Positions 1 to 64,000 of a stretch of DNA of 64,000 nt are shown here, piece by piece. The position numbers and the translations under genes were made by a program. The notes below the pieces were generated by a model. It saw only the letters and a list, made by a program, of their open reading frames with translations, was not told where the DNA came from and searched no databases. The stretch is from Stylophora pistillata (taxonomy: Eukaryota), in the NCBI RefSeq assembly GCF_002571385.2, contig NW_019217963.1:479164-543163 (forward strand), given 5' to 3'. How positions within the stretch are numbered: position 1 is the stretch's first letter; each line of letters starts with the position of its first letter.

Positions 1-46
1 TTTCTTTTAACAATTGCTCAACGCGCTTGGTTGTAGCACAAATGAA

Positions 47-293
47 TAAAGGCTGATAGTTTCGAAAGAAACTGTTTGGGGCTGCGTCGGTGGGAGTAAC
101 GAAATAATTTGGATATATCAACAAAGTTGAAATGGTAAATTGGCCACCGTAACGATTAAAAAAGCTGACGTTTCGAGCGTTAGCCCTTCGTCGGAGCGAA
201 TGACTAGCGAAGGGCTAACGCTCGAAACGTCAGCTTTTGTAATCGTTACGGTGGCCAATTTACCATTTCAACTTTGTTGATATATCCAAATTA
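47..293 (-). mobile_element. Penelope-like (PLE) pLTR-derived inverted hairpin with hammerhead-like core
   Basis: 86-bp inverted arms 105-190/208-293 with 1 mismatch. Minus strand reads GCT-CCGACGA-AGGGCTAACGCTC-GAAACGTC-AGC, a minimal type I hammerhead layout typical of PLE termini. A second copy lies at 27092-27331. Confidence 0.75.
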
Positions 294-1004
294 CTACAAA
301 GTTAGACTTGAACTGAATAAATCTTGCAGGAAAAGAGTTTACTTTCTTAGCGAAAAAAGAAATATTTAATTATTCTTCTTTAAAACTCACAAATAAGTTA
401 CATGTACTACAACCGTGACTCAAAAGTTGGCATTAAATTTAACATCGACCGGGTGGTTTCAAAGAATTTAGAAAGAAATGAACTAAAGTTTCTATGGTTA
501 TGAGGAAATCGGAAAGGGGAAAATTATCAGCATCATAACAGTCTTACTATCCGATTTTCGTTTTCCGAATAGAGAGAAATGTGTGTGAGAACAGCCCTTG
601 AAAAAATTCAAAACAGAAAGGTTTGTGAAGATCAACCGAAATAAAGTTATACATATTTAGAAGTTTTTGTAGACGGCCTACAGCCTAATTAGATGAGATC
701 ATTTTAACAACAAACTTGTATAATCCACTCACGCGTCTACCGGTCTTGGTCGGTCCATATAGAAAGGAAAGTAAGCTCTATCTTTTTCGAAATGAATAGT
801 GGGTAGAGTGAGTGACTGGCTGCTTGCCTCATTGGTGTCATTATTCAATAAAAACTTGAGCCAGTAATTTTATATTATTGAGTTTTGAACGACTTGTGGA
901 CTTGTACTACTCTCAGTTTCTATTCGTTGTAGTTGATTTTGGGAAATAAAGATCTCGAGCGAATAAAATGGTTGTAAATTATCAACTTATCGTTGATAAC
1001 CAAT

Positions 1005-1583
1005 TACCGTAATGACTCGAGTTAGCACCAAACTTCCAATAAGCGCTCTCTCTCTAATAAGCCTCCCCCCTCGAATTTGGTTTTTGTTAGTAAGCGCGCC
1101 CATTCTAATAAGCGCTCCTTTTGAGTAAGCACTCTCATTCCAATAAGTGCCCCATGTCAATAAGAGTCCCTTATTCTGTCTCAGTGGTAGCACTGCAGAG
1201 TACATGGACATTGAGATCAACCGTGGTTCATCTTTCATTAGTTGCTCACTCAAGCCCTATAAGAAAAACAGCGGCCCACCTCTCAGTCTATCAACTGTTA
1301 TGTCCATGTGAGTGCACAGTTTCTTCGAACGAATCAACGATCTAAAATTTTATGACGATTGCTTGACTGTTCATTCTTTCCAGAGAGGGTTAGCAAGCCC
1401 GTTTTCCAGTCTATTTGATCGTTTTTAAGTAGACATCAAAGCTTTCTTTCGCACATTCTTCTGTTTTTCAAGAAAGAAATAAGGGCCCAGTCCCCAATAA
1501 GCGCCTTCGTTCGAATAAGCGCCCTCCCTTCATCTACGAAAAGTAAATAAGCGCCCCGGGCGCTAAATAGAATCATTATGGTA
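1005..1583. mobile_element. Tc1/mariner-pogo-type MITE (TA-CCGTA termini)
   Basis: Left TACCGTAATGACTCGAGTTAGCACC matches right reverse complement TACCATAATGATTCTATTTAGCGCC. TA flanks and many internal ATAAGCGC repeats. Confidence 0.75.
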
Positions 1584-1593
1584 CGAGTTTTAC

Positions 1594-1884
1594 CTTCATC
1601 AGTGTCTAGTTCCACATGAACGTCGCTATCACTGCTTTCTTCCTCTGAATCTTCAGATATTTCAGCATCTCCAAAATATCCCGACTCTGAGATGGGATAA
1701 TTTGAGACCTCTTCAAGCAGTAGCTGAACACCTGGCACATCTTTTAATAAACTCCTTTCATCGATATCTCTTTCCAAATCACCTTTACGATCGGTACTCT
1801 CACTCTCAGAATCTTCCTCTGATATTTCTGCATCTCCAAGATGCTCCTCCTCGATAGCTTGATCTTCCGCCACTTGATTTGACA
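1594..1884 (-). CDS. Gene A acidic exon with duplicated GDAEISE motif
   Basis: TTTTAG|TG acceptor, GAAG|GTAAAA donor, 291 nt, phase 1-1. Encodes HLGDAEISEEDSESE and YFGDAEISEDSEEESSDSD. Confidence 0.7.
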
Positions 1885-4800
1885 CTAAAAGTGATCCATG
1901 GTTTGACATTAAAAATCACCGATGGTTTGACATTAAAAATCATTTATGGCGATGATAAAAAAATTGCAAATTTGAAGACCCGAGATATTAAACACGCGAT
2001 ACCCATATGAATTCAAATCCTATAACAAGTGATGAACATGTAATAACAACAACACATACAGGATATGTATCGAAAAATACACAGTCAAATAGTCGACTGG
2101 TTTTGCTGGTAAGTTCCATTGTGTATCTTGTGTAATGTTAATGTTTATCAAATTCACCTGAATTTTCTTGGTTCATAGAAATTCCTGCGAATGTCTTTCG
2201 TGCATTTTGAATTTTAAAAACTTCCAACTTTTTAAAATTCCGAAATAAACTGAAACAAGTTTCTTGAAATTCAAAATAAAGTTGAAAACACTTCAATCAA
2301 GAAATTCAATGCCCTATTTGCATGTTTGCCTATTGAAATACTGTCTCGCCAAAAACGCGAAATTAAGTTCTGCTAGGGTAATTAATTAATTCAATCATTC
2401 TTTTCACTTTTTCATTCATTTATTCCTTTTTCACCCTTTATCAATGCGCTGTTGTTGAGACCAGACATTCCTCTCGATTCCAACATTACTTCTTAAGGGG
2501 AAGATAAAATGCAGTCAAAAGGACTACAGCCGCTTTTCGTTCTTCATTGTTGGTAAAACATTTTCTTGAATCATTTTTAATCTAGTTTTGTTTTGTTTTC
2601 GTGTTTTAGTGATTATTTAGCCGAGTTCACCAATATTACTTGAGAAAATAACAAAGTGTTGTTTTTAGTTTATTCTTACAAGACTGTGTTTGGTTTTTTC
2701 CAACATCTCCAGCTGACAGCAAGGGCATTGTTTCATCTTCCGCAGGGAGTCTGTGCAATTAAAAGTGACAGCGCATCAATCTAACTCCGAGTGATGACCA
2801 TTAATGAAATATTTACGAGGTAAATTGTCTTGCAAACCAGATAATGCGCGGTTTTATGTGTTAGATCAAAACTTACTTCCTTTTAAATGTTCATTTGCGT
2901 ACCTTTTGGCTATTTCTTCAAGATACAAGGCTATCTCCTCCCAGGATTCCCTAGAGATGTACGGTCTAGCCGATGAGTAGATTGAAGCCACAGTATCAAC
3001 CACACTCTGAAGACCATCAACCAGTTGAAACAGTGTCTCTAAATCAAACAAGCCCAAAAAAATGAAGACGGGATAATCTGTCAATACATATCTCAAAAGG
3101 CTAAAGTTTTCTCATGTTGTCGAGGTTGATCAGCTTTTTTTGAGGTCTTTTTTTTTAAAACAAATTTAGCACTTTTTTATCAGGGAAGATTATGACAACG
3201 CAAGAATTTTACATATGACATAATAAAAAAGTTTCTCGTTAGAAAGGATAAATGTCGAGCTAAGTCTCGGTAAAAATGTTAAGTAAAAATGCTGAGCTGT
3301 GATCCCTCTCTCAAGAATAATCTCACCATATAACAATTTCACCATTGTTGTTGCCGACACGAAGGCTCACTCTTTTTTGCGAAACCAAACCAAACCAAAC
3401 CAAATGAGATATAACGAAACTAAAGGATGGATGCGGTATTTGTCTAAAAGTAAAGAGAACTTTCACTAGGATTTTGGCAGTAATCGCTAACTGATTATCC
3501 CGATTGTCAGTCATTTCGCAAAGAAAAATTGTTACTGTTTTCGTGTCACATATGATATAATATTATCAAAGATTTTGGCTTCCTCATATTAAGTATGTTT
3601 CGCAAGGTAATAATTTTGGAAGAAATACTATTTTGCGAAATGGACTATTTTCACCTTTCGGCGACGATGTCACAGTTTTCATGTCACGAAAATACGTTTA
3701 AACACTACATATAAGTATATTCCAGAAGATCTTTGTCACCTCTTATTTCTTAAACCGTACTGAATTATATTACAGAAAATAGTTATTTTAGGGAATTACT
3801 ATTTTGAGGGTCTCAGTAGGGTTAACCGATAGCCGTAAAGCAGTCAAAACATTTAGCCTTTAGGCGTAAAATTTGAAAATTTTTAAGTAGTAATCGTGCA
3901 AAAGTTAAATGTTTGGTAACAACTAAAAGCCATCACCTATTGAGAACCTCTTTTTGGCGGAATGGAACATTTTCACCTTCATTAACAATTTTGCTGTTCA
4001 CGTGTCACAGAAATACGTTTTAAGGGGATCCCTCCCCTGATTTCGCTTCGTTTCGTTTGGCCAAATAGAGTAAAGAGTAAACCCCAATGCCGGAAAAAAC
4101 ATTAGTGGAATTGTATTCTTGAGAGAGGGATCACAGATCAGCATTTTTACAAACATGTTCCTTTCCGTTCTGAATCATTCTCAGCTCTTTACAGACTATT
4201 CATCTTTCGGGAGAAAATTGTGAGGACAAGTGTTGCTTGAAATAGATGGAAATTTACCTATTTGATGATAATATTCGCTTGCTCTTTCTTCACTTCCCTG
4301 ACTCTCGTTACTGAAACTCTTGATTCGCTTTATAGTCTCCTCCAAAACCACGACAACATCGTTCACCGTTCGTTTAGGGTGCTTATTCTGCACATTATTC
4401 TTTGGATATTCCGGTCTCCTTTCCTTGTAAGTATATACCCCCTTTGCTACGGGATCACCGTACAGTGTGGTAAAGATGACGGAAACAGGTCCTGGCTTGT
4501 CACCACCTATTTCACGTGGAGGAATGAAAAAGCCATTGACGTCAAGACAAATCTTTACAATTTTCTCGTTACAAGCTGTCCTTAAATTGTTTGTTTAATC
4601 GTTGCATTTGGCTCACCTCCGGAATTATATGTTGACTTGACCATGAACAAGCTCTTCATTGATACACTAACAGGTAGGCATCATTAAAATTGGCACCAGT
4701 AGTGTTTCAATGCAACTTTTCTTTGTTAAACCACAATATTGTTACCCGAACTTTGGCACCAGTGGTTTCAATGCAACTTCTCTTTGTTAAACTGAAATAT

Positions 4801-7800
4801 TGATACTCGAACTTGGATTTGCTTCCTCCAGTTCAGTGGTGCACGTGTACAAAAGATTAGCTTTTCCTGGGTTATTGAAGACATTTGACTGAAGCTCAAC
4901 TTTGGCTTCAAAGAAACATGGAAATGGTAGAGACAAACTGAAGAAGTCTAAGCTGAAGGATCAGACGATTATGGAGGCTTTGAGAGCGGGGGTCAGGACG
5001 CAGAAAGACAGCACTCTATCAATAACTGAACGGGCCTACCGACTCGAAGTGGTCGAAGAGTTTTTTTTAAATTTTGTTGTTAAAAAATTTAACTGAAAAT
5101 CTGAAAAATGTAATATTCTATGTTTAAAAAAATCGGAAAAAAGTGAGCATTTTTATGTAGCCCACGAGTAGCATTATATTAGCACTTTTTTGGCAAAAAA
5201 CAAACACTGCTTTGAGCATCTAATGCTTTTTCTACGAGCACAATCGGTAAAAGCCTAGTTGCATTGTGATTCCATGAATTTTTAGCTAACATTTAATGAG
5301 GGAGGGGGGCTGTTAAGGATTTATAGTGAGGTAAAACTAGGAATGTTATTCTTCACATAGATAGAACTCTTCCGAAATGATGTGTCAACTCCTTTTGAAG
5401 CTGGTTGAAGGTTGTAGCTTTACTCCTACTATAAATGACTGACCATGAAAGGAAAATGGATGGGAATAGACATTGTACAAATCTGCGAGACGTTAAACCT
5501 TCTGACACCACCTCTCAGTGCGAAGTGCTGTTGAAGATCGATTACAAGTATTTTTAAACCAAGAGAGACAAAGGGATACTTACCAGGAATTTCATTTCCA
5601 AACATGCTAAGACCGTCCCTAGCTACTTTCACTTTCACCGCCGTATGTCCAAACGTTGCCCAACCAATTTCCATCGACTGTGGGAGTTCTATATCAACTT
5701 CTGCAGTGAATTTTCCACCGCCCTATTAAATGGAAAGAAATCGTTTGTCTCAAGACACTTTAAAAGGTCAATTTTCCGTGTCCCTTTGCCTGTTTACTTC
5801 GCTTAATTTTGATTTAGATGTTGGCATGCATCATTCTCATCCTCGAGTGAAAACTCTCTCTCTAGTTCCAAACTAGTAGACAGAAGAGAGGGGGTTTGAG
5901 AGAAGAGGGACCTTGTACACGGTAAGCATGTTGAAAGAAAACGTACTCTCCGGAATGTTATGCATAAAAAAGAACATGGTTAAAAACCTTTGTCTACGAC
6001 CATTTCAGGTAATTCTCAAATTTCCCCCTCTTAAAACCCCAGATTTCAACTTATCCTATGGATTTAGTGATGAACAATTATTCCATGAGCAACACATTTC
6101 CGTATAAGTGACGCAGAATATAATCTGATGACCGGAGTTGAATGAACCAATCAGAACACACCAAATGCAATATCTGGATTTGAAAATTTAATAATAGGGA
6201 ATATCCTTAAAATTGATTCAAAATTAATCACTGATTTGTTTAACATTGACCCCTTCATAAACTGAGGTGCACGGAAGAAGCAAACAATGAAGTTCGATTG
6301 TAAGGTAGTGTCAGGAGCGGGTAAGACGTGAAACGACCAAGGTTTCCTCATTAAGTTCATCGGCATCGGACGCCGTCGCACAAGCAAAATGGCTGCTCAG
6401 TCTTATTTACAAGGCATCAATCAACAAAATGTTGTCAGGCATTTTCGATACTTTGATTGATTGTGTAGATATCGGCATCTAAAGTTGCAGTAGCTAAATA
6501 TATGCGAGGCGCGTTGCGTGAATGGAAGCCACGGAACAAATATTCAAATACCAAAAATTTCCCGACACACTTTCATTCGTTATTATTCCAAGGATAATTT
6601 GGCAAAATTTGACGAAAATCGGTCTAATCTAAATACTAATTCGCTCAATGTAGTTGTATTCCTCCCAAAATCAAATGCGAGGCGATTATCTCGCCTACTT
6701 AAACCCCAAACCAATGGGACAATTTCCCGGGTAAAGTAACGCATTGCAGACACGTTTTTTTAATTTTTTTTTCAATCAGTGGAGCGTTGAGGAGAACGAC
6801 ATTATAACGAGTAAAGTTGCCAAAGGTAAAGGAAGAACCCGCATCAAAAATGGATAAACCGGAAAAGGTGCTGAAAAGCAAGAAAAAGAATCGACAGACA
6901 GCATTCAACATTACGATTAAGCCCCGGCGATTCGAGGCGATTGTTAATGTTTTTGTATCAAGGCTGGTACTTGCCTAAATAAAAGGAAACCTCGTTTTTA
7001 ACCTTGCGTATGACAAATTTTAGTTTGACGGCGACTTCTTTGTTCGAAATCTGGACGCCGTCGTAGAGCGCAGTAGCTTTCACTTTCACTTAGGATTTAA
7101 TGATAATAATAATATTAATAATAATAATAATAATAATAATGTCTTTATTCACCATTTCACTAAATGATAAGAATACAAATCTTTTAGAACAAGTAAGTGT
7201 AAGAAATTTTAAAAAGGTAAAAAGTAAGAATTAAAAATCTAGTACATAACAAAGCTAATTCCTATTTAAAAACTGAACGGTTAGTTAAATAGTTTTAAAA
7301 CGCATAGCGTTAATCTTAGGCTTAAAACAAGTTTCTTTCCTAAGATCGTAACTGGACGGTTTAACACGAGGCATAGTGGGTAAAACTGGATGTTCTTCAG
7401 CATTAGAAACTTTCTTGAAAATGTTACGGTCTTCCCTCTCTAAGAGATCGTAAACACTTACAGGCTCAGACGTGTATTTCCTTTTAAAAAAGCGGTCTAA
7501 CAAACACTGTACAGGTGTAAGATCGGACTCGGGTGCGGAGCAGACGGATAATGCGTGATCAATATTAAGTAGAACTATTGTATTAAAGAGAAGGTGCAGT
7601 TCTGATTGATTGCACCCCCCCTTTACCCTGTGTTCTAAGGATACGTAGGGATTTGTTAGCTTTGATAAGTTTATTCTTCAAGTGCACTGAAAATTTGCTA
7701 TCGCATTGAAAGGTGACCCTCAAAATCTCTACTTCATTACAGCTTACTATCATCCCGAGAGGTGAATAGAGATCGCGGTTGCCTCTCTTTTTGATCGCCA

Positions 7801-10800
7801 ACTCTTTACATTTGCCTGGATTGCAAGACATTCCATTTGTATTCGCCCAATATAAAAACTGTGACACTAACTGATCGGAGTGGTCTACCTCCTTCCATAC
7901 AGGAGCAATAATTGTCGAATCATCCGTGTACTTCAATAGCGCATTAAGATTATTGAGAAAGATGCTGAAAAGGTGAGGACCGCCAACGCTACCTTGAGTT
8001 GACCCTTTGTTAACCGGTTTCCAGTTGCACTCAAAGTTGTTGCAACATACCCTTTGTTTTCTATCCTTTAAAAAGTTTAAATACCAATTGGTAATATCTT
8101 AATTCAATGGCAACTCTTGTAATTTATTAGCGAGAAGTTCTAGGCCGGATCTATTGAGAAGTACATTTGGAACATTTTGAGCGCTATCTATTAAGATAGT
8201 GGAGGTTCCCTTAAGTTCTTATGATTCGAGACTAATAACGGATCAAAAGGCCAAAATATAACTACAAATTTGATGAACTTACCGTTAAGGGCCCCTCACT
8301 GGGATCCATTTTCGACTCACGAACTGATGTAGATTCTGGTTGCCCAATGGCCGTGTTATCTGTATGAAGATTAAACTTTATATCCCATATGAATATGTTA
8401 AATACGCAACGCAACCTTTTATCACACAATTGAACGAGTTGACCATAAAACTAATGCCAGAAGTGCAAGAGCTTATCGCGGTATCTTTAGTATGACCTAT
8501 CTCAACTGGTAACTTGTCTTGCCAGTTCACTAAAATGTATGTGTGTTATTGTTATTTCTATTATAATTATATTGTTATCATTATTATGACTATGATTATT
8601 TTTAGTATTATTATTATTATTATCAATAAAGATTTGGAAATGAAAAGACAAGCAAAAACCAACCCACTCTGAACGTGCAAAGCGATTCAGTTCGCGTAAA
8701 AGTATTTGTATAATCAGCTCCTAACATATTTATGCTAATTTAGTGTTACACCTTGCCGCAAATTTTGTAATTTTTATTTCTCCTTGACAATGGCGTCATG
8801 ATGACACCGAAACGTCGGTTTTTATCGTTGGTTTTTGCTTCTCTTTGCATTATTATTATTATTGCACTCAATAAAGCTCACCCTCTGAGCAAGCACCACT
8901 GTCAGTTTGTCCGGAAGAATCTGTAAGATCTTTTGTGACCTGACTTGACCGTAACTAAAACACGTTAAGGAAAAGGATAAGCCGGCAAGAACCGTTATCA
9001 CATTTTCTTATCCATTAGAAAGTGCGAGTAAAAATTTGCTGTTAGCTACATCATGAAATTCCGAAGGATAACCTAACGTACGAAAAATATTTTCAATTGA
9101 GCCATTTTGAAAACTCATTAAGCTGGCAGCTAAATAAATCTCTTGAAGCGATTAGTTTTGCATATAGACAAATTTCGCCATCTAATCTTTATTAGAATTA
9201 TTTATCTGTATAAATCTATATACTTCACTATGGTATGCAACTGTATTTTTGCATTCAAATCGTTACATCCGATCAAATCGTTTGATTAAAGAGAGCGTTA
9301 AAGTAAATGCTCCATTTAATTTGAACAACCCACCTTATTTTGTCCTCGATTGTCATTGGTCGATGATAAAAGCTTAAGTACCTTTTCATTTTTTCCAATC
9401 TGTTCCTCAAAGAGTCTGTCACCAACAAATGTGTCCAGGTCAAAGTCTTCAACTGAAAAATATGAGATGTCCGTCGATGAAATTCTACCTTACTTTTAGA
9501 TAAAGTAAAAGTTTACCTACATGATACATCGATAAAATTCGTGTCCATCGGACAGTTAATCGATGTAGAATACTAAGTACTAACATTCATCAAATCTTAT
9601 AGAATATCATCAGAAGCAGATTTACCTTCGGTGTCGTGAAAACTACTGAAATCTTCCTGAAAATTAGAGACAAAAAAGAGAAAGTCAAGGTTCGCATTAA
9701 GAGCTTTAATTTAATTACCCATGCTTATATGTCTCCGCATACAAGGAGTAGTCAGTGATGTGATTAGGGTATTCTCTGTAAGATTTTCCTTCCAAAACCA
9801 CCAGTTGTTTCAACAAGAAGTGTCATAAATATTTCGTAATGACACCTTAAAACTGTGTTTACTAAGAGAGGAAAAGGAACCAATTCAATCGGCCAGGAGC
9901 CGTGATGGGATCAACTCTTACTCATAAAAAAGGGCAATCATTTGTCTAAGGATGTGACGACCAGTCGTTGGTCAATGACTTGAAACTTAAGAGTTGTTTT
10001 CCTGGAGAATTGAATGGCAAGAATTATTTTTCTCGTATCGATTGTGATTAGACGTTGAGACTTGATTCGAGTGATAGCACTCTCGTGATTGAGCCGCGAC
10101 AAGTGGACGCGCAGTTATCCACTCCGTCTATTTTCTTCCGTTACTGCACCGTCAACAAAGTATTAATCAAGATCTAAATGTTTTTGGATCTTTTTGGTTG
10201 AATCCTGAATCTCTTACGATGAGCAATGTGTTTCTATGCGAGTTCTCTTTGGTTTTGGATACCAAGTTGAACCGACGCCATATTGTATTTACCGACAGTA
10301 ATTTGCCTCACCGAAGAAGATATCTTGCTCTCAAAGTGTGTTACTACAACAACTCTGACGCTAGTTATCAGCTGCAAAGGTTATTGCTAAGTGGTGATAC
10401 CGGAGTTTCGTTAAATCCTGGTCCTCCAGACTATAGCTACAACGACGTCGATGAGCAACGTACTCAAAACTCACGATCTTCCATCTATGCTTGTAACGGT
10501 AATTCCTTCCTTGAACTTCCGTATAAATGCTTAAATATTTTCCATTACAATATTTCCTCATTGACAAACAAGCTCGACAAAATAAAGCTACTTTTATCCT
10601 CCCTTTCCAATCAACGAAAAAACAGACCTAATTTAATCCCTGGAATTGCCGAAACGTTTCTAAACGATTCGGGGTCTGATGCTTCTCTTGCCGTGAAAAG
10701 ATATACCTTGTTCCGCGCCGATAGATTGGCTAACAAAGGAGGTGGTCTTCTTGTGTATGTTCCTGAACATTTGCCTATATCAAGAGGGAATGACCTCAAA

Positions 10801-13800
10801 ATGCCTGGAATTGAAACAATTTGGCTTGAACTTCGCTATCCAAGATCAAGACCATGTCTATTTTCGTTTGTCTACCGACCTCCTTCCGCCGATGCTTCGT
10901 TCTTTAAGCGGATGGACTCGATTTTGGCAAAGGTAGATTGTAATAACTATCGGACTTGTTTATTAGGTGATTTTAATATCGATCTTTTTTCAAAATCTGC
11001 TTTCCATAAATGGTTTATTGCCCTAACCAAGGCCTATAGTTTTCATCAACTTATTACTAATGCTACAAGACCGGTATCTGAAACACTTTTGGACCTTGTT
11101 TTGGTCAGTAATGGAGATAATGTTCTTAAATCAGGCACTCTATCGTTATCCCTAAGTGATCATCTTCCCATCTACGTGTCACTAAAATCTAGAGCCATTA
11201 AGGTACAATCTGAGGGCCACAAACCTGTGTTTTTCCGCTCAAAAAAATTTTTTTCTGTTAACACCTTTCTGGCCGATTTAGAATGTTTACCCTGGAGTGC
11301 AATGGATATGTATTCTGAGCCTAGTGAGGCTTTAAGTCATTGGTATACTTTATTTAAAAGCGTTCTGGATTCACACGCTCCCTTAAAAAAAACGCCGTGT
11401 CAAGGGGAAATTCATACCCGAATGGTTCAACAGTGAAATTCAAGCCGCAATTGCTACGCGGAACCATTTGCATAGAAAAGCGATTCTGTCAAACAATGCA
11501 TTATGTTGGCGTGAGTACCGTTCAGCGCGTAATAGAGTGGTTCATCTTATTCGTTATTCTAAGGTAAGGTAAAGTCTGTTTATGAGCCTAGTGGCCCATC
11601 AGGCCGGTGCTTAACTCCGGTTTCTGTAGCATGAAGCGACTAAGAGTATTTCTACTCCCCCCTGGATGGGATGCTAGTCCATCGCAGGGTTACCCCCCAG
11701 CATGAAACTTGCCAGTACCCATTTAAACACCTGGGTGAAGAGAGGCACTGTGAGAGTAAAGTGTCTTGCCTAAGAACACAACACAATGTCCCCGGCCGGG
11801 ACTCGAACCCGGACCACTCGATCCGGAGTCGAGCGCACCAACCATGAGCTGCTGCTGGATTCCCAATTTGGTTTCCGTAGTTCTCGTTCGTGTGAGCTTG
11901 CTATCGCCGATCTTTCCGATAACATTTTGACCAACATGGATAACAAACTCCCTAATGGACTTCTGTTAGTTGACAAACTAACAGAAAGCATTTGACCTTG
12001 TGGATCATGACACTTTTCTTAACAAACTTCGTATCTACGGTTGTTCCCATTCAACCATGACTTGGTTTCGCTCTTATCTGTCCGGGCGTTCCCAAATAAC
12101 CCAGTTTAGGGGCACTCTATCTGCAGCACTTCCAGTTTCTCTAGGTGTGCCTCAGGGTTGTATCCTGGGGTCACATTTCTTTATTATTAATATCAATGAC
12201 TAGCCATTAAACCTACATTCAGGCGTAACTTCAACTATGTTTGCGGATGATACTACTCTTCTTGTTGGAGGGCCCTCTGTTACTTCCCTCAGCACTCAGT
12301 CGAATGAGGTTGCTAGAACTGTGTCTACGTGGGCTGATAATAATCGAATGTCACTTAACACAACCAAAACTAAATCTTTACTTATTACGACCCTGCAGAA
12401 ACGCTGTACTTTAACCAGCTCGGCACTTGATTTCCAAATCAATGGTAGATCCATTGAGCAAGTGGACTATGCCAAGATACTGGGCGTCACGATAGACAGT
12501 GACATGTCTTGGGAGCATCACATCGATACAATATGCTGCATAATTAGCAGTAGGCTTTCTATTCTCCATCGAATTAAACCTTATCTTAACTTTGATTCTG
12601 CTATAAGGTTCTATAATTCTTGTGTTAACAACTACTTTATCTATTGTTCCGCTGCCTGGGGTAACTGTTCCCACCATCTACTCTTACGACTGCTTCGTCT
12701 CCAAAAGCATGCTGGCCGTATACTCCTTGATGCCGACCTCTCTCAGGCTTCTATTTCCTTATTTTTAAAACTCAACTGGATCCCCGTTTTTGACCTTATT
12801 AAAAACATGAAACTTTTACCTCTTCTCATCGTACTCTTCTATCCGAATGCTCCTATATGTCTTCGAAATAGATTTCAATTTCTTAGTGTTTCACGTGGAC
12901 CACAGGGCCGTTTTACAAGATCGTCTCTCTACAACTTAAGGGGGCATTCTGGTCAAAAAAAATTAAAAATCTTTATTTTTTTCGAAAATGTTTTGATGGC
13001 CTCTTTAGTTGGGCAAATCTGTCTAGTTTAAAGTTTTGATGTCAGTTTTTCCACTTCCAGTTTGCGAGTCAGTAAAAAATGAGGTTTTCTTAGCCTTGTT
13101 TTTTTGTTGTTTTTCGGTTTCCATAGCAACGGTTTCAAATTTTGCGTTATTTTTGCGATCGATGCGTTATAACTTGTTAAAACACGTTCCTACGGTCTGG
13201 TGTGACCAGAGTCCGTTCCACAGGTACAATCTTTTCGGTTCTAAGCTAGGTTACTAAGCCAATTCAGCTCTCGGCCAAAACTCCGCATTGCTCCATAATA
13301 CTTTCGCATTGCTCCATAATATTTTCGAATTACAATGCCAAAAGAAGGACGCAAACAAGCTGTTTTAAGGAAAAATGTTTCGAAAAAGCGAAAAAGTGGT
13401 TTCAGAGGCACTTCAGTCCATGATTTAAAGCGCCAGAATAAAGAGAAACGGCCAACAGTAGGAGTTACTTTCGTCGATGAAGACGATGTGGTCAGCGAGC
13501 TAATTCCACCACCAGCTGTGCCTGCATCTTCCAGAAAGATTCAAGTCTCTGAGACCGAAAGCCTCTCAGACGAGAATTCCTATAACGCTTTCGAGTCAGC
13601 AAATGGTTATCGCCTTGTTAGCATGGATAGCTTAAGGAAATTTTGTAACAGGATTCATTCACACTCTAGTACGAGAAGTCCTCTCAGANNNNNNNNNNNN
13701 NNNNNNNNNNNNNNNNNNNNNNNNNNNNNNNNNNNNNNNNNNNNNNNNNNNNNNNNNNNNNNNNNNNNNNNNNNNNNNNNNNNNNNNNNNNNNNNNNNNN

Positions 13801-25073: not shown

Positions 25074-26290
25074 AAAGTTGAAGGAGTCATTTCCTATAAA
25101 CCTGTCCAGTGTCGTGCTTCCCTTGAGCTCTCCCATCAATTAACCCCTTTCTCAACAGTTTACTTCACAGCCTAACGAGAAGGACACAATGCACATAGAT
25201 ATATACCTTTGCCGAAAACTTTGTTATTCTCTAAAATTTACCTGCACTGGAATAGATGGCGCCGTTTTTCGTCTCTCCGGTGTTGATTATTGAGATATCC
25301 CCGGTTCCTCCTTAGCCTGCAATCAAAATAAAAATAAGAGTTGTTTAGTGGTGGGTTTTTACCAAAGACTAGGATTCTCCCGTCAATACTCTAAATCTTT
25401 GCTCCTATATCTCACTCCTAATTGTTGGAACCGGTTTTCCTTCTTTTAGCAGGGTTATTGGAGTGGTTTGAAAATGCCTCATATTTCACTGTTTGATATC
25501 TTGCTATGGGATTTTCCGCTTCCTATAACGAAGCCGCCAGGATCCTAAAAGTAGGCTTGAAATAGATTTTTTGACCGTAAACACGCTAAAAAAAAGTTGG
25601 CATGGTATGAAGGAAGAATGGCTTTTAACCAAAAGCAAACAAAAAACAACCAAAACAACATCAAGCCTGCGGGTAAATTTACATACGGGAGAGCCGAGAA
25701 AAGCGGAGAATAGCAATGTCCGCGCTGCTTCCAAGTCTTCAACCTGTTTTTCTCTTCCTTTTTAGTCTGCCAGCAGAATTTGAAGCTTTTCATTTTCTTC
25801 CTCTGTAAAGTTTGTGTCCGCTGACTTCAGGTCCGCAACACGAGCGTTCAGATCATTGTGCACGGTTTTTAAGTTGTAATAAGTAAAGTCACAAAACTTT
25901 CTCCTGACGACCTCATCACATGCGCAAGCTTGGCTTGTCATTCTTGTTACTTTAGTGTACACTTCTTCTAATGTTCTGTTCTTTCTTCCAATGAACTCCA
26001 ACTTTCTTTGCATGGTTAAGGTGTCTTCTTTCAACTCAGGCATGTTCAAACTGGATTTTATGTCTGAGAGCTTCTTTTGAAGTTTTTCTATGTTCTCGGA
26101 AATTAGTTCAACTTTGCAAGTAAGATCTTCAACCTCGACTTGTTCCGTTTGCTTGGATGTATATCGTATGAACAGGTCGATAGTATTTATATAGTCTTTG
26201 ATTTCCTGAAAAGAGAGTCAAAATTGTTACAGTCACATCATATATCCATTTAAAATCTTTACTGATATATCATATCGAGATATTGCTTAA

Positions 26291-28478
26291 GAGCGTGTCC
26301 ACGAGAGAACTGGGCAGGGGGCGATAAACCTCAAATCACCGATTTGGATCAAACTTGGCACAAATGCTAAGTATCATGAGTTAATAAATGTGTGAAAATA
26401 AGAGGTCAAAATATTTAATTCCCTGGGGGATATAGGATTCCCCTGGGAAAATCCCATTTCCTGCATTTTTGCATAATTAATTAGCTAACTTTGCATTGCT
26501 GCTGGTCTCCTATTGGTCTCCTCTCGGCACAAGGAAAAAGATAATGGTTGAAAACCTGACACTTATGTAGAAATCACTTACATATTTTATCCAAGGTTTT
26601 CTGCTTTCATTTGATATGTAATCTTTTGCAGCTGTCTACTGCAATATCTGGCTTTAAGTCGAGATGTACCTTAGAAATTGCTCCATCGCAAAAGTGCGGA
26701 TTATTAATGAAAGGTGGGGCGAGGAAGGGGAGGGTGTCAACAATTAATTATCCGAGGTTTACTGCATACATTTGATATGTAATCTCTTACTGTGTATTGT
26801 CATATCTGGCCTCGGAGGCATATGCATAATATATTCTGGCAGCCTATTTGCCCCGGCTACATTGTAACTGATGATATGACTTTTCTTCCGGGTTTTGATG
26901 TTAACATTAGCGGATTGTCGTTTACTATTTTAACCTTTAAGAGCGGCTTATTACACTTCTGCCTGATACTAAATACGAGAGGAGACACTTACTGCTGAGA
27001 GGAGACCTGGGTTAGAGACACCGGCCATTTGTTTTTCGATGAACCAGCAACTATCTCAAGCTTGGCAAATAACAAGTCAAACATTTTGTTATAATTTGGA
27101 TATATCAACAAAGTTGAAATGGTAAATTGGCCACCGTAAAGATTACAAAAGCTGACGCTTCGAGCGTTAGCCCTTTCGCTCCGACGAAGCTAAGGGCTAA
27201 CGCTCGAAACGTCAGCTTTTGTAATCGTTACGGTGGCCAATTTACCATTTTAACTTTGTTGATATCTAAATTATTTCGTTACCCCCACCGACGCAGCCCC
27301 AAACAGTTTCTTTAGAAACTATCAGCCTTTAAACATTTGTGTAGCTCGGCATAAATCATGCATTTTAAACTTTGTAGACTACAAACACAAAATGCCGAAT
27401 GAATGTCAAAGTTGACCGCTGAACACAATTGCCGGTGCGATCTGATCAAAGATGGTGGATTGTCCTTTTGATTCACATCAGCTTTTAGGGCATCAAATTA
27501 TCTTTTTGCCACCAACACATATCATTTAAGTCGATAAGTATCACACCGTAAAAGACCAATCATTTTAATCGATCTTTCCGAGAGCTCTCACCGCGCTTAA
27601 TATTTCAACAAGGCAACGAAGCAAATCGAACCTGGTGACATTGTTGACATAATGGCTACTTATCTAACAAACGATATCAAGCCAAAAGTTGCAACTGAGG
27701 CACTACAGAGACATGTATGTACTATCGAGTTTCTTCCTAGATTTCTTTTGTCAGAAAGTTCGACTACATGTGCCCTTGATGTTCATCATGAACTGCAGCG
27801 TTTCCTCGAGAATAATCCAAATATTCTCAAAAGAGCTCAACTCGCGCTATTCAAAGATTCTCTCCGCGTTCATGTTTAAACGGTACTCTCTGGGAAATTT
27901 CTTGCAAATTTCAAGTTACTTCAAGTTGATAAAACAAAGAAGTGGTTCACGGTATTTTGATGATATAGACTAAAAACCGGGAGGTAGAGGTAAATTTCAT
28001 GTCAGCACGGGTTATGAAATCAGTTACCCCACGATTTTATTGTTGATTTTAGAATTCCAGTGATGGCTTTCACTGCCCACATAGCAATAACGGTCGGAAA
28101 GGGTTGGTCATCGGAGATTTTGAGCTTTAAAATACCCGAAGGTATTGGACTTTGTCAAAACCAGAAAAGTCGTCTTTACTTAAGTGAGAGGTAAGGGAAG
28201 AAATGTACTGAAAAAGTTAAAACAATTCAATTTTCTTAAAGTCTGATAGATATAAAACACAACCCATTTGATTGAATTTGCAGACAGTTTTTTGGTTTGT
28301 CACAGCAGCAATGCAAGGTGGACCCTATATCTCCCTGGGAATTAAATATTTTGACCTCTTATTTTCACACATTTGTTAGCTCGTGATACTTAGCATTTGT
28401 GCCAAGTTTGAGCCAAATCTGTGATTTGAGAGTTATCCCCCCTATCCGGTTCTGCCCGGTTTTCTCGTGGACACGCTT
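26291..28478. mobile_element. Non-autonomous TTAA-site (Kolobok-like) transposon with ~150-bp TIRs
   Basis: TTAA at 26287-26290 and 28479-28482. GAGCGTGTCCACGAGA...AAACTTGGCACAAATGCTAAGTATCA...GAGGTCAAAATATTTAATTCCC is inverted at the right end. Confidence 0.85.
27092..27331 (+). mobile_element. PLE-derived inverted hairpin (second copy of 47-293 family)
   Basis: Near-identical to 47-293 in opposite orientation, with ~82-bp arms. The core carries a 5-nt insertion. Confidence 0.75.
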
Positions 28479-29750
28479 TTAAAATATACACTTTACGGGA
28501 AGCAAACTTGTGTAATTCCCCTAAAAGATTGCAGGGCTGGAAGACATTGTTAAGTTTAGCAGCAATGGCATTTTAAATTCTCTTTATCATTACCCACTTC
28601 TTCAAGAAAATCACTTGAGAATAAATTTAAGATAACGTTTAATTCAGATCTAAAATGATTATGGTGTAGTTTTGCCTCCACCTTTCTTACATTCTTTCAT
28701 AAGTTATGCCACGATAAAGGGTTGAAATAGTCAGTTGTCCATTTAGTCAGTTGTCTACTATAAATGTAACTATAAATGTAAATAGTTACCTTCAAAGATG
28801 TAGAAAAATTCTTTTGTTTTGGTTTCCCACACGAAAAACGTCGACCTTCCAGTAGTGTCGTTGCCCAATATGATCTAATTCATGGAAGAAAAAAAGTGCG
28901 CTGTTGATATTGAGAGACCAAAACTGGGCCATCTGGAAACAGTTCAGCAGGTAATGTTCAAATGCTCTCAGTGAATAACGAGCTCACCTAGTTTGCATCG
29001 TCTACCTTAATCGTCCCTCTAACTTCAATAGAAATAGTTCTTCTATCATTGATCGGACATAAAACAAACCATATTCAGCCAAAGTAAGTTTACAAATATC
29101 ACACTCCATAATTGTCCAAGAATACATAACTGGCGGATCTTGCATTTTGTGCATGTTCGAACTTATCAGACGAAAGAGATAAAAAGTCTTGAAGAGAATG
29201 ATCGAAAAACTCTATCTGGTATTCGGACGCAAGTACTATGGTTAATCTAAAAGAGCCCCATTTATGTCAAGTGCATTTCGCTGTACACTTTTCCAAAATA
29301 TCACCAGAGAGGAACGTGCGCTAATTGCATCATTTTTTAGGTCAAGTATTTAAAATACGTGTACTTATAGTTGTTATGTAGACGTAGATGCGAAACAATA
29401 TCACTTAGCCTCGTTTTCAACTCCAAATTCCACGTTAAAATACCTCGCTTCGTTAACCAGTCAGAATGCGAGATTTTATTCAATGATGCGACTATTTGCA
29501 ATAATTTACCTGGCCTCAAATTTCCAGCAGTCCCCTCAGCAATAAATATCAGTAGGGAAAACAGAATTATGCCGGCTATCGTGTCTCAACTAAGCTATGT
29601 TTTTATAATGAAAAGAGATAAATAAATAATTAGATTTTTATGTGCCGCTTTTTATTACTTATAAATACTTTTACAAGGAATTGCCCTTATCCATTCTTGC
29701 AGTAACTGAATCTTTAGAAAATACTGAACAATAAGCAATGTTGTACCCAC

Positions 29751-30050
29751 CCAGTAATGTGTCAGCCACTTTCTTAAGTTCTATATTAATCAAGGCCTCT
29801 GCGAGCTTTCCAACTGTTGCTTCTCGTCCCTTTCGATGAGTCCATCTTGCTAGGACCGCAATGCAACATTCTTTGGGGCACCTCTCCTTTTCAATTTGGA
29901 TTCCTTCAATGGCAGTTTCGTTGAAGCCTAAGACTCGTGCTAGGTCTCTCCGCTTTACTGGCCCAATCAGCTCAGGCAGTCGGTGATTGTGGATAAGATT
30001 TTCAGTCATCATTAGAGTCGGGTCGAGCGTGTTATTGTTTTTGGAGATAT
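29751..30050 (-). CDS. Death domain exon of gene C
   Basis: LPELIGPVKRRDLARVLGFNETAIEGIQIEKERCPKECCIAVLARWTHRKGREATVGKLAEALINIELKKVADTL fits the death-domain pattern (LARxLGF...I..I...L..W...G..ATV..L..AL). 300 nt, phase 1-1. Confidence 0.9.
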
Positions 30051-30600
30051 CTGATAGTATTACAATGAGCTTATGTTAGAGTCTTAAAACATTTGACCGT
30101 TGGCAATTTTTTTCATAGACCGTGAAGAGTATAAAAATACTACTGAAACTGAGTATTGTTAGAACAACGGTTTTAGTTACACACGATACCTTAATTCAAT
30201 GTTTATTTCATCATTTCGGCTTGTAACGCAATACAAGAGGAAGCTTGTAGAAGTAGCAAACGACGGCCCCTGCAGGAGCCTATCTGATATGAAATTTACT
30301 TTTCATTTTCACTTTAGCATTTCCTGCTTTGAGCAGTAATTTTTTTTCACGTGAAGTTTGAGAATTTTGAGAATTAATTCCCCTTACTGCCATTTATTGA
30401 CGCACGACGTCAATTCAAAAACATATTTGGGTTTTATAAGAAATATAACCAAATATAGAAGCTTCAAAGCGTTTTAAATTAAACCCACTAGAACGGCACA
30501 CAACTATCTGATCTGTGTATAGCATTATCACGTTCTCATCACGCTAGAAAACGTGGATACCTTATTCATTAATGGCCCTATGCATTGATGATCAGCACGT

Positions 30601-32177
30601 AATGGCCAACTGACTGGAACAAGGGAGAATGGACCCCAGTTCACAAGAAAGATGATCAACTGCAAAAAGAAAACTATCGTCCTGTGACTGTGCAAATTGT
30701 TATTAATAAAATCTTTGAGCAACTCCTTTCTTCCCAAATCACTGGTAACTATAATAATCGCCTGTGTGACCATTTGACTGCATATAGAAAGAGGAACAGT
30801 TGCGAGACTGCCTTGTTAAACCTGACTGAGAGCTGGAGGCACTCATTGGACAATGGGGAGTGTGTTGGTGTGTTGTCAACAGATATGAGTAAGGCGTTTG
30901 ATTGTCTGTTCCCACCACTCATGCTGGCTAAACTAAGAGTATACAGTTTTGATGATGTAAGCCTCAAACTCATGGCATCATATTTTGAAAATCACCAAGC
31001 AAGAGTGAAGCTAGGGAACACAACAAGCGAATGAAGGAAGGTGGTAAGAGGGTGCCCTCATGGCTCTTCTCTTGGGCTTTTGATGTGAAATCTTTATCAG
31101 AATGATCTGACTTATGTAATGAAGTCGAATATCTCCATTTATACGGATGATAACCAGTTTTTCGAAGCAAGTAAAGATGTCCAGTTAATCCAAACAAGAT
31201 TACAGGAGAGTGCAGTTGCAGCAACAAGTTGGTATAAAGAGAACTGTTTACAAGGAAACTTTACTAAATATGGTAGCATGCTCATTAGCAAGCAAAAAGA
31301 TGCCAAGATCAATATTGACATAGACAGTAATAGAGTGTCCCACTATCAGAACATTAAATTATTAGGTGTAGGCATTGATTCTCAATTGACTTTTAATGTC
31401 CATATAAATGAGATTTGCAAAAAAGCTAGTCAGAGAGTAGGGGTAATGACAAGGTTGCATAACTTGATACCAACCACTGCTGAGCTGCAGCTGTATAAGG
31501 CTGCAGTCTTGCCCTATTTGACTTACTGCAGTACTGTAAAGCACTTTTGTAGGATGCAAGAAAAGTGGAGCATATCCAGGAGAGGGGTCTTAGGGCAGTT
31601 TTCCGTGACTGGAATGCTAACTATAGGCAGTTGTTAGAATGGGCTAAATTGCCCACCCTAGTGAATCGTAGATTGCAAGATATAGCGACCATCATGTATA
31701 AAGTAAAATTTAAGCTAGCACCAAGCTATATACAAGATTTATTTTCAGCAAATCACACAGTGTATAACTTAAGAGTTAAATAATATACTATTCCAAGATT
31801 TAACTCTATTAATTGTGGCAGGCATTCCCTTAGGTATTTAGGACCTGTGCTATAGGCTAAGCTACCTTCCAGTATTAGGACGTTGAATTCACTAGCGGGT
31901 TTTAAGAGGGCAGTTAGAGGAATAGATTTGGAAAAATTAATGGACGATGGTGGCTGTGTGGGCTGCTTGGTTTTGCAGTGCATGATTCTTAGTTTATATC
32001 TGAGTTAGGCTCAGACTCTTCCTCCCCCCCACGTCTTAAGGTCCCCTAGCCTAATTCTGCTGACTACAAATTTTATGCTATTTATAGTTATTTATTATTT
32101 TATTTAAATTATCTTGTTGTGTCCTTACTTAGTGGTTTTATTACTGCAATTTTATAATTGACACATGAATGCAAGTT
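30601..32177 (+). mobile_element. 5'-truncated CR1/L2-group LINE (RT pseudogene)
   Basis: ENYRPV, TAYRKRNSCETAL, STDMSKAFD, IYTDDNQ, KLLGVGIDSQLTF, with stops and frameshifts. Absent from the duplicate at ~20690. Degenerate TSD CAGCACGT (30593-30600) / CATCATGT (32178-32185). Confidence 0.9.
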
Positions 32178-34723
32178 CATCATGTGAAAATCAATAGGTT
32201 TCCGCCACATAGGAACTTTTCTGTTCATATGTGGCACGACGAGTCAAATCGAAACAAACCGAGGAAAATTATGATTCAAATGACCATGCTTCACAAGTCT
32301 AACCAACAATAACTATAGACTCGAGGATGAGATAATTTCAAATTCATTGTCGTCAGGGACGGAAATTTCACTATTTTAGAAACGGCTCTGGCTTTCTTTC
32401 AGCGACCCAACGGCAACCCCGGAAACGTTTACTTCAGAAGCCGCCATGTTTTCTTACGGTAAAGTAAGTTAAGAGGCTTCAAAGACGAATTACCAATCAA
32501 ACTACCATGATTCAAATCACGGTTTTTAAATCATCTTTAAGTTAGAGAGGGTTGGATGTGTTTAATGTCTTGATCTTCATGTCATCGCGGCTAGGAAAAT
32601 TAAAATTGTCTTGTTTAAGACAGACAAATATATAGAATTTGTTATCATAATATCTCGTGACAAGGTCGTCTGCGGTATCTTTTCTGAAGTTGAAAATTAT
32701 GAATTCACTGTGACTTCATGTGACAACATGGCTAAAAAGGTATCCTAACGTTCCTAAGTACTTAAAGAAAGAAAATACAACAAATACAACACACTGCAAT
32801 CAACAGGATTTTAGATACCTTGCATATTGTGTTTACAGAAGCGAATTAGTTTCAAGATCAAAACTATCTCTTCTGATTTCAAAATATAGAAAATAGAGCA
32901 GAGGAAGAGGAATTCCCACCGGTGTTAGGGGATACGTAGCAATGTTTTACGAAGCAAAACAGAGCATAGAGACACAAACATAGTAAAAATCTCGTTTCCA
33001 TACGGTAGTCCTTTCTAGGAAATTTATTTACCCGGAAATAACAGTTTCTTCATAACATGGAACTCGCAAACACGAAATGGCTTAAGGTAAAGCTACTGAA
33101 CCATTTCTGAAGACTGAATTTTGTGTATAACATCGATTGACTCCTCTTGTGCTCAGGATAATGCAGTGTCCTTATACGTTCAGGTCGTGGCAACGTCGAA
33201 CAGATAAATATTTGGCGACAAGATTCTTTATTGTATCGAAGGCTTAGATGAAAGTTTTGAGGTAGGCCTCGTGACTGTGGTTCACAGCTTCAATAAACAT
33301 CTGTTGAACTTTGTGCAAAGAATACAAAAACAGCTATTAATATTTATAACATCCAACCTAAAAGAAAGCTAACCTTTTCTTCGAGTACATTTCATTGAGC
33401 TTGTTTAAAGCTGTTGTCGCTCGTCAGTGAAGTCAAATGGCTGATTTCTGACTACAAACCTCAATTGCCGATTCTGCAAAAGACTCCTAATAGGGAACAT
33501 AGCCGCTATATTTCCTCCCTTAGGAAGTAGGGAAGGCTTAATATTCCAAATGGTATGTTGCGCCCCTAACTCAATTTAATTGTTTCGTTTTCAGTTTTCT
33601 AATACCCAACTTCGCTAGTAATGCCTCAAACTGAATGCTGGAATTGGCCGAACCAGTACCAGGTCGCTCAAGAGGCGTGTTGCTTCTCGGTGCCTCGATA
33701 TTTGTAGTTATTGTCTGAGATGCAGAGCCAAAAAAGCTTCGAAAATCCTCTTAAAGGCGTGTGTTTACCAACTTTTTTCATGATGGGCTGATGAGATCTT
33801 TGATCTGTAGGGGAATATGAAAATGACCGTGGGCATCCCGAAAGGTACAAAACTTTAACGAGAACCTTTTGTTTCCAATTTATGTGTTCGTGCGGAAGTC
33901 CGTAATAAGTTGTTACCTCTTCCGTTCAAATCCGATCGAGGTAGACCTTTTGGAGCTGAAATGGAAACTATGAACGTATAATTAAAGTTTAGGCCTCAAA
34001 AGCGACGGAATTAGCTCTGGAGTAAGGGAAATGTAATTCTCAAAAGGGCCAGGATTCCAACGGCCGGAAAATGAAAACAGAACTTGCTGACTTCAAGGGA
34101 GGCTTTGCGACATTTTTGCTCTTATTTGGACTGGTAAATTCTACTTTAAGTGTTGATATGTTCTTAAGGTATTTTTCAATCCCGAAAAATCTGTATGTTA
34201 CAATCATAAATGTTTATTTCTGGGGAAAACTACAGAAGTAAGGCTATCAGTTGTTTTCCATTGAAAATCGAGCAAAGAAAAGAAAAACATGCAGGATGGA
34301 ATCTATAACTGCAATGGGTGAACAAAACGTTTTACCGCGAAATGTAAATTAAAGATTTTCTTCAATTGGCGTACCTTACAGAATATCTTCGGCTATTGTA
34401 GCATGTTCTCCTGGGCCCATCATAGAGCGAAATAAGATCGTTAACATATACTTTTTTAAACATCTGTGAAGCTTTTCGAGACTATAAAATAAAAAGGATT
34501 GAAGCTGCGTAAGACAGAATGGAACTGAAAGTGTAACAACTCATTACGGACTTCTGCACGAATCCACGAATTGAAAATAAGGTTTTCGATACAGTTTTGT
34601 ACCTTTCGAGATGTCTACGGTCATTTCCCCGTTTCCACACAGATTAAATGATCGCGTCGGCCCATCATGGAAAGTAAAAAGGTTTGCAGATCGACAAATC
34701 TAAAAGAAGCGGCCGTGATATCA

Positions 34724-34835
34724 TTAACCATGATACAGAGCAAGATTGGTCCCTGGACAATTATAGTTAGTTGATAATCCATTTACAACAACTCTTCGCT
34801 TTCTGTTAGTGAGAAGGCTTATTAAATACATTCTG
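34724..34835 (-). mobile_element. Small LINE RT fragment
   Basis: LLTNRKRRVVVNG resembles the RT motif FLxxRxQRVVVNG. Confidence 0.4.
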
Positions 34836-37019
34836 GGATGCACTTGTTTTGGTACACCCCCGGACAATCCAAAGTATTTTATAGGTTGTGAATGAGGCCC
34901 TGTGTGTCGATTTCCTTTCATTAGTGTCAAGTTTCTCCTCTAAACAAAACCACGTCGAGTTGAAAAAAAAATACGTTTTTATACTCTTAGTTTTTCTCTT
35001 TCTCAGTTTTTAAAAAAAAAAAAACTGTGTTATTTGGGACTACGAGAGCCGAGGGGACGGTTCATGTATTATTTATTGATAAATACACAGACAGATCGAA
35101 GGCGAAATTAAGTATTTACAGTTATATGATAAAACTAATAAAGTTTTAATTCTAATGGTATATGTAATTATACCAAGGATAATGATATAGAAATACTAGT
35201 CTTCTGAGTAAACTGGTGGTAAAAACGTAGACTATAAAGATAAATATTCTTTTAAACACGAGCTCATTAAAAATGTGTTTCTGAAACGATCTGTTTTCCA
35301 TTTTAGGACGATAATTAGACCCTGATTAACGCAAGGTTTATCCATTATTATACATTATTTATACTTTATTAAGATCCAACTGCTAACATTGTACTCGCAT
35401 AAAAAGAAGCAGAAAATACAAACATTTGATGACAAAAAAAAAATTAAGTTGTAGCGCAGGAGATAAACGCCTTGCACTATAGAAGAACCTTGCAAAAATC
35501 GTTTTCTACAGCAGCAAACACCAAAGAGATTAAAATCAGCCAAAGAACGGTGAAAATTGCTAAAATGCCACTTAATTGTGAAAAACACTTCGCTGATCTC
35601 AAGGGATGCTTCGAAAATTGGTATGTTCAGACATAAAAGAGAGGAAGAATTAAATTGAACTAGGGGCTACGAGGTTATGGCATCTTTTGACATATCTACC
35701 TTTGCAAAATGCAAAGAATAATTCATAAACTAGCACATTTTCGTAGTCAGCAACTTAACGATTCTCTAGATTGGCAATGATCTTGGAAATAAATGTAAAA
35801 AATATATAGAAAAAAAAATTATAAGAATAAAAACCATGCACGTAAACAAAGCCAACTAGCCGGTAATTTCAGCTGGCACAATGTTTCTCAGCCGTTGACA
35901 ATCCTCCTCTAGTCGGATGCTTCGGCTTTCCTTGCCAAGAGACGAATAACTACCTTTGTGTTTAGGCCTAGCTGCTTCAGAGAAGCCTGGTTTAGCTTTA
36001 GATTATTTTGTACTTGTGACGCGAGTTCTCTGGCGTTACTTTTCCCCATCAAACGCAATTTCAGAATGCCTCCAAGAAGAGAAACCTCGATACATTCTAA
36101 TAAATGAAAATGGATACATGTGAGCAGGTGCCAAGTACCAAAGCATTAAAATGCTTTATATTTTATGAACTAAGTAAAAGTTACAAGCATTTTCAAAACT
36201 AATGGGGTAACATATAGAGTAAAGAAGTGGTTAGGCTGCTTGCGTAGAAATTATCCAGGAATGCTGTTTAGAAACCTCATGCTGCTTAGGTATGACATTT
36301 TTTATCTGGGCGCGACAACTGCTTCTCTCTAACAAAACTGTAGCGTTGCACAAGTAGAAAAACAAAAAAACAAACCAACAAGCATTGACCTTCATCCCCA
36401 TTTATTTCCTTGGCTTCATTTTTTTTTTTTTAATTCAATTATATTTTTTTGTTAAGCCAAGCTGCAATAACTGCAGACCACCCACAATGGCCAACCAACC
36501 CATGATATGAGCAACTTCTTAATCTAATCTGTTATTTTATCATCGATGCAACTACTCTGTCTTAAACCCCGTAAGTACTCGTCATACATACATCAAAGTG
36601 TACAAGTATGTGTATGAAATAATTCGTATCCAAGTTAATTCCACTGAGAAAATTGTAGCGCGAAAGGGGATTTGAAAAAACTCTCATACCTTTCACATAG
36701 CCGAGTGAGTTCCGATATTTCTGCCATCAGTCAACTGGAGAATCTTAATTGAGAAAGAAGAGAAATTTATTCAGGATAATTACAATTTGCGTTCGAGGAA
36801 TATGTTTGTGAATTTGAGGAGTCACTTAAAGCATGATAATCATTTTTTTATGTTGTCCTTAACGTTTTGGCAAACATTATATCACAGCATCCAAAAACTT
36901 TGGCGCCTGCATAACAGGATCGATAAATGGCTAATTAAGTACACTCACCCGAATTCCTGGGGCAGTCTAGGTGGCACATTCCTCGACTGGATCTTTGCAG
37001 GTCTTTGCAGTAGCATTTT

Positions 37020-40000
37020 TTATGTTACTGCTGTCGCTGTTTTGCTCAAACTCAAGCCAGAGGTGCATACATTCTGCTTGATTGCAACCTTGAACCTTCT
37101 GAGTGCAAACGAGTCTGACTGAGTTTTCTTCACAGCAGGCAGGGCGGATGAAACCTCTTTCATGTGATAAATTCTCCAGCCAGGAGAACTCAACTCACAT
37201 GGAGAGAAGTGCCAATTCAAGCTGTTTACGTACTTTCTGAGCAAATGAAACCCCAGTGGAGTTGCCCCATCCGTGGCTCCTTTGAGTTGGATAGAGAACA
37301 AATTCCATAGACGGTGCACGGAATACATGCCTGGAAAAACATATTATATTGGAAGTGAGAAAAACTGTCATGAAATGAGATAGTTATACGGCCCACAAAA
37401 GTTTTTATCACTTTTCATCTAGAATTGGGACACTTAAATAACGAGAGCCACATCAGGGATAAATGTCGTATTCTTTTGTGCTTCAGTCAAGATTTCAAGA
37501 CCTTTATACTCGTGGTAAACTAGGGCCGATATCAAATTTTCTTAAGTAGGCATTACTCAGTGAAAGCCTATGACCAGTGCTGTGAAAAAAACCCAAACAA
37601 AGACAACAACAACAAAAACAGACAACAGAAGGGGGAAAGTGACCATATACAGAAACTTACTTTCGAGTAATTCTTCCAATTTACCCATATGATCAGTCTT
37701 AATCCTCTGAAGCTTCCTCTGCGTCAGATGTTTCTGCATCTCCAAAATAACCCTCCTCTACTGGTTGATCTTCCACCACTTGAGTTACCACTAAAAAGTG
37801 ACACGGTCGCCAAAACATTAATTTAAAAGAGAAATGTAATCGTTTGTTCCAGGATGTAATCAATTGGGATATGGATCGAGACGTTTCGACTGCATACTGC
37901 TAATGTTCTCCAAGTACTGTTGCTGGTTTCAATGCTGTAGGAAGCTTTCTACGCTATCGCGGGCTAAGATGGTAAAAGTGTCGTCTAAGTAGCGTTTCCA
38001 GATCCTGGGTATGTAGGGTGATGATGTTACTGCTTGTTCTTCAAAACTCTCCCTGTGGAGGTTAGTGATAACTGTAGAAACCGGGCTTCCAACAGCTGTG
38101 CCTTCATCTAGTTCGTAAATTGATCCATTGTACTGGAAGTAACAGATTAAAATCGACGACGAAAAAACACAACAGTAGCAGAGCCGTGCGGCAGCAGACC
38201 ACAGAGGGATCCTGCCCGAAAGATGCACCAATCACAGCTGTGGAGTTCTATCCAATCACGGCTAAGCACACAACATACGGCTGACTCGGTCGACCTCAGC
38301 GCCTGAGGAAGACTAGCAGCATGCAGTCGAAACGGAGCGATCCACATCCCAGGTGACCACATCGTGAGAGAAACGATTACATTTCGCTTTTAATTATTTA
38401 CCACGATGAGTGATCTCAACCTATTTTAAGATAAAAATATTCATGTTCAACAAAGAATCAATGCATCATGGTCCAAATTTGTCGAGACCAAGATTTCCTA
38501 TCACGCAACTTAAGTAGATGGTTCTCCAGTTGAATTGCAATTTTTTAAGCCCCCATTTATGACAAAAGTTGAAAAAATCGACATTAGACTTACTACTACA
38601 GCTTTCTCGTAAATGTATTGAACGATAATGAGAATATGAGCCCTTTACTACATAAGGTTAACCAGGAGAAGGCACTTTCGATGGCGATCAACTTTAGAGG
38701 TACATATGTCATGATCAGATTAAACATGCCCGACAAAAGAGACCGTTTACTATTTTTTTAAGTATTTGTACATTAGTCATTAATTCAAGTCTTAAAAAAG
38801 AGAGGCAGAGTGAAGAGAGCGCTTCACTTTCCATTACGAACATACTCCTTTCCACATCAAAATAAATCGGTTTGATCATGATAGCGTTTTTTTTTTTTTC
38901 AGACTGCCAACAGACATTCTGCTGATTCAGGGAATCGCAATTGAAGCCCCTTGTAAAGAAACTAACCCAGCCATGATTTTCAAGCACTTGCGAAAATAAG
39001 AAATAATTACAAAAGAAAAGCTTGGGCGTTATTCTGACGATCCCAGGTTTCATGGTTTGACTCTACGAAACTCTCAATCTAATCATTTCTTGTCATAAAA
39101 GTTTAGAGGTCATTGCTTCAAACAAGCTGAAAATTCTTACCTAACTCTTGGTTATTTTCCTCTGCAAATTCGTCACTTTCGTAGTCAGTCACACTCCTGA
39201 GACGCTTTACAGACTCTTCGACTTCATCTAGAAAGCGTTTAGCGCGCGTAGTCTGCTCGGTTGTGGAATTTTCAAATTTTTTGTAAGTAAATATAGCCTT
39301 TGCCACATAATCACCGTTCAGTGTGGTGAAAGTAACGGTAACAGGTCCTGGCGCGTCACCACCTATTTTGTACAAGTAAATGATACAATATAACATGTGA
39401 TAGATTTTCATTATTACCTGTAATATATGACTTCAGTAGTCGCGCTGAGTTCTTGAAAAAGGAAATTTGTTTTGTAGTGAGTAGTGAGTGTTCCCATATA
39501 GCTAAATACATAAAATGAAGAGCCGCAACCTGTTACGGGACTGGGCAGGAAGCCCTAAACCACTTCTGGTAAAAATATTGTACATCTCGGCAAGAATTTA
39601 CACCCTCTTGTATCACTACTGAGTATACCTCAGGCTGAAAAAGAATCAGCCTACGCAGTTGAAGGTCACTCCTCAGCATAATCAGACAAAAAATGCAAGA
39701 TACTTACGAGGAATTTCCTCTCCAAACATAGCCAGACCATCCCTCGTTACCCTGACTTTCTCGGACCTATTACCAAATGATGCCCAAGCTGTCGCCATTA
39801 AGGGAGGAAGCTCTTCATCTATTTCTGCACGGAAGATTCCTCCGCCCTAGTTGAAAAATGGGGAAAATAAACCCGAAATGTTAATATTCCAAATCGTACT
39901 TCCAATGCGCAAAAAAAAAATGGTTACGGAGAGCTTGGTAGGCGCTAATGTCGATTATTTCAAGTTTTAAATACAAGCATGAACCAGAAAACGCAAAAAG

Positions 40001-43000
40001 AAAAAAAAACTCGTGGCATCCATACATTTTACCGCGTAAAAGGATGACACATTAAATCACGCCTTTCGCAGCTTGGAGCGAAATAGTTTGGTATTTCAGT
40101 GGTGTCTCAAAAATAAAAAGAACAATGCATGGCCGCCTAAAGATAAGAAATTTCTCATCATGAGTTGAACAACATTTCTTCCGTTCGCTGCGCTCATGAT
40201 CACTCGTGAGATATTTTCCTACACTCGAAATCATGCTAGTTGATACGTGATGCAGTATAATGACGGATGCTAGGATTTTGCTAGATTTCCATGGATGAAT
40301 TACAGAAACTTAAACGCGAATTTTACCAATGCCAAAAAATTTAGAAAAAACTTTTAGGCAAAAGCGGAAGAAATGATAAAGTAGGTGCTTCTTTGTCGCC
40401 TCTCAGTACATTTTAATAGAAACAAGGAGGAGTTCTTTTCTAAATGGTACATCTAATATTACTTCCAATTTCCGCTCATTGCAAGTTGGATAAACAAATA
40501 ACGGCAAAGGACAAATACAAAATCTGGATCTACCTGCAAAGGCCCCTCGCTGGGTTTCATTCTCGCTTCTTGAACGCGCAGAGGTTTTGGTCGGTTGAGA
40601 GTTTCAGCCTGACACGTGCTCGCTGTATAAAAATTTAAAAAAAAGCAAAACTAAACGACTGTAATCTGAGACGAATTTTAAGACGCAAAGCAAGTTTTAT
40701 CCCAAATTAAATCTGCCAATTAGTCACTCTAAACCCATGTACCCCTATCGCCGAGTACATAGCTGAGCATTTACGGGGAAAATTCACGGGCGAAAGGGCC
40801 GCGGTTATCGGGGACTTCTACAGCTATTTCATGTCATTCAGGGTGCGGGGCATTAGCACCAATGCAAGCACCAGTCTAATGCTCCGCTATCTCCCGACCC
40901 CGGGGGTGCAGGGATTTATATTGACTAGTCCACTACATACTAGTAAGAATATATCGAATCTAGTCGTGACGAGTTTTACTATTTCGAGATGCTACTTCAG
41001 AAGACGATTGAGTAAGAGATGGGATGCTAGTCTTTCGCATGTTACTCACTTTACCCGGTGATCATATTTTTATGGCCTTTTTAGGTCTCTTTACCCGTAG
41101 TCAAGCGCACTTTTAACTGGACTACCACAATCCAGATCTACACCGTGTAATTTTACTTTTCCATAATTATATACGTTATATACTTTTTTATTCAAGTGAG
41201 CTGTCAATTGCAATAACGAAGAGTCTACTTCGGATTTCGATGTTCTGTCCTAGCCCAGTGTTTTATGGAAAGGTTTTTCAGTTAACTTAGTTAATTTTAG
41301 TTGTTTGTTTCATTTTCCCGTAATTACGGAAATCAAGCCTAACAAGTTTTACTCCGTCAAACTCACCTTCAGACGAAATACCGCTGTCAGATTGTCCGGA
41401 AGAATCTCTTACGTAGTTTGGTAAACGATCTTTCCCCATCAACTACAGAGCAGGGGAGAAAAACACAGACATATTTACTTTGAGCAATTATAGACGCCCG
41501 TGCACCTGCGTCGACATACAAAATAAACGACGAAGATCTTGAAATCAACTTAAAAGCAAATTTTCGAAGTCGTAAGATGACAAGCTTATGATAAATAAGT
41601 TTGTTGAGCTCTAACCTTGACTATAGACTACGAGCAGTCCCTCCTTTTCGGCGAAGTCCGTCACGCGAGTCAAAAAAAAAATCGGTGAAAATAATTGCTG
41701 TTAATGCGCAGTAAGGAACTCTTAGAACTCTCTAAAAGAGCCCCCTCGGCACGCTAACAACAGGTTTTTTTCACTGTTTTTTTTTTTTTTTTTGGCCTGC
41801 GCGATGGACTTTGCCGAAAAGGAGGGATTTCTCATAGTCTATGACTGTTACAATGCCTGCTGTGCGGCCTTAATTCGCCGTAACTTTGGGCGACTTTGGG
41901 CGATTTAAGGCGACTTAAGACGACTTTAGCGAAAGTGGCAGAAAAAACATTGCGACTTTGGGCGATTTAAGGCAACTTAAGGCAACTTAAGGTGACTTAA
42001 AGTGATTTTATTTGACTGAAGTGATAAAATCAAAGTTAGCAACAGTCTCTCCATAAACCTTAAAAATATTTACAGAATCCCTTGCAATAAACACCATAGT
42101 CAATTTGATTACTTTTGTGTGCTCATAAGTCACCATAGTCTAAAACATCCAGATTTCAAACCAATTTAGCTAAAAATGATTGGACAGAATTACCACAACA
42201 GTTGTTATTAAATCATACAGTCAAAGCTAGTGAATAAGTGAGTGGCAACACTAGACACCAAAACTGGACTAATGTGACACCGCGGAAATTCGTTTTTTGG
42301 GGCACGTACAGTATTTTACTGGTCAGCGGACACCTTGACGAAACCAGAAAATGCCGATAACTTTTACAGTGTTTTCGCCATGAGTCTAATCGACAGCGTA
42401 AAAAGGCAAAACTTAGGAAGAATACTGCAAACTTAGCTTTGAAACTCGGCTCACCTTTTGGATAGTTATTATGCTGAGTTATATAATTTGCCAAAGCCGA
42501 ACTGAAGTTGCAAACGATTTGAAATTGTTGTTTTCCGCAGGCGGCTCCGTGGCAACTAAATTCTGTTTATAAAAGAGCTTTTGCACTAGGGCTAAAAATT
42601 ACACGGTTTTTGAATGGCTGAGGCGGTGATCCAAGAACTTTGCATGACCGGGTTTGTAAATCAGTGGCTTGACTCATATAAATCGGCATGTCAACGGCAT
42701 TTTGATCAGATCCGTCGAGAAGACAAAATATGGGTACTCGTGTAAGTAGCACGGCCATCCTATCCCCACTCGTTATTGCCGAACGTTGTATCAAGTTGGC
42801 CAAAACAGTTCTACGAATAAACCTGGAACACACTGCCGTAACATTTGTACGATTGAAGCCCCCAAAGTACAAGAACTGGCCTCAAAAAGAGAAAGATTAA
42901 ACCGAGGTACGTGTCAAGTACAAAATGTCCATTTTAATGATAATAAATGAAGTTTTCACTTTCCACCTTAGTTTGTAATTTTTTTTCTGAGCAATAATTT

Positions 43001-46000
43001 TACTTTCCCAAAAAGTATTTGTTTCCCATCACAATTATGAATAATTTGCAGTATGTCTTTTTTTTATGCTGCTCTTCCCTCACTAATCATTTTATTTTGT
43101 TTCTTTCTTTTTTATTTTTCTTTTCTTTCTCTACTAACTTACTGCCATCTGCAACATAAAATGTACTGAGCTAACAGAAAACTTCTGGTTTATTTAGCTT
43201 CCTGATTCACAAAGTAATATTACCATCTTGGTACTACTAGAAAACAAATTTTTAAAAAAACAAAAGTACTGTAAGGTAAAATAATTATAGTAACATAATT
43301 TAATCGATTTATGAGAAGAAAGCACTGTATTGTCTTTTCTCATATTGCAACAGCCTTGAATGAATCAACTATCTTCTAAACTTGATTTCTTATAATCAGA
43401 AGCTGCCCGAGTTATAAATGAAGAACTCTTGATAGGTGTTTATGGAGGTGTAAAGAACATAATGACCATGATGATTAATCTTCCAAATCAGAAATGTCAG
43501 AGGAAAATTATCAGAAGCATTTCTGAAGTCAAAGTTGTTTGTTAAAAATGTTCAGGAGAAAATTTATTAGATTAAGTCAGTTGTCAATTCCCAGTTAACA
43601 ATAAGTCATGAGGAGTAACCAAGAGCTTGTAATTAGCCACTGCTGTGCCCATCAGTCAAATAAAAATCAGGGATGGGATATTCCCAAACATGAACAATCA
43701 TAGCACCATACAGATGTCCTTTTCCCAACTTATTACTGGGGAGGGGACCACTGGTATGGCTATGCTAGTTGTAGTCAATAAGAAATTCTCAACTAGTTTC
43801 AGCAATATACATATATTTTGCCACCTTGAAAAACAAATGGTTACAAGTCAAATAGAAATGTTTCATAATGATGTTGTGTGGGGATACAATGTAATATCAC
43901 TGATGGGGATCATAATTATCCTTACAGTGGTTCAGAGCATGGGATGTGTATGATTCCTTAAGCACATAGAAACTATGTAAAGCAAAGCTAATCTAAAAAC
44001 AATTAATGGAAGAAGAGTAGTTGATTATTTGCATAAATTAATGCAATGCACGTGCAAGATAGTGGAATATACTTCAGGTAAACAGACATGTGCCTGTAAA
44101 CGTTTCGAATGACTGAGTTATAAAAAGTAATAATAAAAAAAAAGTGAGTTTCATTGAAAATGCTTCCGTGTAAAACAAATAGAGCTGTTTGGGAAATTAA
44201 AGTAGCAGTTGTAGCAACAGGTGCAAGCAAATGTACTAAAGACATGTAATAGAGATCTACAATCAATTGCTATCAATAAAGACTTAATTCAAGATAAATT
44301 GTAAATGAACCGATCATGTTGGACGGTCTCGAATATTACATATTTTCAGCGCCCTCGATCAATCACCTACATAATCTTTCTCGAGCCTTGGCGCAGCAAA
44401 CAATTTTTCAATTTCTTCGATTTGCACCTCCCTTTGTAAACATCCCCATCTATGAGCTAAACAAGCGTTATTCTGTTCACGAGAGATAACTTGTTGATAA
44501 AACTGCAAGTATATGAAATGTACAAATGTTTTCATATTTTGATTACGGACACCCGTTCTTAAAGGTACATAAAATCAGAAAGGTGGAATGGCGAAAAATC
44601 AGTCTATAAAGGTAAAATTATCTTCCAAGCGAATGATTCCAAAATGAAAAGGCACCGCACGTCGACGCAAAGTGAGTGTGAATATTTTCACAACACAATA
44701 ATTACGTGTATCGCTTCATGCTAAAAACACTTAAAAATCCAACCAGTATTCAGACTCGCTGGGAAAGTATCTTCCAGAACTAATCTCCTGCTTTGTCTGG
44801 ATAACTATCGCTGTTTTTGACAAATCTGAATGCGAGGGCGACTGAAGAAACACGATCGCGCTTTGTAATGACGGCCAGCTAAAGTCAGCAAACAGCAAAC
44901 AACTCCAAACACATGACTCCCATGTACCGCTATTTGTTAAGACGTGGTTTTAGTATTAAAAACCCATTCAAAGGATCAATTATAACAAAAAAGGAGAAGT
45001 ATCATGGATATTTTCCAACTTAAAACCACGCAAAAGGCCGATGTTTTTTTCATCGAACTCAGTCTACAAACACACGTGTAGCGGCAAGCGAACATCAAGG
45101 CCGAACGAAGCGCCGAGAAAATCGCGACCGGAGAAATACGACCAAGCCAGGGGATACGTTACGGAGACTTATCTTTAATAGATCTCGTAAACTGTAGGCG
45201 AATTAAAAAAGGAAACTTATATAATCGATTGTACTCAATTGAAACACGTGGCGACTTAACAGCGTAAATAAATCTAACATAACGAAAAGAACTAGTAAAT
45301 GAACTAAGTGCCACGGCAAACACAAAATATATACTTATAAAGATGAAAGAGCTTGCTCGAAACGAGATAAAGGAAAATTATGACTAGAAATAGCCGCTAG
45401 ACGATACGACGGCGGTTGTGGAGGATACCTCCCAATAACACACACACAAAGCATAAAATCAGATCAAGAGAAACGCTACCTTGCATAAATCGGGCAAGCT
45501 ACAGAGTGAGAACAAACGAATGCAACTTACATATCGGTCCCTATACGTCGGTGGCTTGAAACCAAAACTTAAGAAGTAACCTTAGGACGGACGCCGGACA
45601 TAACAGTGAACAGTAAAGGAGCGTACGATGCAACAACTAAAGAAAGAAAAACTATCCGAAAGGCTCAAATGGCACAAAGGCCAACTGTAACTGAAATGTC
45701 ACGCAAACTTCAAGTCACGCAATTAAAGTCGCGCATTTACAACATGGAAGCGCTTGGCAGCCTAAAGTTGATGACCACTGACCACTGTGACGTCACCAAA
45801 ACGTATTTCCGCGGTGTCGACTAATGTCGAGTCCAGTGCACTAACCATTCAGCCACCATGCCTCCTCATCTGATCCTTATGATTAAAGTGGGGTGAATGG
45901 GGTCAATTGATATTAGGGTGGAACCCGCATGACATTGTGTAACCAATAGTGACTTAGGGAAACTTAAGGCAACTTAAGGTGACTTAAGGCGACCTAGGGC

Positions 46001-49000
46001 GGCATAAGGCGACTTTAGGCGACTTAAGGCAACTTTAGGCGACTTAAGGCAACTTAAGGCCCCAGAGTAGGCCTTGTTACAACTATACTCACTCTCAAAA
46101 AACATAATTGATCGATCAAAGTTCAACCAGAGAAAAACATTAAGCTTATACCCTCACTACTCAGTCAAACGAATAACATGCATTTAACCGAAGAATTACT
46201 AAAAAAGTTGGATTGATAAGACTGACTGAATCGATTGCTTCTCAAGGAGCAATGATACAACTAATAGAGTTTAATATACCTTGTTACGCTTCCTGTTTGG
46301 CTTTGTCACTCCACACCCTTGCGTTGTTCCGTGGGCGTTGAATATTCCATTCTGAGAAACGGTTTCTATATCAAATAATCAATATCATTCATTGTCACTC
46401 GGTTTGTTGCACTGTCCAAAAGGCCAATCCAAAATTCCCCCAGGTGGAATTTAGTGACACAAATAATTATCTGAACACCACTCAAAATCCTTAGGACACA
46501 AAAATTTAAAATTATATGGAAGACAACTTTAAGGGCTTTAAGGTTTTAGAAAGGAACTCTAAACGTGAAACATGAAAATTGCCAACCAACCAATGATTAC
46601 AATATTTCTGGAGCTTTGACGTGTATGTTACATTTTAAATTTGTGTTAAAAAGCAGATAGTCAAGCTTCCCTGGCCCACCTTCTAACGAACTGAACGCAC
46701 TGTCATCGCTTTGAAAGGCATCAGTGGAGGATGAGGGAATCTGACTTTGTAGCTAGTAAAAAAAGAAAGAGACCAGTCGTTTTTAAAAGAGCCTCAACTG
46801 TGCCAAATATGCAGGATGTTCATTTCATTGCAAATGAAAACGAGTCAAAGAGTGCATAGGACAATTTTGAAAGATATGAGCGAGGTTTTGTCCAAAGTAA
46901 GAACGTCAATAGACTCATTAACCTAATCTAGATTATAATTATCTGGATGCATCTAGATAACGCACATGTCTTTTCGCATTCACACCATTTCATTAATCAC
47001 ACCACTGCACCAAATAAAAGGTCGTTAAGAATAACCCTATTTAAGGTGGCTGAACACAGTTTTCGCGCGCGCTTTTTCTGATGTAATTAAGCGCGCACAT
47101 GGATTGTAAAAAACAAACATGCCGTCAATAGAGCGGTCATTTTATTTACTCAACACTTACCCGCACTATCTGTGCTATTTTTCTCTATAGTTGGCGCAGT
47201 GTATTGAGGGCTTTAATCTTTTATTACAAAGATATGTTAGAAAATTTAACGGTGCAAAGAACCTAGCAATTCTCAGCTTTTTCGTCGTTACCGAAAGAAA
47301 CCGGTTAAATGTAGCGCATGCGTAGTAAGTAAAAAAATTGCGATTGAATGGAAAATTGCTTTCTCGGAAATAAGCCTATTTCTTGAAAACCACACATTAG
47401 AATTTCACGAAATATGGCACAAAAATACTTTAGGAAATAAGTAACTGGAGTATTGAAAAAAAATGATCTTAAACAAAGGAAATTCTAGAAAATCGAGTGA
47501 AACAAAATGGTGTTAACTTGTGAGTATCGTTACAATCTCCTTGCATACAAATTATAAAGAAAATCTAATGACTAGATTTTCTACAAAGTAACGAAACCGA
47601 TTTTAATTGCCTATTTATATCTATTCATGTCACCATGGCAAAGGCACATACGTCACCTTAACTATCGAAAAAACAAAGTTTATGATATTAACTTGCTTGC
47701 TGCCAGTTTTGGCGACCGACAGATCAAGGGTTTTAGAGAAAATGGTGAGAGAAACAAAGGTATCAAAAACTGTGTTCAGTCACCTTAATTGAACAACTTA
47801 CCTCACTCTGTTCTTGATTTCCATTGATCCAAAATGAGGCCCATGGTATCGTTTCAAATGGTTCAGTATGCTCTCCAAAGTCCATAGCCTCGACGATGTT
47901 TTCCAAATCGAAGTCTTAAAAATGAATTTAAGTCGTGAGTCTATGAGGACTGCGTCTATAGTTTACGTTTTAGAACAATAACGGCTGTTACTCGGGCATC
48001 GAAGGGTGGACAATTCTTCAGCTAAATTTCTATGGCGTGGATTATATTGTCCCATTACTTAACATCATTCTCCAGCGACTAAATTTCCCAATTTAAACCC
48101 TACACTAACAAACAAGGGTTATTGATAGAGCATACCTAAACTTTAAATTCGTTAATTTTCCCATGTAATAAAAAGCAGAATTACCTGGTAAGAAGGGTAC
48201 GTTCAGGTTATCATCCTAGATATAAAACAGAGAAGAAAGAAAATGGTTAGGTGCTTCAATCAACAGCATAAAAAAGCAGGAATGGTGCTTCCTTAAATTA
48301 TACCACAGCAGCCACTGAAAAAAATGTTTTCCAAATATTTACAAAATTTTGCTTGAAGGACTGAACACATAAATTTTCGAACCGAGTAAATTTCTGTCTA
48401 TTTCTGATTTAAAATTCATAATTTTTTTTTCCTCTAATGGAGATTGTTCCAGGCTCTATGGTCTTGCATACGAAAATAATGAATGAGTTAATGCAACCAA
48501 AGCAGTACTCTACTCATACCCAACTCAAATTTTCAATTTGCATTCAAAAATACCCGCTGAAATTTTCTTAGGTCCTCCAACAAAGAGTAACATTCAGTGA
48601 AAGTGTCTTGTTAAGAAAGATTGCTACAGAGACTAACGGGAGGGCTGGACTTTGGACTTTGGACTTTGGACTTTGAACTTTGATGGACTATTTACGCTTG
48701 TCTTCTTTCTAGGTGAAATTCCCAGTATGAAAAAAAAAATTGAACATCGTGGCAGAATTCACTCACCAGCTTATTACTGGTCGTAAAATTTCCCCATTCC
48801 CATGGATCCCATTGTTCCCATTCCACTGAATTTTCTAGGAAACGATTAATTTTCAAAGAGTTAGCACCCTTTAAACAACAGGAGACGCAAGCTCAAGAAA
48901 TGCCATCTCTAAGACTAATTTTGACGTTTCACTCTAAAGCGATTATTTGATAGGAAAATGGCAACCACCTCTGTGAAACTCGGCCACAAGAAGCTAAATT

Positions 49001-52000
49001 TATTTGCAAATTTAGCAAAAATTAGTTCTAGCTACCACATAATTTTACGTCAGGATCAGAGAATGCATGTCTTCGCAATAAAATTTCGGCACTTTGCGAA
49101 TTCCTTTGACAGGATAGTTGGGAAAAAAACACCCGATCACAGTTCTTTTTTTTTTCTATTTTTTTGCGCCTTGACATATTTCACATTCAGATGTTATTCA
49201 AATCGCGTCTTCCCTTATTGGAGGATTCTTACAGACACCGATCAACCAATTTCCATTTCATTACCCTTTTTTTTTTCTTTTTTTTTTTTTTGCGGTACCG
49301 TATGGCGAAGAATCGATCGAACATGATCATGTTTTGAAATTTTTCACTTTAAGTGTTATCATATTGGAAACAAAACCTCATTAAAAATTAACTTTAATTT
49401 TAATGAGGTTTTGTTTTCAATATGATAATGAATGATACTTTCTTAGCTTCGACAATCAAAATTTCGCAAAAAACTTTAAATGTTTGAATGTTTTAAATGA
49501 AAAGAAAATCTGAGTGTATCCATACCTTTTATGGTACCAGAGGAAATGATACAAATTGAAAAAATTAACTTGCCTGTTGGGTTTGTTGCGTTCATAAATG
49601 TCCCTGTTGTCGTGGATTGCCGTGTTTGCATCAATGACACCTTTAACAAACATGGAAAGATGAAATTAAATCTGCTCCTTTAATCAAAGAAACCAATTAG
49701 ATCCCTGTAACTCAGTAGAGTTATGAATCGTGTAATCCAAGACCTAATTACAAGAGACCGAGGGCACCATTGTAACCGATATAAATGTCGTCTCTGCACT
49801 AAATGGGGTTACTGTAATTTCGCTTGTTTACAGGGAGAATTCTCTATTAAACACATATGAAAAATAAATGATAGGTTCAATGCGTGCTTTATCATTCTAA
49901 AATATCACTTACATTCCTTCCATTCTTAGAGTTGCGACAGCAGCTGGCCATGGTGGACGACGAATAACCTTAAATGAAAATATATTTATGCTTTACATGT
50001 AAACTTCAGGTTCGACACGAGGAGTTTTGTAACAACTAGAGAAAGTATAAAAATTATTGAAAAAATTCGTGCTCGAGTACCTTGTAAAGATAAAGGAGGT
50101 CCTCCTGCTGCAGGTAACACCAGGTTTGAGACCGGCTGATTTTGAATTATGAAAAAGTTATTGAAAATTAATTACTTTAATAATTTAAAACCAGTTGTTT
50201 TTGGCTTTTAAATATCCATCTAAATGTAATACATTTTAGCACAATAAATTTGCTTCAAGCATGTTCCAGTTTGTCGCAAATTTTATTTGTATTTACGAAT
50301 TTTATTGCCGGTGACAAGTCATCTTAGACTTTTCGTAGGCTTTGTGTGGGAATGCATTGATGGTAGAGATAGGGTTACTTTTTCCAGCAGGATAATCTTT
50401 TTGACCTGTGCAAGGCGCGCCATGCTGGCTTAAAATCTTCAATCAAAAACTTTCCTAATCCAAAGAGACCAGCTAGCAATACTCAAGGTCACTTTTAAAA
50501 CAAACAAACAGCGTATGTCACCTCCAGTCGTCTACATTGCTTTTTTAAGTGAAATTTGCAGAAAAATAACAATATCCAGACTAAGTCATAAGAGCAGAAT
50601 TGATTGCACAATTTCCCAGAAGATGACTAATACGTACCTTGAGTTGAGGTTCGGATGAGCATTTGAGGTGAGATGCTGGATTATCTTGGTTGTTCAAGAA
50701 ACTGTAATCCACTGAATTTCCTTCAAGAAAATTAAATTTGATTTAAATGTTCATACGAGTTAGTAATGGTATAACCAAAAGGTGAGATAACTTTTGGAAA
50801 AATGTCGTTTATGTCAACTTTTGACCGTTTATGTTCACACGGAATAAATCTTACCTGTTAATTCATTAGAATCTAAAGAAGAAGTTTTTGAATCCACTCC
50901 TGCAACGAGAGGCTGGGCCACAAAACCCTTTTAAAGAAAAAAGGGAGGAAGGTTAGGAATTTGTTTATACAAAAAATTACGTTTTTACGCGTTCGATTAC
51001 TAAAAGGAAGACTAGTTTAAGTAGAATCCACTCCAATTTTTCCATGGAATTAATATATAATTTTCAGCCTCTTCTATGCCTCACTTTTTCAGAGCAAATG
51101 TTGATTTCAATCCAAAATGCCAAGCACAACTTTAAATAGGAATCATTTTTTAATCATTCGCAGGGAATAAAAGGAACCTTTTATTGTAAAAAATCTCTTA
51201 CTTGTCGATTGTGTCCACTATTGGAGAAACATTTATTCCATGGATGACCTGAAATTAAATCTCATTTGTAGGGAAAAGAGAACTTTTGTTATTGGGATAT
51301 GTCTTACCGGTTGATTATCTCCACTGTTGTAGAGATCCTCATCCCATAAAAAACCTGAAATTAAATACGTTACGTATGAAACATTGTCTTACGGTACCGT
51401 GTGGCGAATAACTAAACAAACATCATCGTCTCTTGTAATTTTTTTCCAATCAATCTTTGTTTTAAATGGGAGGAAAATCAGTGGATTCATTAATTCCTTT
51501 CATGGTACCAGAGAAACTGATACAAATTGAAAAAATTAACTTGCCTGTTGGGTTTCTTGTGTTTATAGATGTGACCGTTGTCACAGATTGCTGTGTTTGG
51601 CTCAATGACACCTTTAACAAAAAGGGAAAGATTACATTAAATGTACTCCTTTAATCAAAGAAACCAATTAGATTATCTCAGTGGTGTTATGAATGTTGTA
51701 ATTCAAGTTCAAATTTTAAGAAACTGGTAACAAGCATCATTGTAACCGATATAAATGGCGTCTTTGCTCTAAATGGGAATACTGTAATTTTGCCTATTTA
51801 CAAGGAGAGATCTTCAGTCAACACATGTGAAAAAATAAATGATAGGTTCATTGCGTGCGTTATCTTTAAACTATCACTTACAATCTGGCCATTTTTGGAG
51901 TTCTGAAAGAAGCTGGTGGACGACGAATGACCTTAAATAAAACATGTAAGCTTCAGGTTTGACACAAGGAGTTCAGTAACAACCAGAGAAGACATAAAAA

Positions 52001-52936
52001 TTTTAAAGAAAACTGTACCTTGTAAAGATGAGGGAGGTCCTGCTGTTGATGAAACCAGGTTTAGGACCGGCTAATTTTGAAATATGAAAAAAATGTTGTT
52101 AATGAGTTCATTTCTATTCAAATCCAGTTGGACTTGTACTCTAGCATGTAATCCAACTTTTCGTAAAGTTTTGGAAATTGCGCCAGAACATTTTACTAAT
52201 GGTCTTTGCGATTTATTTTGTCACACCAATCACCAATTTTTCATTTAAAAAATCTATTCTGTATCATCTAGCATTAGGTCTCGATTAAGAAAACTGTGGA
52301 TGTTCCCACATTTTACGAATTGCTTAGGTCAGAGTGCCATACCAGGAAGTAACGAAAGCGAAAGGTCACTAATTCCGAGGTGATAAGCTTCAAAATCATG
52401 CATTCGTATGTTTTATATATATATTTATGGATATATCTTGTGTACCTTGTCCTCCATGACTAAATACAACGCCGATTGGCCTTTTATGTATCTTTTAATC
52501 ATTCGTCCATCCCAAACACGGTGTTCACCATGAAAATTTAATAAATCACTGGTCTGTCCTTCTCGTGATGCACACGAAAACCTAAATAATAATGAGAAGA
52601 AAAAGTATTCCCATAAGGGATTCTTTAAATTTCGCAGTTCCGTTCTCTATAAATCAAAGCCATGAGAGTCATGCAGCGCTGGTTTTACAATCTATTAATG
52701 AATGCAAGTGGTTTCTAAGAAACGTCAAGTACTTACTTCACTTACCTTTTATTTGACAAGATAGGGCGAAACAAGTTTTCAAACAAGCCTCTTACATCAC
52801 CATCTGTCATGTCTTGACGAAATGTCACACGACGCTTGTACCGTTCTCCTTTCCTCAATCCTGCTATTTCTGATAGGGTCAATGTCCTCGTTTCATCTTC
52901 GGTGAGAAGATAAACATTTTTTTGGAATCCTTCCAT
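37020..52936 (-). CDS. Gene B: paralog of gene A; 19-exon model, 641 aa (novel N-domain, S/T linker, DFDLE, DSGISS, IPT/TIG)
   Basis: Exons 52746-52936, 52446-52581, 52019-52070, 51882-51931, 51545-51611 (GC donor), 51308-51354 or 51202-51248, 50855-50927, 50638-50720, 50081-50135, 49913-49968, 49574-49640 (GC donor), 48767-48834, 48185-48215, 47802-47914, 41367-41442, 40534-40622, 39708-39846, 39141-39362, 37020-37330. They sum to 1926 nt with no internal stop. 3' end uncertain: alternative donors near 37198 and 36948. Confidence 0.8.
37818..38433. mobile_element. Penelope-like element remnant with inverted pLTRs and RT fragment
   Basis: Minus strand YFQYNGSIYE..EGTAVGSPVS..ITNL...WKRYLDDTF is a PLE RT. 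Inverted arms at ~37820-37919/38296-38395. CTGAGGA...GAAA core at 38303-38332. Confidence 0.85.
39141..39362 (-). CDS. Gene B exon, IPT/TIG C-terminal half
   Basis: GDAPGPVTVTFTTLNGDYVAKAIFTYKKFENSTTEQTTRAKRF; the PGxVxV...FTY pattern is an IPT signature. Confidence 0.85.
39708..39846 (-). CDS. Gene B exon, IPT/TIG core
   Basis: GGGIFRAEIDEELPPLMATAWASFGNRSEKVRVTRDGLAMFGEEIP. Confidence 0.85.
40534..40622 (-). CDS. Gene B exon, IPT start (RMKPSEGPLQ|GGG)
   Basis: 89 nt, phase 1-0, canonical splice sites. Confidence 0.8.
41367..41442 (-). CDS. Gene B exon with DSGISS degron-like motif
   Basis: LMGKDRLPNYVRDSSGQSDSGISSE; 76 nt, phase 0-1. Confidence 0.8.
41624..41841. mobile_element. MITE (TA-GACTAC termini)
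   Basis: TAGACTACGAGCAGTCCCTCCTTTTCGGCGAAGTCC is inverted at GGACTTTGCCGAAAAGGAGGGATTTCTCATAGTCTA. Confidence 0.8.
41851..46076. mobile_element. ~4.2-kb non-autonomous TIR transposon with 10-bp subterminal repeat arrays
   Basis: CAATGCCTGCTGTGCGGCCTTAA vs right reverse complement CAAGGCCTACTCTGGGGCCTTAA. GGCGACTTAA arrays at ~41880-42005 and ~45950-46060. No transposase ORF. Confidence 0.7.
47045..47784. mobile_element. TTAA-site Kolobok-like MITE
   Basis: TTAA|GGTGGCTGAACACAGTTTT ... AAAACTGTGTTCAGTCACC|TTAA. Confidence 0.85.
48647..48681. repeat. (GGACTTT)n microsatellite
   Basis: 5 copies. Confidence 0.9.
49290..52095 (-). repeat. Intragenic tandem duplication in gene B (49290-50165 vs 51390-52095)
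   Basis: Co-linear exon and intron similarity across three duplicated exons. Confidence 0.9.
49357..49427. repeat. ~30-bp-arm hairpin
   Basis: TATCATATTGGAAACAAAACCTCATTAAAA / TTTTAATGAGGTTTTGTTTTCAATATGATA. Confidence 0.85.
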
Positions 52937-52938
52937 AC
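52446..52938 (-). CDS. Gene B N-terminal domain exons (52746-52938, 52446-52581)
   Basis: MEGFQKNVYLL...RYKRRVTFRQDMTDGDVRGLFENLFRPILSNK|RFSCASREGQTSDLLNFHGEHRVWDGRMIKRYIKGQSALYLVMEDK; same phase-2 intron as gene A. Confidence 0.85.
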
Positions 52939-54339
52939 CTAAAAAAAGAAGAGTTAGATGAGATGTTGTACAAACTCTTCAATTTTCTTTTCTCAATTAG
53001 AGTAATGAAATACACCTAATCAAACAAAGAAGACTAAATACAACTCTTAAACATGCCTCAGATTTAAAGGCATATCTTCTTCCAAAGATTTTATAAATAT
53101 GTCAGCCTGGACATATTACAGCCTCAATGTATCGCGCGAGTTGTTTTGTTCCATGAATAATGAAACTGCTTCGGTGTTGACTCAAGGATATTAGGACGTA
53201 GGAATGAGTAATGCGAAATTGCCATCAAACTGATGATGTTTTTACAGTAGTAGTATAAATGATGCTTGTATTGCAAAGTGAGCGAATCTAAAATAAAGGG
53301 TATCAATTTCGTCATTCCCAATACTAATCCACCAGTTAGCTTGATTTTTTTTTAGCTTCAGAAGCCCAATTGTGTTTCTTGGAATCACAGAGTCATTGGC
53401 TTTTAGTTCAATCACTGTTTATTCTTATTCTATTTTGCATATTATATCCACGAACGAGTTCACCACAGTGTCACTTCTCCCTTCACTATATCATATCGCT
53501 ACTTTCAACCGACTCTTTTCAGCCAATTTTAAACTAGCAACAGATCTACTATCAACTATAAGCTAAGAATATGGTTCGACAATTCTTTGATGAATCACTA
53601 GAACTTATGGAAAGTAACAAGTGTGAAAGACCTTTAGTGTCACTGATCGAGATGAATGTAAATTTGTTGGTATGCTTTCCAAAGACACGAGCAGGGCATT
53701 CGATTCCCTACATTACCCTCTCATTCAGCTAAATTAAAGGCTTATAATTTCACAAAACTAGTACAAAACTCCTTATTTCAACCTTTAGAGACTGTTTCAA
53801 ATAGGATCAAACCGAGCAGAGAAGAGAGATCCTTAGAGAGGATGTCCGGGAAATTTCCTCTGGGATCTGCATTTAGGCCATTATTATGCATTTTAACCCA
53901 CCCATTAATTTTGTCGCGATTTTTTTGGTTACTTTACGTCAAGTGATTCAAATCACAGGACAGTTATCACATAATAACCCCCGTCCGCGTCGATATTTGT
54001 CCTCCGATTTTTTCCGTGAAAAAGAAACATAGTCAATACAAGATTTTAACTTTTCCGTTCTCCTATTTACATGGAAGGAAACCAAACTCGTTTTTTTGAG
54101 TCTAGCGAAAGTGGCATTGATAAACATTTCTTTCTAGTCAAGTTTTTGAAAAGCACGTCGGGAAATGTGAACCAAAAGCGCCAAGTTTTCGAGTTAACTT
54201 CAGTGGCGTTCTGAGAGTTAATTTCAAATGACAGCTTGTCAAGTTTTGGTCCAATCACACTGAAAATAAAGTTATATAAACCAATCAAATGTACTTGCTT
54301 TCTTGCTTGCGTCCATCACGCGCATTCGCCATCAGATCA

Positions 54340-54600
54340 CTACTGGCTTTGTTACTGTGTTTACGCGCAGTTTAATTGCGATGTGAAAATTAATGGGGTT
54401 ATGAAATAAATAAACCTCGTTCTGGCTTGCTGGTATGTCGGCTGATAATGTCCTTCGCTGAGAGATTGTCCTCAAAATTTCATATTTGCCCTCGAAACTT
54501 CGCTTCTCGGCCAAATATTCATTTTTTGGACAATTTCTCAGCTGCGGACATTATCAGCCGACATAACAGCCGCCCGAAGGGGTTTATTTACTAAATATTT
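54340..54600. repeat. Interspersed non-autonomous repeat (related to ~62845-63010)
   Basis: Shared CCGAGAAGCGAA and GGACATTATC motifs. Family not assignable from sequence alone. Confidence 0.4.
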
Positions 54601-55619
54601 CCAGAATAATTTAACTTATGATACGAAGACATACCTTTTACATCAAAATATGTATGCAGCTGATCATCAACTCTATAATACGTGCGGAAATGTAGTAGAT
54701 GTGCAAGCTGGCAGTATGTGGAGAACTTACTTAAAGGGAACTATGATAAGTGCAGGACCTGAAAAAAACATTCGATTTTCTAATTGAAAGTTATCTTATA
54801 GTGTCCCCATTTCGCGTTTTTTTTAATGTTGTTTTGATAAAGAGATAAAAACTATTAATTTTATCACTATTGTCATTAATTTGATTACCATAATCATTAT
54901 CAACAGCACCTAAACTGACTTGAGACACAAACTGACTTGTTCTGAGCCCAGCTAAGTTGTTTTGTTCTGAGCAGTGAAAGGTAATTACTACGTTTCCCCT
55001 ATATTCAGCCTATTTCAGTCGTAAAACTCGATCAAATTTTTTTTCCGTTACGATGTTGCTGTGGCGCTGTCAGTTTTCTGACCTTGCTATATCACGGCTC
55101 GATGGACATATAAGTATAATCATATTTCACTTATTTTGGATCTTCACGGATTCCATTCTGTTTCATTCTACGCCTATAAAATCTGTTTCCGATTTCTGAT
55201 GGCAACTCGTCGAGAACAATAACCTTGCAAAATTTATCAAAGCGCTTCGAATAGTAGATCAGTTCGTCTATAAGTGCAATTAAAATAACGACTTTTTGAG
55301 GGGTAACTGAGTTTAGCATCGAATGTTGGTCGGTTTTTAGTTTTCGAAACGAATATCCTGTCAACAGACCACAGAATGACCGAACAATCGCTATGCTTCG
55401 CAACGTCTCCGCAACGTTGAAATATGGCCGCCATTGTAGCTCAGGCCTCTGGCAGATGTCGTCTTCCCACATGTTAAAATATAGCCGCTGCAAAGCGAAA
55501 GGTGAAAGGCCCCCTTGCAGTTTGGGCCTATTTACGATGGATGTTTATTGTAAGCGGAAGTGCAAAATGCTCTCTACATAACAATCTCGCCACTAAAACA
55601 AGTCGAATTTTTCTCTCAC

Positions 55620-55880
55620 CTGAGAAATTTACACCTCTGGCATTTCCAGAGTAGTCATAAAAGGGTAAAGGACTTCTTTATTTCCGATCCTGAGCGACTC
55701 GATTAGTCATGACTAAATGCCACGAGGTGATTTTGCACGGAAAAATACATGGCATTATCACATGACCATCATAATGATGATCGACATATCAAAACATATC
55801 ACTGAGACTGATTTTACTTGACGAAAATAGCATTGAATGATCATGTGACCATATTATTTGTCTCGGTCTCCTTGACAATT
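55620..55880 (-). promoter_or_regulatory. Putative gene B first (non-coding) exon and promoter with M-box pair
   Basis: GCCAGAGGTGTAAATTTCTCAG|GTGAG is homologous to gene A GCCAGAGTTATGGATTACTCAG|GTAAA. TCACATGA 55758-55765 and TCATGTGAC 55841-55849. Confidence 0.55.
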
Positions 55881-58800
55881 AATACTTTTCGAAGCCCACA
55901 GGAAGTCGTGTATTTATTTAAGAATCCTGTTCTGTGACCTCCTCAATCTTTCTTACTCCTTTCCTCTTTTCTTTTTTACAATCACTTTACGATATTAACA
56001 AGACACAAGAATTCAAAGACAAGACTAAATATCGCGTGTTTAAAAACTATGACATATCAGGGGAGGCCGCGAGCCATCCAGCATTCACTATCAAATAAAG
56101 CAGTCAGCATTCGCCGTCTACAACAGCAGATCGGCAACTTGTTACCGAAAAATGGAACTTAAAAAGTATGCCCATGTACTTGAAGACAATTTACAATTAA
56201 AAGCCTAAGTCCTCGGGTTTTTCCCCCGAAACTATCACGATTTTAAGATTTCCAGTCAGCGGTAATTCTTTCTGCAGGTATGTTTGATATTTTAGACCTT
56301 CGAGACTGCTGCCATGAATCACTTTGAAGGCGGTCGAGATCCCTCTTAAATTTCAGTGTCATGAGTGTTTTAAGAAAAATTTAATTGTTAAGGCTAAATT
56401 TCGCATAAGTTTAAAGCTTAGCGTGAAACCAAATAACATCAAGATGAGCGAAGAACACTCAAGACCAGCGGATGAAGGCAACAACCATTTGAAATCTGAT
56501 AAGATGCTCGTTGGAACGGAAGAACATGCTTGATTGAATTGGAAAGGTGACGTTTCCTTTCAAACCTTCGACGAACCATCGCACGTTTGCAAAGTTTTCG
56601 TTTAAGTAAACCGTAAACCTATTCATTGGGGAAAGAAATGTTACAAGCACATTTATGTGAAGGAAAGACCGGAGTTGCTCGTTTTTCTGGTGTTATATGT
56701 CTAGGTTTACTTCATCTGGTCTAGTCTAATGCAGAGTTCTATGCGAGCGAACCAGCACAAATTCAGTGGTCTTCTGTTAGAGCACGAGCAAAACTTTCGA
56801 TTGAAACACAGGGGATACGGGATCGAATTGAACCTAAATTTGAATGATGAACTATTGAAAGCTCTCCCTAAACTCTAAGGAGAAAACATTTTCGCCTTTA
56901 TAAGACTCTCCGCTTACCTGAATGTAGCCAGTTGGGTCGGTAAGATAACTTGAGTTAAGAATCCAGTCATTCGGCAGCGCTAAAAATGAAAGCTGAAAGC
57001 TTACACTCCACATTGTTAATTCAACGAATTCCTTGAGTGACTTGAGTCTTAGATTACGAGGATGGTCATGTGACAATACACTTTCTCAATCAAACCTCCA
57101 CGCCGGTGGTTGGTAACCCGACACGACATGATAGTAGGAAGCGAAACCATTTCGACCATTGCCACATTTATTTTTTGGAATTAGAATTCTAGATGTCGTC
57201 CCAGTAGACTTCTGAACTGATTTTACTAAAGGTTTCTTTTCTTAAACCTAAAGCTGTACACACATGTCAATGTTAAACGTTCTCTTCTTAATCTAAAACA
57301 TTAAAGGTCATTTGTCGCGTTTTTTCTAGTTGTCATCAAAGCTAACGAAATAAACCAAACACAGAATTATTCTGCGATCCGCACGCTTTTTTTATACTCT
57401 GTTTACCCCTGCTGAAATGAAAGTAGTCGCAGTTGTATATCGCATTATTTTGATATGAAAGGAATATAGATTTCCCTTTTTGAGGGGATAAAAACTTATA
57501 TCTATTTTTTTGGCATTGTAAAGAATCTTTGCGAGATCGAAATAGAACGTCGACTATTGTTATGATTATTTGCTCTTTAAGAAAGAAATTGACTGGTCGA
57601 GGCCCTTATAAAACTTGCTTTAAGCTCTGATAAATCAATTGCTCGAGAATGGGTAAAACAAATTATGTGCAATTTTCCAGATCTACTTTTTTGAGAAATT
57701 CATCACATCTGGAAAAAAAGATATTTCCAGCTGCACAATTACGGACTACAAATTATCATTTATCGTTCGAATGACTTTTGCTTATTCTGATGCTGATAAA
57801 ATTCAAAATTCTCCTTTGAAATAATAAGCACGCCTTTTGACAAACGGGAAGGAAGAAAGCAAGAGAAAAGATCACAAACTAACCCGGAAAACCGTGACTT
57901 CTTTGTTTTGACCAAATCAAATAAGGCGGAGCAATCACCTAAAGGCGAAAAATCACCACCGAAGACAGGACATCGAGGAACGCAACCGCAAACAACAAAT
58001 GGGGAACTGGCTGCATGCAAGCGAGGCACGCGTGCACGTGAGGTTTGGTTAGGCTTCTATCCTGCCATCAAAGCCAATATGAGAGACGAGGTAGCCTAAA
58101 GATCATAGTTCAAAAAAGCTCTTACAGCGGCCCATTTTTAGAAAAACCCTGTAATGTTACGGGCCCCAAAAAGTTGATTTTTGTCAGTCCTGTTTCATTT
58201 AAGGACGAGATATTGACAGTTTTGAGAATAGAATAATTAAAAATCAGAAAACGAATCAGAACGATTTAATTAATAATTATTCGATCTAAGAGATAAACAT
58301 TTGTAATTCGAAATCAAAAAAGCGCAAATTAAGTCTTAATCTCGTAGTAGAATTCAAGAAAAATGTGATTGGAAGCTTACTTCTGTGGCGGGTCGTAAAA
58401 AACAGGTTTCTCTCTTCAGGTTAACAGATTCAGGTAAGCGAACAGATTATAAAAACCGATTCCTCTCTTATTGATTCTTCTGAAAAACTGGTTTAAAACA
58501 TGATAAGCTGACACTTTTAAATTATTGTACGGAATTAATTTCAAACACGAGTCCTGTAATTAAAATATATCTGTCATCAAAGGCAACACCTATTTACAAA
58601 ACGAAACAACAATCAGTGTCTATCTCATGTCTGTGGAGTACAATAACATCTCAACTGAACTGTTGAACAAATATTTTTCTTTTCATTCCATATAACAACG
58701 AGAAACAAAGTAATAACCCTAACCATAATGAGTCATAACATTTATGATCTGAAATACGTGATCATTACTTGGCGAAATCTTAACTTTATTTACTCATAGC

Positions 58801-60476
58801 GACAATAATTAAATGACAAGTATAAATCAATTTGATAGTCAGAGCTATTAATGCGGAAAATTTTTAACATGATTTATTGATAACAATCAGACCTCACTTA
58901 GCTGGGAGAACACTCCCAAAGGCCTCCAAATGAAACTTCAAAGTTCCATATCAATTTTGCATTGCAATCATCAAAAATGTCCAGCAAAACATTTTTTCTT
59001 ACTACAAAAACTAGAATTAACTTAGTCGCAAGAATACGATCATTGGCCTCCATAAGTTACGTGAAAATTCCGTGTTAATTTTTTGTTTTCAATCAGCACT
59101 GCTACTGTAGCCCAGGCAGTTGTATTGATTAAAGAATAGTTGAGAGTCCTGTTTTTCCTGATTTTTTTTTCCTAATTTTCCGCTATCATTGACTATTGTT
59201 ATAAAATTATATCAATCCACTACATGTAACACACGCCCAACAAGCTTTGATGTGTATCAGTTGTGCAGTGTTTCAGGTACAATTACATGATTAGTAATTT
59301 GGAGCAAGATGTTTTTCTTATTTTATAATACTTCTCCTGTACAAATTTGTATTTATATTAATAACAATCGTGATGACACCTTTAAGAATTCCACCAGTTG
59401 TTTCTTCTGTGTCAAACAATTGATAATAATAACTAATCATGTACCAATAATAGAATAAAACAGTCTGTGTCAAGCGTGACCCATTTGATTTATCTATATA
59501 TTGTCTCTTACAATAATGTTGAACCATGGATTGCAATTATAAGAATACTACAAAAAATCAGCGACAAAACAACACACTTTCACTAAATTCTCCCCTTTAT
59601 ATCATAAAAGGGAAAAATTTGTATCTCATTTCCTTTAAGGCTCCTTGCAGACTTTGCATTCATAACCACTAAATAAGAAACACAGTAAAAACTACCCTAT
59701 TTGGCAAAGATGATAGTCTCAGTTTTTCTTCTTTCAAGTAAGTACATGCTCAGAGTCTTAGAGGGCTTTCAGTATCTAAACATGGAACATGCTTTACGTT
59801 GGGCATAAAAAGTGTATATAGTTTCGTTAGAATCATGCATTACGTAATGTGACCTGCAACTCTTTACTTAGGACTTTCATCGGGAGTCAAGAATCCTCCA
59901 GAGCCTTTTTAGAAAAAGATACGAGACTGTACATATTCTCATTACTCTTCCCCTTACTTCTGAAACGACTCCGCGTATTAGTCCATTTGAGCTGCAAGAG
60001 GAAATTGAAAATTATTACCTATTACAGGGCACTCCTGTCCAACTAGGCTTTACGCACACTCAAAAGTGCAATCCTGCAAGGCATCCGCCCCCTTCCCTTA
60101 AACAGCCTCCTGAAGATGGGGCTTTCTAAGAATATTCGTTACTTCAATCGTTTTCTAGATGGAGGGAGTCATCTGGCATAAAAGTGTTTTAATCATAAGG
60201 AAAAGGAAAAAGGGCAATGGTAATTTGGCCTCTTTGAAAGGCGTTCAAAGTAAAAACTAAGTATCATAATATTCATCAAAAACTGGTCCAAACCTCGACA
60301 GTTTTATTCGGCAACGTCGCTTCCGAATGTGTTCTTTGCATCTGAAAAAAAAAATGCGAAATTATTTAAAGTATACCACAAGGTTATTCATTGAAAACTT
60401 AAATTTCGCGGAATCTTTTTCTGTAAATCTGTCTAGCTGTCGTGTCTTCTTTGAGTCTCTCTCCGTTCACCACAGT

Positions 60477-63372
60477 TTACTTCACAGCCTAACCAACACA
60501 CAATTTCCCTCCGGAGAAACGGTGGCCATGAAGGTATAAAAATACGTTATAGAGAAGGAAACACTGGGCTGATATATAAACCGCCGGAAACCTAAAGATG
60601 TTGGATCAATATTTGTTAGCTTCACGTTCTCTTAAATTTACCTGCGCTGGAATAGATGGCTCTGTGTTTCGTCTCTCCGGTGTTGCATATTGAGATATCC
60701 TCAGTTTTTCCTCTGTCTGCAATCAAAATAAAAATATTAATAAAAGCAGCGGGACACAACAATCAGTTTCTTTTCCTCATTTAAATCTAAATAAGTGAAA
60801 GCTGATGGTGTGACTCCTAACTCGCTCACCCAAGGAGATACAACTCGTCCATATGGCTGAAAAGAACGTTTCACCTCCTAAAAGCATATGGTATATCAAC
60901 ATTACAATTCCAGTAGAATGTCTCATTATACCATTGGAAAACTAGTTTTGAGATTATCTTCTCCAATGACGCAATCCTGGAGCGCTATTAGAATTTTCCT
61001 AAAGTAGTTCCGCACATAAATGTGATGGTAACATTGCGCTGTAATGATCTTGCTTGCTACGGATCGCTTTTCATTTCAAAGCTGAATAGACCTTGTGCAA
61101 GGGGCACTACCATAAGAATAACGCCTACCGGCAAGCGTAGCAGCGCCCGCACTTCTTCCAATCGCTCAACCTGTTTTTCTCTTTCTCTTTGGTCTGCGAG
61201 CAAAGTTTGAAGCTTTTCGTTCTCTTCTTTCGTCATGTTTGTGTCTCCTGATTGTAAGTCCGCAACACGTGCGTTTAGATCTTTGTGCACGGCTTTTAAG
61301 TTATGAAAGGTGAAGTCATAAAATTGTTTCCTCACAATTTCGTCGCATGTGCAAGCTTGCTTTGTCATGCCTGTTACTTTCGAATACAGTTCCACGAGAT
61401 TTCTACCTTGAGTACCGATGATATCCAACTTTTTTTGGACGGTGAAGGTTTCTTCTTTCAGTTCGTGCATTTCCAAACTGGAAGTTATGTTTGACAGAAT
61501 CATTTGCAGAATTTCCAACTTCTCGGAGATTTGGTTTACTTTGAGGGTAAGATGTGAATATTCAGCTGTGCTGCTAGTTTCTGTTTCTTTTAATTTGGCG
61601 TATTTCCTGTAATCTGGCCGATAGCATTAATGTAGTCTTTGATTTCCTGGATTGACAGTTGAAATTCGTAGAAATTCAAGTTAAGATGCATACTATGCAT
61701 AATATTTTGATAACTAAATAGATTCACAAACATGGAATATTTTACAAAAGGCTTATCCTCGTATTTGTCCTCGAAAATTGATAGTTTTTAAGAATAAATG
61801 ATGAAAATTTTTTTCTGATTGTAATCAGTAATGGCATCTTTAAGTCTCCTTAAAATTGCTCCTTTTCGCAACCTGAAGCAAATTAAAATTTTCAGATTAA
61901 AAGGTAAAGACGAATGGTACATTTAAACTTATGAAATATCAGTTGTGCAGTTTTGGTCTCAATAAATGTAAACGAAATCTTTCTTAGACAGATCTGGAGC
62001 GAAGTAATTATCTGCCCATTTGGCTGCCTTATTAGTCCAATTCCATGAGCTATCATGAAACTTTTTCCTAATAATTGATATTTACCTTCAAAGACGTATT
62101 GAATTCTTTTCTCTTAGTCTCCCACACGAAGAACGTTGACGTTTCAGTTCTGTCGTAGCCCAATATGATCTAATTCAGTTAAGAAAAAAAAACATAAATA
62201 AAGACGAAATAGGACTGGTCACCGTGGAAAAGATTATAGCGCGCAGCAATGTTAATCACACCTTCAATTGTTATACAGATGTTAATAAAGTCAATCAACT
62301 CTCCGCTAACGGAAATCTCGTAAGTGGACAGTTCTATTTACGGTCACTTTTCCACTTCCCCTTTTTAATTTGCTTCTCTTTTAAACTCTGTATTTACACA
62401 TTCCCTTTAGCGGACGCTCTTTCGTAAGTGGACAAGGTCAATTAAAAAAGGGAAAATTGTAATTTTCTTTTGTTTACGCTCCCTGGTAAGTGGACGCCCC
62501 AGGAATAATAATTGTCGCTTAGCAGTAAGATTTTTCTTGAAGTGGCAAAAAAATATATACGACCTTTGGCAGAGCAACAGAACAGTGGGGATCGGTTTTG
62601 TCTAATCTCCACTTGTGTGCGGGAAGGTGCCCGTCCTTTGACATTAACAAGACTCCGACATAACAGCCCCCGTAAGCGGAAATCCTCCCTATTTTCCTTT
62701 GAAGTCCACCCATGGCATCACTTTTTCTAAGCGGACAGTTCTACTAACAGACACTTTTTCTAATTCCGGAGGGCGTCCGCTTACGAAAGAAATGACTGTA
62801 CCAGTATTCCTTCCACTTCTATATGAACAACAGCCTCTGTCTGACGCGAAAAATGCTCGCATATTTGTTCTCGGACATTATCTGTTCCGAGAAGCGAACA
62901 GCTTTGCGAGAGGGAAGCTCAAGGAAAACTTTGAGCTTAGAGGAAAAGGTATTGTCTAATGACAAAATAATATACGAGGATGTTTTAGCGCCAAATGGAA
63001 GATAAAATATTCATAACTCTTCAAATTTTTTTGAAACGCGCCGGCAAAAATATTCACAAACAGCTAACCGTTTACTGTGTGGGATGCTTATGGACATTTC
63101 AGAGTTCTTTAGTACGGCATTATAAAAAGAAACCAAATTTGTCCCTTCTACTATCACATCAGCTAAACTTTATCTCGTCTTAGATTAAATTGCAGGTGGA
63201 GACTTTTATCTTACTGCACTGGAGGTTGGGTTCAAAATTTATGGAGTATCAGTTAGTATTCTTTTATATCACCTATGAATATTCCAAATTCATATACGAA
63301 CCTGGTTTTCATCGTCTACCTTAATCGTTCCTCCAACCTCAAAGGTGAGTGTTCTTCTATCATTGACAGGAG
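60477..63372 (-). CDS. Gene D: paralog of gene C (helical/coiled-coil part; death-domain exon expected off-window); one -1 frameshift
   Basis: Exons 63302-63372, 62086-62169, 61129-61646 (518 nt, one short of phase 0-0, frame break near 61610), 60642-60716, 60477-60488 (AVK*). All splice sites canonical. Confidence 0.75.
62287..62800. mobile_element. pogo/Tc1-type MITE (TA-CAGTC terminus)
   Basis: Right end GACTGTA. Repeated TAAG(C/T)GGAC motifs. Left terminus degraded. Confidence 0.65.
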
Positions 63373-63562
63373 CTGAAAAACATTTTTTTCGCAGATTTAG
63401 CACCTCTAACTGACGACAAATATGTAAATGAATAATTATGATGGTTTTCTGTATGTTTGAACACTAAGCAGTCGAAAAGACTAGTCTGGCAATCCGGGCA
63501 GAATCAATAACTACATATTTCTGGCGTGTGCAACACTTTCTACAGTACCTTCCATCGAGCAA

Positions 63563-63905
63563 ACCGCCTCCCGGTTAGCTCAATGGATAGAGCACTGGAC
63601 TGTTGTGAGGGAGGTCGAGGGTTCGAGCCCCGGCCGGACCAACACTCAAGGTCTTAAAATAATTGAGAAGAATATGCTGCCTTTCTATAACATCAAGAAA
63701 TGGTTAGATATTCTGGTCTTCTCGGATAGGGACGAATAAATGGAGGTCCCGTCTCCTGCAGGGTTAGGGGTAGGAGACGTTAATTTTCCACGCACGAGAT
63801 TACTATGTGATGGATGTCCTCCCCTGGGGTGGGATGGGTGGTTAACAGGACCCCCGTTGATACCAGTGTTTACTACTCTGAAGGGGCTATCCTGCATAAA
63901 TATAG
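63563..63905 (+). mobile_element. tRNA-derived SINE
   Basis: A box TAGCTCAATGG and B box GGTTCGAGCCCC, followed by a non-tRNA body (CCGGACCAACACTCAAGGTCTTAAAATAA...). No pairing acceptor stem. Confidence 0.8.
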
Positions 63906-64000
63906 ATGTCCACTAGTAAATAAGTACGAAAAAATCACTCCACATTTTCTTTCCTCTTCACGAACTCAAATTTCAAGGAACAAAAACCCAGATCTGTGTA

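Follow-up and report, generated by a model that had tools for sequence, protein, structure and literature searches.

The question raised by this locus is whether a death-domain gene and an IPT gene, which follow each other twice within 64,000 nucleotides of a Stylophora pistillata contig (NW_019217963.1, positions 479,164 to 543,163; this whole stretch is called the window below), form a working immune module or stand side by side as members of a tandem array. All four genes lie on the minus strand in the order D, B, C, A, as proposed in a preliminary description made from the letters alone. Genes D (59.9–63.4 kb) and C (24.5–30.1 kb) belong to a death-domain plus helical-bundle family, and genes B (35.3–55.7 kb) and A (1.6–16.7 kb) to a ubiquitin-like plus IPT family. 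On balance we think it probable that a tandem array grew by unequal crossing-over, with D+B copied once to C+A and with exons swapped, and that the linkage of the pair reflects position, not a working module.

In a self-blastn comparison, homologous exons were found at offsets of 32–39 kb, in accord with the earlier estimate of about 31–39 kb. The C/D exon pairs show 72–87% identity at offsets of 33.3–35.4 kb (25711–26225 of C against 61138–61666 of D, E 7e-79), and the A/B pieces 75–85% identity across 57–130 bp at offsets of 32.3–38.9 kb. Non-coding matches had also been put forward as signs that the pair was duplicated as a unit. The non-coding 3' flanks of C (23928–24188) and D (57194–57465), both on the minus strand, do match each other (75%, E 1e-44), and homologous flanks are present on contig C3. 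Of the second proposed flank, 24270–24425 against 59690–59825, the alignment covers only about 71 bp (77%, E 2e-9). The promoter match between B (55821–55881, minus strand) and A (16909–16968) holds over 61 bp at 85% but is not specific to the pair, the same conserved element occurring upstream of E, a third IPT gene just outside the window beyond 64 kb, and of paralogs on C438 and C870. The synonymous distances of the two pairs are similar, dS being 0.80 for D–C and 0.89 for B–A with wide, overlapping intervals (0.60–1.13 and 0.66–1.21); they fit one old co-duplication of D+B and C+A, which we consider likely. Pairing E+D with B+C was rejected, since it would need the B–E distance (1.63) to equal that of D–C. 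Non-coding alignment differs between the pairs (37% vs 3%). Duplication as a unit is favoured by the matching dS, but a single clean duplication is inadequate for A, because A is a mosaic whose two ends resemble E and whose middle resembles B.

The minus-strand stretch 20240–23900 is a third copy of the upstream region of the death-domain gene, and no gene follows it; 95% of its length aligns at 78% to the DNA upstream of D, and a 15-base N gap marks its end. This copy, the lesions of C and D, the truncation of B and gene E had all been absent from the preliminary description.

Gaps of this kind raise the possibility that the assembly created part of the repeat structure, with haplotypes merged or mis-scaffolded. 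There are several N gaps, the one beside the window is flanked by 161-bp inverted copies of 98.8% identity, contig C2414 looks like a second copy of the IPT gene of C3, and the clusters on C180, C3, C438 and C870 lie near contig ends. However, the dS of 0.8–0.9 for D/C and B/A is far above allelic levels, and there is no gap from 20239 to the right end of the contig, so that C, B, D and E lie on unbroken sequence; we regard an artefact as very improbable.

The mosaic nature of A is visible along its exons, all on the minus strand. The upstream element, a likely start exon and two exons for the ubiquitin-like domain (14661–16968) are E-like; they are followed by a micro-exon with DSGACS (8882–8920), three B-like IPT exons (4258–8359), and a degenerate ankyrin-like exon, a linker exon and an acidic exon (1594–3038), the last with a phase-1 donor at 1594. 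At the site expected for the next acceptor lies a high-copy short repeat element (37–330), followed by an assembly gap; the homology of the acceptor site to the intron ends of E and of the C870 gene was judged by eye. Exons left of the window, on the far side of this gap, were kept out of A because the join looks mis-scaffolded. A tree of the ubiquitin-like domains had support too weak to place A.

Gene C is, on its sequence, a pseudogene. Its death-domain exon (29752–30050, minus strand, phase 1-1) is still recognised by Pfam (PF00531 at 29674–30075, E 9.5e-12, 45 bits vs a cut-off of 22.6), with a Trp to Arg change against the C3 paralog. The other exons (24479–29058, minus strand) carry three disabling lesions specific to C in comparison with this paralog, namely a splice acceptor near 29060 changed from AG to TG, one additional base near 28803 and a stop in the bundle exon at 25764–25762, plus one common stop at 25289–25287, which is present too in the C3:2383k copy of this assembly. 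One RNA run (X2) gave a low-depth (5.85) contig with C's own letters including the stop, and C may be weakly transcribed. RNA reads on the C bundle exon were not accepted as C expression, as 9 of the 10 listed alleles fit the C3:2356k paralog instead.

The death-domain exon of D, just beyond the window (L001:111-410, minus strand), is 69% identical to that of C. The remaining minus-strand exons are predicted at 63372–63302, 62169–62086, 61646–61129, 60716–60642, 60341–60300 and 59991–59887. In this assembly a frameshift in the bundle exon leads to a stop at 61592–61590, which could be a real lesion, an assembly error or a private allele. An exact look-up of six C/D exon ORFs returned none of them.

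Gene B, on the minus strand, is expressed, whereas C is at most faintly so, as judged from RNA reads over these two genes. Two exons (52446–52936) encode residues 1–109, predicted as a ubiquitin-like (beta-grasp) domain (fold match Z 6.2–6.9), and many small exons (46277–52094) a disordered linker rich in Ser, Thr, Asn and Gln, which includes an acidic stretch and the basic segment KPNRKRNK; this region holds an internal duplication (49489–50197 vs 51458–52130). The exon with DSGISS, a DSGxxS-type motif N-terminal to the IPT domain (41367–41442), is spliced to 40622, the start of three exons for the IPT/TIG domain and the helix after it (39141–40622), which are supported by RNA reads, the predicted model and fold searches. 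In the acidic exon (37660–37790) a stop at 37701–37699 stands ahead of the donor, and the Logan proteins P0083 and P0084 terminate at the same residue. Three further exons are spliced on (35227–37329; 37329–36949, 36743–36690 and 36096 onward), which are decayed homologues of the coding tail of the paralog P0095, and AATAAA occurs at 35370. A COR-like label, suggested by motifs of the P0095 tail, found no Pfam hit in its favour. Among the 15 of 49 joints listed from RNA, B has 7 canonical ones and its own 3' end. Thus B appears to terminate on its own, with the stop ahead of three decayed exons; among the joints outside this listing, rare read-through from B to C is conceivable. PFX24320 (P0082), an ab initio fusion of the 3' part of D with B, was rejected as read-through: it begins past the frameshift, and in RefSeq B is modelled from its own Met.

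These gene states bear directly on the proposal that selection has kept D/C and B/A together as an adaptor-plus-effector immune module, duplicated as a unit. The dS match, the alternating order and a same-contig occurrence in Pocillopora meandrina, given below, speak for it, and the bundle domain common to the death-domain genes and E could mediate binding. Because C is broken and D frameshifted, the pairs likely form no working two-gene module, the more so as B, itself expressed, has neither bundle nor death domain. Linkage elsewhere was also informative. A C-type gene follows B on both C180 and C3, and in P. meandrina a bundle gene (CAH3041118) and a B-type gene (CAH3041124) lie on the same 9.06-Mb contig, their closeness being taken from accession numbers only; the linkage is old and may be conserved. 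Yet the two families are also unlinked in this genome, with copy ratios that vary among contigs. Ubiquitin-like exon matches fall on contigs with death-domain–bundle genes in 6 of 32 cases, and 7 of 21 bundle matches are on C163/C13, where there is no ubiquitin-like match. Profile scans found 8 ubiquitin-like, 3 IPT2, 0 death-domain and 0 bundle matches in the 165 kb of C995+C374, and 5 death-domain plus bundle pairs with 0 IPT in the 110 kb of C163. A 2071-residue "ORF" on C995 was discarded as an N gap. The copy order is bundle, death domain, IPT, death domain, death domain on C3, and three death domains, an inverted pair and IPT on C438; a fixed pairing of intact genes is not found across the genome. 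We therefore hold a working module, as put forward in the preliminary description, to be improbable. Its own caveat, that linkage is a mere by-product of segmental duplication, fits best, and its proposal of birth-and-death evolution is supported. Tandem birth-and-death is described as pervasive in corals in PMC10236652, and tandem, domain-shuffled coral immune arrays are alike in combining it with lineage-specific domain combinations (excerpts of PMC10236652, PMC12314368 and PMC5094078). These two families are not named in those excerpts; here, in addition, an exon junction linking two interleaved families is visible.

This junction is seen in gene E (548–563 kb of C180), a predicted chimera of an IPT module and the 3' exons of a death-domain gene. 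As predicted it has 15 exons and 671 residues with no stop, the IPT module continuing in open frame from the acidic exon (L001 ~9443) to the next exon (~8671) and on through the death-gene 3' exons, along a path that skips the phase 1-1 death-domain exon; its exon borders were picked within an 8-base margin so that the frame stays open. Of 14 death-domain exons compared, all end in a phase-1 donor and 13 follow a phase-1 acceptor. The bundle of E clusters with the C163/C13 genes.

A further explanation, which we think unlikely, is a single ancestral gene with ubiquitin-like domain, motif, IPT, ankyrin-like, acidic, death-domain and bundle parts, followed by fission and exon loss; such a gene would be an independent analogue of the p105 layout and would explain the linkage. 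In E and the C870 A-like gene, the acidic exon splice-matches the exon after the death domain of C163-type genes; in the Pocillopora gene model P0079 a B-type gene runs on into a C163-type death domain itself; the partial P. damicornis P0085 ends at the same junction; and downstream of the IPT gene on C438 there is a last exon of C163 type. However, none of the retrieved proteins has IPT, death domain and bundle in one chain, and 0 of 4 hits cover both IPT and death domain. P0079 itself is a gene model, and P. verrucosa P0086 has a Met of its own ahead of the same exon. In addition, D and C belong to a different death-domain subfamily from the one fused in E, and distant family members end not in a death domain but in a kinase, ApoL, LRR or other tail.

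The IPT family itself was called an IPT-degron family from its letters, and the fold has been confirmed (0.90, 180 features; Foldseek and structural alignment) without Pfam support. No Pfam hit was obtained for the IPT of B, no RHD hit for B, and nothing in PDB sequence searches with B or profile A1. The model of B runs from a ubiquitin-like N-terminal domain through DSGxxS and IPT to a helix. B belongs to a hexacoral family with at least 32 exon matches in this genome, found from Nematostella to several stony corals, unannotated and invisible to Pfam, whose C-terminal module varies. The sole DSGxxS of B is at residue 435. Such a motif is present in 5 of the 12 family proteins compared, which all fall in the A/B clade and vary in its middle residues, against 0.4–1.8% in shuffles; the C3 copy has DNG at the site and E has DSALGS. 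These motifs fit the DSGxxS consensus of beta-TrCP substrates (PMC13097077) and are candidate degrons.

An analogy to NF-kB p105/p100 had been drawn, but it is loose. It stands for the IPT fold, which is of the transcription-factor type (Foldseek E 4e-5 to 1e-3 against RelB, p50 and p52), and for the DSGxxS-type motif. It fails elsewhere: the N-terminal Rel DNA-binding domain and glycine-rich region are absent from the coral family, residues 1–110 of B being modelled as a beta-grasp (pLDDT ~90–97) like ubiquitin-like folds and not a Rel domain; the ankyrin array is absent in B; and the motif precedes the IPT in B, whereas in p100 it follows the ankyrin repeats (PMC5700166). The A and B chains lack a death domain, which is present in the linked genes and in P0079, and the chimeras run IPT-then-death-gene, not D-then-B. 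On its predicted model, B is no relative of p105 and is nearer to BCAP, EBF and CAMTA. EBF/COE and CAMTA are, with plexin IPT, its top fold matches (CAMTA1 Z 11.3, rmsd 2.3; EBF3 Z 10.8, rmsd 2.1), but their DNA-binding domains are absent here and identity is just 16–21%. The match to the BCAP DBB domain 6sws (Z 10.6, rmsd 5.6, 108 residues, the second-longest alignment among those listed) is tied with the CAMTA, EBF and plexin matches. BCAP, BANK1 and Dof, described in PMC7128310 as non-DNA-binding, dimerising signalling scaffolds with TIG fold, helices and ankyrin repeats, share with B the TIG fold and C-terminal helices. They differ in having TIR at the N-terminus in place of the beta-grasp, their DBB profile PF14545 is matched neither by B (E up to 1) nor by six relatives (up to 5), and the coral family has variable C-terminal modules. 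Its ankyrin likeness is weak and lost in B; a segment of ~70 residues in E and relatives gave 3 ankyrin proteins among 21 PDB hits (E 0.32–0.91) and no Pfam hit. Corals own a separate true Dof (PMC7260276). From these fold relatives, dimerisation via the TIG domain can be inferred. For the bundle domain, the Atlas search was blank, the best PDB profile hit had E 0.64 and Pfam gave a sub-threshold coiled-coil only; a single-sequence fold of the death-domain–bundle protein P0002 (pLDDT 37) was left unused.

Returning to the tandem-array explanation, the array of alternating families likely grew by recurrent unequal crossing-over. The same process likely copied D+B to C+A a single time and likely exchanged exons between the families at the common phase-1 junction. 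The IPT proteins would be dimerising signalling scaffolds comparable to BCAP or EBF, turned over via the phosphorylated DSGxxS motif and carrying a replaceable C-terminal module. B, having no such module, would be a decoy partner, and the death-domain genes would serve as adaptors, a role left to their intact copies on other contigs. More tentatively, as an idea that may well prove wrong, the hexacoral family could be a degron-gated IPT chassis: a constant front end of ubiquitin-like, IPT and ankyrin-like parts ending in a phase-1 donor, which would take modules (death domain, helical bundle, kinase, ApoL, LRR) from neighbours and so rebuild a p105-like chain independently of NF-kB, the module-less B again being a decoy.

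A duplicated pair by itself is ordinary for corals. The value of this locus lies in the IPT scaffold family, with its many copies and swappable effector ends, and in an array that exposes the junction between two families. If confirmed, it would offer a testable case of coral signalling architectures built through exon exchange, and candidate regulators of signalling by IPT dimers in the stress and immune responses of corals.

The window lies at C180:479164–543163 in a 398-Mb genome (G000), and the RNA runs containing its sequence are of coral. The four genes in the minus-strand order D-B-C-A, the offsets between their homologous exons and the main flank match reported in the preliminary description are all present in the sequence; the death-domain exon of D is just beyond the window edge. 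The view that D plus B was duplicated as a unit to give C plus A is also upheld, because dS values of 0.80 (0.60–1.13) for D-C and 0.89 (0.66–1.21) for B-A fit one old event; those involving E, a third IPT gene beyond the right edge, are 1.34 (A-E) and 1.63 (B-E). The promoter match cannot serve as a mark of the duplicated pair, because the 61-bp upstream element is family-wide. Turnover after the joint duplication is clear. DNA still alignable amounts to 37% for C/D, 3% for A/B and 16% for A/E; gene A is a mosaic of E-like first exons and flanks with a B-like IPT (support of 90 in the IPT tree), and a spare copy of the upstream region of a death-domain gene is found at 20.2–23.9 kb. Gene order differs among three other contigs (C3, C438 and C870), and both families also have unlinked members in the genome. 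A bundle gene, i.e., one carrying the helical domain of the death-domain genes, and a B-type gene are six accession numbers apart on one contig of Pocillopora meandrina, which counts for conserved linkage. We consider the duplication real and ordinary, and the working two-gene functional cassette that had been proposed is unlikely.

Repeats are found at several places in this locus. A short element with inverted ends at 37–310 and 27073–27341, with very high RNA depth on both strands, is a high-copy MITE-like repeat. Decayed LINE-like endonuclease and reverse-transcriptase pieces occupy introns of A (Pfam matches at 10093–13031, plus strand, and 7285–8098, minus strand), and others were recognized by eye between B and C (30603–32000, plus strand); RefSeq annotates A as two models with a break near the piece at 10093–13031. 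Window positions 1–161 and the DNA beyond a 2.8-kb gap to the left (L004) are inverted copies with 98.8% identity, suggesting a scaffolding error.

The intact layout of the death-domain genes is represented by the transcript-derived and RefSeq paralogs P0002 and P0006, in which the death domain comes first, followed by short linker exons, then by a helical domain of about 170 residues and finally by a tail. When the paralog at C3:2383k was used as reference, gene C was found to have lost a splice acceptor and gained one base in exon 2; its bundle exon is interrupted by a stop, and Trp is replaced by Arg in its death domain. A second stop is common to both copies in this assembly. Gene D, as assembled, has a single frameshift, located where its bundle exon begins. 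Depth in the death-domain bin of C was below 1 in four RNA runs from three studies, and all raw reads on its bundle exon had letters other than those of C, nine of the ten listed alleles being those of a C3 paralog. One contig of RNA run X2, with a depth of 5.85, carries C's own letters including the stop; the stop is thus real, and faint transcription of C is possible. The bundle exon has 21 matches in the genome. Two near-identical bundle-gene halves are inverted around a common centre on contig C438 (37.7–40.4 kb), and the Pocillopora models P0001 and P0089 have two tandem bundle domains and no death domain.

Gene B is transcribed. The RefSeq protein XP_022792771 of S. pistillata (621 residues) corresponds to its exons, nearly all at 100%, and of 49 joints, 15 of which were shown, seven are canonical splice joints of B on the expected strand, each supported by X2 and by two or more of the three raw-read runs. 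The transcript ends near 35.2–35.4 kb, and no joint into C was found among the 15 shown. The reading frame terminates in the acidic exon, and two Logan proteins stop at the identical residue; the spliced 3' exons are homologous, in decayed form, to the tail of P0095, a 1040-residue paralog (two of them aligned, at 59% and 68%, and contain stops). A stop upstream of introns would trigger nonsense-mediated decay in many animals; that of B precedes three introns (35227–37329), and yet the transcript is readily detected. Three small linker exons of B are duplicated internally (49489–50197 versus 51458–52130, 76%).

Structure modelling of B on the basis of 61 sequences yielded two domains of high confidence. 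Modelled residues 455–575 form an IPT plus a helix, this region giving a Foldseek E of 4e-5 to EBF3 and RelB, Z of 10–11.7 to plexin, CAMTA1, EBF and BCAP DBB, and an Atlas score of 0.90; residues 1–110 are predicted to be a beta-grasp, with middling Z of 6.2–6.9 to SHANK3 SPN, TBCB and RalGDS. The DSGxxS motif, a candidate beta-TrCP-type degron, was looked for in 12 family proteins; five have it, always before the IPT, and these five belong to the A/B clade. The parallel with p105/p100 drawn earlier is loose; none of these genes is a homologue of p105.

Among 1.84 billion representatives searched, 62 matches were obtained. Ten proteins looked up (nine matches and the query), from Stylophora, Pocillopora, Orbicella, Montipora, Desmophyllum, Oculina and Nematostella, have the front end in common and a variable C-terminal part, which may be a kinase (E 5e-19) or ApoL (3e-7) module, with weak LRR and Roc matches and, by eye, a second ubiquitin-like domain in some; several have a post-IPT segment with weak ankyrin likeness. 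One ubiquitin-like exon has at least 32 matches in the genome. Members on contigs C995 and C374 (L056–L072) have two ubiquitin-like domains before a single IPT, and decayed kinase-like frames are located 3' of an A-like gene on C870 (L029:4200–7700). To judge by titles and the starts of abstracts, none of the papers found in literature searches deals with this ubiquitin-like plus IPT family.

The IPT and death-domain families probably exchange exons. Gene E, 5–19 kb past the right edge (L001:5195–10000 and L002:1–9225), is a predicted reading of 15 AG/GT exons and 671 residues, whose borders were picked to keep the frame. It would extend from the motif exon (DSALGS) into the last exon that the death-domain genes have as well, the IPT module continuing in frame into 3' exons from a death-domain gene of the type on contig C163, with the death-domain exon left out. 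The bundle of E clusters with the C163/C13 subfamily rather than with C/D, and its identity to P0086 of P. verrucosa is 65%. The exon following the phase-1 acidic exon of E resembles the post-death-domain exon of that subfamily, and the A-like gene on C870 has the same type of exon after its acidic exon; the corresponding site in A is broken by a repeat element and an assembly gap. The death-domain exon is of phase 1-1 in 13 of 14 copies, and the P. meandrina model CAH3168207, which may be a merged gene model, has a B-type acidic exon spliced to a death-domain exon of this type. The Logan protein P0005 combines a P-loop exon with a bundle exon of C type. A P-loop exon about 3.2–3.4 kb left of the window (L004), 94% identical to the N-terminus of P0005, is flanked by two copies of a C163-type late exon.

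Unequal crossing-over in such an interleaved array would copy, delete and join genes, and compatible exon phases would leave some new joints in frame; this mechanism is discussed for coral arrays in PMC12314368. The TIG domain of BCAP forms dimers and does not bind DNA (PMC7128310); by analogy, the IPT proteins may dimerise too, which would place their C-terminal modules side by side. The DSGxxS motif might set their lifetime, and the module-less B might dampen its relatives; the domain content suggests a possible immune role of these genes. The point of interest is a modular IPT family, as yet uncharacterised, whose probable exchange of exons with death-domain genes is visible here.

What the first reader, a model, noticed from the sequence alone, without database searches (positions are those of the whole stretch)
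37020..52936. Unnamed IPT/TIG protein family with an N-terminal novel domain, acidic activation-like motif, IkB-type degron and post-IPT basic cluster
Seen: genes B and A (1594-16637) share the order novel N-domain, low-complexity linker, DFDL(D/E), DSGxxS, IPT (PSEGPLxGGG...FG...IP..PGPVxV...[F/Y]TY), then a basic cluster 12-14 aa later (RAKR..KRLR in B; KHPKR..KRIK in A). Established: DSGxxS is the beta-TrCP degron of IkBa and beta-catenin. Rel IPT domains dimerise and are followed by an NLS at similar spacing. Cnidarian NF-kB is p50/p52-like. Inference: this could be a signal-degradable IPT protein without an RHD DNA-binding domain or ankyrin repeats, acting as a dimerisation partner, co-activator or decoy of Rel-family or other IPT factors. 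The PSEGP..GG start also resembles Spt23/Mga2, EBF and plexin IPTs, so a Rel link is not proven. The ORF track misses this gene because it is split into micro-exons.
Basis: partly seen in the sequence, partly recalled or inferred. Interest (0 to 1): 0.85.

Follow-up and report, generated by a model that had tools for sequence, protein, structure and literature searches.

The report
Coral-specific ubiquitin-like plus IPT-like protein family
This is a real, expressed but uncharacterised gene of the coral Stylophora pistillata. It belongs to a small family seen only in pocilloporid corals that joins a ubiquitin-like domain, a long disordered linker with a conserved IkB-type "DSGxxS" motif, and a divergent IPT-like domain predicted to pair with itself. 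Nothing links it to Rel/NF-kB.

Summary
Gene B (minus strand, CDS 52936-37702) is NCBI LOC111331841 of Stylophora pistillata, 621 aa, 21 coding exons of 30-219 nt. Stranded RNA-seq confirms six introns in its 3' part. Gene A, a copy on contig C438 (B2), about three more copies in this genome and Pocillopora orthologs share the same layout.

What changes:
- Pfam and PDB sequence searches do not detect the "IPT". Language-model features and predicted strands support it. ESMFold2 predicts a symmetric homodimer (score 0.50, best control 0.01).
- The DSSGQ(S/T)(D/E)SGxxSE micro-exon is conserved, and the genome encodes beta-TrCP.
- DFDL(D/E) is only loosely conserved.
- The post-IPT basic residues lie in a predicted amphipathic helix.
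- An unreported C-terminal motif, EEGYFGDAExS, is present in every member where that exon could be read.

The family was found only in Pocilloporidae. There is no DNA-binding domain, no ankyrin repeats and no Rel link. Most likely it is a dimeric, phospho-regulated scaffold; the degron function is untested. Two other first-reader notes on this window (s1-775601, s1-775653) cover the DSG micro-exon and the N-domain.

The parts
52745..52936 (-). Coding exon 1 (aa 1-64, ATG at 52934-52936): first half of the N-terminal ubiquitin-like (beta-grasp) domain.
   Evidence: Exact map of P0010. AF2 pLDDT 89-96. Family alignment A4 of 30 genomic copies.
52446..52580 (-). Coding exon 2 (aa 65-109): second half of the beta-grasp domain, with the invariant C..W.G..S.L pattern.
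48186..52070 (-). Eleven micro-exons (aa 110-325) coding a Ser/Thr/Gln/Asn-rich disordered linker. A three-exon block is duplicated: 52017-52070, 51876-51929, 51543-51605 versus 50079-50135, 49907-49966, 49575-49634.
   Evidence: exon map. (both blocks hit the same C438 stretch). AF2 pLDDT below 50.
47802..47915 (-). Exon with the acidic-hydrophobic motif DFDLENIVEAMDF (aa 326-363). Only the pattern D-phi-x-phi-E/D-N/T-phi-phi is shared. It also fits a class-1d nuclear export signal spacing; that fit is my own reading and is untested.
46681..46752 (-). Exon with the conserved TDAFQSDDSAFSS segment (aa 364-387).
46280..46366 (-). Exon ending in the basic run KPNRKRNK (aa 388-416), which looks like a nuclear localisation signal.
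   Evidence: The RNA loose end joins 41444 to 46282.
41367..41442 (-). Micro-exon of 25 aa with DSSGQSDSGISSE (aa 417-441). DSGISS fits the beta-TrCP phosphodegron D-S-G-phi-x-S.
   Evidence: Joint 40622/41367 seen in all four runs. Conserved in A, B2 and Pocillopora; one Pocillopora lineage has ESG.
40533..40622 (-). Exon with RMKPSEGPLQ: start of the IPT-like domain (aa 442-471).
   Evidence: RNA joints. dN/dS 0.10 against B2.
39706..39845 (-). Middle exon of the IPT-like domain (aa 472-518). It carries most of the predicted homodimer contacts (474-477, 488-489, 503-514).
   Evidence: dN/dS 0.20.
39141..39360 (-). Last IPT-like strands (GDAPGPVTVTF...FTY), then a predicted amphipathic helix holding RAKR..KRLR (aa 519-591).
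   Evidence: Helix 550-578 with pLDDT 75-89. dN/dS 0.06 on the strands.
37660..37790 (-). Last coding exon: acidic tail with EEGYFGDAETSD. The CDS ends at 37702 and the stop codon is 37699-37701.
   Evidence: The motif is found wherever this exon could be read: A (twice), B, B2, the C3 copy, gene C and Pocillopora (YSGDTE in one lineage); the C870 copy's exon was not covered.
36961..37329 (-). 3'-UTR exon. It carries a remnant, interrupted by a stop, of the last ~115 aa of the 461-aa C-terminal exon that the paralog B2 (P0002) still has.
   Evidence: Joint 37329/37660. tblastn of P0002 aa 849-962 at 62% identity with one stop. The 1.7 kb present in C438 is absent here.
1661..15308 (-). Paralog A (LOC111331818; RefSeq models only its last 307 aa, P0001), with the same order of parts. 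An assembly gap (N) at 13689-13948 was left untouched.

Best explanation
Gene B encodes an intracellular regulatory or scaffold protein with no DNA-binding domain. It belongs to a fast-evolving family seen so far only in pocilloporid corals.

Shown or predicted parts:
1. An N-terminal ubiquitin-like beta-grasp domain of about 110 aa. The same module heads at least 34 genes in this genome. It probably docks a partner, as UBL, PB1 and Ras-association domains do.
2. About 340 aa of disorder carrying conserved short motifs: an acidic-hydrophobic segment, a KRKR-type basic run, and DSSGQSDSGISSE.
3. A divergent Ig domain of the transcription-factor IPT/TIG type, predicted to form a symmetric homodimer through one sheet.
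4. An amphipathic helix.
5. An acidic tail with EEGYFGDAExS.

Inferred mechanism: the protein acts as a dimer, possibly also pairing with its paralogs. Its abundance or partner choice is set by phosphorylation of the DSGxxS serines, which SCF-beta-TrCP would then read. B is a shortened paralog that has lost the extra C-terminal domain kept by B2.
For: - Real, spliced, minus-strand mRNA seen in runs of several studies.
- Exact identity to RefSeq LOC111331841.
- Purifying selection on the IPT exons since the B/B2 split: dN/dS 0.06-0.20 at dS about 0.3.
- IPT-like region: all ten best named ESM-Atlas clusters are TIG, TIG_SUH, COE or RHD_dimer (first hit 0.91, 183 shared features). AF2 gives six strands at 458-542 with pLDDT 50-89, then a helix.
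- Homodimer test on residues 455-585: ipSAE 0.50 against a best control of 0.01; runs share at least 65% of contacts; pLDDT at least 79. In the tool's calibration the mark was reached by 21 of 30 proteins solved as pairs and 0 of 23 solved as single chains. On eukaryotes it was 17 of 29 (animals 7 of 16), but only 1 of 7 without an older solved relative.
- DSG micro-exon conserved from A to Pocillopora, always with a Lys 9-16 aa upstream.
- A beta-TrCP gene is present in the genome (PF12125, 86.5 bits, contig C179).
Against: - No sequence method detects IPT/TIG: Pfam found nothing at E<=1 on full-length proteins; the PDB profile search found nothing; hhalign against this genome's own TIG domains gave P 0.026-0.14.
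- The IPT part of the model was never searched alone. The N-domain filled the structural hit lists, and the only Ig-like Foldseek rows are weak (RelB dimerisation domain E 0.24, lamin Ig E 0.54).
- The homodimer pass may come from the model's memory of Rel/IPT dimers, and the chain is a prediction.
- One Pocillopora lineage has ESG instead of DSG.
- No phosphorylation, binding, turnover or localisation data exist.
- The alignment behind the model has few independent sequences for the IPT region.
Confidence: 0.5

Rival explanations
1. Same architecture, but the DSSGQSDSGxxSE block is not a degron. It would be a conserved phospho-serine/acidic motif (CK1- or CK2-type) read by some other partner, and the protein would be a stable scaffold.
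For: The block lies in a Ser-rich acidic context, and DSGxxS is a short pattern. One Pocillopora lineage has ESG. The position after G varies: I, N or A. Nothing here tests turnover.
Against: DSGISS matches the D-S-G-phi-x-S consensus exactly, as in IkB-alpha and beta-catenin (established knowledge). The micro-exon is the best-kept linear piece between A and B (67% against about 40% overall). An upstream Lys is always present. beta-TrCP is encoded in the genome.
Confidence: 0.27
2. One reading: a partner, co-activator or decoy for Rel/NF-kB, pairing with the NF-kB IPT and removed on IKK signalling.
For: RHD_dimer is among the near language-model clusters (rank 5). The RelB dimerisation domain appears as a weak Foldseek row (E 0.24). 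The predicted dimer uses one sheet, which as I recall is how Rel dimers pack. The next gene on the same strand carries a Death domain, which fits immune signalling.
Against: The nearest clusters are TIG/TIG_SUH and COE, not Rel. There is no RHD hit. Heterodimer specificity was not and could not be tested here. The family was not detected outside Pocilloporidae, whereas NF-kB is found across animals.
Confidence: 0.08
3. The C-terminal beta-rich region is not IPT/TIG but some other small beta-sandwich or a new fold, so the family has no link to IPT factors.
For: All sequence tests fail. AF2 confidence is only moderate. No significant structural match was obtained for this region.
Against: All ten best named language-model clusters belong to one clan. 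The motif order P-x-E/D-G-P-L, GGG, FG, I-P, PGPV-V and F/Y-T-Y lines up end to end with this coral's own CAMTA TIG domain (72 columns, 29% identity, not significant). ESMFold2 folds the region at pLDDT 79-80.
Confidence: 0.12
4. B is a decaying, truncated duplicate on its way to becoming a pseudogene.
For: B lacks the 461-aa C-terminal exon of B2 and keeps only a remnant interrupted by a stop in its 3' UTR. dN/dS is 0.41-0.57 on the N-domain.
Against: All 21 coding exons are intact. The gene is expressed and correctly spliced in independent studies. dN/dS is 0.06-0.20 on the IPT exons. Neither gene A's RefSeq fragment nor the partial Pocillopora protein has a match to the extra exon, and the Pocillopora scaffolds have none within 8 kb downstream, so the short form may be the older one.
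Confidence: 0.03

Closest known systems
Transcription-factor-type IPT/TIG domains (Rel/NFAT dimerisation domain, EBF/COE IPT, CSL TIG_SUH, CAMTA TIG)
   Same: About 85 aa of predicted strands with the same motif order. The nearest language-model clusters are of this kind. A symmetric self-pairing through one sheet is predicted. As in EBF, a helix follows the domain (the EBF comparison is from my own knowledge).
   Different: No Pfam TIG or RHD_dimer hit. No DNA-binding domain in front of it (no RHD, COE, CG-1 or beta-trefoil), no ankyrin repeats and no IQ motifs. Instead it is preceded by about 340 aa of disorder and a ubiquitin-like domain.
IkB-alpha / beta-catenin type beta-TrCP phosphodegron (D-pS-G-phi-x-pS)
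   Same: DSGISS in B, DSGACS in A, DSGNSS in B2 and DSGISS in Pocillopora, each with a lysine 9-16 aa upstream. beta-TrCP is encoded in the genome.
   Different: No ankyrin repeats or armadillo repeats. The kinase is unknown. One lineage has ESG. Function is untested.
Ubiquitin-like beta-grasp interaction domains (PB1, UBL/UBX, Ras-association, talin F0)
   Different: No sequence match to any Pfam family. I saw no C-terminal Gly-Gly and no acidic OPCA motif. It has its own conserved pattern and a fixed two-exon structure, and the module is expanded to at least 34 copies in this coral.
NF-kB p100/p105
   Same: IPT domain, basic run, DSG-type degron and, in the gene next door, a Death domain. 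p105 and p100 combine these elements in one chain (my own knowledge).
   Different: The order differs: here the degron comes before the IPT. There is no Rel DNA-binding half and no ankyrin repeats, and the Death domain is in a separate gene.

Membership tests
IPT/TIG (Pfam PF01833, E-set clan) | A match to the family profile above the gathering score. | tested here: not met
   No TIG hit at E<=1 on exon pieces or on full-length P0002 and P0001. The locus is absent from the PF01833 scan of this genome, where the split exons weaken the test.
IPT/TIG (Pfam PF01833, E-set clan) | An Ig-like beta-sandwich of about 85 aa. | tested here: inconclusive
   AF2 gives six strands at 458-542 with pLDDT 50-89. 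ESMFold2 gives pLDDT 79-80. The best named language-model clusters are all TIG-type. No isolated-domain fold search was possible, and the Foldseek rows to Ig domains are weak.
Rel homology family | An N-terminal Rel DNA-binding domain plus an RHD_dimer profile match. | tested here: not met
   No Pfam hit. Residues 111-457 are predicted to be disordered.
IkB family | An ankyrin repeat array. | tested here: not met
   No Ank hit.
CAMTA / EBF-COE / CSL | A CG-1, COE1_DBD or LAG1/BTD DNA-binding domain next to the IPT. | tested here: not met
   No Pfam hit. The alignment to this coral's CAMTA TIG domain is colinear but not significant (P 0.14).
beta-TrCP phosphodegron substrates | A D-S-G-phi-x-S motif conserved in relatives. 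| tested here: met
beta-TrCP phosphodegron substrates | Phosphorylation-dependent binding to beta-TrCP followed by degradation. | not testable with these tools
   Only the presence of a beta-TrCP gene was shown.
Ubiquitin-like beta-grasp superfold | A mixed sheet grasping a helix, with structural matches dominated by the superfold. | tested here: met

The most novel reading that the evidence does not exclude
A gene family born in pocilloporid corals has joined a ubiquitin-like docking module to a Rel/EBF-type dimerisation domain without any DNA-binding part, and placed a beta-TrCP switch between them. The result would be a signal-degradable dimeric adaptor that tunes NF-kB or Death-domain immune or symbiosis signalling. 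It would have been duplicated as a cassette together with its Death-domain neighbour.
Probability: 0.12. Interest if true: 0.7.

Novelty: new variant of a known kind. Interest (0 to 1): 0.4.

Why it matters
Corals carry many lineage-restricted gene families of unknown role, and some sit in immune and symbiosis pathways. This family now has a testable anatomy built from known folds in an undescribed combination:
- a ubiquitin-like module that this coral has expanded to dozens of genes;
- a conserved IkB-type phosphodegron;
- a DNA-binding-free IPT-like domain predicted to dimerise.

The family also keeps conserved synteny with a Death-domain gene. If the degron and dimer are real, this would be a family-specific regulatory switch in reef-building Pocilloporidae. 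If not, it is one more orphan family.

Tried and rejected
- Pfam on eight exon pieces and on full-length P0002, P0001, P0003 and P0008: nothing relevant.
- Pfam on each of 30 N-domain exon-1 copies at E<=10: no recurring family.
- PDB sequence searches with the family profile A2, the N-domain exon-1 profile A4 (only repeat-protein noise) and P0002: nothing.
- hhalign of the IPT profile against 17 fibrocystin-type TIG domains of this genome matched only the last strands (P 0.026). Against the CAMTA TIG domain and two other TIG-profile hits of this genome it was not significant.
- The first AF2 run, with a four-sequence alignment, failed (mean pLDDT 32.5) and was not used.
- Alignments A3, A7, A9 and A10 were discarded because MAFFT misplaced the exon fragments. 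A8 was used instead; it has few sequences for N-domain exon 2 and for the IPT.
- Profile search of 1.84 billion representative proteins with the IPT-C exon: 9 hits. The real ones are Stylophora, Pocillopora-type Tara scaffolds, or one fragment of unknown origin.
- The three word-index searches found only P0010, P0002 and P0011.
- The '1122-aa open frame' next to an N-domain copy on C995 is open on both strands and has no Pfam hit. I take it for a masked or N stretch and did not pursue it.
Within the 1.5-kb flanks they share nothing with B beyond the N-domain.
- Three literature searches (gene and protein identifiers, then IPT/coral terms) found nothing relevant.
- I considered reading YFGDAE as an FFAT-like motif and dropped it, because the extra Gly breaks the core.
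- The IPT part was not tested by fold search because the N-domain filled the lists.
- I sent no self-joined exon model to any search tool. One in-script translation of the RNA-supported exons was made only to check the frame. All whole-protein work used the public records P0010, P0002, P0011 and P0001 that the searches returned.
Full report
WHAT IS THERE

The window is Stylophora pistillata, contig C180:479164-543163.

A profile of the last IPT exon, searched against 1.84 billion representative proteins, gave only nine hits. One was P0001, the RefSeq fragment of gene A (LOC111331818). Another was P0002, a 985-aa paralog on contig C438 (SpisGene17691).

A search with P0002 returned P0010, 'uncharacterized protein LOC111331841', 621 aa. 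P0010 maps without a single mismatch onto 21 minus-strand coding segments from 52936 to 37702. So the gene is already modelled in RefSeq but has no name, no Pfam domain and no literature.

I sent no self-joined exon model to any search tool. Whole-protein analyses used these public records.

EXPRESSION

Twelve listed RNA runs hold 25-38% of the sampled words of 37000-43000. Two polyA contig sets and two raw-read runs were laid on 37100-43000. They give five GT-AG joints on the minus strand, which bound four complete internal exons (40533-40622, 39706-39845, 39141-39360, 37660-37790) plus the lower edge of the DSG exon (41367) and the upper edge of the last exon (37329). A loose end at 41444 continues at 46282. 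Stranded reads have the first mate on the plus strand, which means a minus-strand RNA.

The stop codon lies in exon 37660-37790, so the last intron (37330-37659) is in the 3' UTR.

FAMILY

The copies found in this genome are:
- B, the gene of this finding.
- B2 on C438: 75-82% DNA identity including introns, dS about 0.3.
- A copy on C3, repeated on C2414 and probably the same locus assembled twice.
- A.
- A copy on C870.
- A divergent gene C about 10 kb beyond the window end (C180:553.5-562.3 kb).

A, C870 and gene C each have the N-domain upstream on the same strand.

Pocillopora damicornis has an ortholog, P0011. Tara Pacific coral metagenome scaffolds carry the whole gene with the same order of parts. 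Nothing else was found, so the family is detectable only in Pocilloporidae. The profile covered a single exon, so distant relatives may have been missed.

B2 has an extra 461-aa C-terminal exon. B keeps only its last ~115 aa, interrupted by a stop, inside the 3' UTR. Gene A's RefSeq fragment and the partial Pocillopora protein show no match to that exon, and the Pocillopora scaffolds have none within 8 kb downstream.

N-DOMAIN

The N-domain is not private to this family. Its first exon has at least 34 matches across many contigs, each followed by the second exon after an intron.

The ESM Atlas places the N-domain near unnamed clusters from molluscs, chordates and cnidarians (0.94, 207 shared features). 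That is a lead only.

IPT-LIKE DOMAIN

Every sequence test fails:
- Pfam.
- PDB profile search.
- hhalign against this genome's own TIG domains.

In favour:
- All ten best named ESM-Atlas clusters for residues 458-580 are TIG, TIG_SUH, COE or RHD_dimer (first hit 0.91).
- AF2 predicts six strands at 458-542 with pLDDT 50-89, followed by a helix at 550-578.
- The motif order lines up end to end with the coral's CAMTA TIG domain, though not significantly.
- dN/dS on the three IPT exons is 0.06-0.20.

The homodimer test on residues 455-585 reached the tool's mark. The score was 0.50 against a best control of 0.01. The runs agree in at least 65% of contacts and pLDDT is at least 79. The symmetric interface uses residues 464-465, 474-477, 488-489 and 503-514.

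In the tool's calibration, 21 of 30 proteins solved as pairs reached the mark and 0 of 23 solved as single chains did. On eukaryotes the figure was 17 of 29 (animals 7 of 16), but only 1 of 7 without an older solved relative. The pass may therefore reflect likeness to known IPT dimers.

I put the IPT/E-set assignment at about 0.75-0.8. A fold search of the isolated domain is the missing test.

LINEAR MOTIFS

- DSSGQ(S/T)(D/E)SGxxSE is conserved in A, B, B2, P0011 and both Tara lineages; one of those has ESG. A Lys always lies 9-16 aa upstream. DSGISS fits D-S-G-phi-x-S. The genome encodes beta-TrCP.
- DFDL(D/E) is only a loose acidic-hydrophobic pattern. Its spacing also fits a class-1d nuclear export signal; that is my own reading and is untested.
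- RAKR..KRLR lies inside the predicted amphipathic helix. The KR pairs are invariant in the four aligned proteins.
- A KRKR-type run ends the exon before the DSG exon.
It is present wherever that exon could be read, including gene C, and twice in A.

SURROUNDINGS

Between A and B, on the same strand, lies a gene with a coiled-coil exon (25765-26217) and a Death domain (29674-30075; PF00531, E 9.5e-12). The coiled-coil exon recurs at 61060-61566 with 64% identity. The IPT-family gene and its Death-domain neighbour were therefore duplicated together.

The Pocillopora scaffold has the same neighbour.

Gene A's introns hold a LINE endonuclease / reverse-transcriptase remnant on the plus strand.

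VERDICT

This is an unnamed, DNA-binding-free family with an IPT-like domain and a conserved IkB-type motif. The N-domain is a ubiquitin-like module common in this genome. IPT membership is not met by sequence. A Rel link is unproven.

Noticed in passing
window 25765-30075 (-) and 61060-61566 (-): A Death-domain gene lies between A and B on the same strand: Death domain at 29674-30075 (PF00531, E 9.5e-12) and a coiled-coil exon at 25765-26217. The coiled-coil exon is repeated at 61060-61566 with 64% identity. So the IPT-family gene and the Death-domain gene were duplicated as one cassette. The same neighbour follows the ortholog on Pocillopora scaffold L056.
   Followed up: partly
L056:9947-11056 and L059:9947-11051 (Tara Pacific coral metagenome scaffolds): The Pocillopora ortholog has three tandem copies of the last IPT exon, about 60-70% identical to each other. 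Each of the two downstream copies is preceded by a similar stretch that looks like the intron's end. They may be mutually exclusive alternative exons. S. pistillata B has a single copy.
   Followed up: no
G000 contigs C40, C407, C910, C995, C374, C918, C75, C672, C372 and others (loci L062-L091): The two-exon ubiquitin-like N-domain occurs at 34 or more loci in the genome, often in local clusters (four matches on C75, four on C374).
   Followed up: partly
window 36961-37311 (-); L017 (C438:10378-11760): Paralog B2 has a 461-aa single-exon C-terminal extension with a Cys-rich end and no Pfam or PDB match. B keeps only a remnant of it, interrupted by a stop, in its 3' UTR.
   Followed up: partly
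window 41575-46105: About 4.5 kb inside B's longest intron is absent from the C438 paralog, so it is probably an insertion. I did not characterise it.
   Followed up: no
window 10198-13031 (+): A LINE-type retrotransposon remnant lies inside gene A's introns: an endonuclease domain (PF14529, E 5.5e-7) and a weak reverse-transcriptase match. It sits next to the assembly gap at 13689-13948, which I left as it is.
   Followed up: partly
window 49575-50135 versus 51543-52070 (-): A block of three micro-exons in B's disordered linker is duplicated in tandem. Pocillopora also has two copies.
   Followed up: no
L092 (Logan contig of run SRR31684880): A 93-aa fragment, P0008, resembles the divergent gene C. 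Its source organism is unknown, so it might extend the family's range.
   Followed up: no

Follow-up and report, generated by a model that had tools for sequence, protein, structure and literature searches.

A candidate beta-TrCP-type phosphodegron in tandemly duplicated, adaptor-like genes of the coral Stylophora pistillata

Two tandem genes of Stylophora pistillata end corresponding exons with a similar serine-rich peptide, which raises the question of whether this peptide is kept for what it does in the protein and, if so, which function it may serve. Herein, we investigated this locus in a window of 64 kb, the whole stretch of DNA that was analysed. Judging from the sequence, the shared 13-residue block, a short linear motif, is likely to be under purifying selection, and we lean slightly towards reading it as a beta-TrCP-type phosphodegron. 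The motif suggests that the coral protein may be switched off by the machinery that controls NF-kB inhibitors in animals.

Self-comparison of the window revealed a two-gene unit duplicated in tandem on the minus strand, in which a death-domain/coiled-coil gene is followed by the gene of interest. Gene B is LOC111331841, to which a search with one exon gave a 100% match, and its tandem paralog, gene A, corresponds to LOC111331818 (Table 1). RNA runs that contain the stretch carry the label coral metagenome or that of the organism itself. The 21 coding exons of gene B (52936 to 37699, minus strand) have canonical splice sites and reproduce the 621-residue protein exactly. The RefSeq protein of gene A (P0008) starts one exon after the motif exon, so that exon A is absent from it. 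A modelled 9-exon chain from 16637 to 4258 (minus strand), which runs through the motif exon, is open over 354 codons with 0 stops; on this gene model, which lies outside P0008 at that point, exon A would be part of the mRNA.

Table 1. Positions of the motif exons and of the surrounding features of genes A and B in the window.
Feature	Position	Strand	Source
Gene B candidate degron exon, 76 nt, phase 0 to 1, residues 417-441 of LOC111331841	41367..41442	-	RefSeq P0001; Logan P0004, P0005
Conserved 13-residue block DSSGQSDSGISSE	41368..41406	-	
DSGISS, canonical beta-TrCP-type degron match, residues 435-440	41371..41388	-	
Gene A homologous exon, 73 nt, phase 0 to 1, ends DSSGQTDSGACSE	8882..8954	-	
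DSGACS, gene A degron match	8886..8903	-	
Gene A inferred start exon and ubiquitin-like domain exons	14661..16637 (16637-16625; 15385-15118, 14802-14661)	-	own model, not in P0008
Gene A, two short acidic linker exons	9382..9656 (9656-9626, 9452-9382)	-	
Gene A TIG/IPT and helix exons	4258..8359 (8359-8283, 5722-5584, 4506-4258)	-	agree with P0008 (LOC111331818)
Gene B, first of two exons for the ubiquitin-like domain	52746..52936	-	
Gene B ubiquitin-like domain, second exon	52446..52581	-	
Gene B disordered linker, 12 short exons, phases alternating 0-1 / 1-0, internal repeat of a three-exon block	47802..52070	-	
Gene B Ser/Asp-rich exon farther upstream, containing DSAFSS (residues 380-385) as a second degron-like site	46680..46752	-	
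Gene B exon ending in a basic patch (NLS-like); source of the lysines 19-26 residues upstream of the candidate degron	46280..46365	-	
Gene B exon running into the TIG/IPT domain	40534..40622	-	
Gene B TIG/IPT domain, middle exon	39708..39846	-	
Gene B end of TIG and subsequent helix (DBB-like)	39141..39362	-	
Gene B final coding exon, covering the acidic tail (GYFGDAETS motif) and the stop	37699..37790	-	

Gene limits are uncertain, since gene model P0003 fuses an upstream coiled-coil exon to gene B and the Pocillopora meandrina B-like model P0068 has a death-domain C-terminus. The latter is 51% identical to the death domain at 29755-30009 (minus strand), a match that means either that gene prediction joined two neighbours whose order is conserved or that an adaptor ending in a death domain really exists. 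The coiled-coil exons at 25762-26217 and 61057-61626 (minus strand) are paralogous (64% identical), and the copy near 25.8 kb carries an in-frame stop at the position where the other has Gln. Compared with the 1040-residue paralog P0006, gene B looks C-terminally truncated, ending after the acidic tail (35891-37699, minus strand): remnants of P0006 residues 849-970, with a stop, lie at 37311-36937 and those of residues 985-1040 at 36097-35891, and no match to residues 494-848 was found anywhere in the window. LINE-type retroelement remnants with reverse-transcriptase-like frames, judged by eye, occur at 10093-13031 (plus), 7285-8098 (minus) and 30603-31637 (plus), and Pfam matched a LINE endonuclease at 10096-11433. 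The first of these remnants lies in the gene A intron upstream of the motif exon, beside an assembly gap whose run of N begins at 13689. A repeat of 1.4 kb plus 0.45 kb (about 80% identity) is common to 20240-22110 and 30170-33598 and is likely another mobile element. When Pfam was run on single exons, only the death domain of the neighbour gene and the LINE endonuclease scored above the cut-off.

The exons of A and B that carry the motif are both in frame, have AG..GT ends and terminate in DSSGQ(S/T)DSGxxSE. A six-frame search of the whole window for DSGxxS returned only two matches, one in each gene; the peptides and coordinates reported earlier were confirmed: on the minus strand, DSGISS begins with position 41388 and DSGACS with position 8903. 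Exon B is spliced to both of its neighbours in two Logan-assembly proteins (P0004, P0005) and is included in all four members of the P0001 protein cluster. In shuffled linkers of four proteins, one DSGxxS arose by chance at a rate of 1.2-2.8%. A relaxed degron pattern was found in 71-86% of shuffled linkers, and relaxed matches were excluded from the support. The earlier note had called the exon a micro-exon, a label that had to be dropped: 76 nt is ordinary for gene B, whose 19 internal exons have a median length of 73 nt; 12 of them do not exceed 76 nt, and none falls to 30 nt or below. Published abstracts give limits of 27, 30 or at most 51 nt for microexons. Since neither 76 nor 73 nt is a multiple of three, skipping of the motif exon alone would shift the frame.

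The gene B protein consists of a ubiquitin-like domain, a long disordered linker, the motif, a TIG domain with a helix, and an acidic tail. An alignment-based model built from 30 rows gave two confident regions, a domain at residues 1-110 and a beta-sandwich at 456-545; the stretch from 111 to about 455 was disordered, and the sandwich was followed by a helix at 550-575. The sandwich is predicted to be a TIG/IPT domain, since Foldseek matched it to EBF3, NF-kB dimerisation domains and CAMTA1; structure comparison gave plexin, CAMTA1, EBF3 and the BCAP DBB domain at Z 10.0-11.8. The N-terminal domain matched ubiquitin-like and Ras-binding folds at Z 6-7 only, rated middling by the tool. In the linker, a three-exon block is repeated at 52070-51545 and 50135-49574 (minus strand; 76% over 718 nt), and this repeat, together with the alternation of phases 0-1 and 1-0 in all linker exons, indicates that the linker grows by exon-pair duplication. 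Two acidic-hydrophobic stretches of linker exon, at 9382-9656 in A and 47802-47914 in B (both minus strand), have DFDL in common, and they presumably resemble acidic activation-domain patterns. These acidic exons, taken with the basic patch at 46280-46300, leave room for a possible nuclear role.

A full HMMER search yielded 62 relatives, the named ones coming from Stylophora, Pocillopora, Desmophyllum, Orbicella, Oculina, Montipora and Nematostella; the family sample is incomplete, since other homolog searches scored the best 8000 candidates, and no member from Acropora, Porites or Seriatopora was seen in it. Every relative of sufficient length has the N-terminal domain and most have the TIG domain, and the C-terminal domains differ (kinase, ApoL and death, with weak LRR, TPR or Roc matches). 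The Pfam DBB domain (PF14545) was found in 0/20 proteins scanned, and a PDB sequence search with two family profiles returned no BCAP chain and no meaningful match. An ankyrin-like segment is absent from B; a conserved helical segment with no Pfam Ank match is present in P0081, P0024, P0083, P0030 and P0022. For a Desmophyllum relative with a helical segment after TIG, DBB/BANK1 clusters were among the first ESM Atlas matches (0.85-0.87), which we treat as a lead only. In the Nematostella relative P0022, the ubiquitin-like domain seemingly occurs again at the C-terminus. An acidic tail motif, approximately GY(F/L)GD(A/V/T)E(T/I/K)S, occurs once in B (37699-37790, minus strand) and twice in A (about 1620-1890, minus strand); it is also found in Pocillopora, Desmophyllum and Montipora relatives, in the last as YFADVETS, and is more widely kept than the DSGxxS block. 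A literature search on six gene/protein identifiers and on the family and motif, run outside subscription journals and supplements, found no paper, and the coral family is apparently undescribed; the motif class is textbook material.

To judge the conservation of the block, the two paralogs were compared segment by segment. A and B share 10/13 residues in the block, which is thereby as well kept as the folded domain (TIG core, 53/82). Identity was 0/11 in the N-terminal half of the exon, 4/17 in the next exon before the domain and 14/47 in the part after the TIG core (Fisher p for block against flank 0.0002, 0.009 and 0.003, the block boundary having been set after seeing the data). For the N-terminal halves, the earlier description of otherwise divergent paralogs is apt, but it does not extend to the proteins throughout, given the TIG core. 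Against two Pocillopora proteins, the block of B was again the best-kept segment (11/13 and 13/13), compared with 4/12 and 5/12 for the N-terminal half and 61/82 and 58/82 for the TIG core.

DSGxxS is present in 5/5 pocilloporid copies, namely A, B, the third Stylophora paralog P0002, and P0068 and P0082 of Pocillopora; these carriers are related to one another and so are not independent. Nine of the 13 block columns are invariant among them. The two x columns hold A/I/N and C/P/S, and the other variable columns K/Q and S/T. By hand calculation, four variable columns among 13 would all fall outside the four degron columns with a probability of 0.18. This pattern is what a degron would predict, though DSSG and the final E are fixed to the same degree as the degron residues themselves. 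The selective retention claimed by the earlier note is supported on several counts: the block outdoes its flanks, DSG and the second Ser are invariant while the x positions vary, and synonymous change equals that of the TIG core. Of two metagenome scans for relatives, one gave 439 pattern matches, 0 of them confirmed, and the other, with a degenerate exon pattern, gave 0 matches.

Beyond the pocilloporids the picture changes. Variation of the serines across orthologs had been named as evidence against a degron; they are constant within Pocilloporidae but not outside it, where strict DSGxx[ST] occurred in the linker of 1/8 distant family members (Oculina DSGFET; P 0.14). The wider pattern DSGxx[STDE] was found in 2/8 distant linkers (Oculina DSGFET and Montipora DSGWQD), against 0.25 expected (P 0.02). 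From these eight linkers P0021 was omitted as a close paralog of P0081, as were P0024 and P0083, which have no linker. Alignment of the Oculina motif reached P 0.002 in 1/41 scans and was not recovered by BLASTP. In Montipora foliosa P0074, the DSGWQD segment is duplicated.

An unlikely alternative, which nevertheless fares best among the rivals, is that the block is a phospho-regulated or docking motif and no degron, its unit being [ST]-[DS]-S-G-hydrophobic-x-x-E at a fixed distance before TIG. Such a motif would regulate dimerisation, localisation or partner binding, and DSGxxS would be a chance reading in this clade. S-G-x-x-x-E lies 24-25 residues before the TIG proline in 7/7 proteins measured, which include P0012 (a distant Stylophora protein) and P0021 and P0081 (Desmophyllum). 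The latter three have SSG(L/I)GGE at the same distance as in B, without the degron Asp and second Ser. The invariance of DSSG and E also fits, as does an NLS-like basic patch directly before the exon in B and P0002, but the patch is absent from P0068. Moreover, the positional homology of SSG(L/I)GGE is ambiguous, since a second alignment pairs the P0012/P0021 segment with the upstream exon of gene B, and beta-TrCP, in view of its described plasticity (PMC13097077), may still bind segments that start with SSG and finish acidic.

The favoured reading, a phosphodegron, makes a defined sequence of events conceivable, in which kinase, ligase and outcome are all inferred. A signal-activated kinase would phosphorylate both serines of DSGxxS, the single anthozoan IKK-like kinase being the first candidate and GSK3 after priming the second. 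SCF-beta-TrCP would then bind the phosphorylated motif and ubiquitinate lysines 8-26 residues upstream, and the proteasome would remove the cytosolic adaptor, which, like BCAP, probably dimerises via its TIG-helix unit. The invariant upstream SSG-x-(S/T)-D may supply extra phosphosites or an overlapping second, non-canonical degron with a common Asp.

Several features of the protein are consistent with these events. Beta-TrCP is conserved across animals, and its substrates follow a rule on the spacing of acceptor lysines upstream of the motif. Lysines occur 8-26 residues upstream in 5/5 pocilloporid copies (B at -15, -19, -22 and -26; A at -10, -18 and -21; Pocillopora at -8 and at -15 or -22). 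The motif lies in predicted disorder, with pLDDT block means of 45-50 at residues 421-450 and no secondary structure, and the flanking domains have pLDDT of about 90. GSK3 priming would need the Thr at +4. A, B and P0002 have this Thr, counted from the second Ser, and would thus be suited to it, but the Ala in both Pocillopora proteins counts against it. Beta-TrCP reportedly binds DpSGXXpS and accepts polar residues as x, Ala in position 3 and Glu in position 6 (PMC13097077); the degron is also given as DpSGxxpS/T (PMC11371828). Within cnidarians, an anemone IKK is reported to drive serine-dependent, proteasome-dependent processing of NF-kB (PMC5700166), and a similar degron has been predicted in Hydra YAP (PMC8526868).

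A second degron-like site lies upstream. DSA(F/L)SS is present in the upstream exon of B, P0002 and P0068 and is close to the WEE1-type degron, which has Ala at position 3 (PMC13097077). Whether the exon 46752-46680 is an old duplicate of the degron exon appears evenly balanced from sequence comparison. Pairwise peptide similarity between the two was significant (P 0.001-0.003, three controls null), and this exon was the best linker match in 9/9 scans, with P under 0.05 in only two of the nine. On the other side, a control pair also scored at the DNA level (P 0.004), the partner exons did not align (P 0.55), and the duplicate reading is weakened by the fact that every linker exon alternates the same phases.

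The residues just before DSSG raise a further possibility, which the earlier note had left aside, namely a caspase cut behind either the first Asp of DSSG or that of DSG. Such a cut would separate the ubiquitin-like N-terminal part from TIG and the C-terminal part, as in Relish-type processing. Caspases prefer a small residue after Asp. Together with the residues preceding it, the invariant D-S reads DLTD in A and, in both Pocillopora proteins, DKSD (DxxD in 3/5), Oculina has DTSD-S and Montipora SEVD-S, and a death-domain gene adjoins both A and B. Corals are reported to have DXXDases and VXXDases (PMC7586219), but B has YVRD and P0002 has YIRD (YxxD in 2/5), and a P4 Tyr fits neither of these specificities. 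Given also that a cleavage site needs neither the distal Ser nor the Glu and that Asp-Ser is common in the linker, we regard a caspase site as the meaning of the block as rather improbable; it is compatible with a degron, the two being not mutually exclusive.

Ranking just after it is the reading that the block has no function at the protein level and is similarity left over from tandem duplication, a short tract of gene conversion, or an element for splicing at the 3' end of the exon. A DNA-level cause would be in line with the BLASTN match of 8866-8922 to 41351-41407 (57 nt, 79%), which extends into the intron, with the identity of the first 15 nt of the block between A and B, and with intron positions 7-20 after the motif-exon donor, which match at 9/14 compared with 3-6/14 at five other donors. 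Synonymous differences between A and B, however, are 3/10 in the block and 14/49 in the TIG core, and this equality argues against a recent DNA copy and against any excess of DNA identity. The retention of the block against both Pocillopora proteins and the location of amino-acid changes at x positions also speak against it. In a neutral simulation at the measured four-fold-site difference (14/43), P was 0.016 for at least 10 identical residues and 0.03 for a kept DSGxxS; with neutral divergence taken from the bottom of its 95% interval, the values were 0.25 and 0.16, no longer significant. On balance, the peptide block is very probably under selection. The least probable of the readings considered would make the block a dual site and the switch of an undescribed hexacorallian family of modular immune adaptors, in which a ubiquitin-like domain would take the place of the TIR of BCAP/BANK, the TIG-helix unit would dimerise and the C-terminal effectors (kinase, ApoL, LRR-like, TPR-like, death domain, Roc) would be interchangeable: IKK-type phosphorylation would lead to beta-TrCP-dependent destruction or partial processing and a caspase cut at the adjacent Asp would remove the inhibitory N-terminal half, p100-like and Relish-like control being combined in one 13-residue element, DSSG-x-(S/T)-DSGxxSE.

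DSGxxS degrons are common and well understood, and the motif alone is unsurprising. If it works as a phosphodegron, it would be the first regulatory handle on a coral protein family without a Pfam match and would tie this family to the IKK/beta-TrCP axis, which is implicated already in the symbiosis and bleaching of cnidarians. For coral immunity, the family itself, with its ubiquitin-like domain, TIG-helix unit and variable effector, may be of more use as a lead.

Among known systems, neural microexons are comparable in that a short exon carries a linear motif, but their limits of 27-51 nt contrast with 76 nt here, an exon of frame-breaking length and of a size typical of gene B. The canonical beta-TrCP phosphodegrons of IkB-alpha, beta-catenin and claspin share with the coral motif the DSGxxS spacing, the predicted disorder, the upstream lysines and nearby extra serines. 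They differ in that the coral motif is known from its sequence and is strict only in Pocilloporidae among the proteins seen, and in that it is preceded by an invariant DSSG, which the consensus does not need. As in NF-kB p100/p105, Relish and IkB, an IPT/TIG domain and a degron-like serine motif occur in one chain; unlike them, the coral model has no Rel DNA-binding domain, and its motif is N-terminal to the IPT domain rather than after ankyrin repeats.

The closest anatomical likeness is to BCAP, BANK1 and Dof (DBB), in which a TIG fold is followed by a helix, as in the gene B protein. The BCAP DBB structure 6sws aligned over 107/113 residues, the helix included (Z 10.4, rmsd 5.0), a match tied with the TIG domains of CAMTA1, EBF and plexin (Z 10-11.8). 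BCAP has three helices after TIG, whereas the gene B model has one; these adaptors have a TIR domain, whereas the coral protein has an N-terminal ubiquitin-like domain; B and its close relatives lack the ankyrin-like segment and a Pfam DBB match, and the C-termini of the relatives vary. A canonical cnidarian Dof with a detectable DBB domain has been described separately (PMC7260276). TIG plus helices is reported to form the dimerisation unit of BCAP (PMC7128310), and by analogy the coral adaptor may dimerise through its TIG and helix. By the anatomy of its model, then, the gene B protein resembles a BCAP/BANK/Dof-type adaptor without TIR, a likeness that stops short of assigning it to the DBB family.
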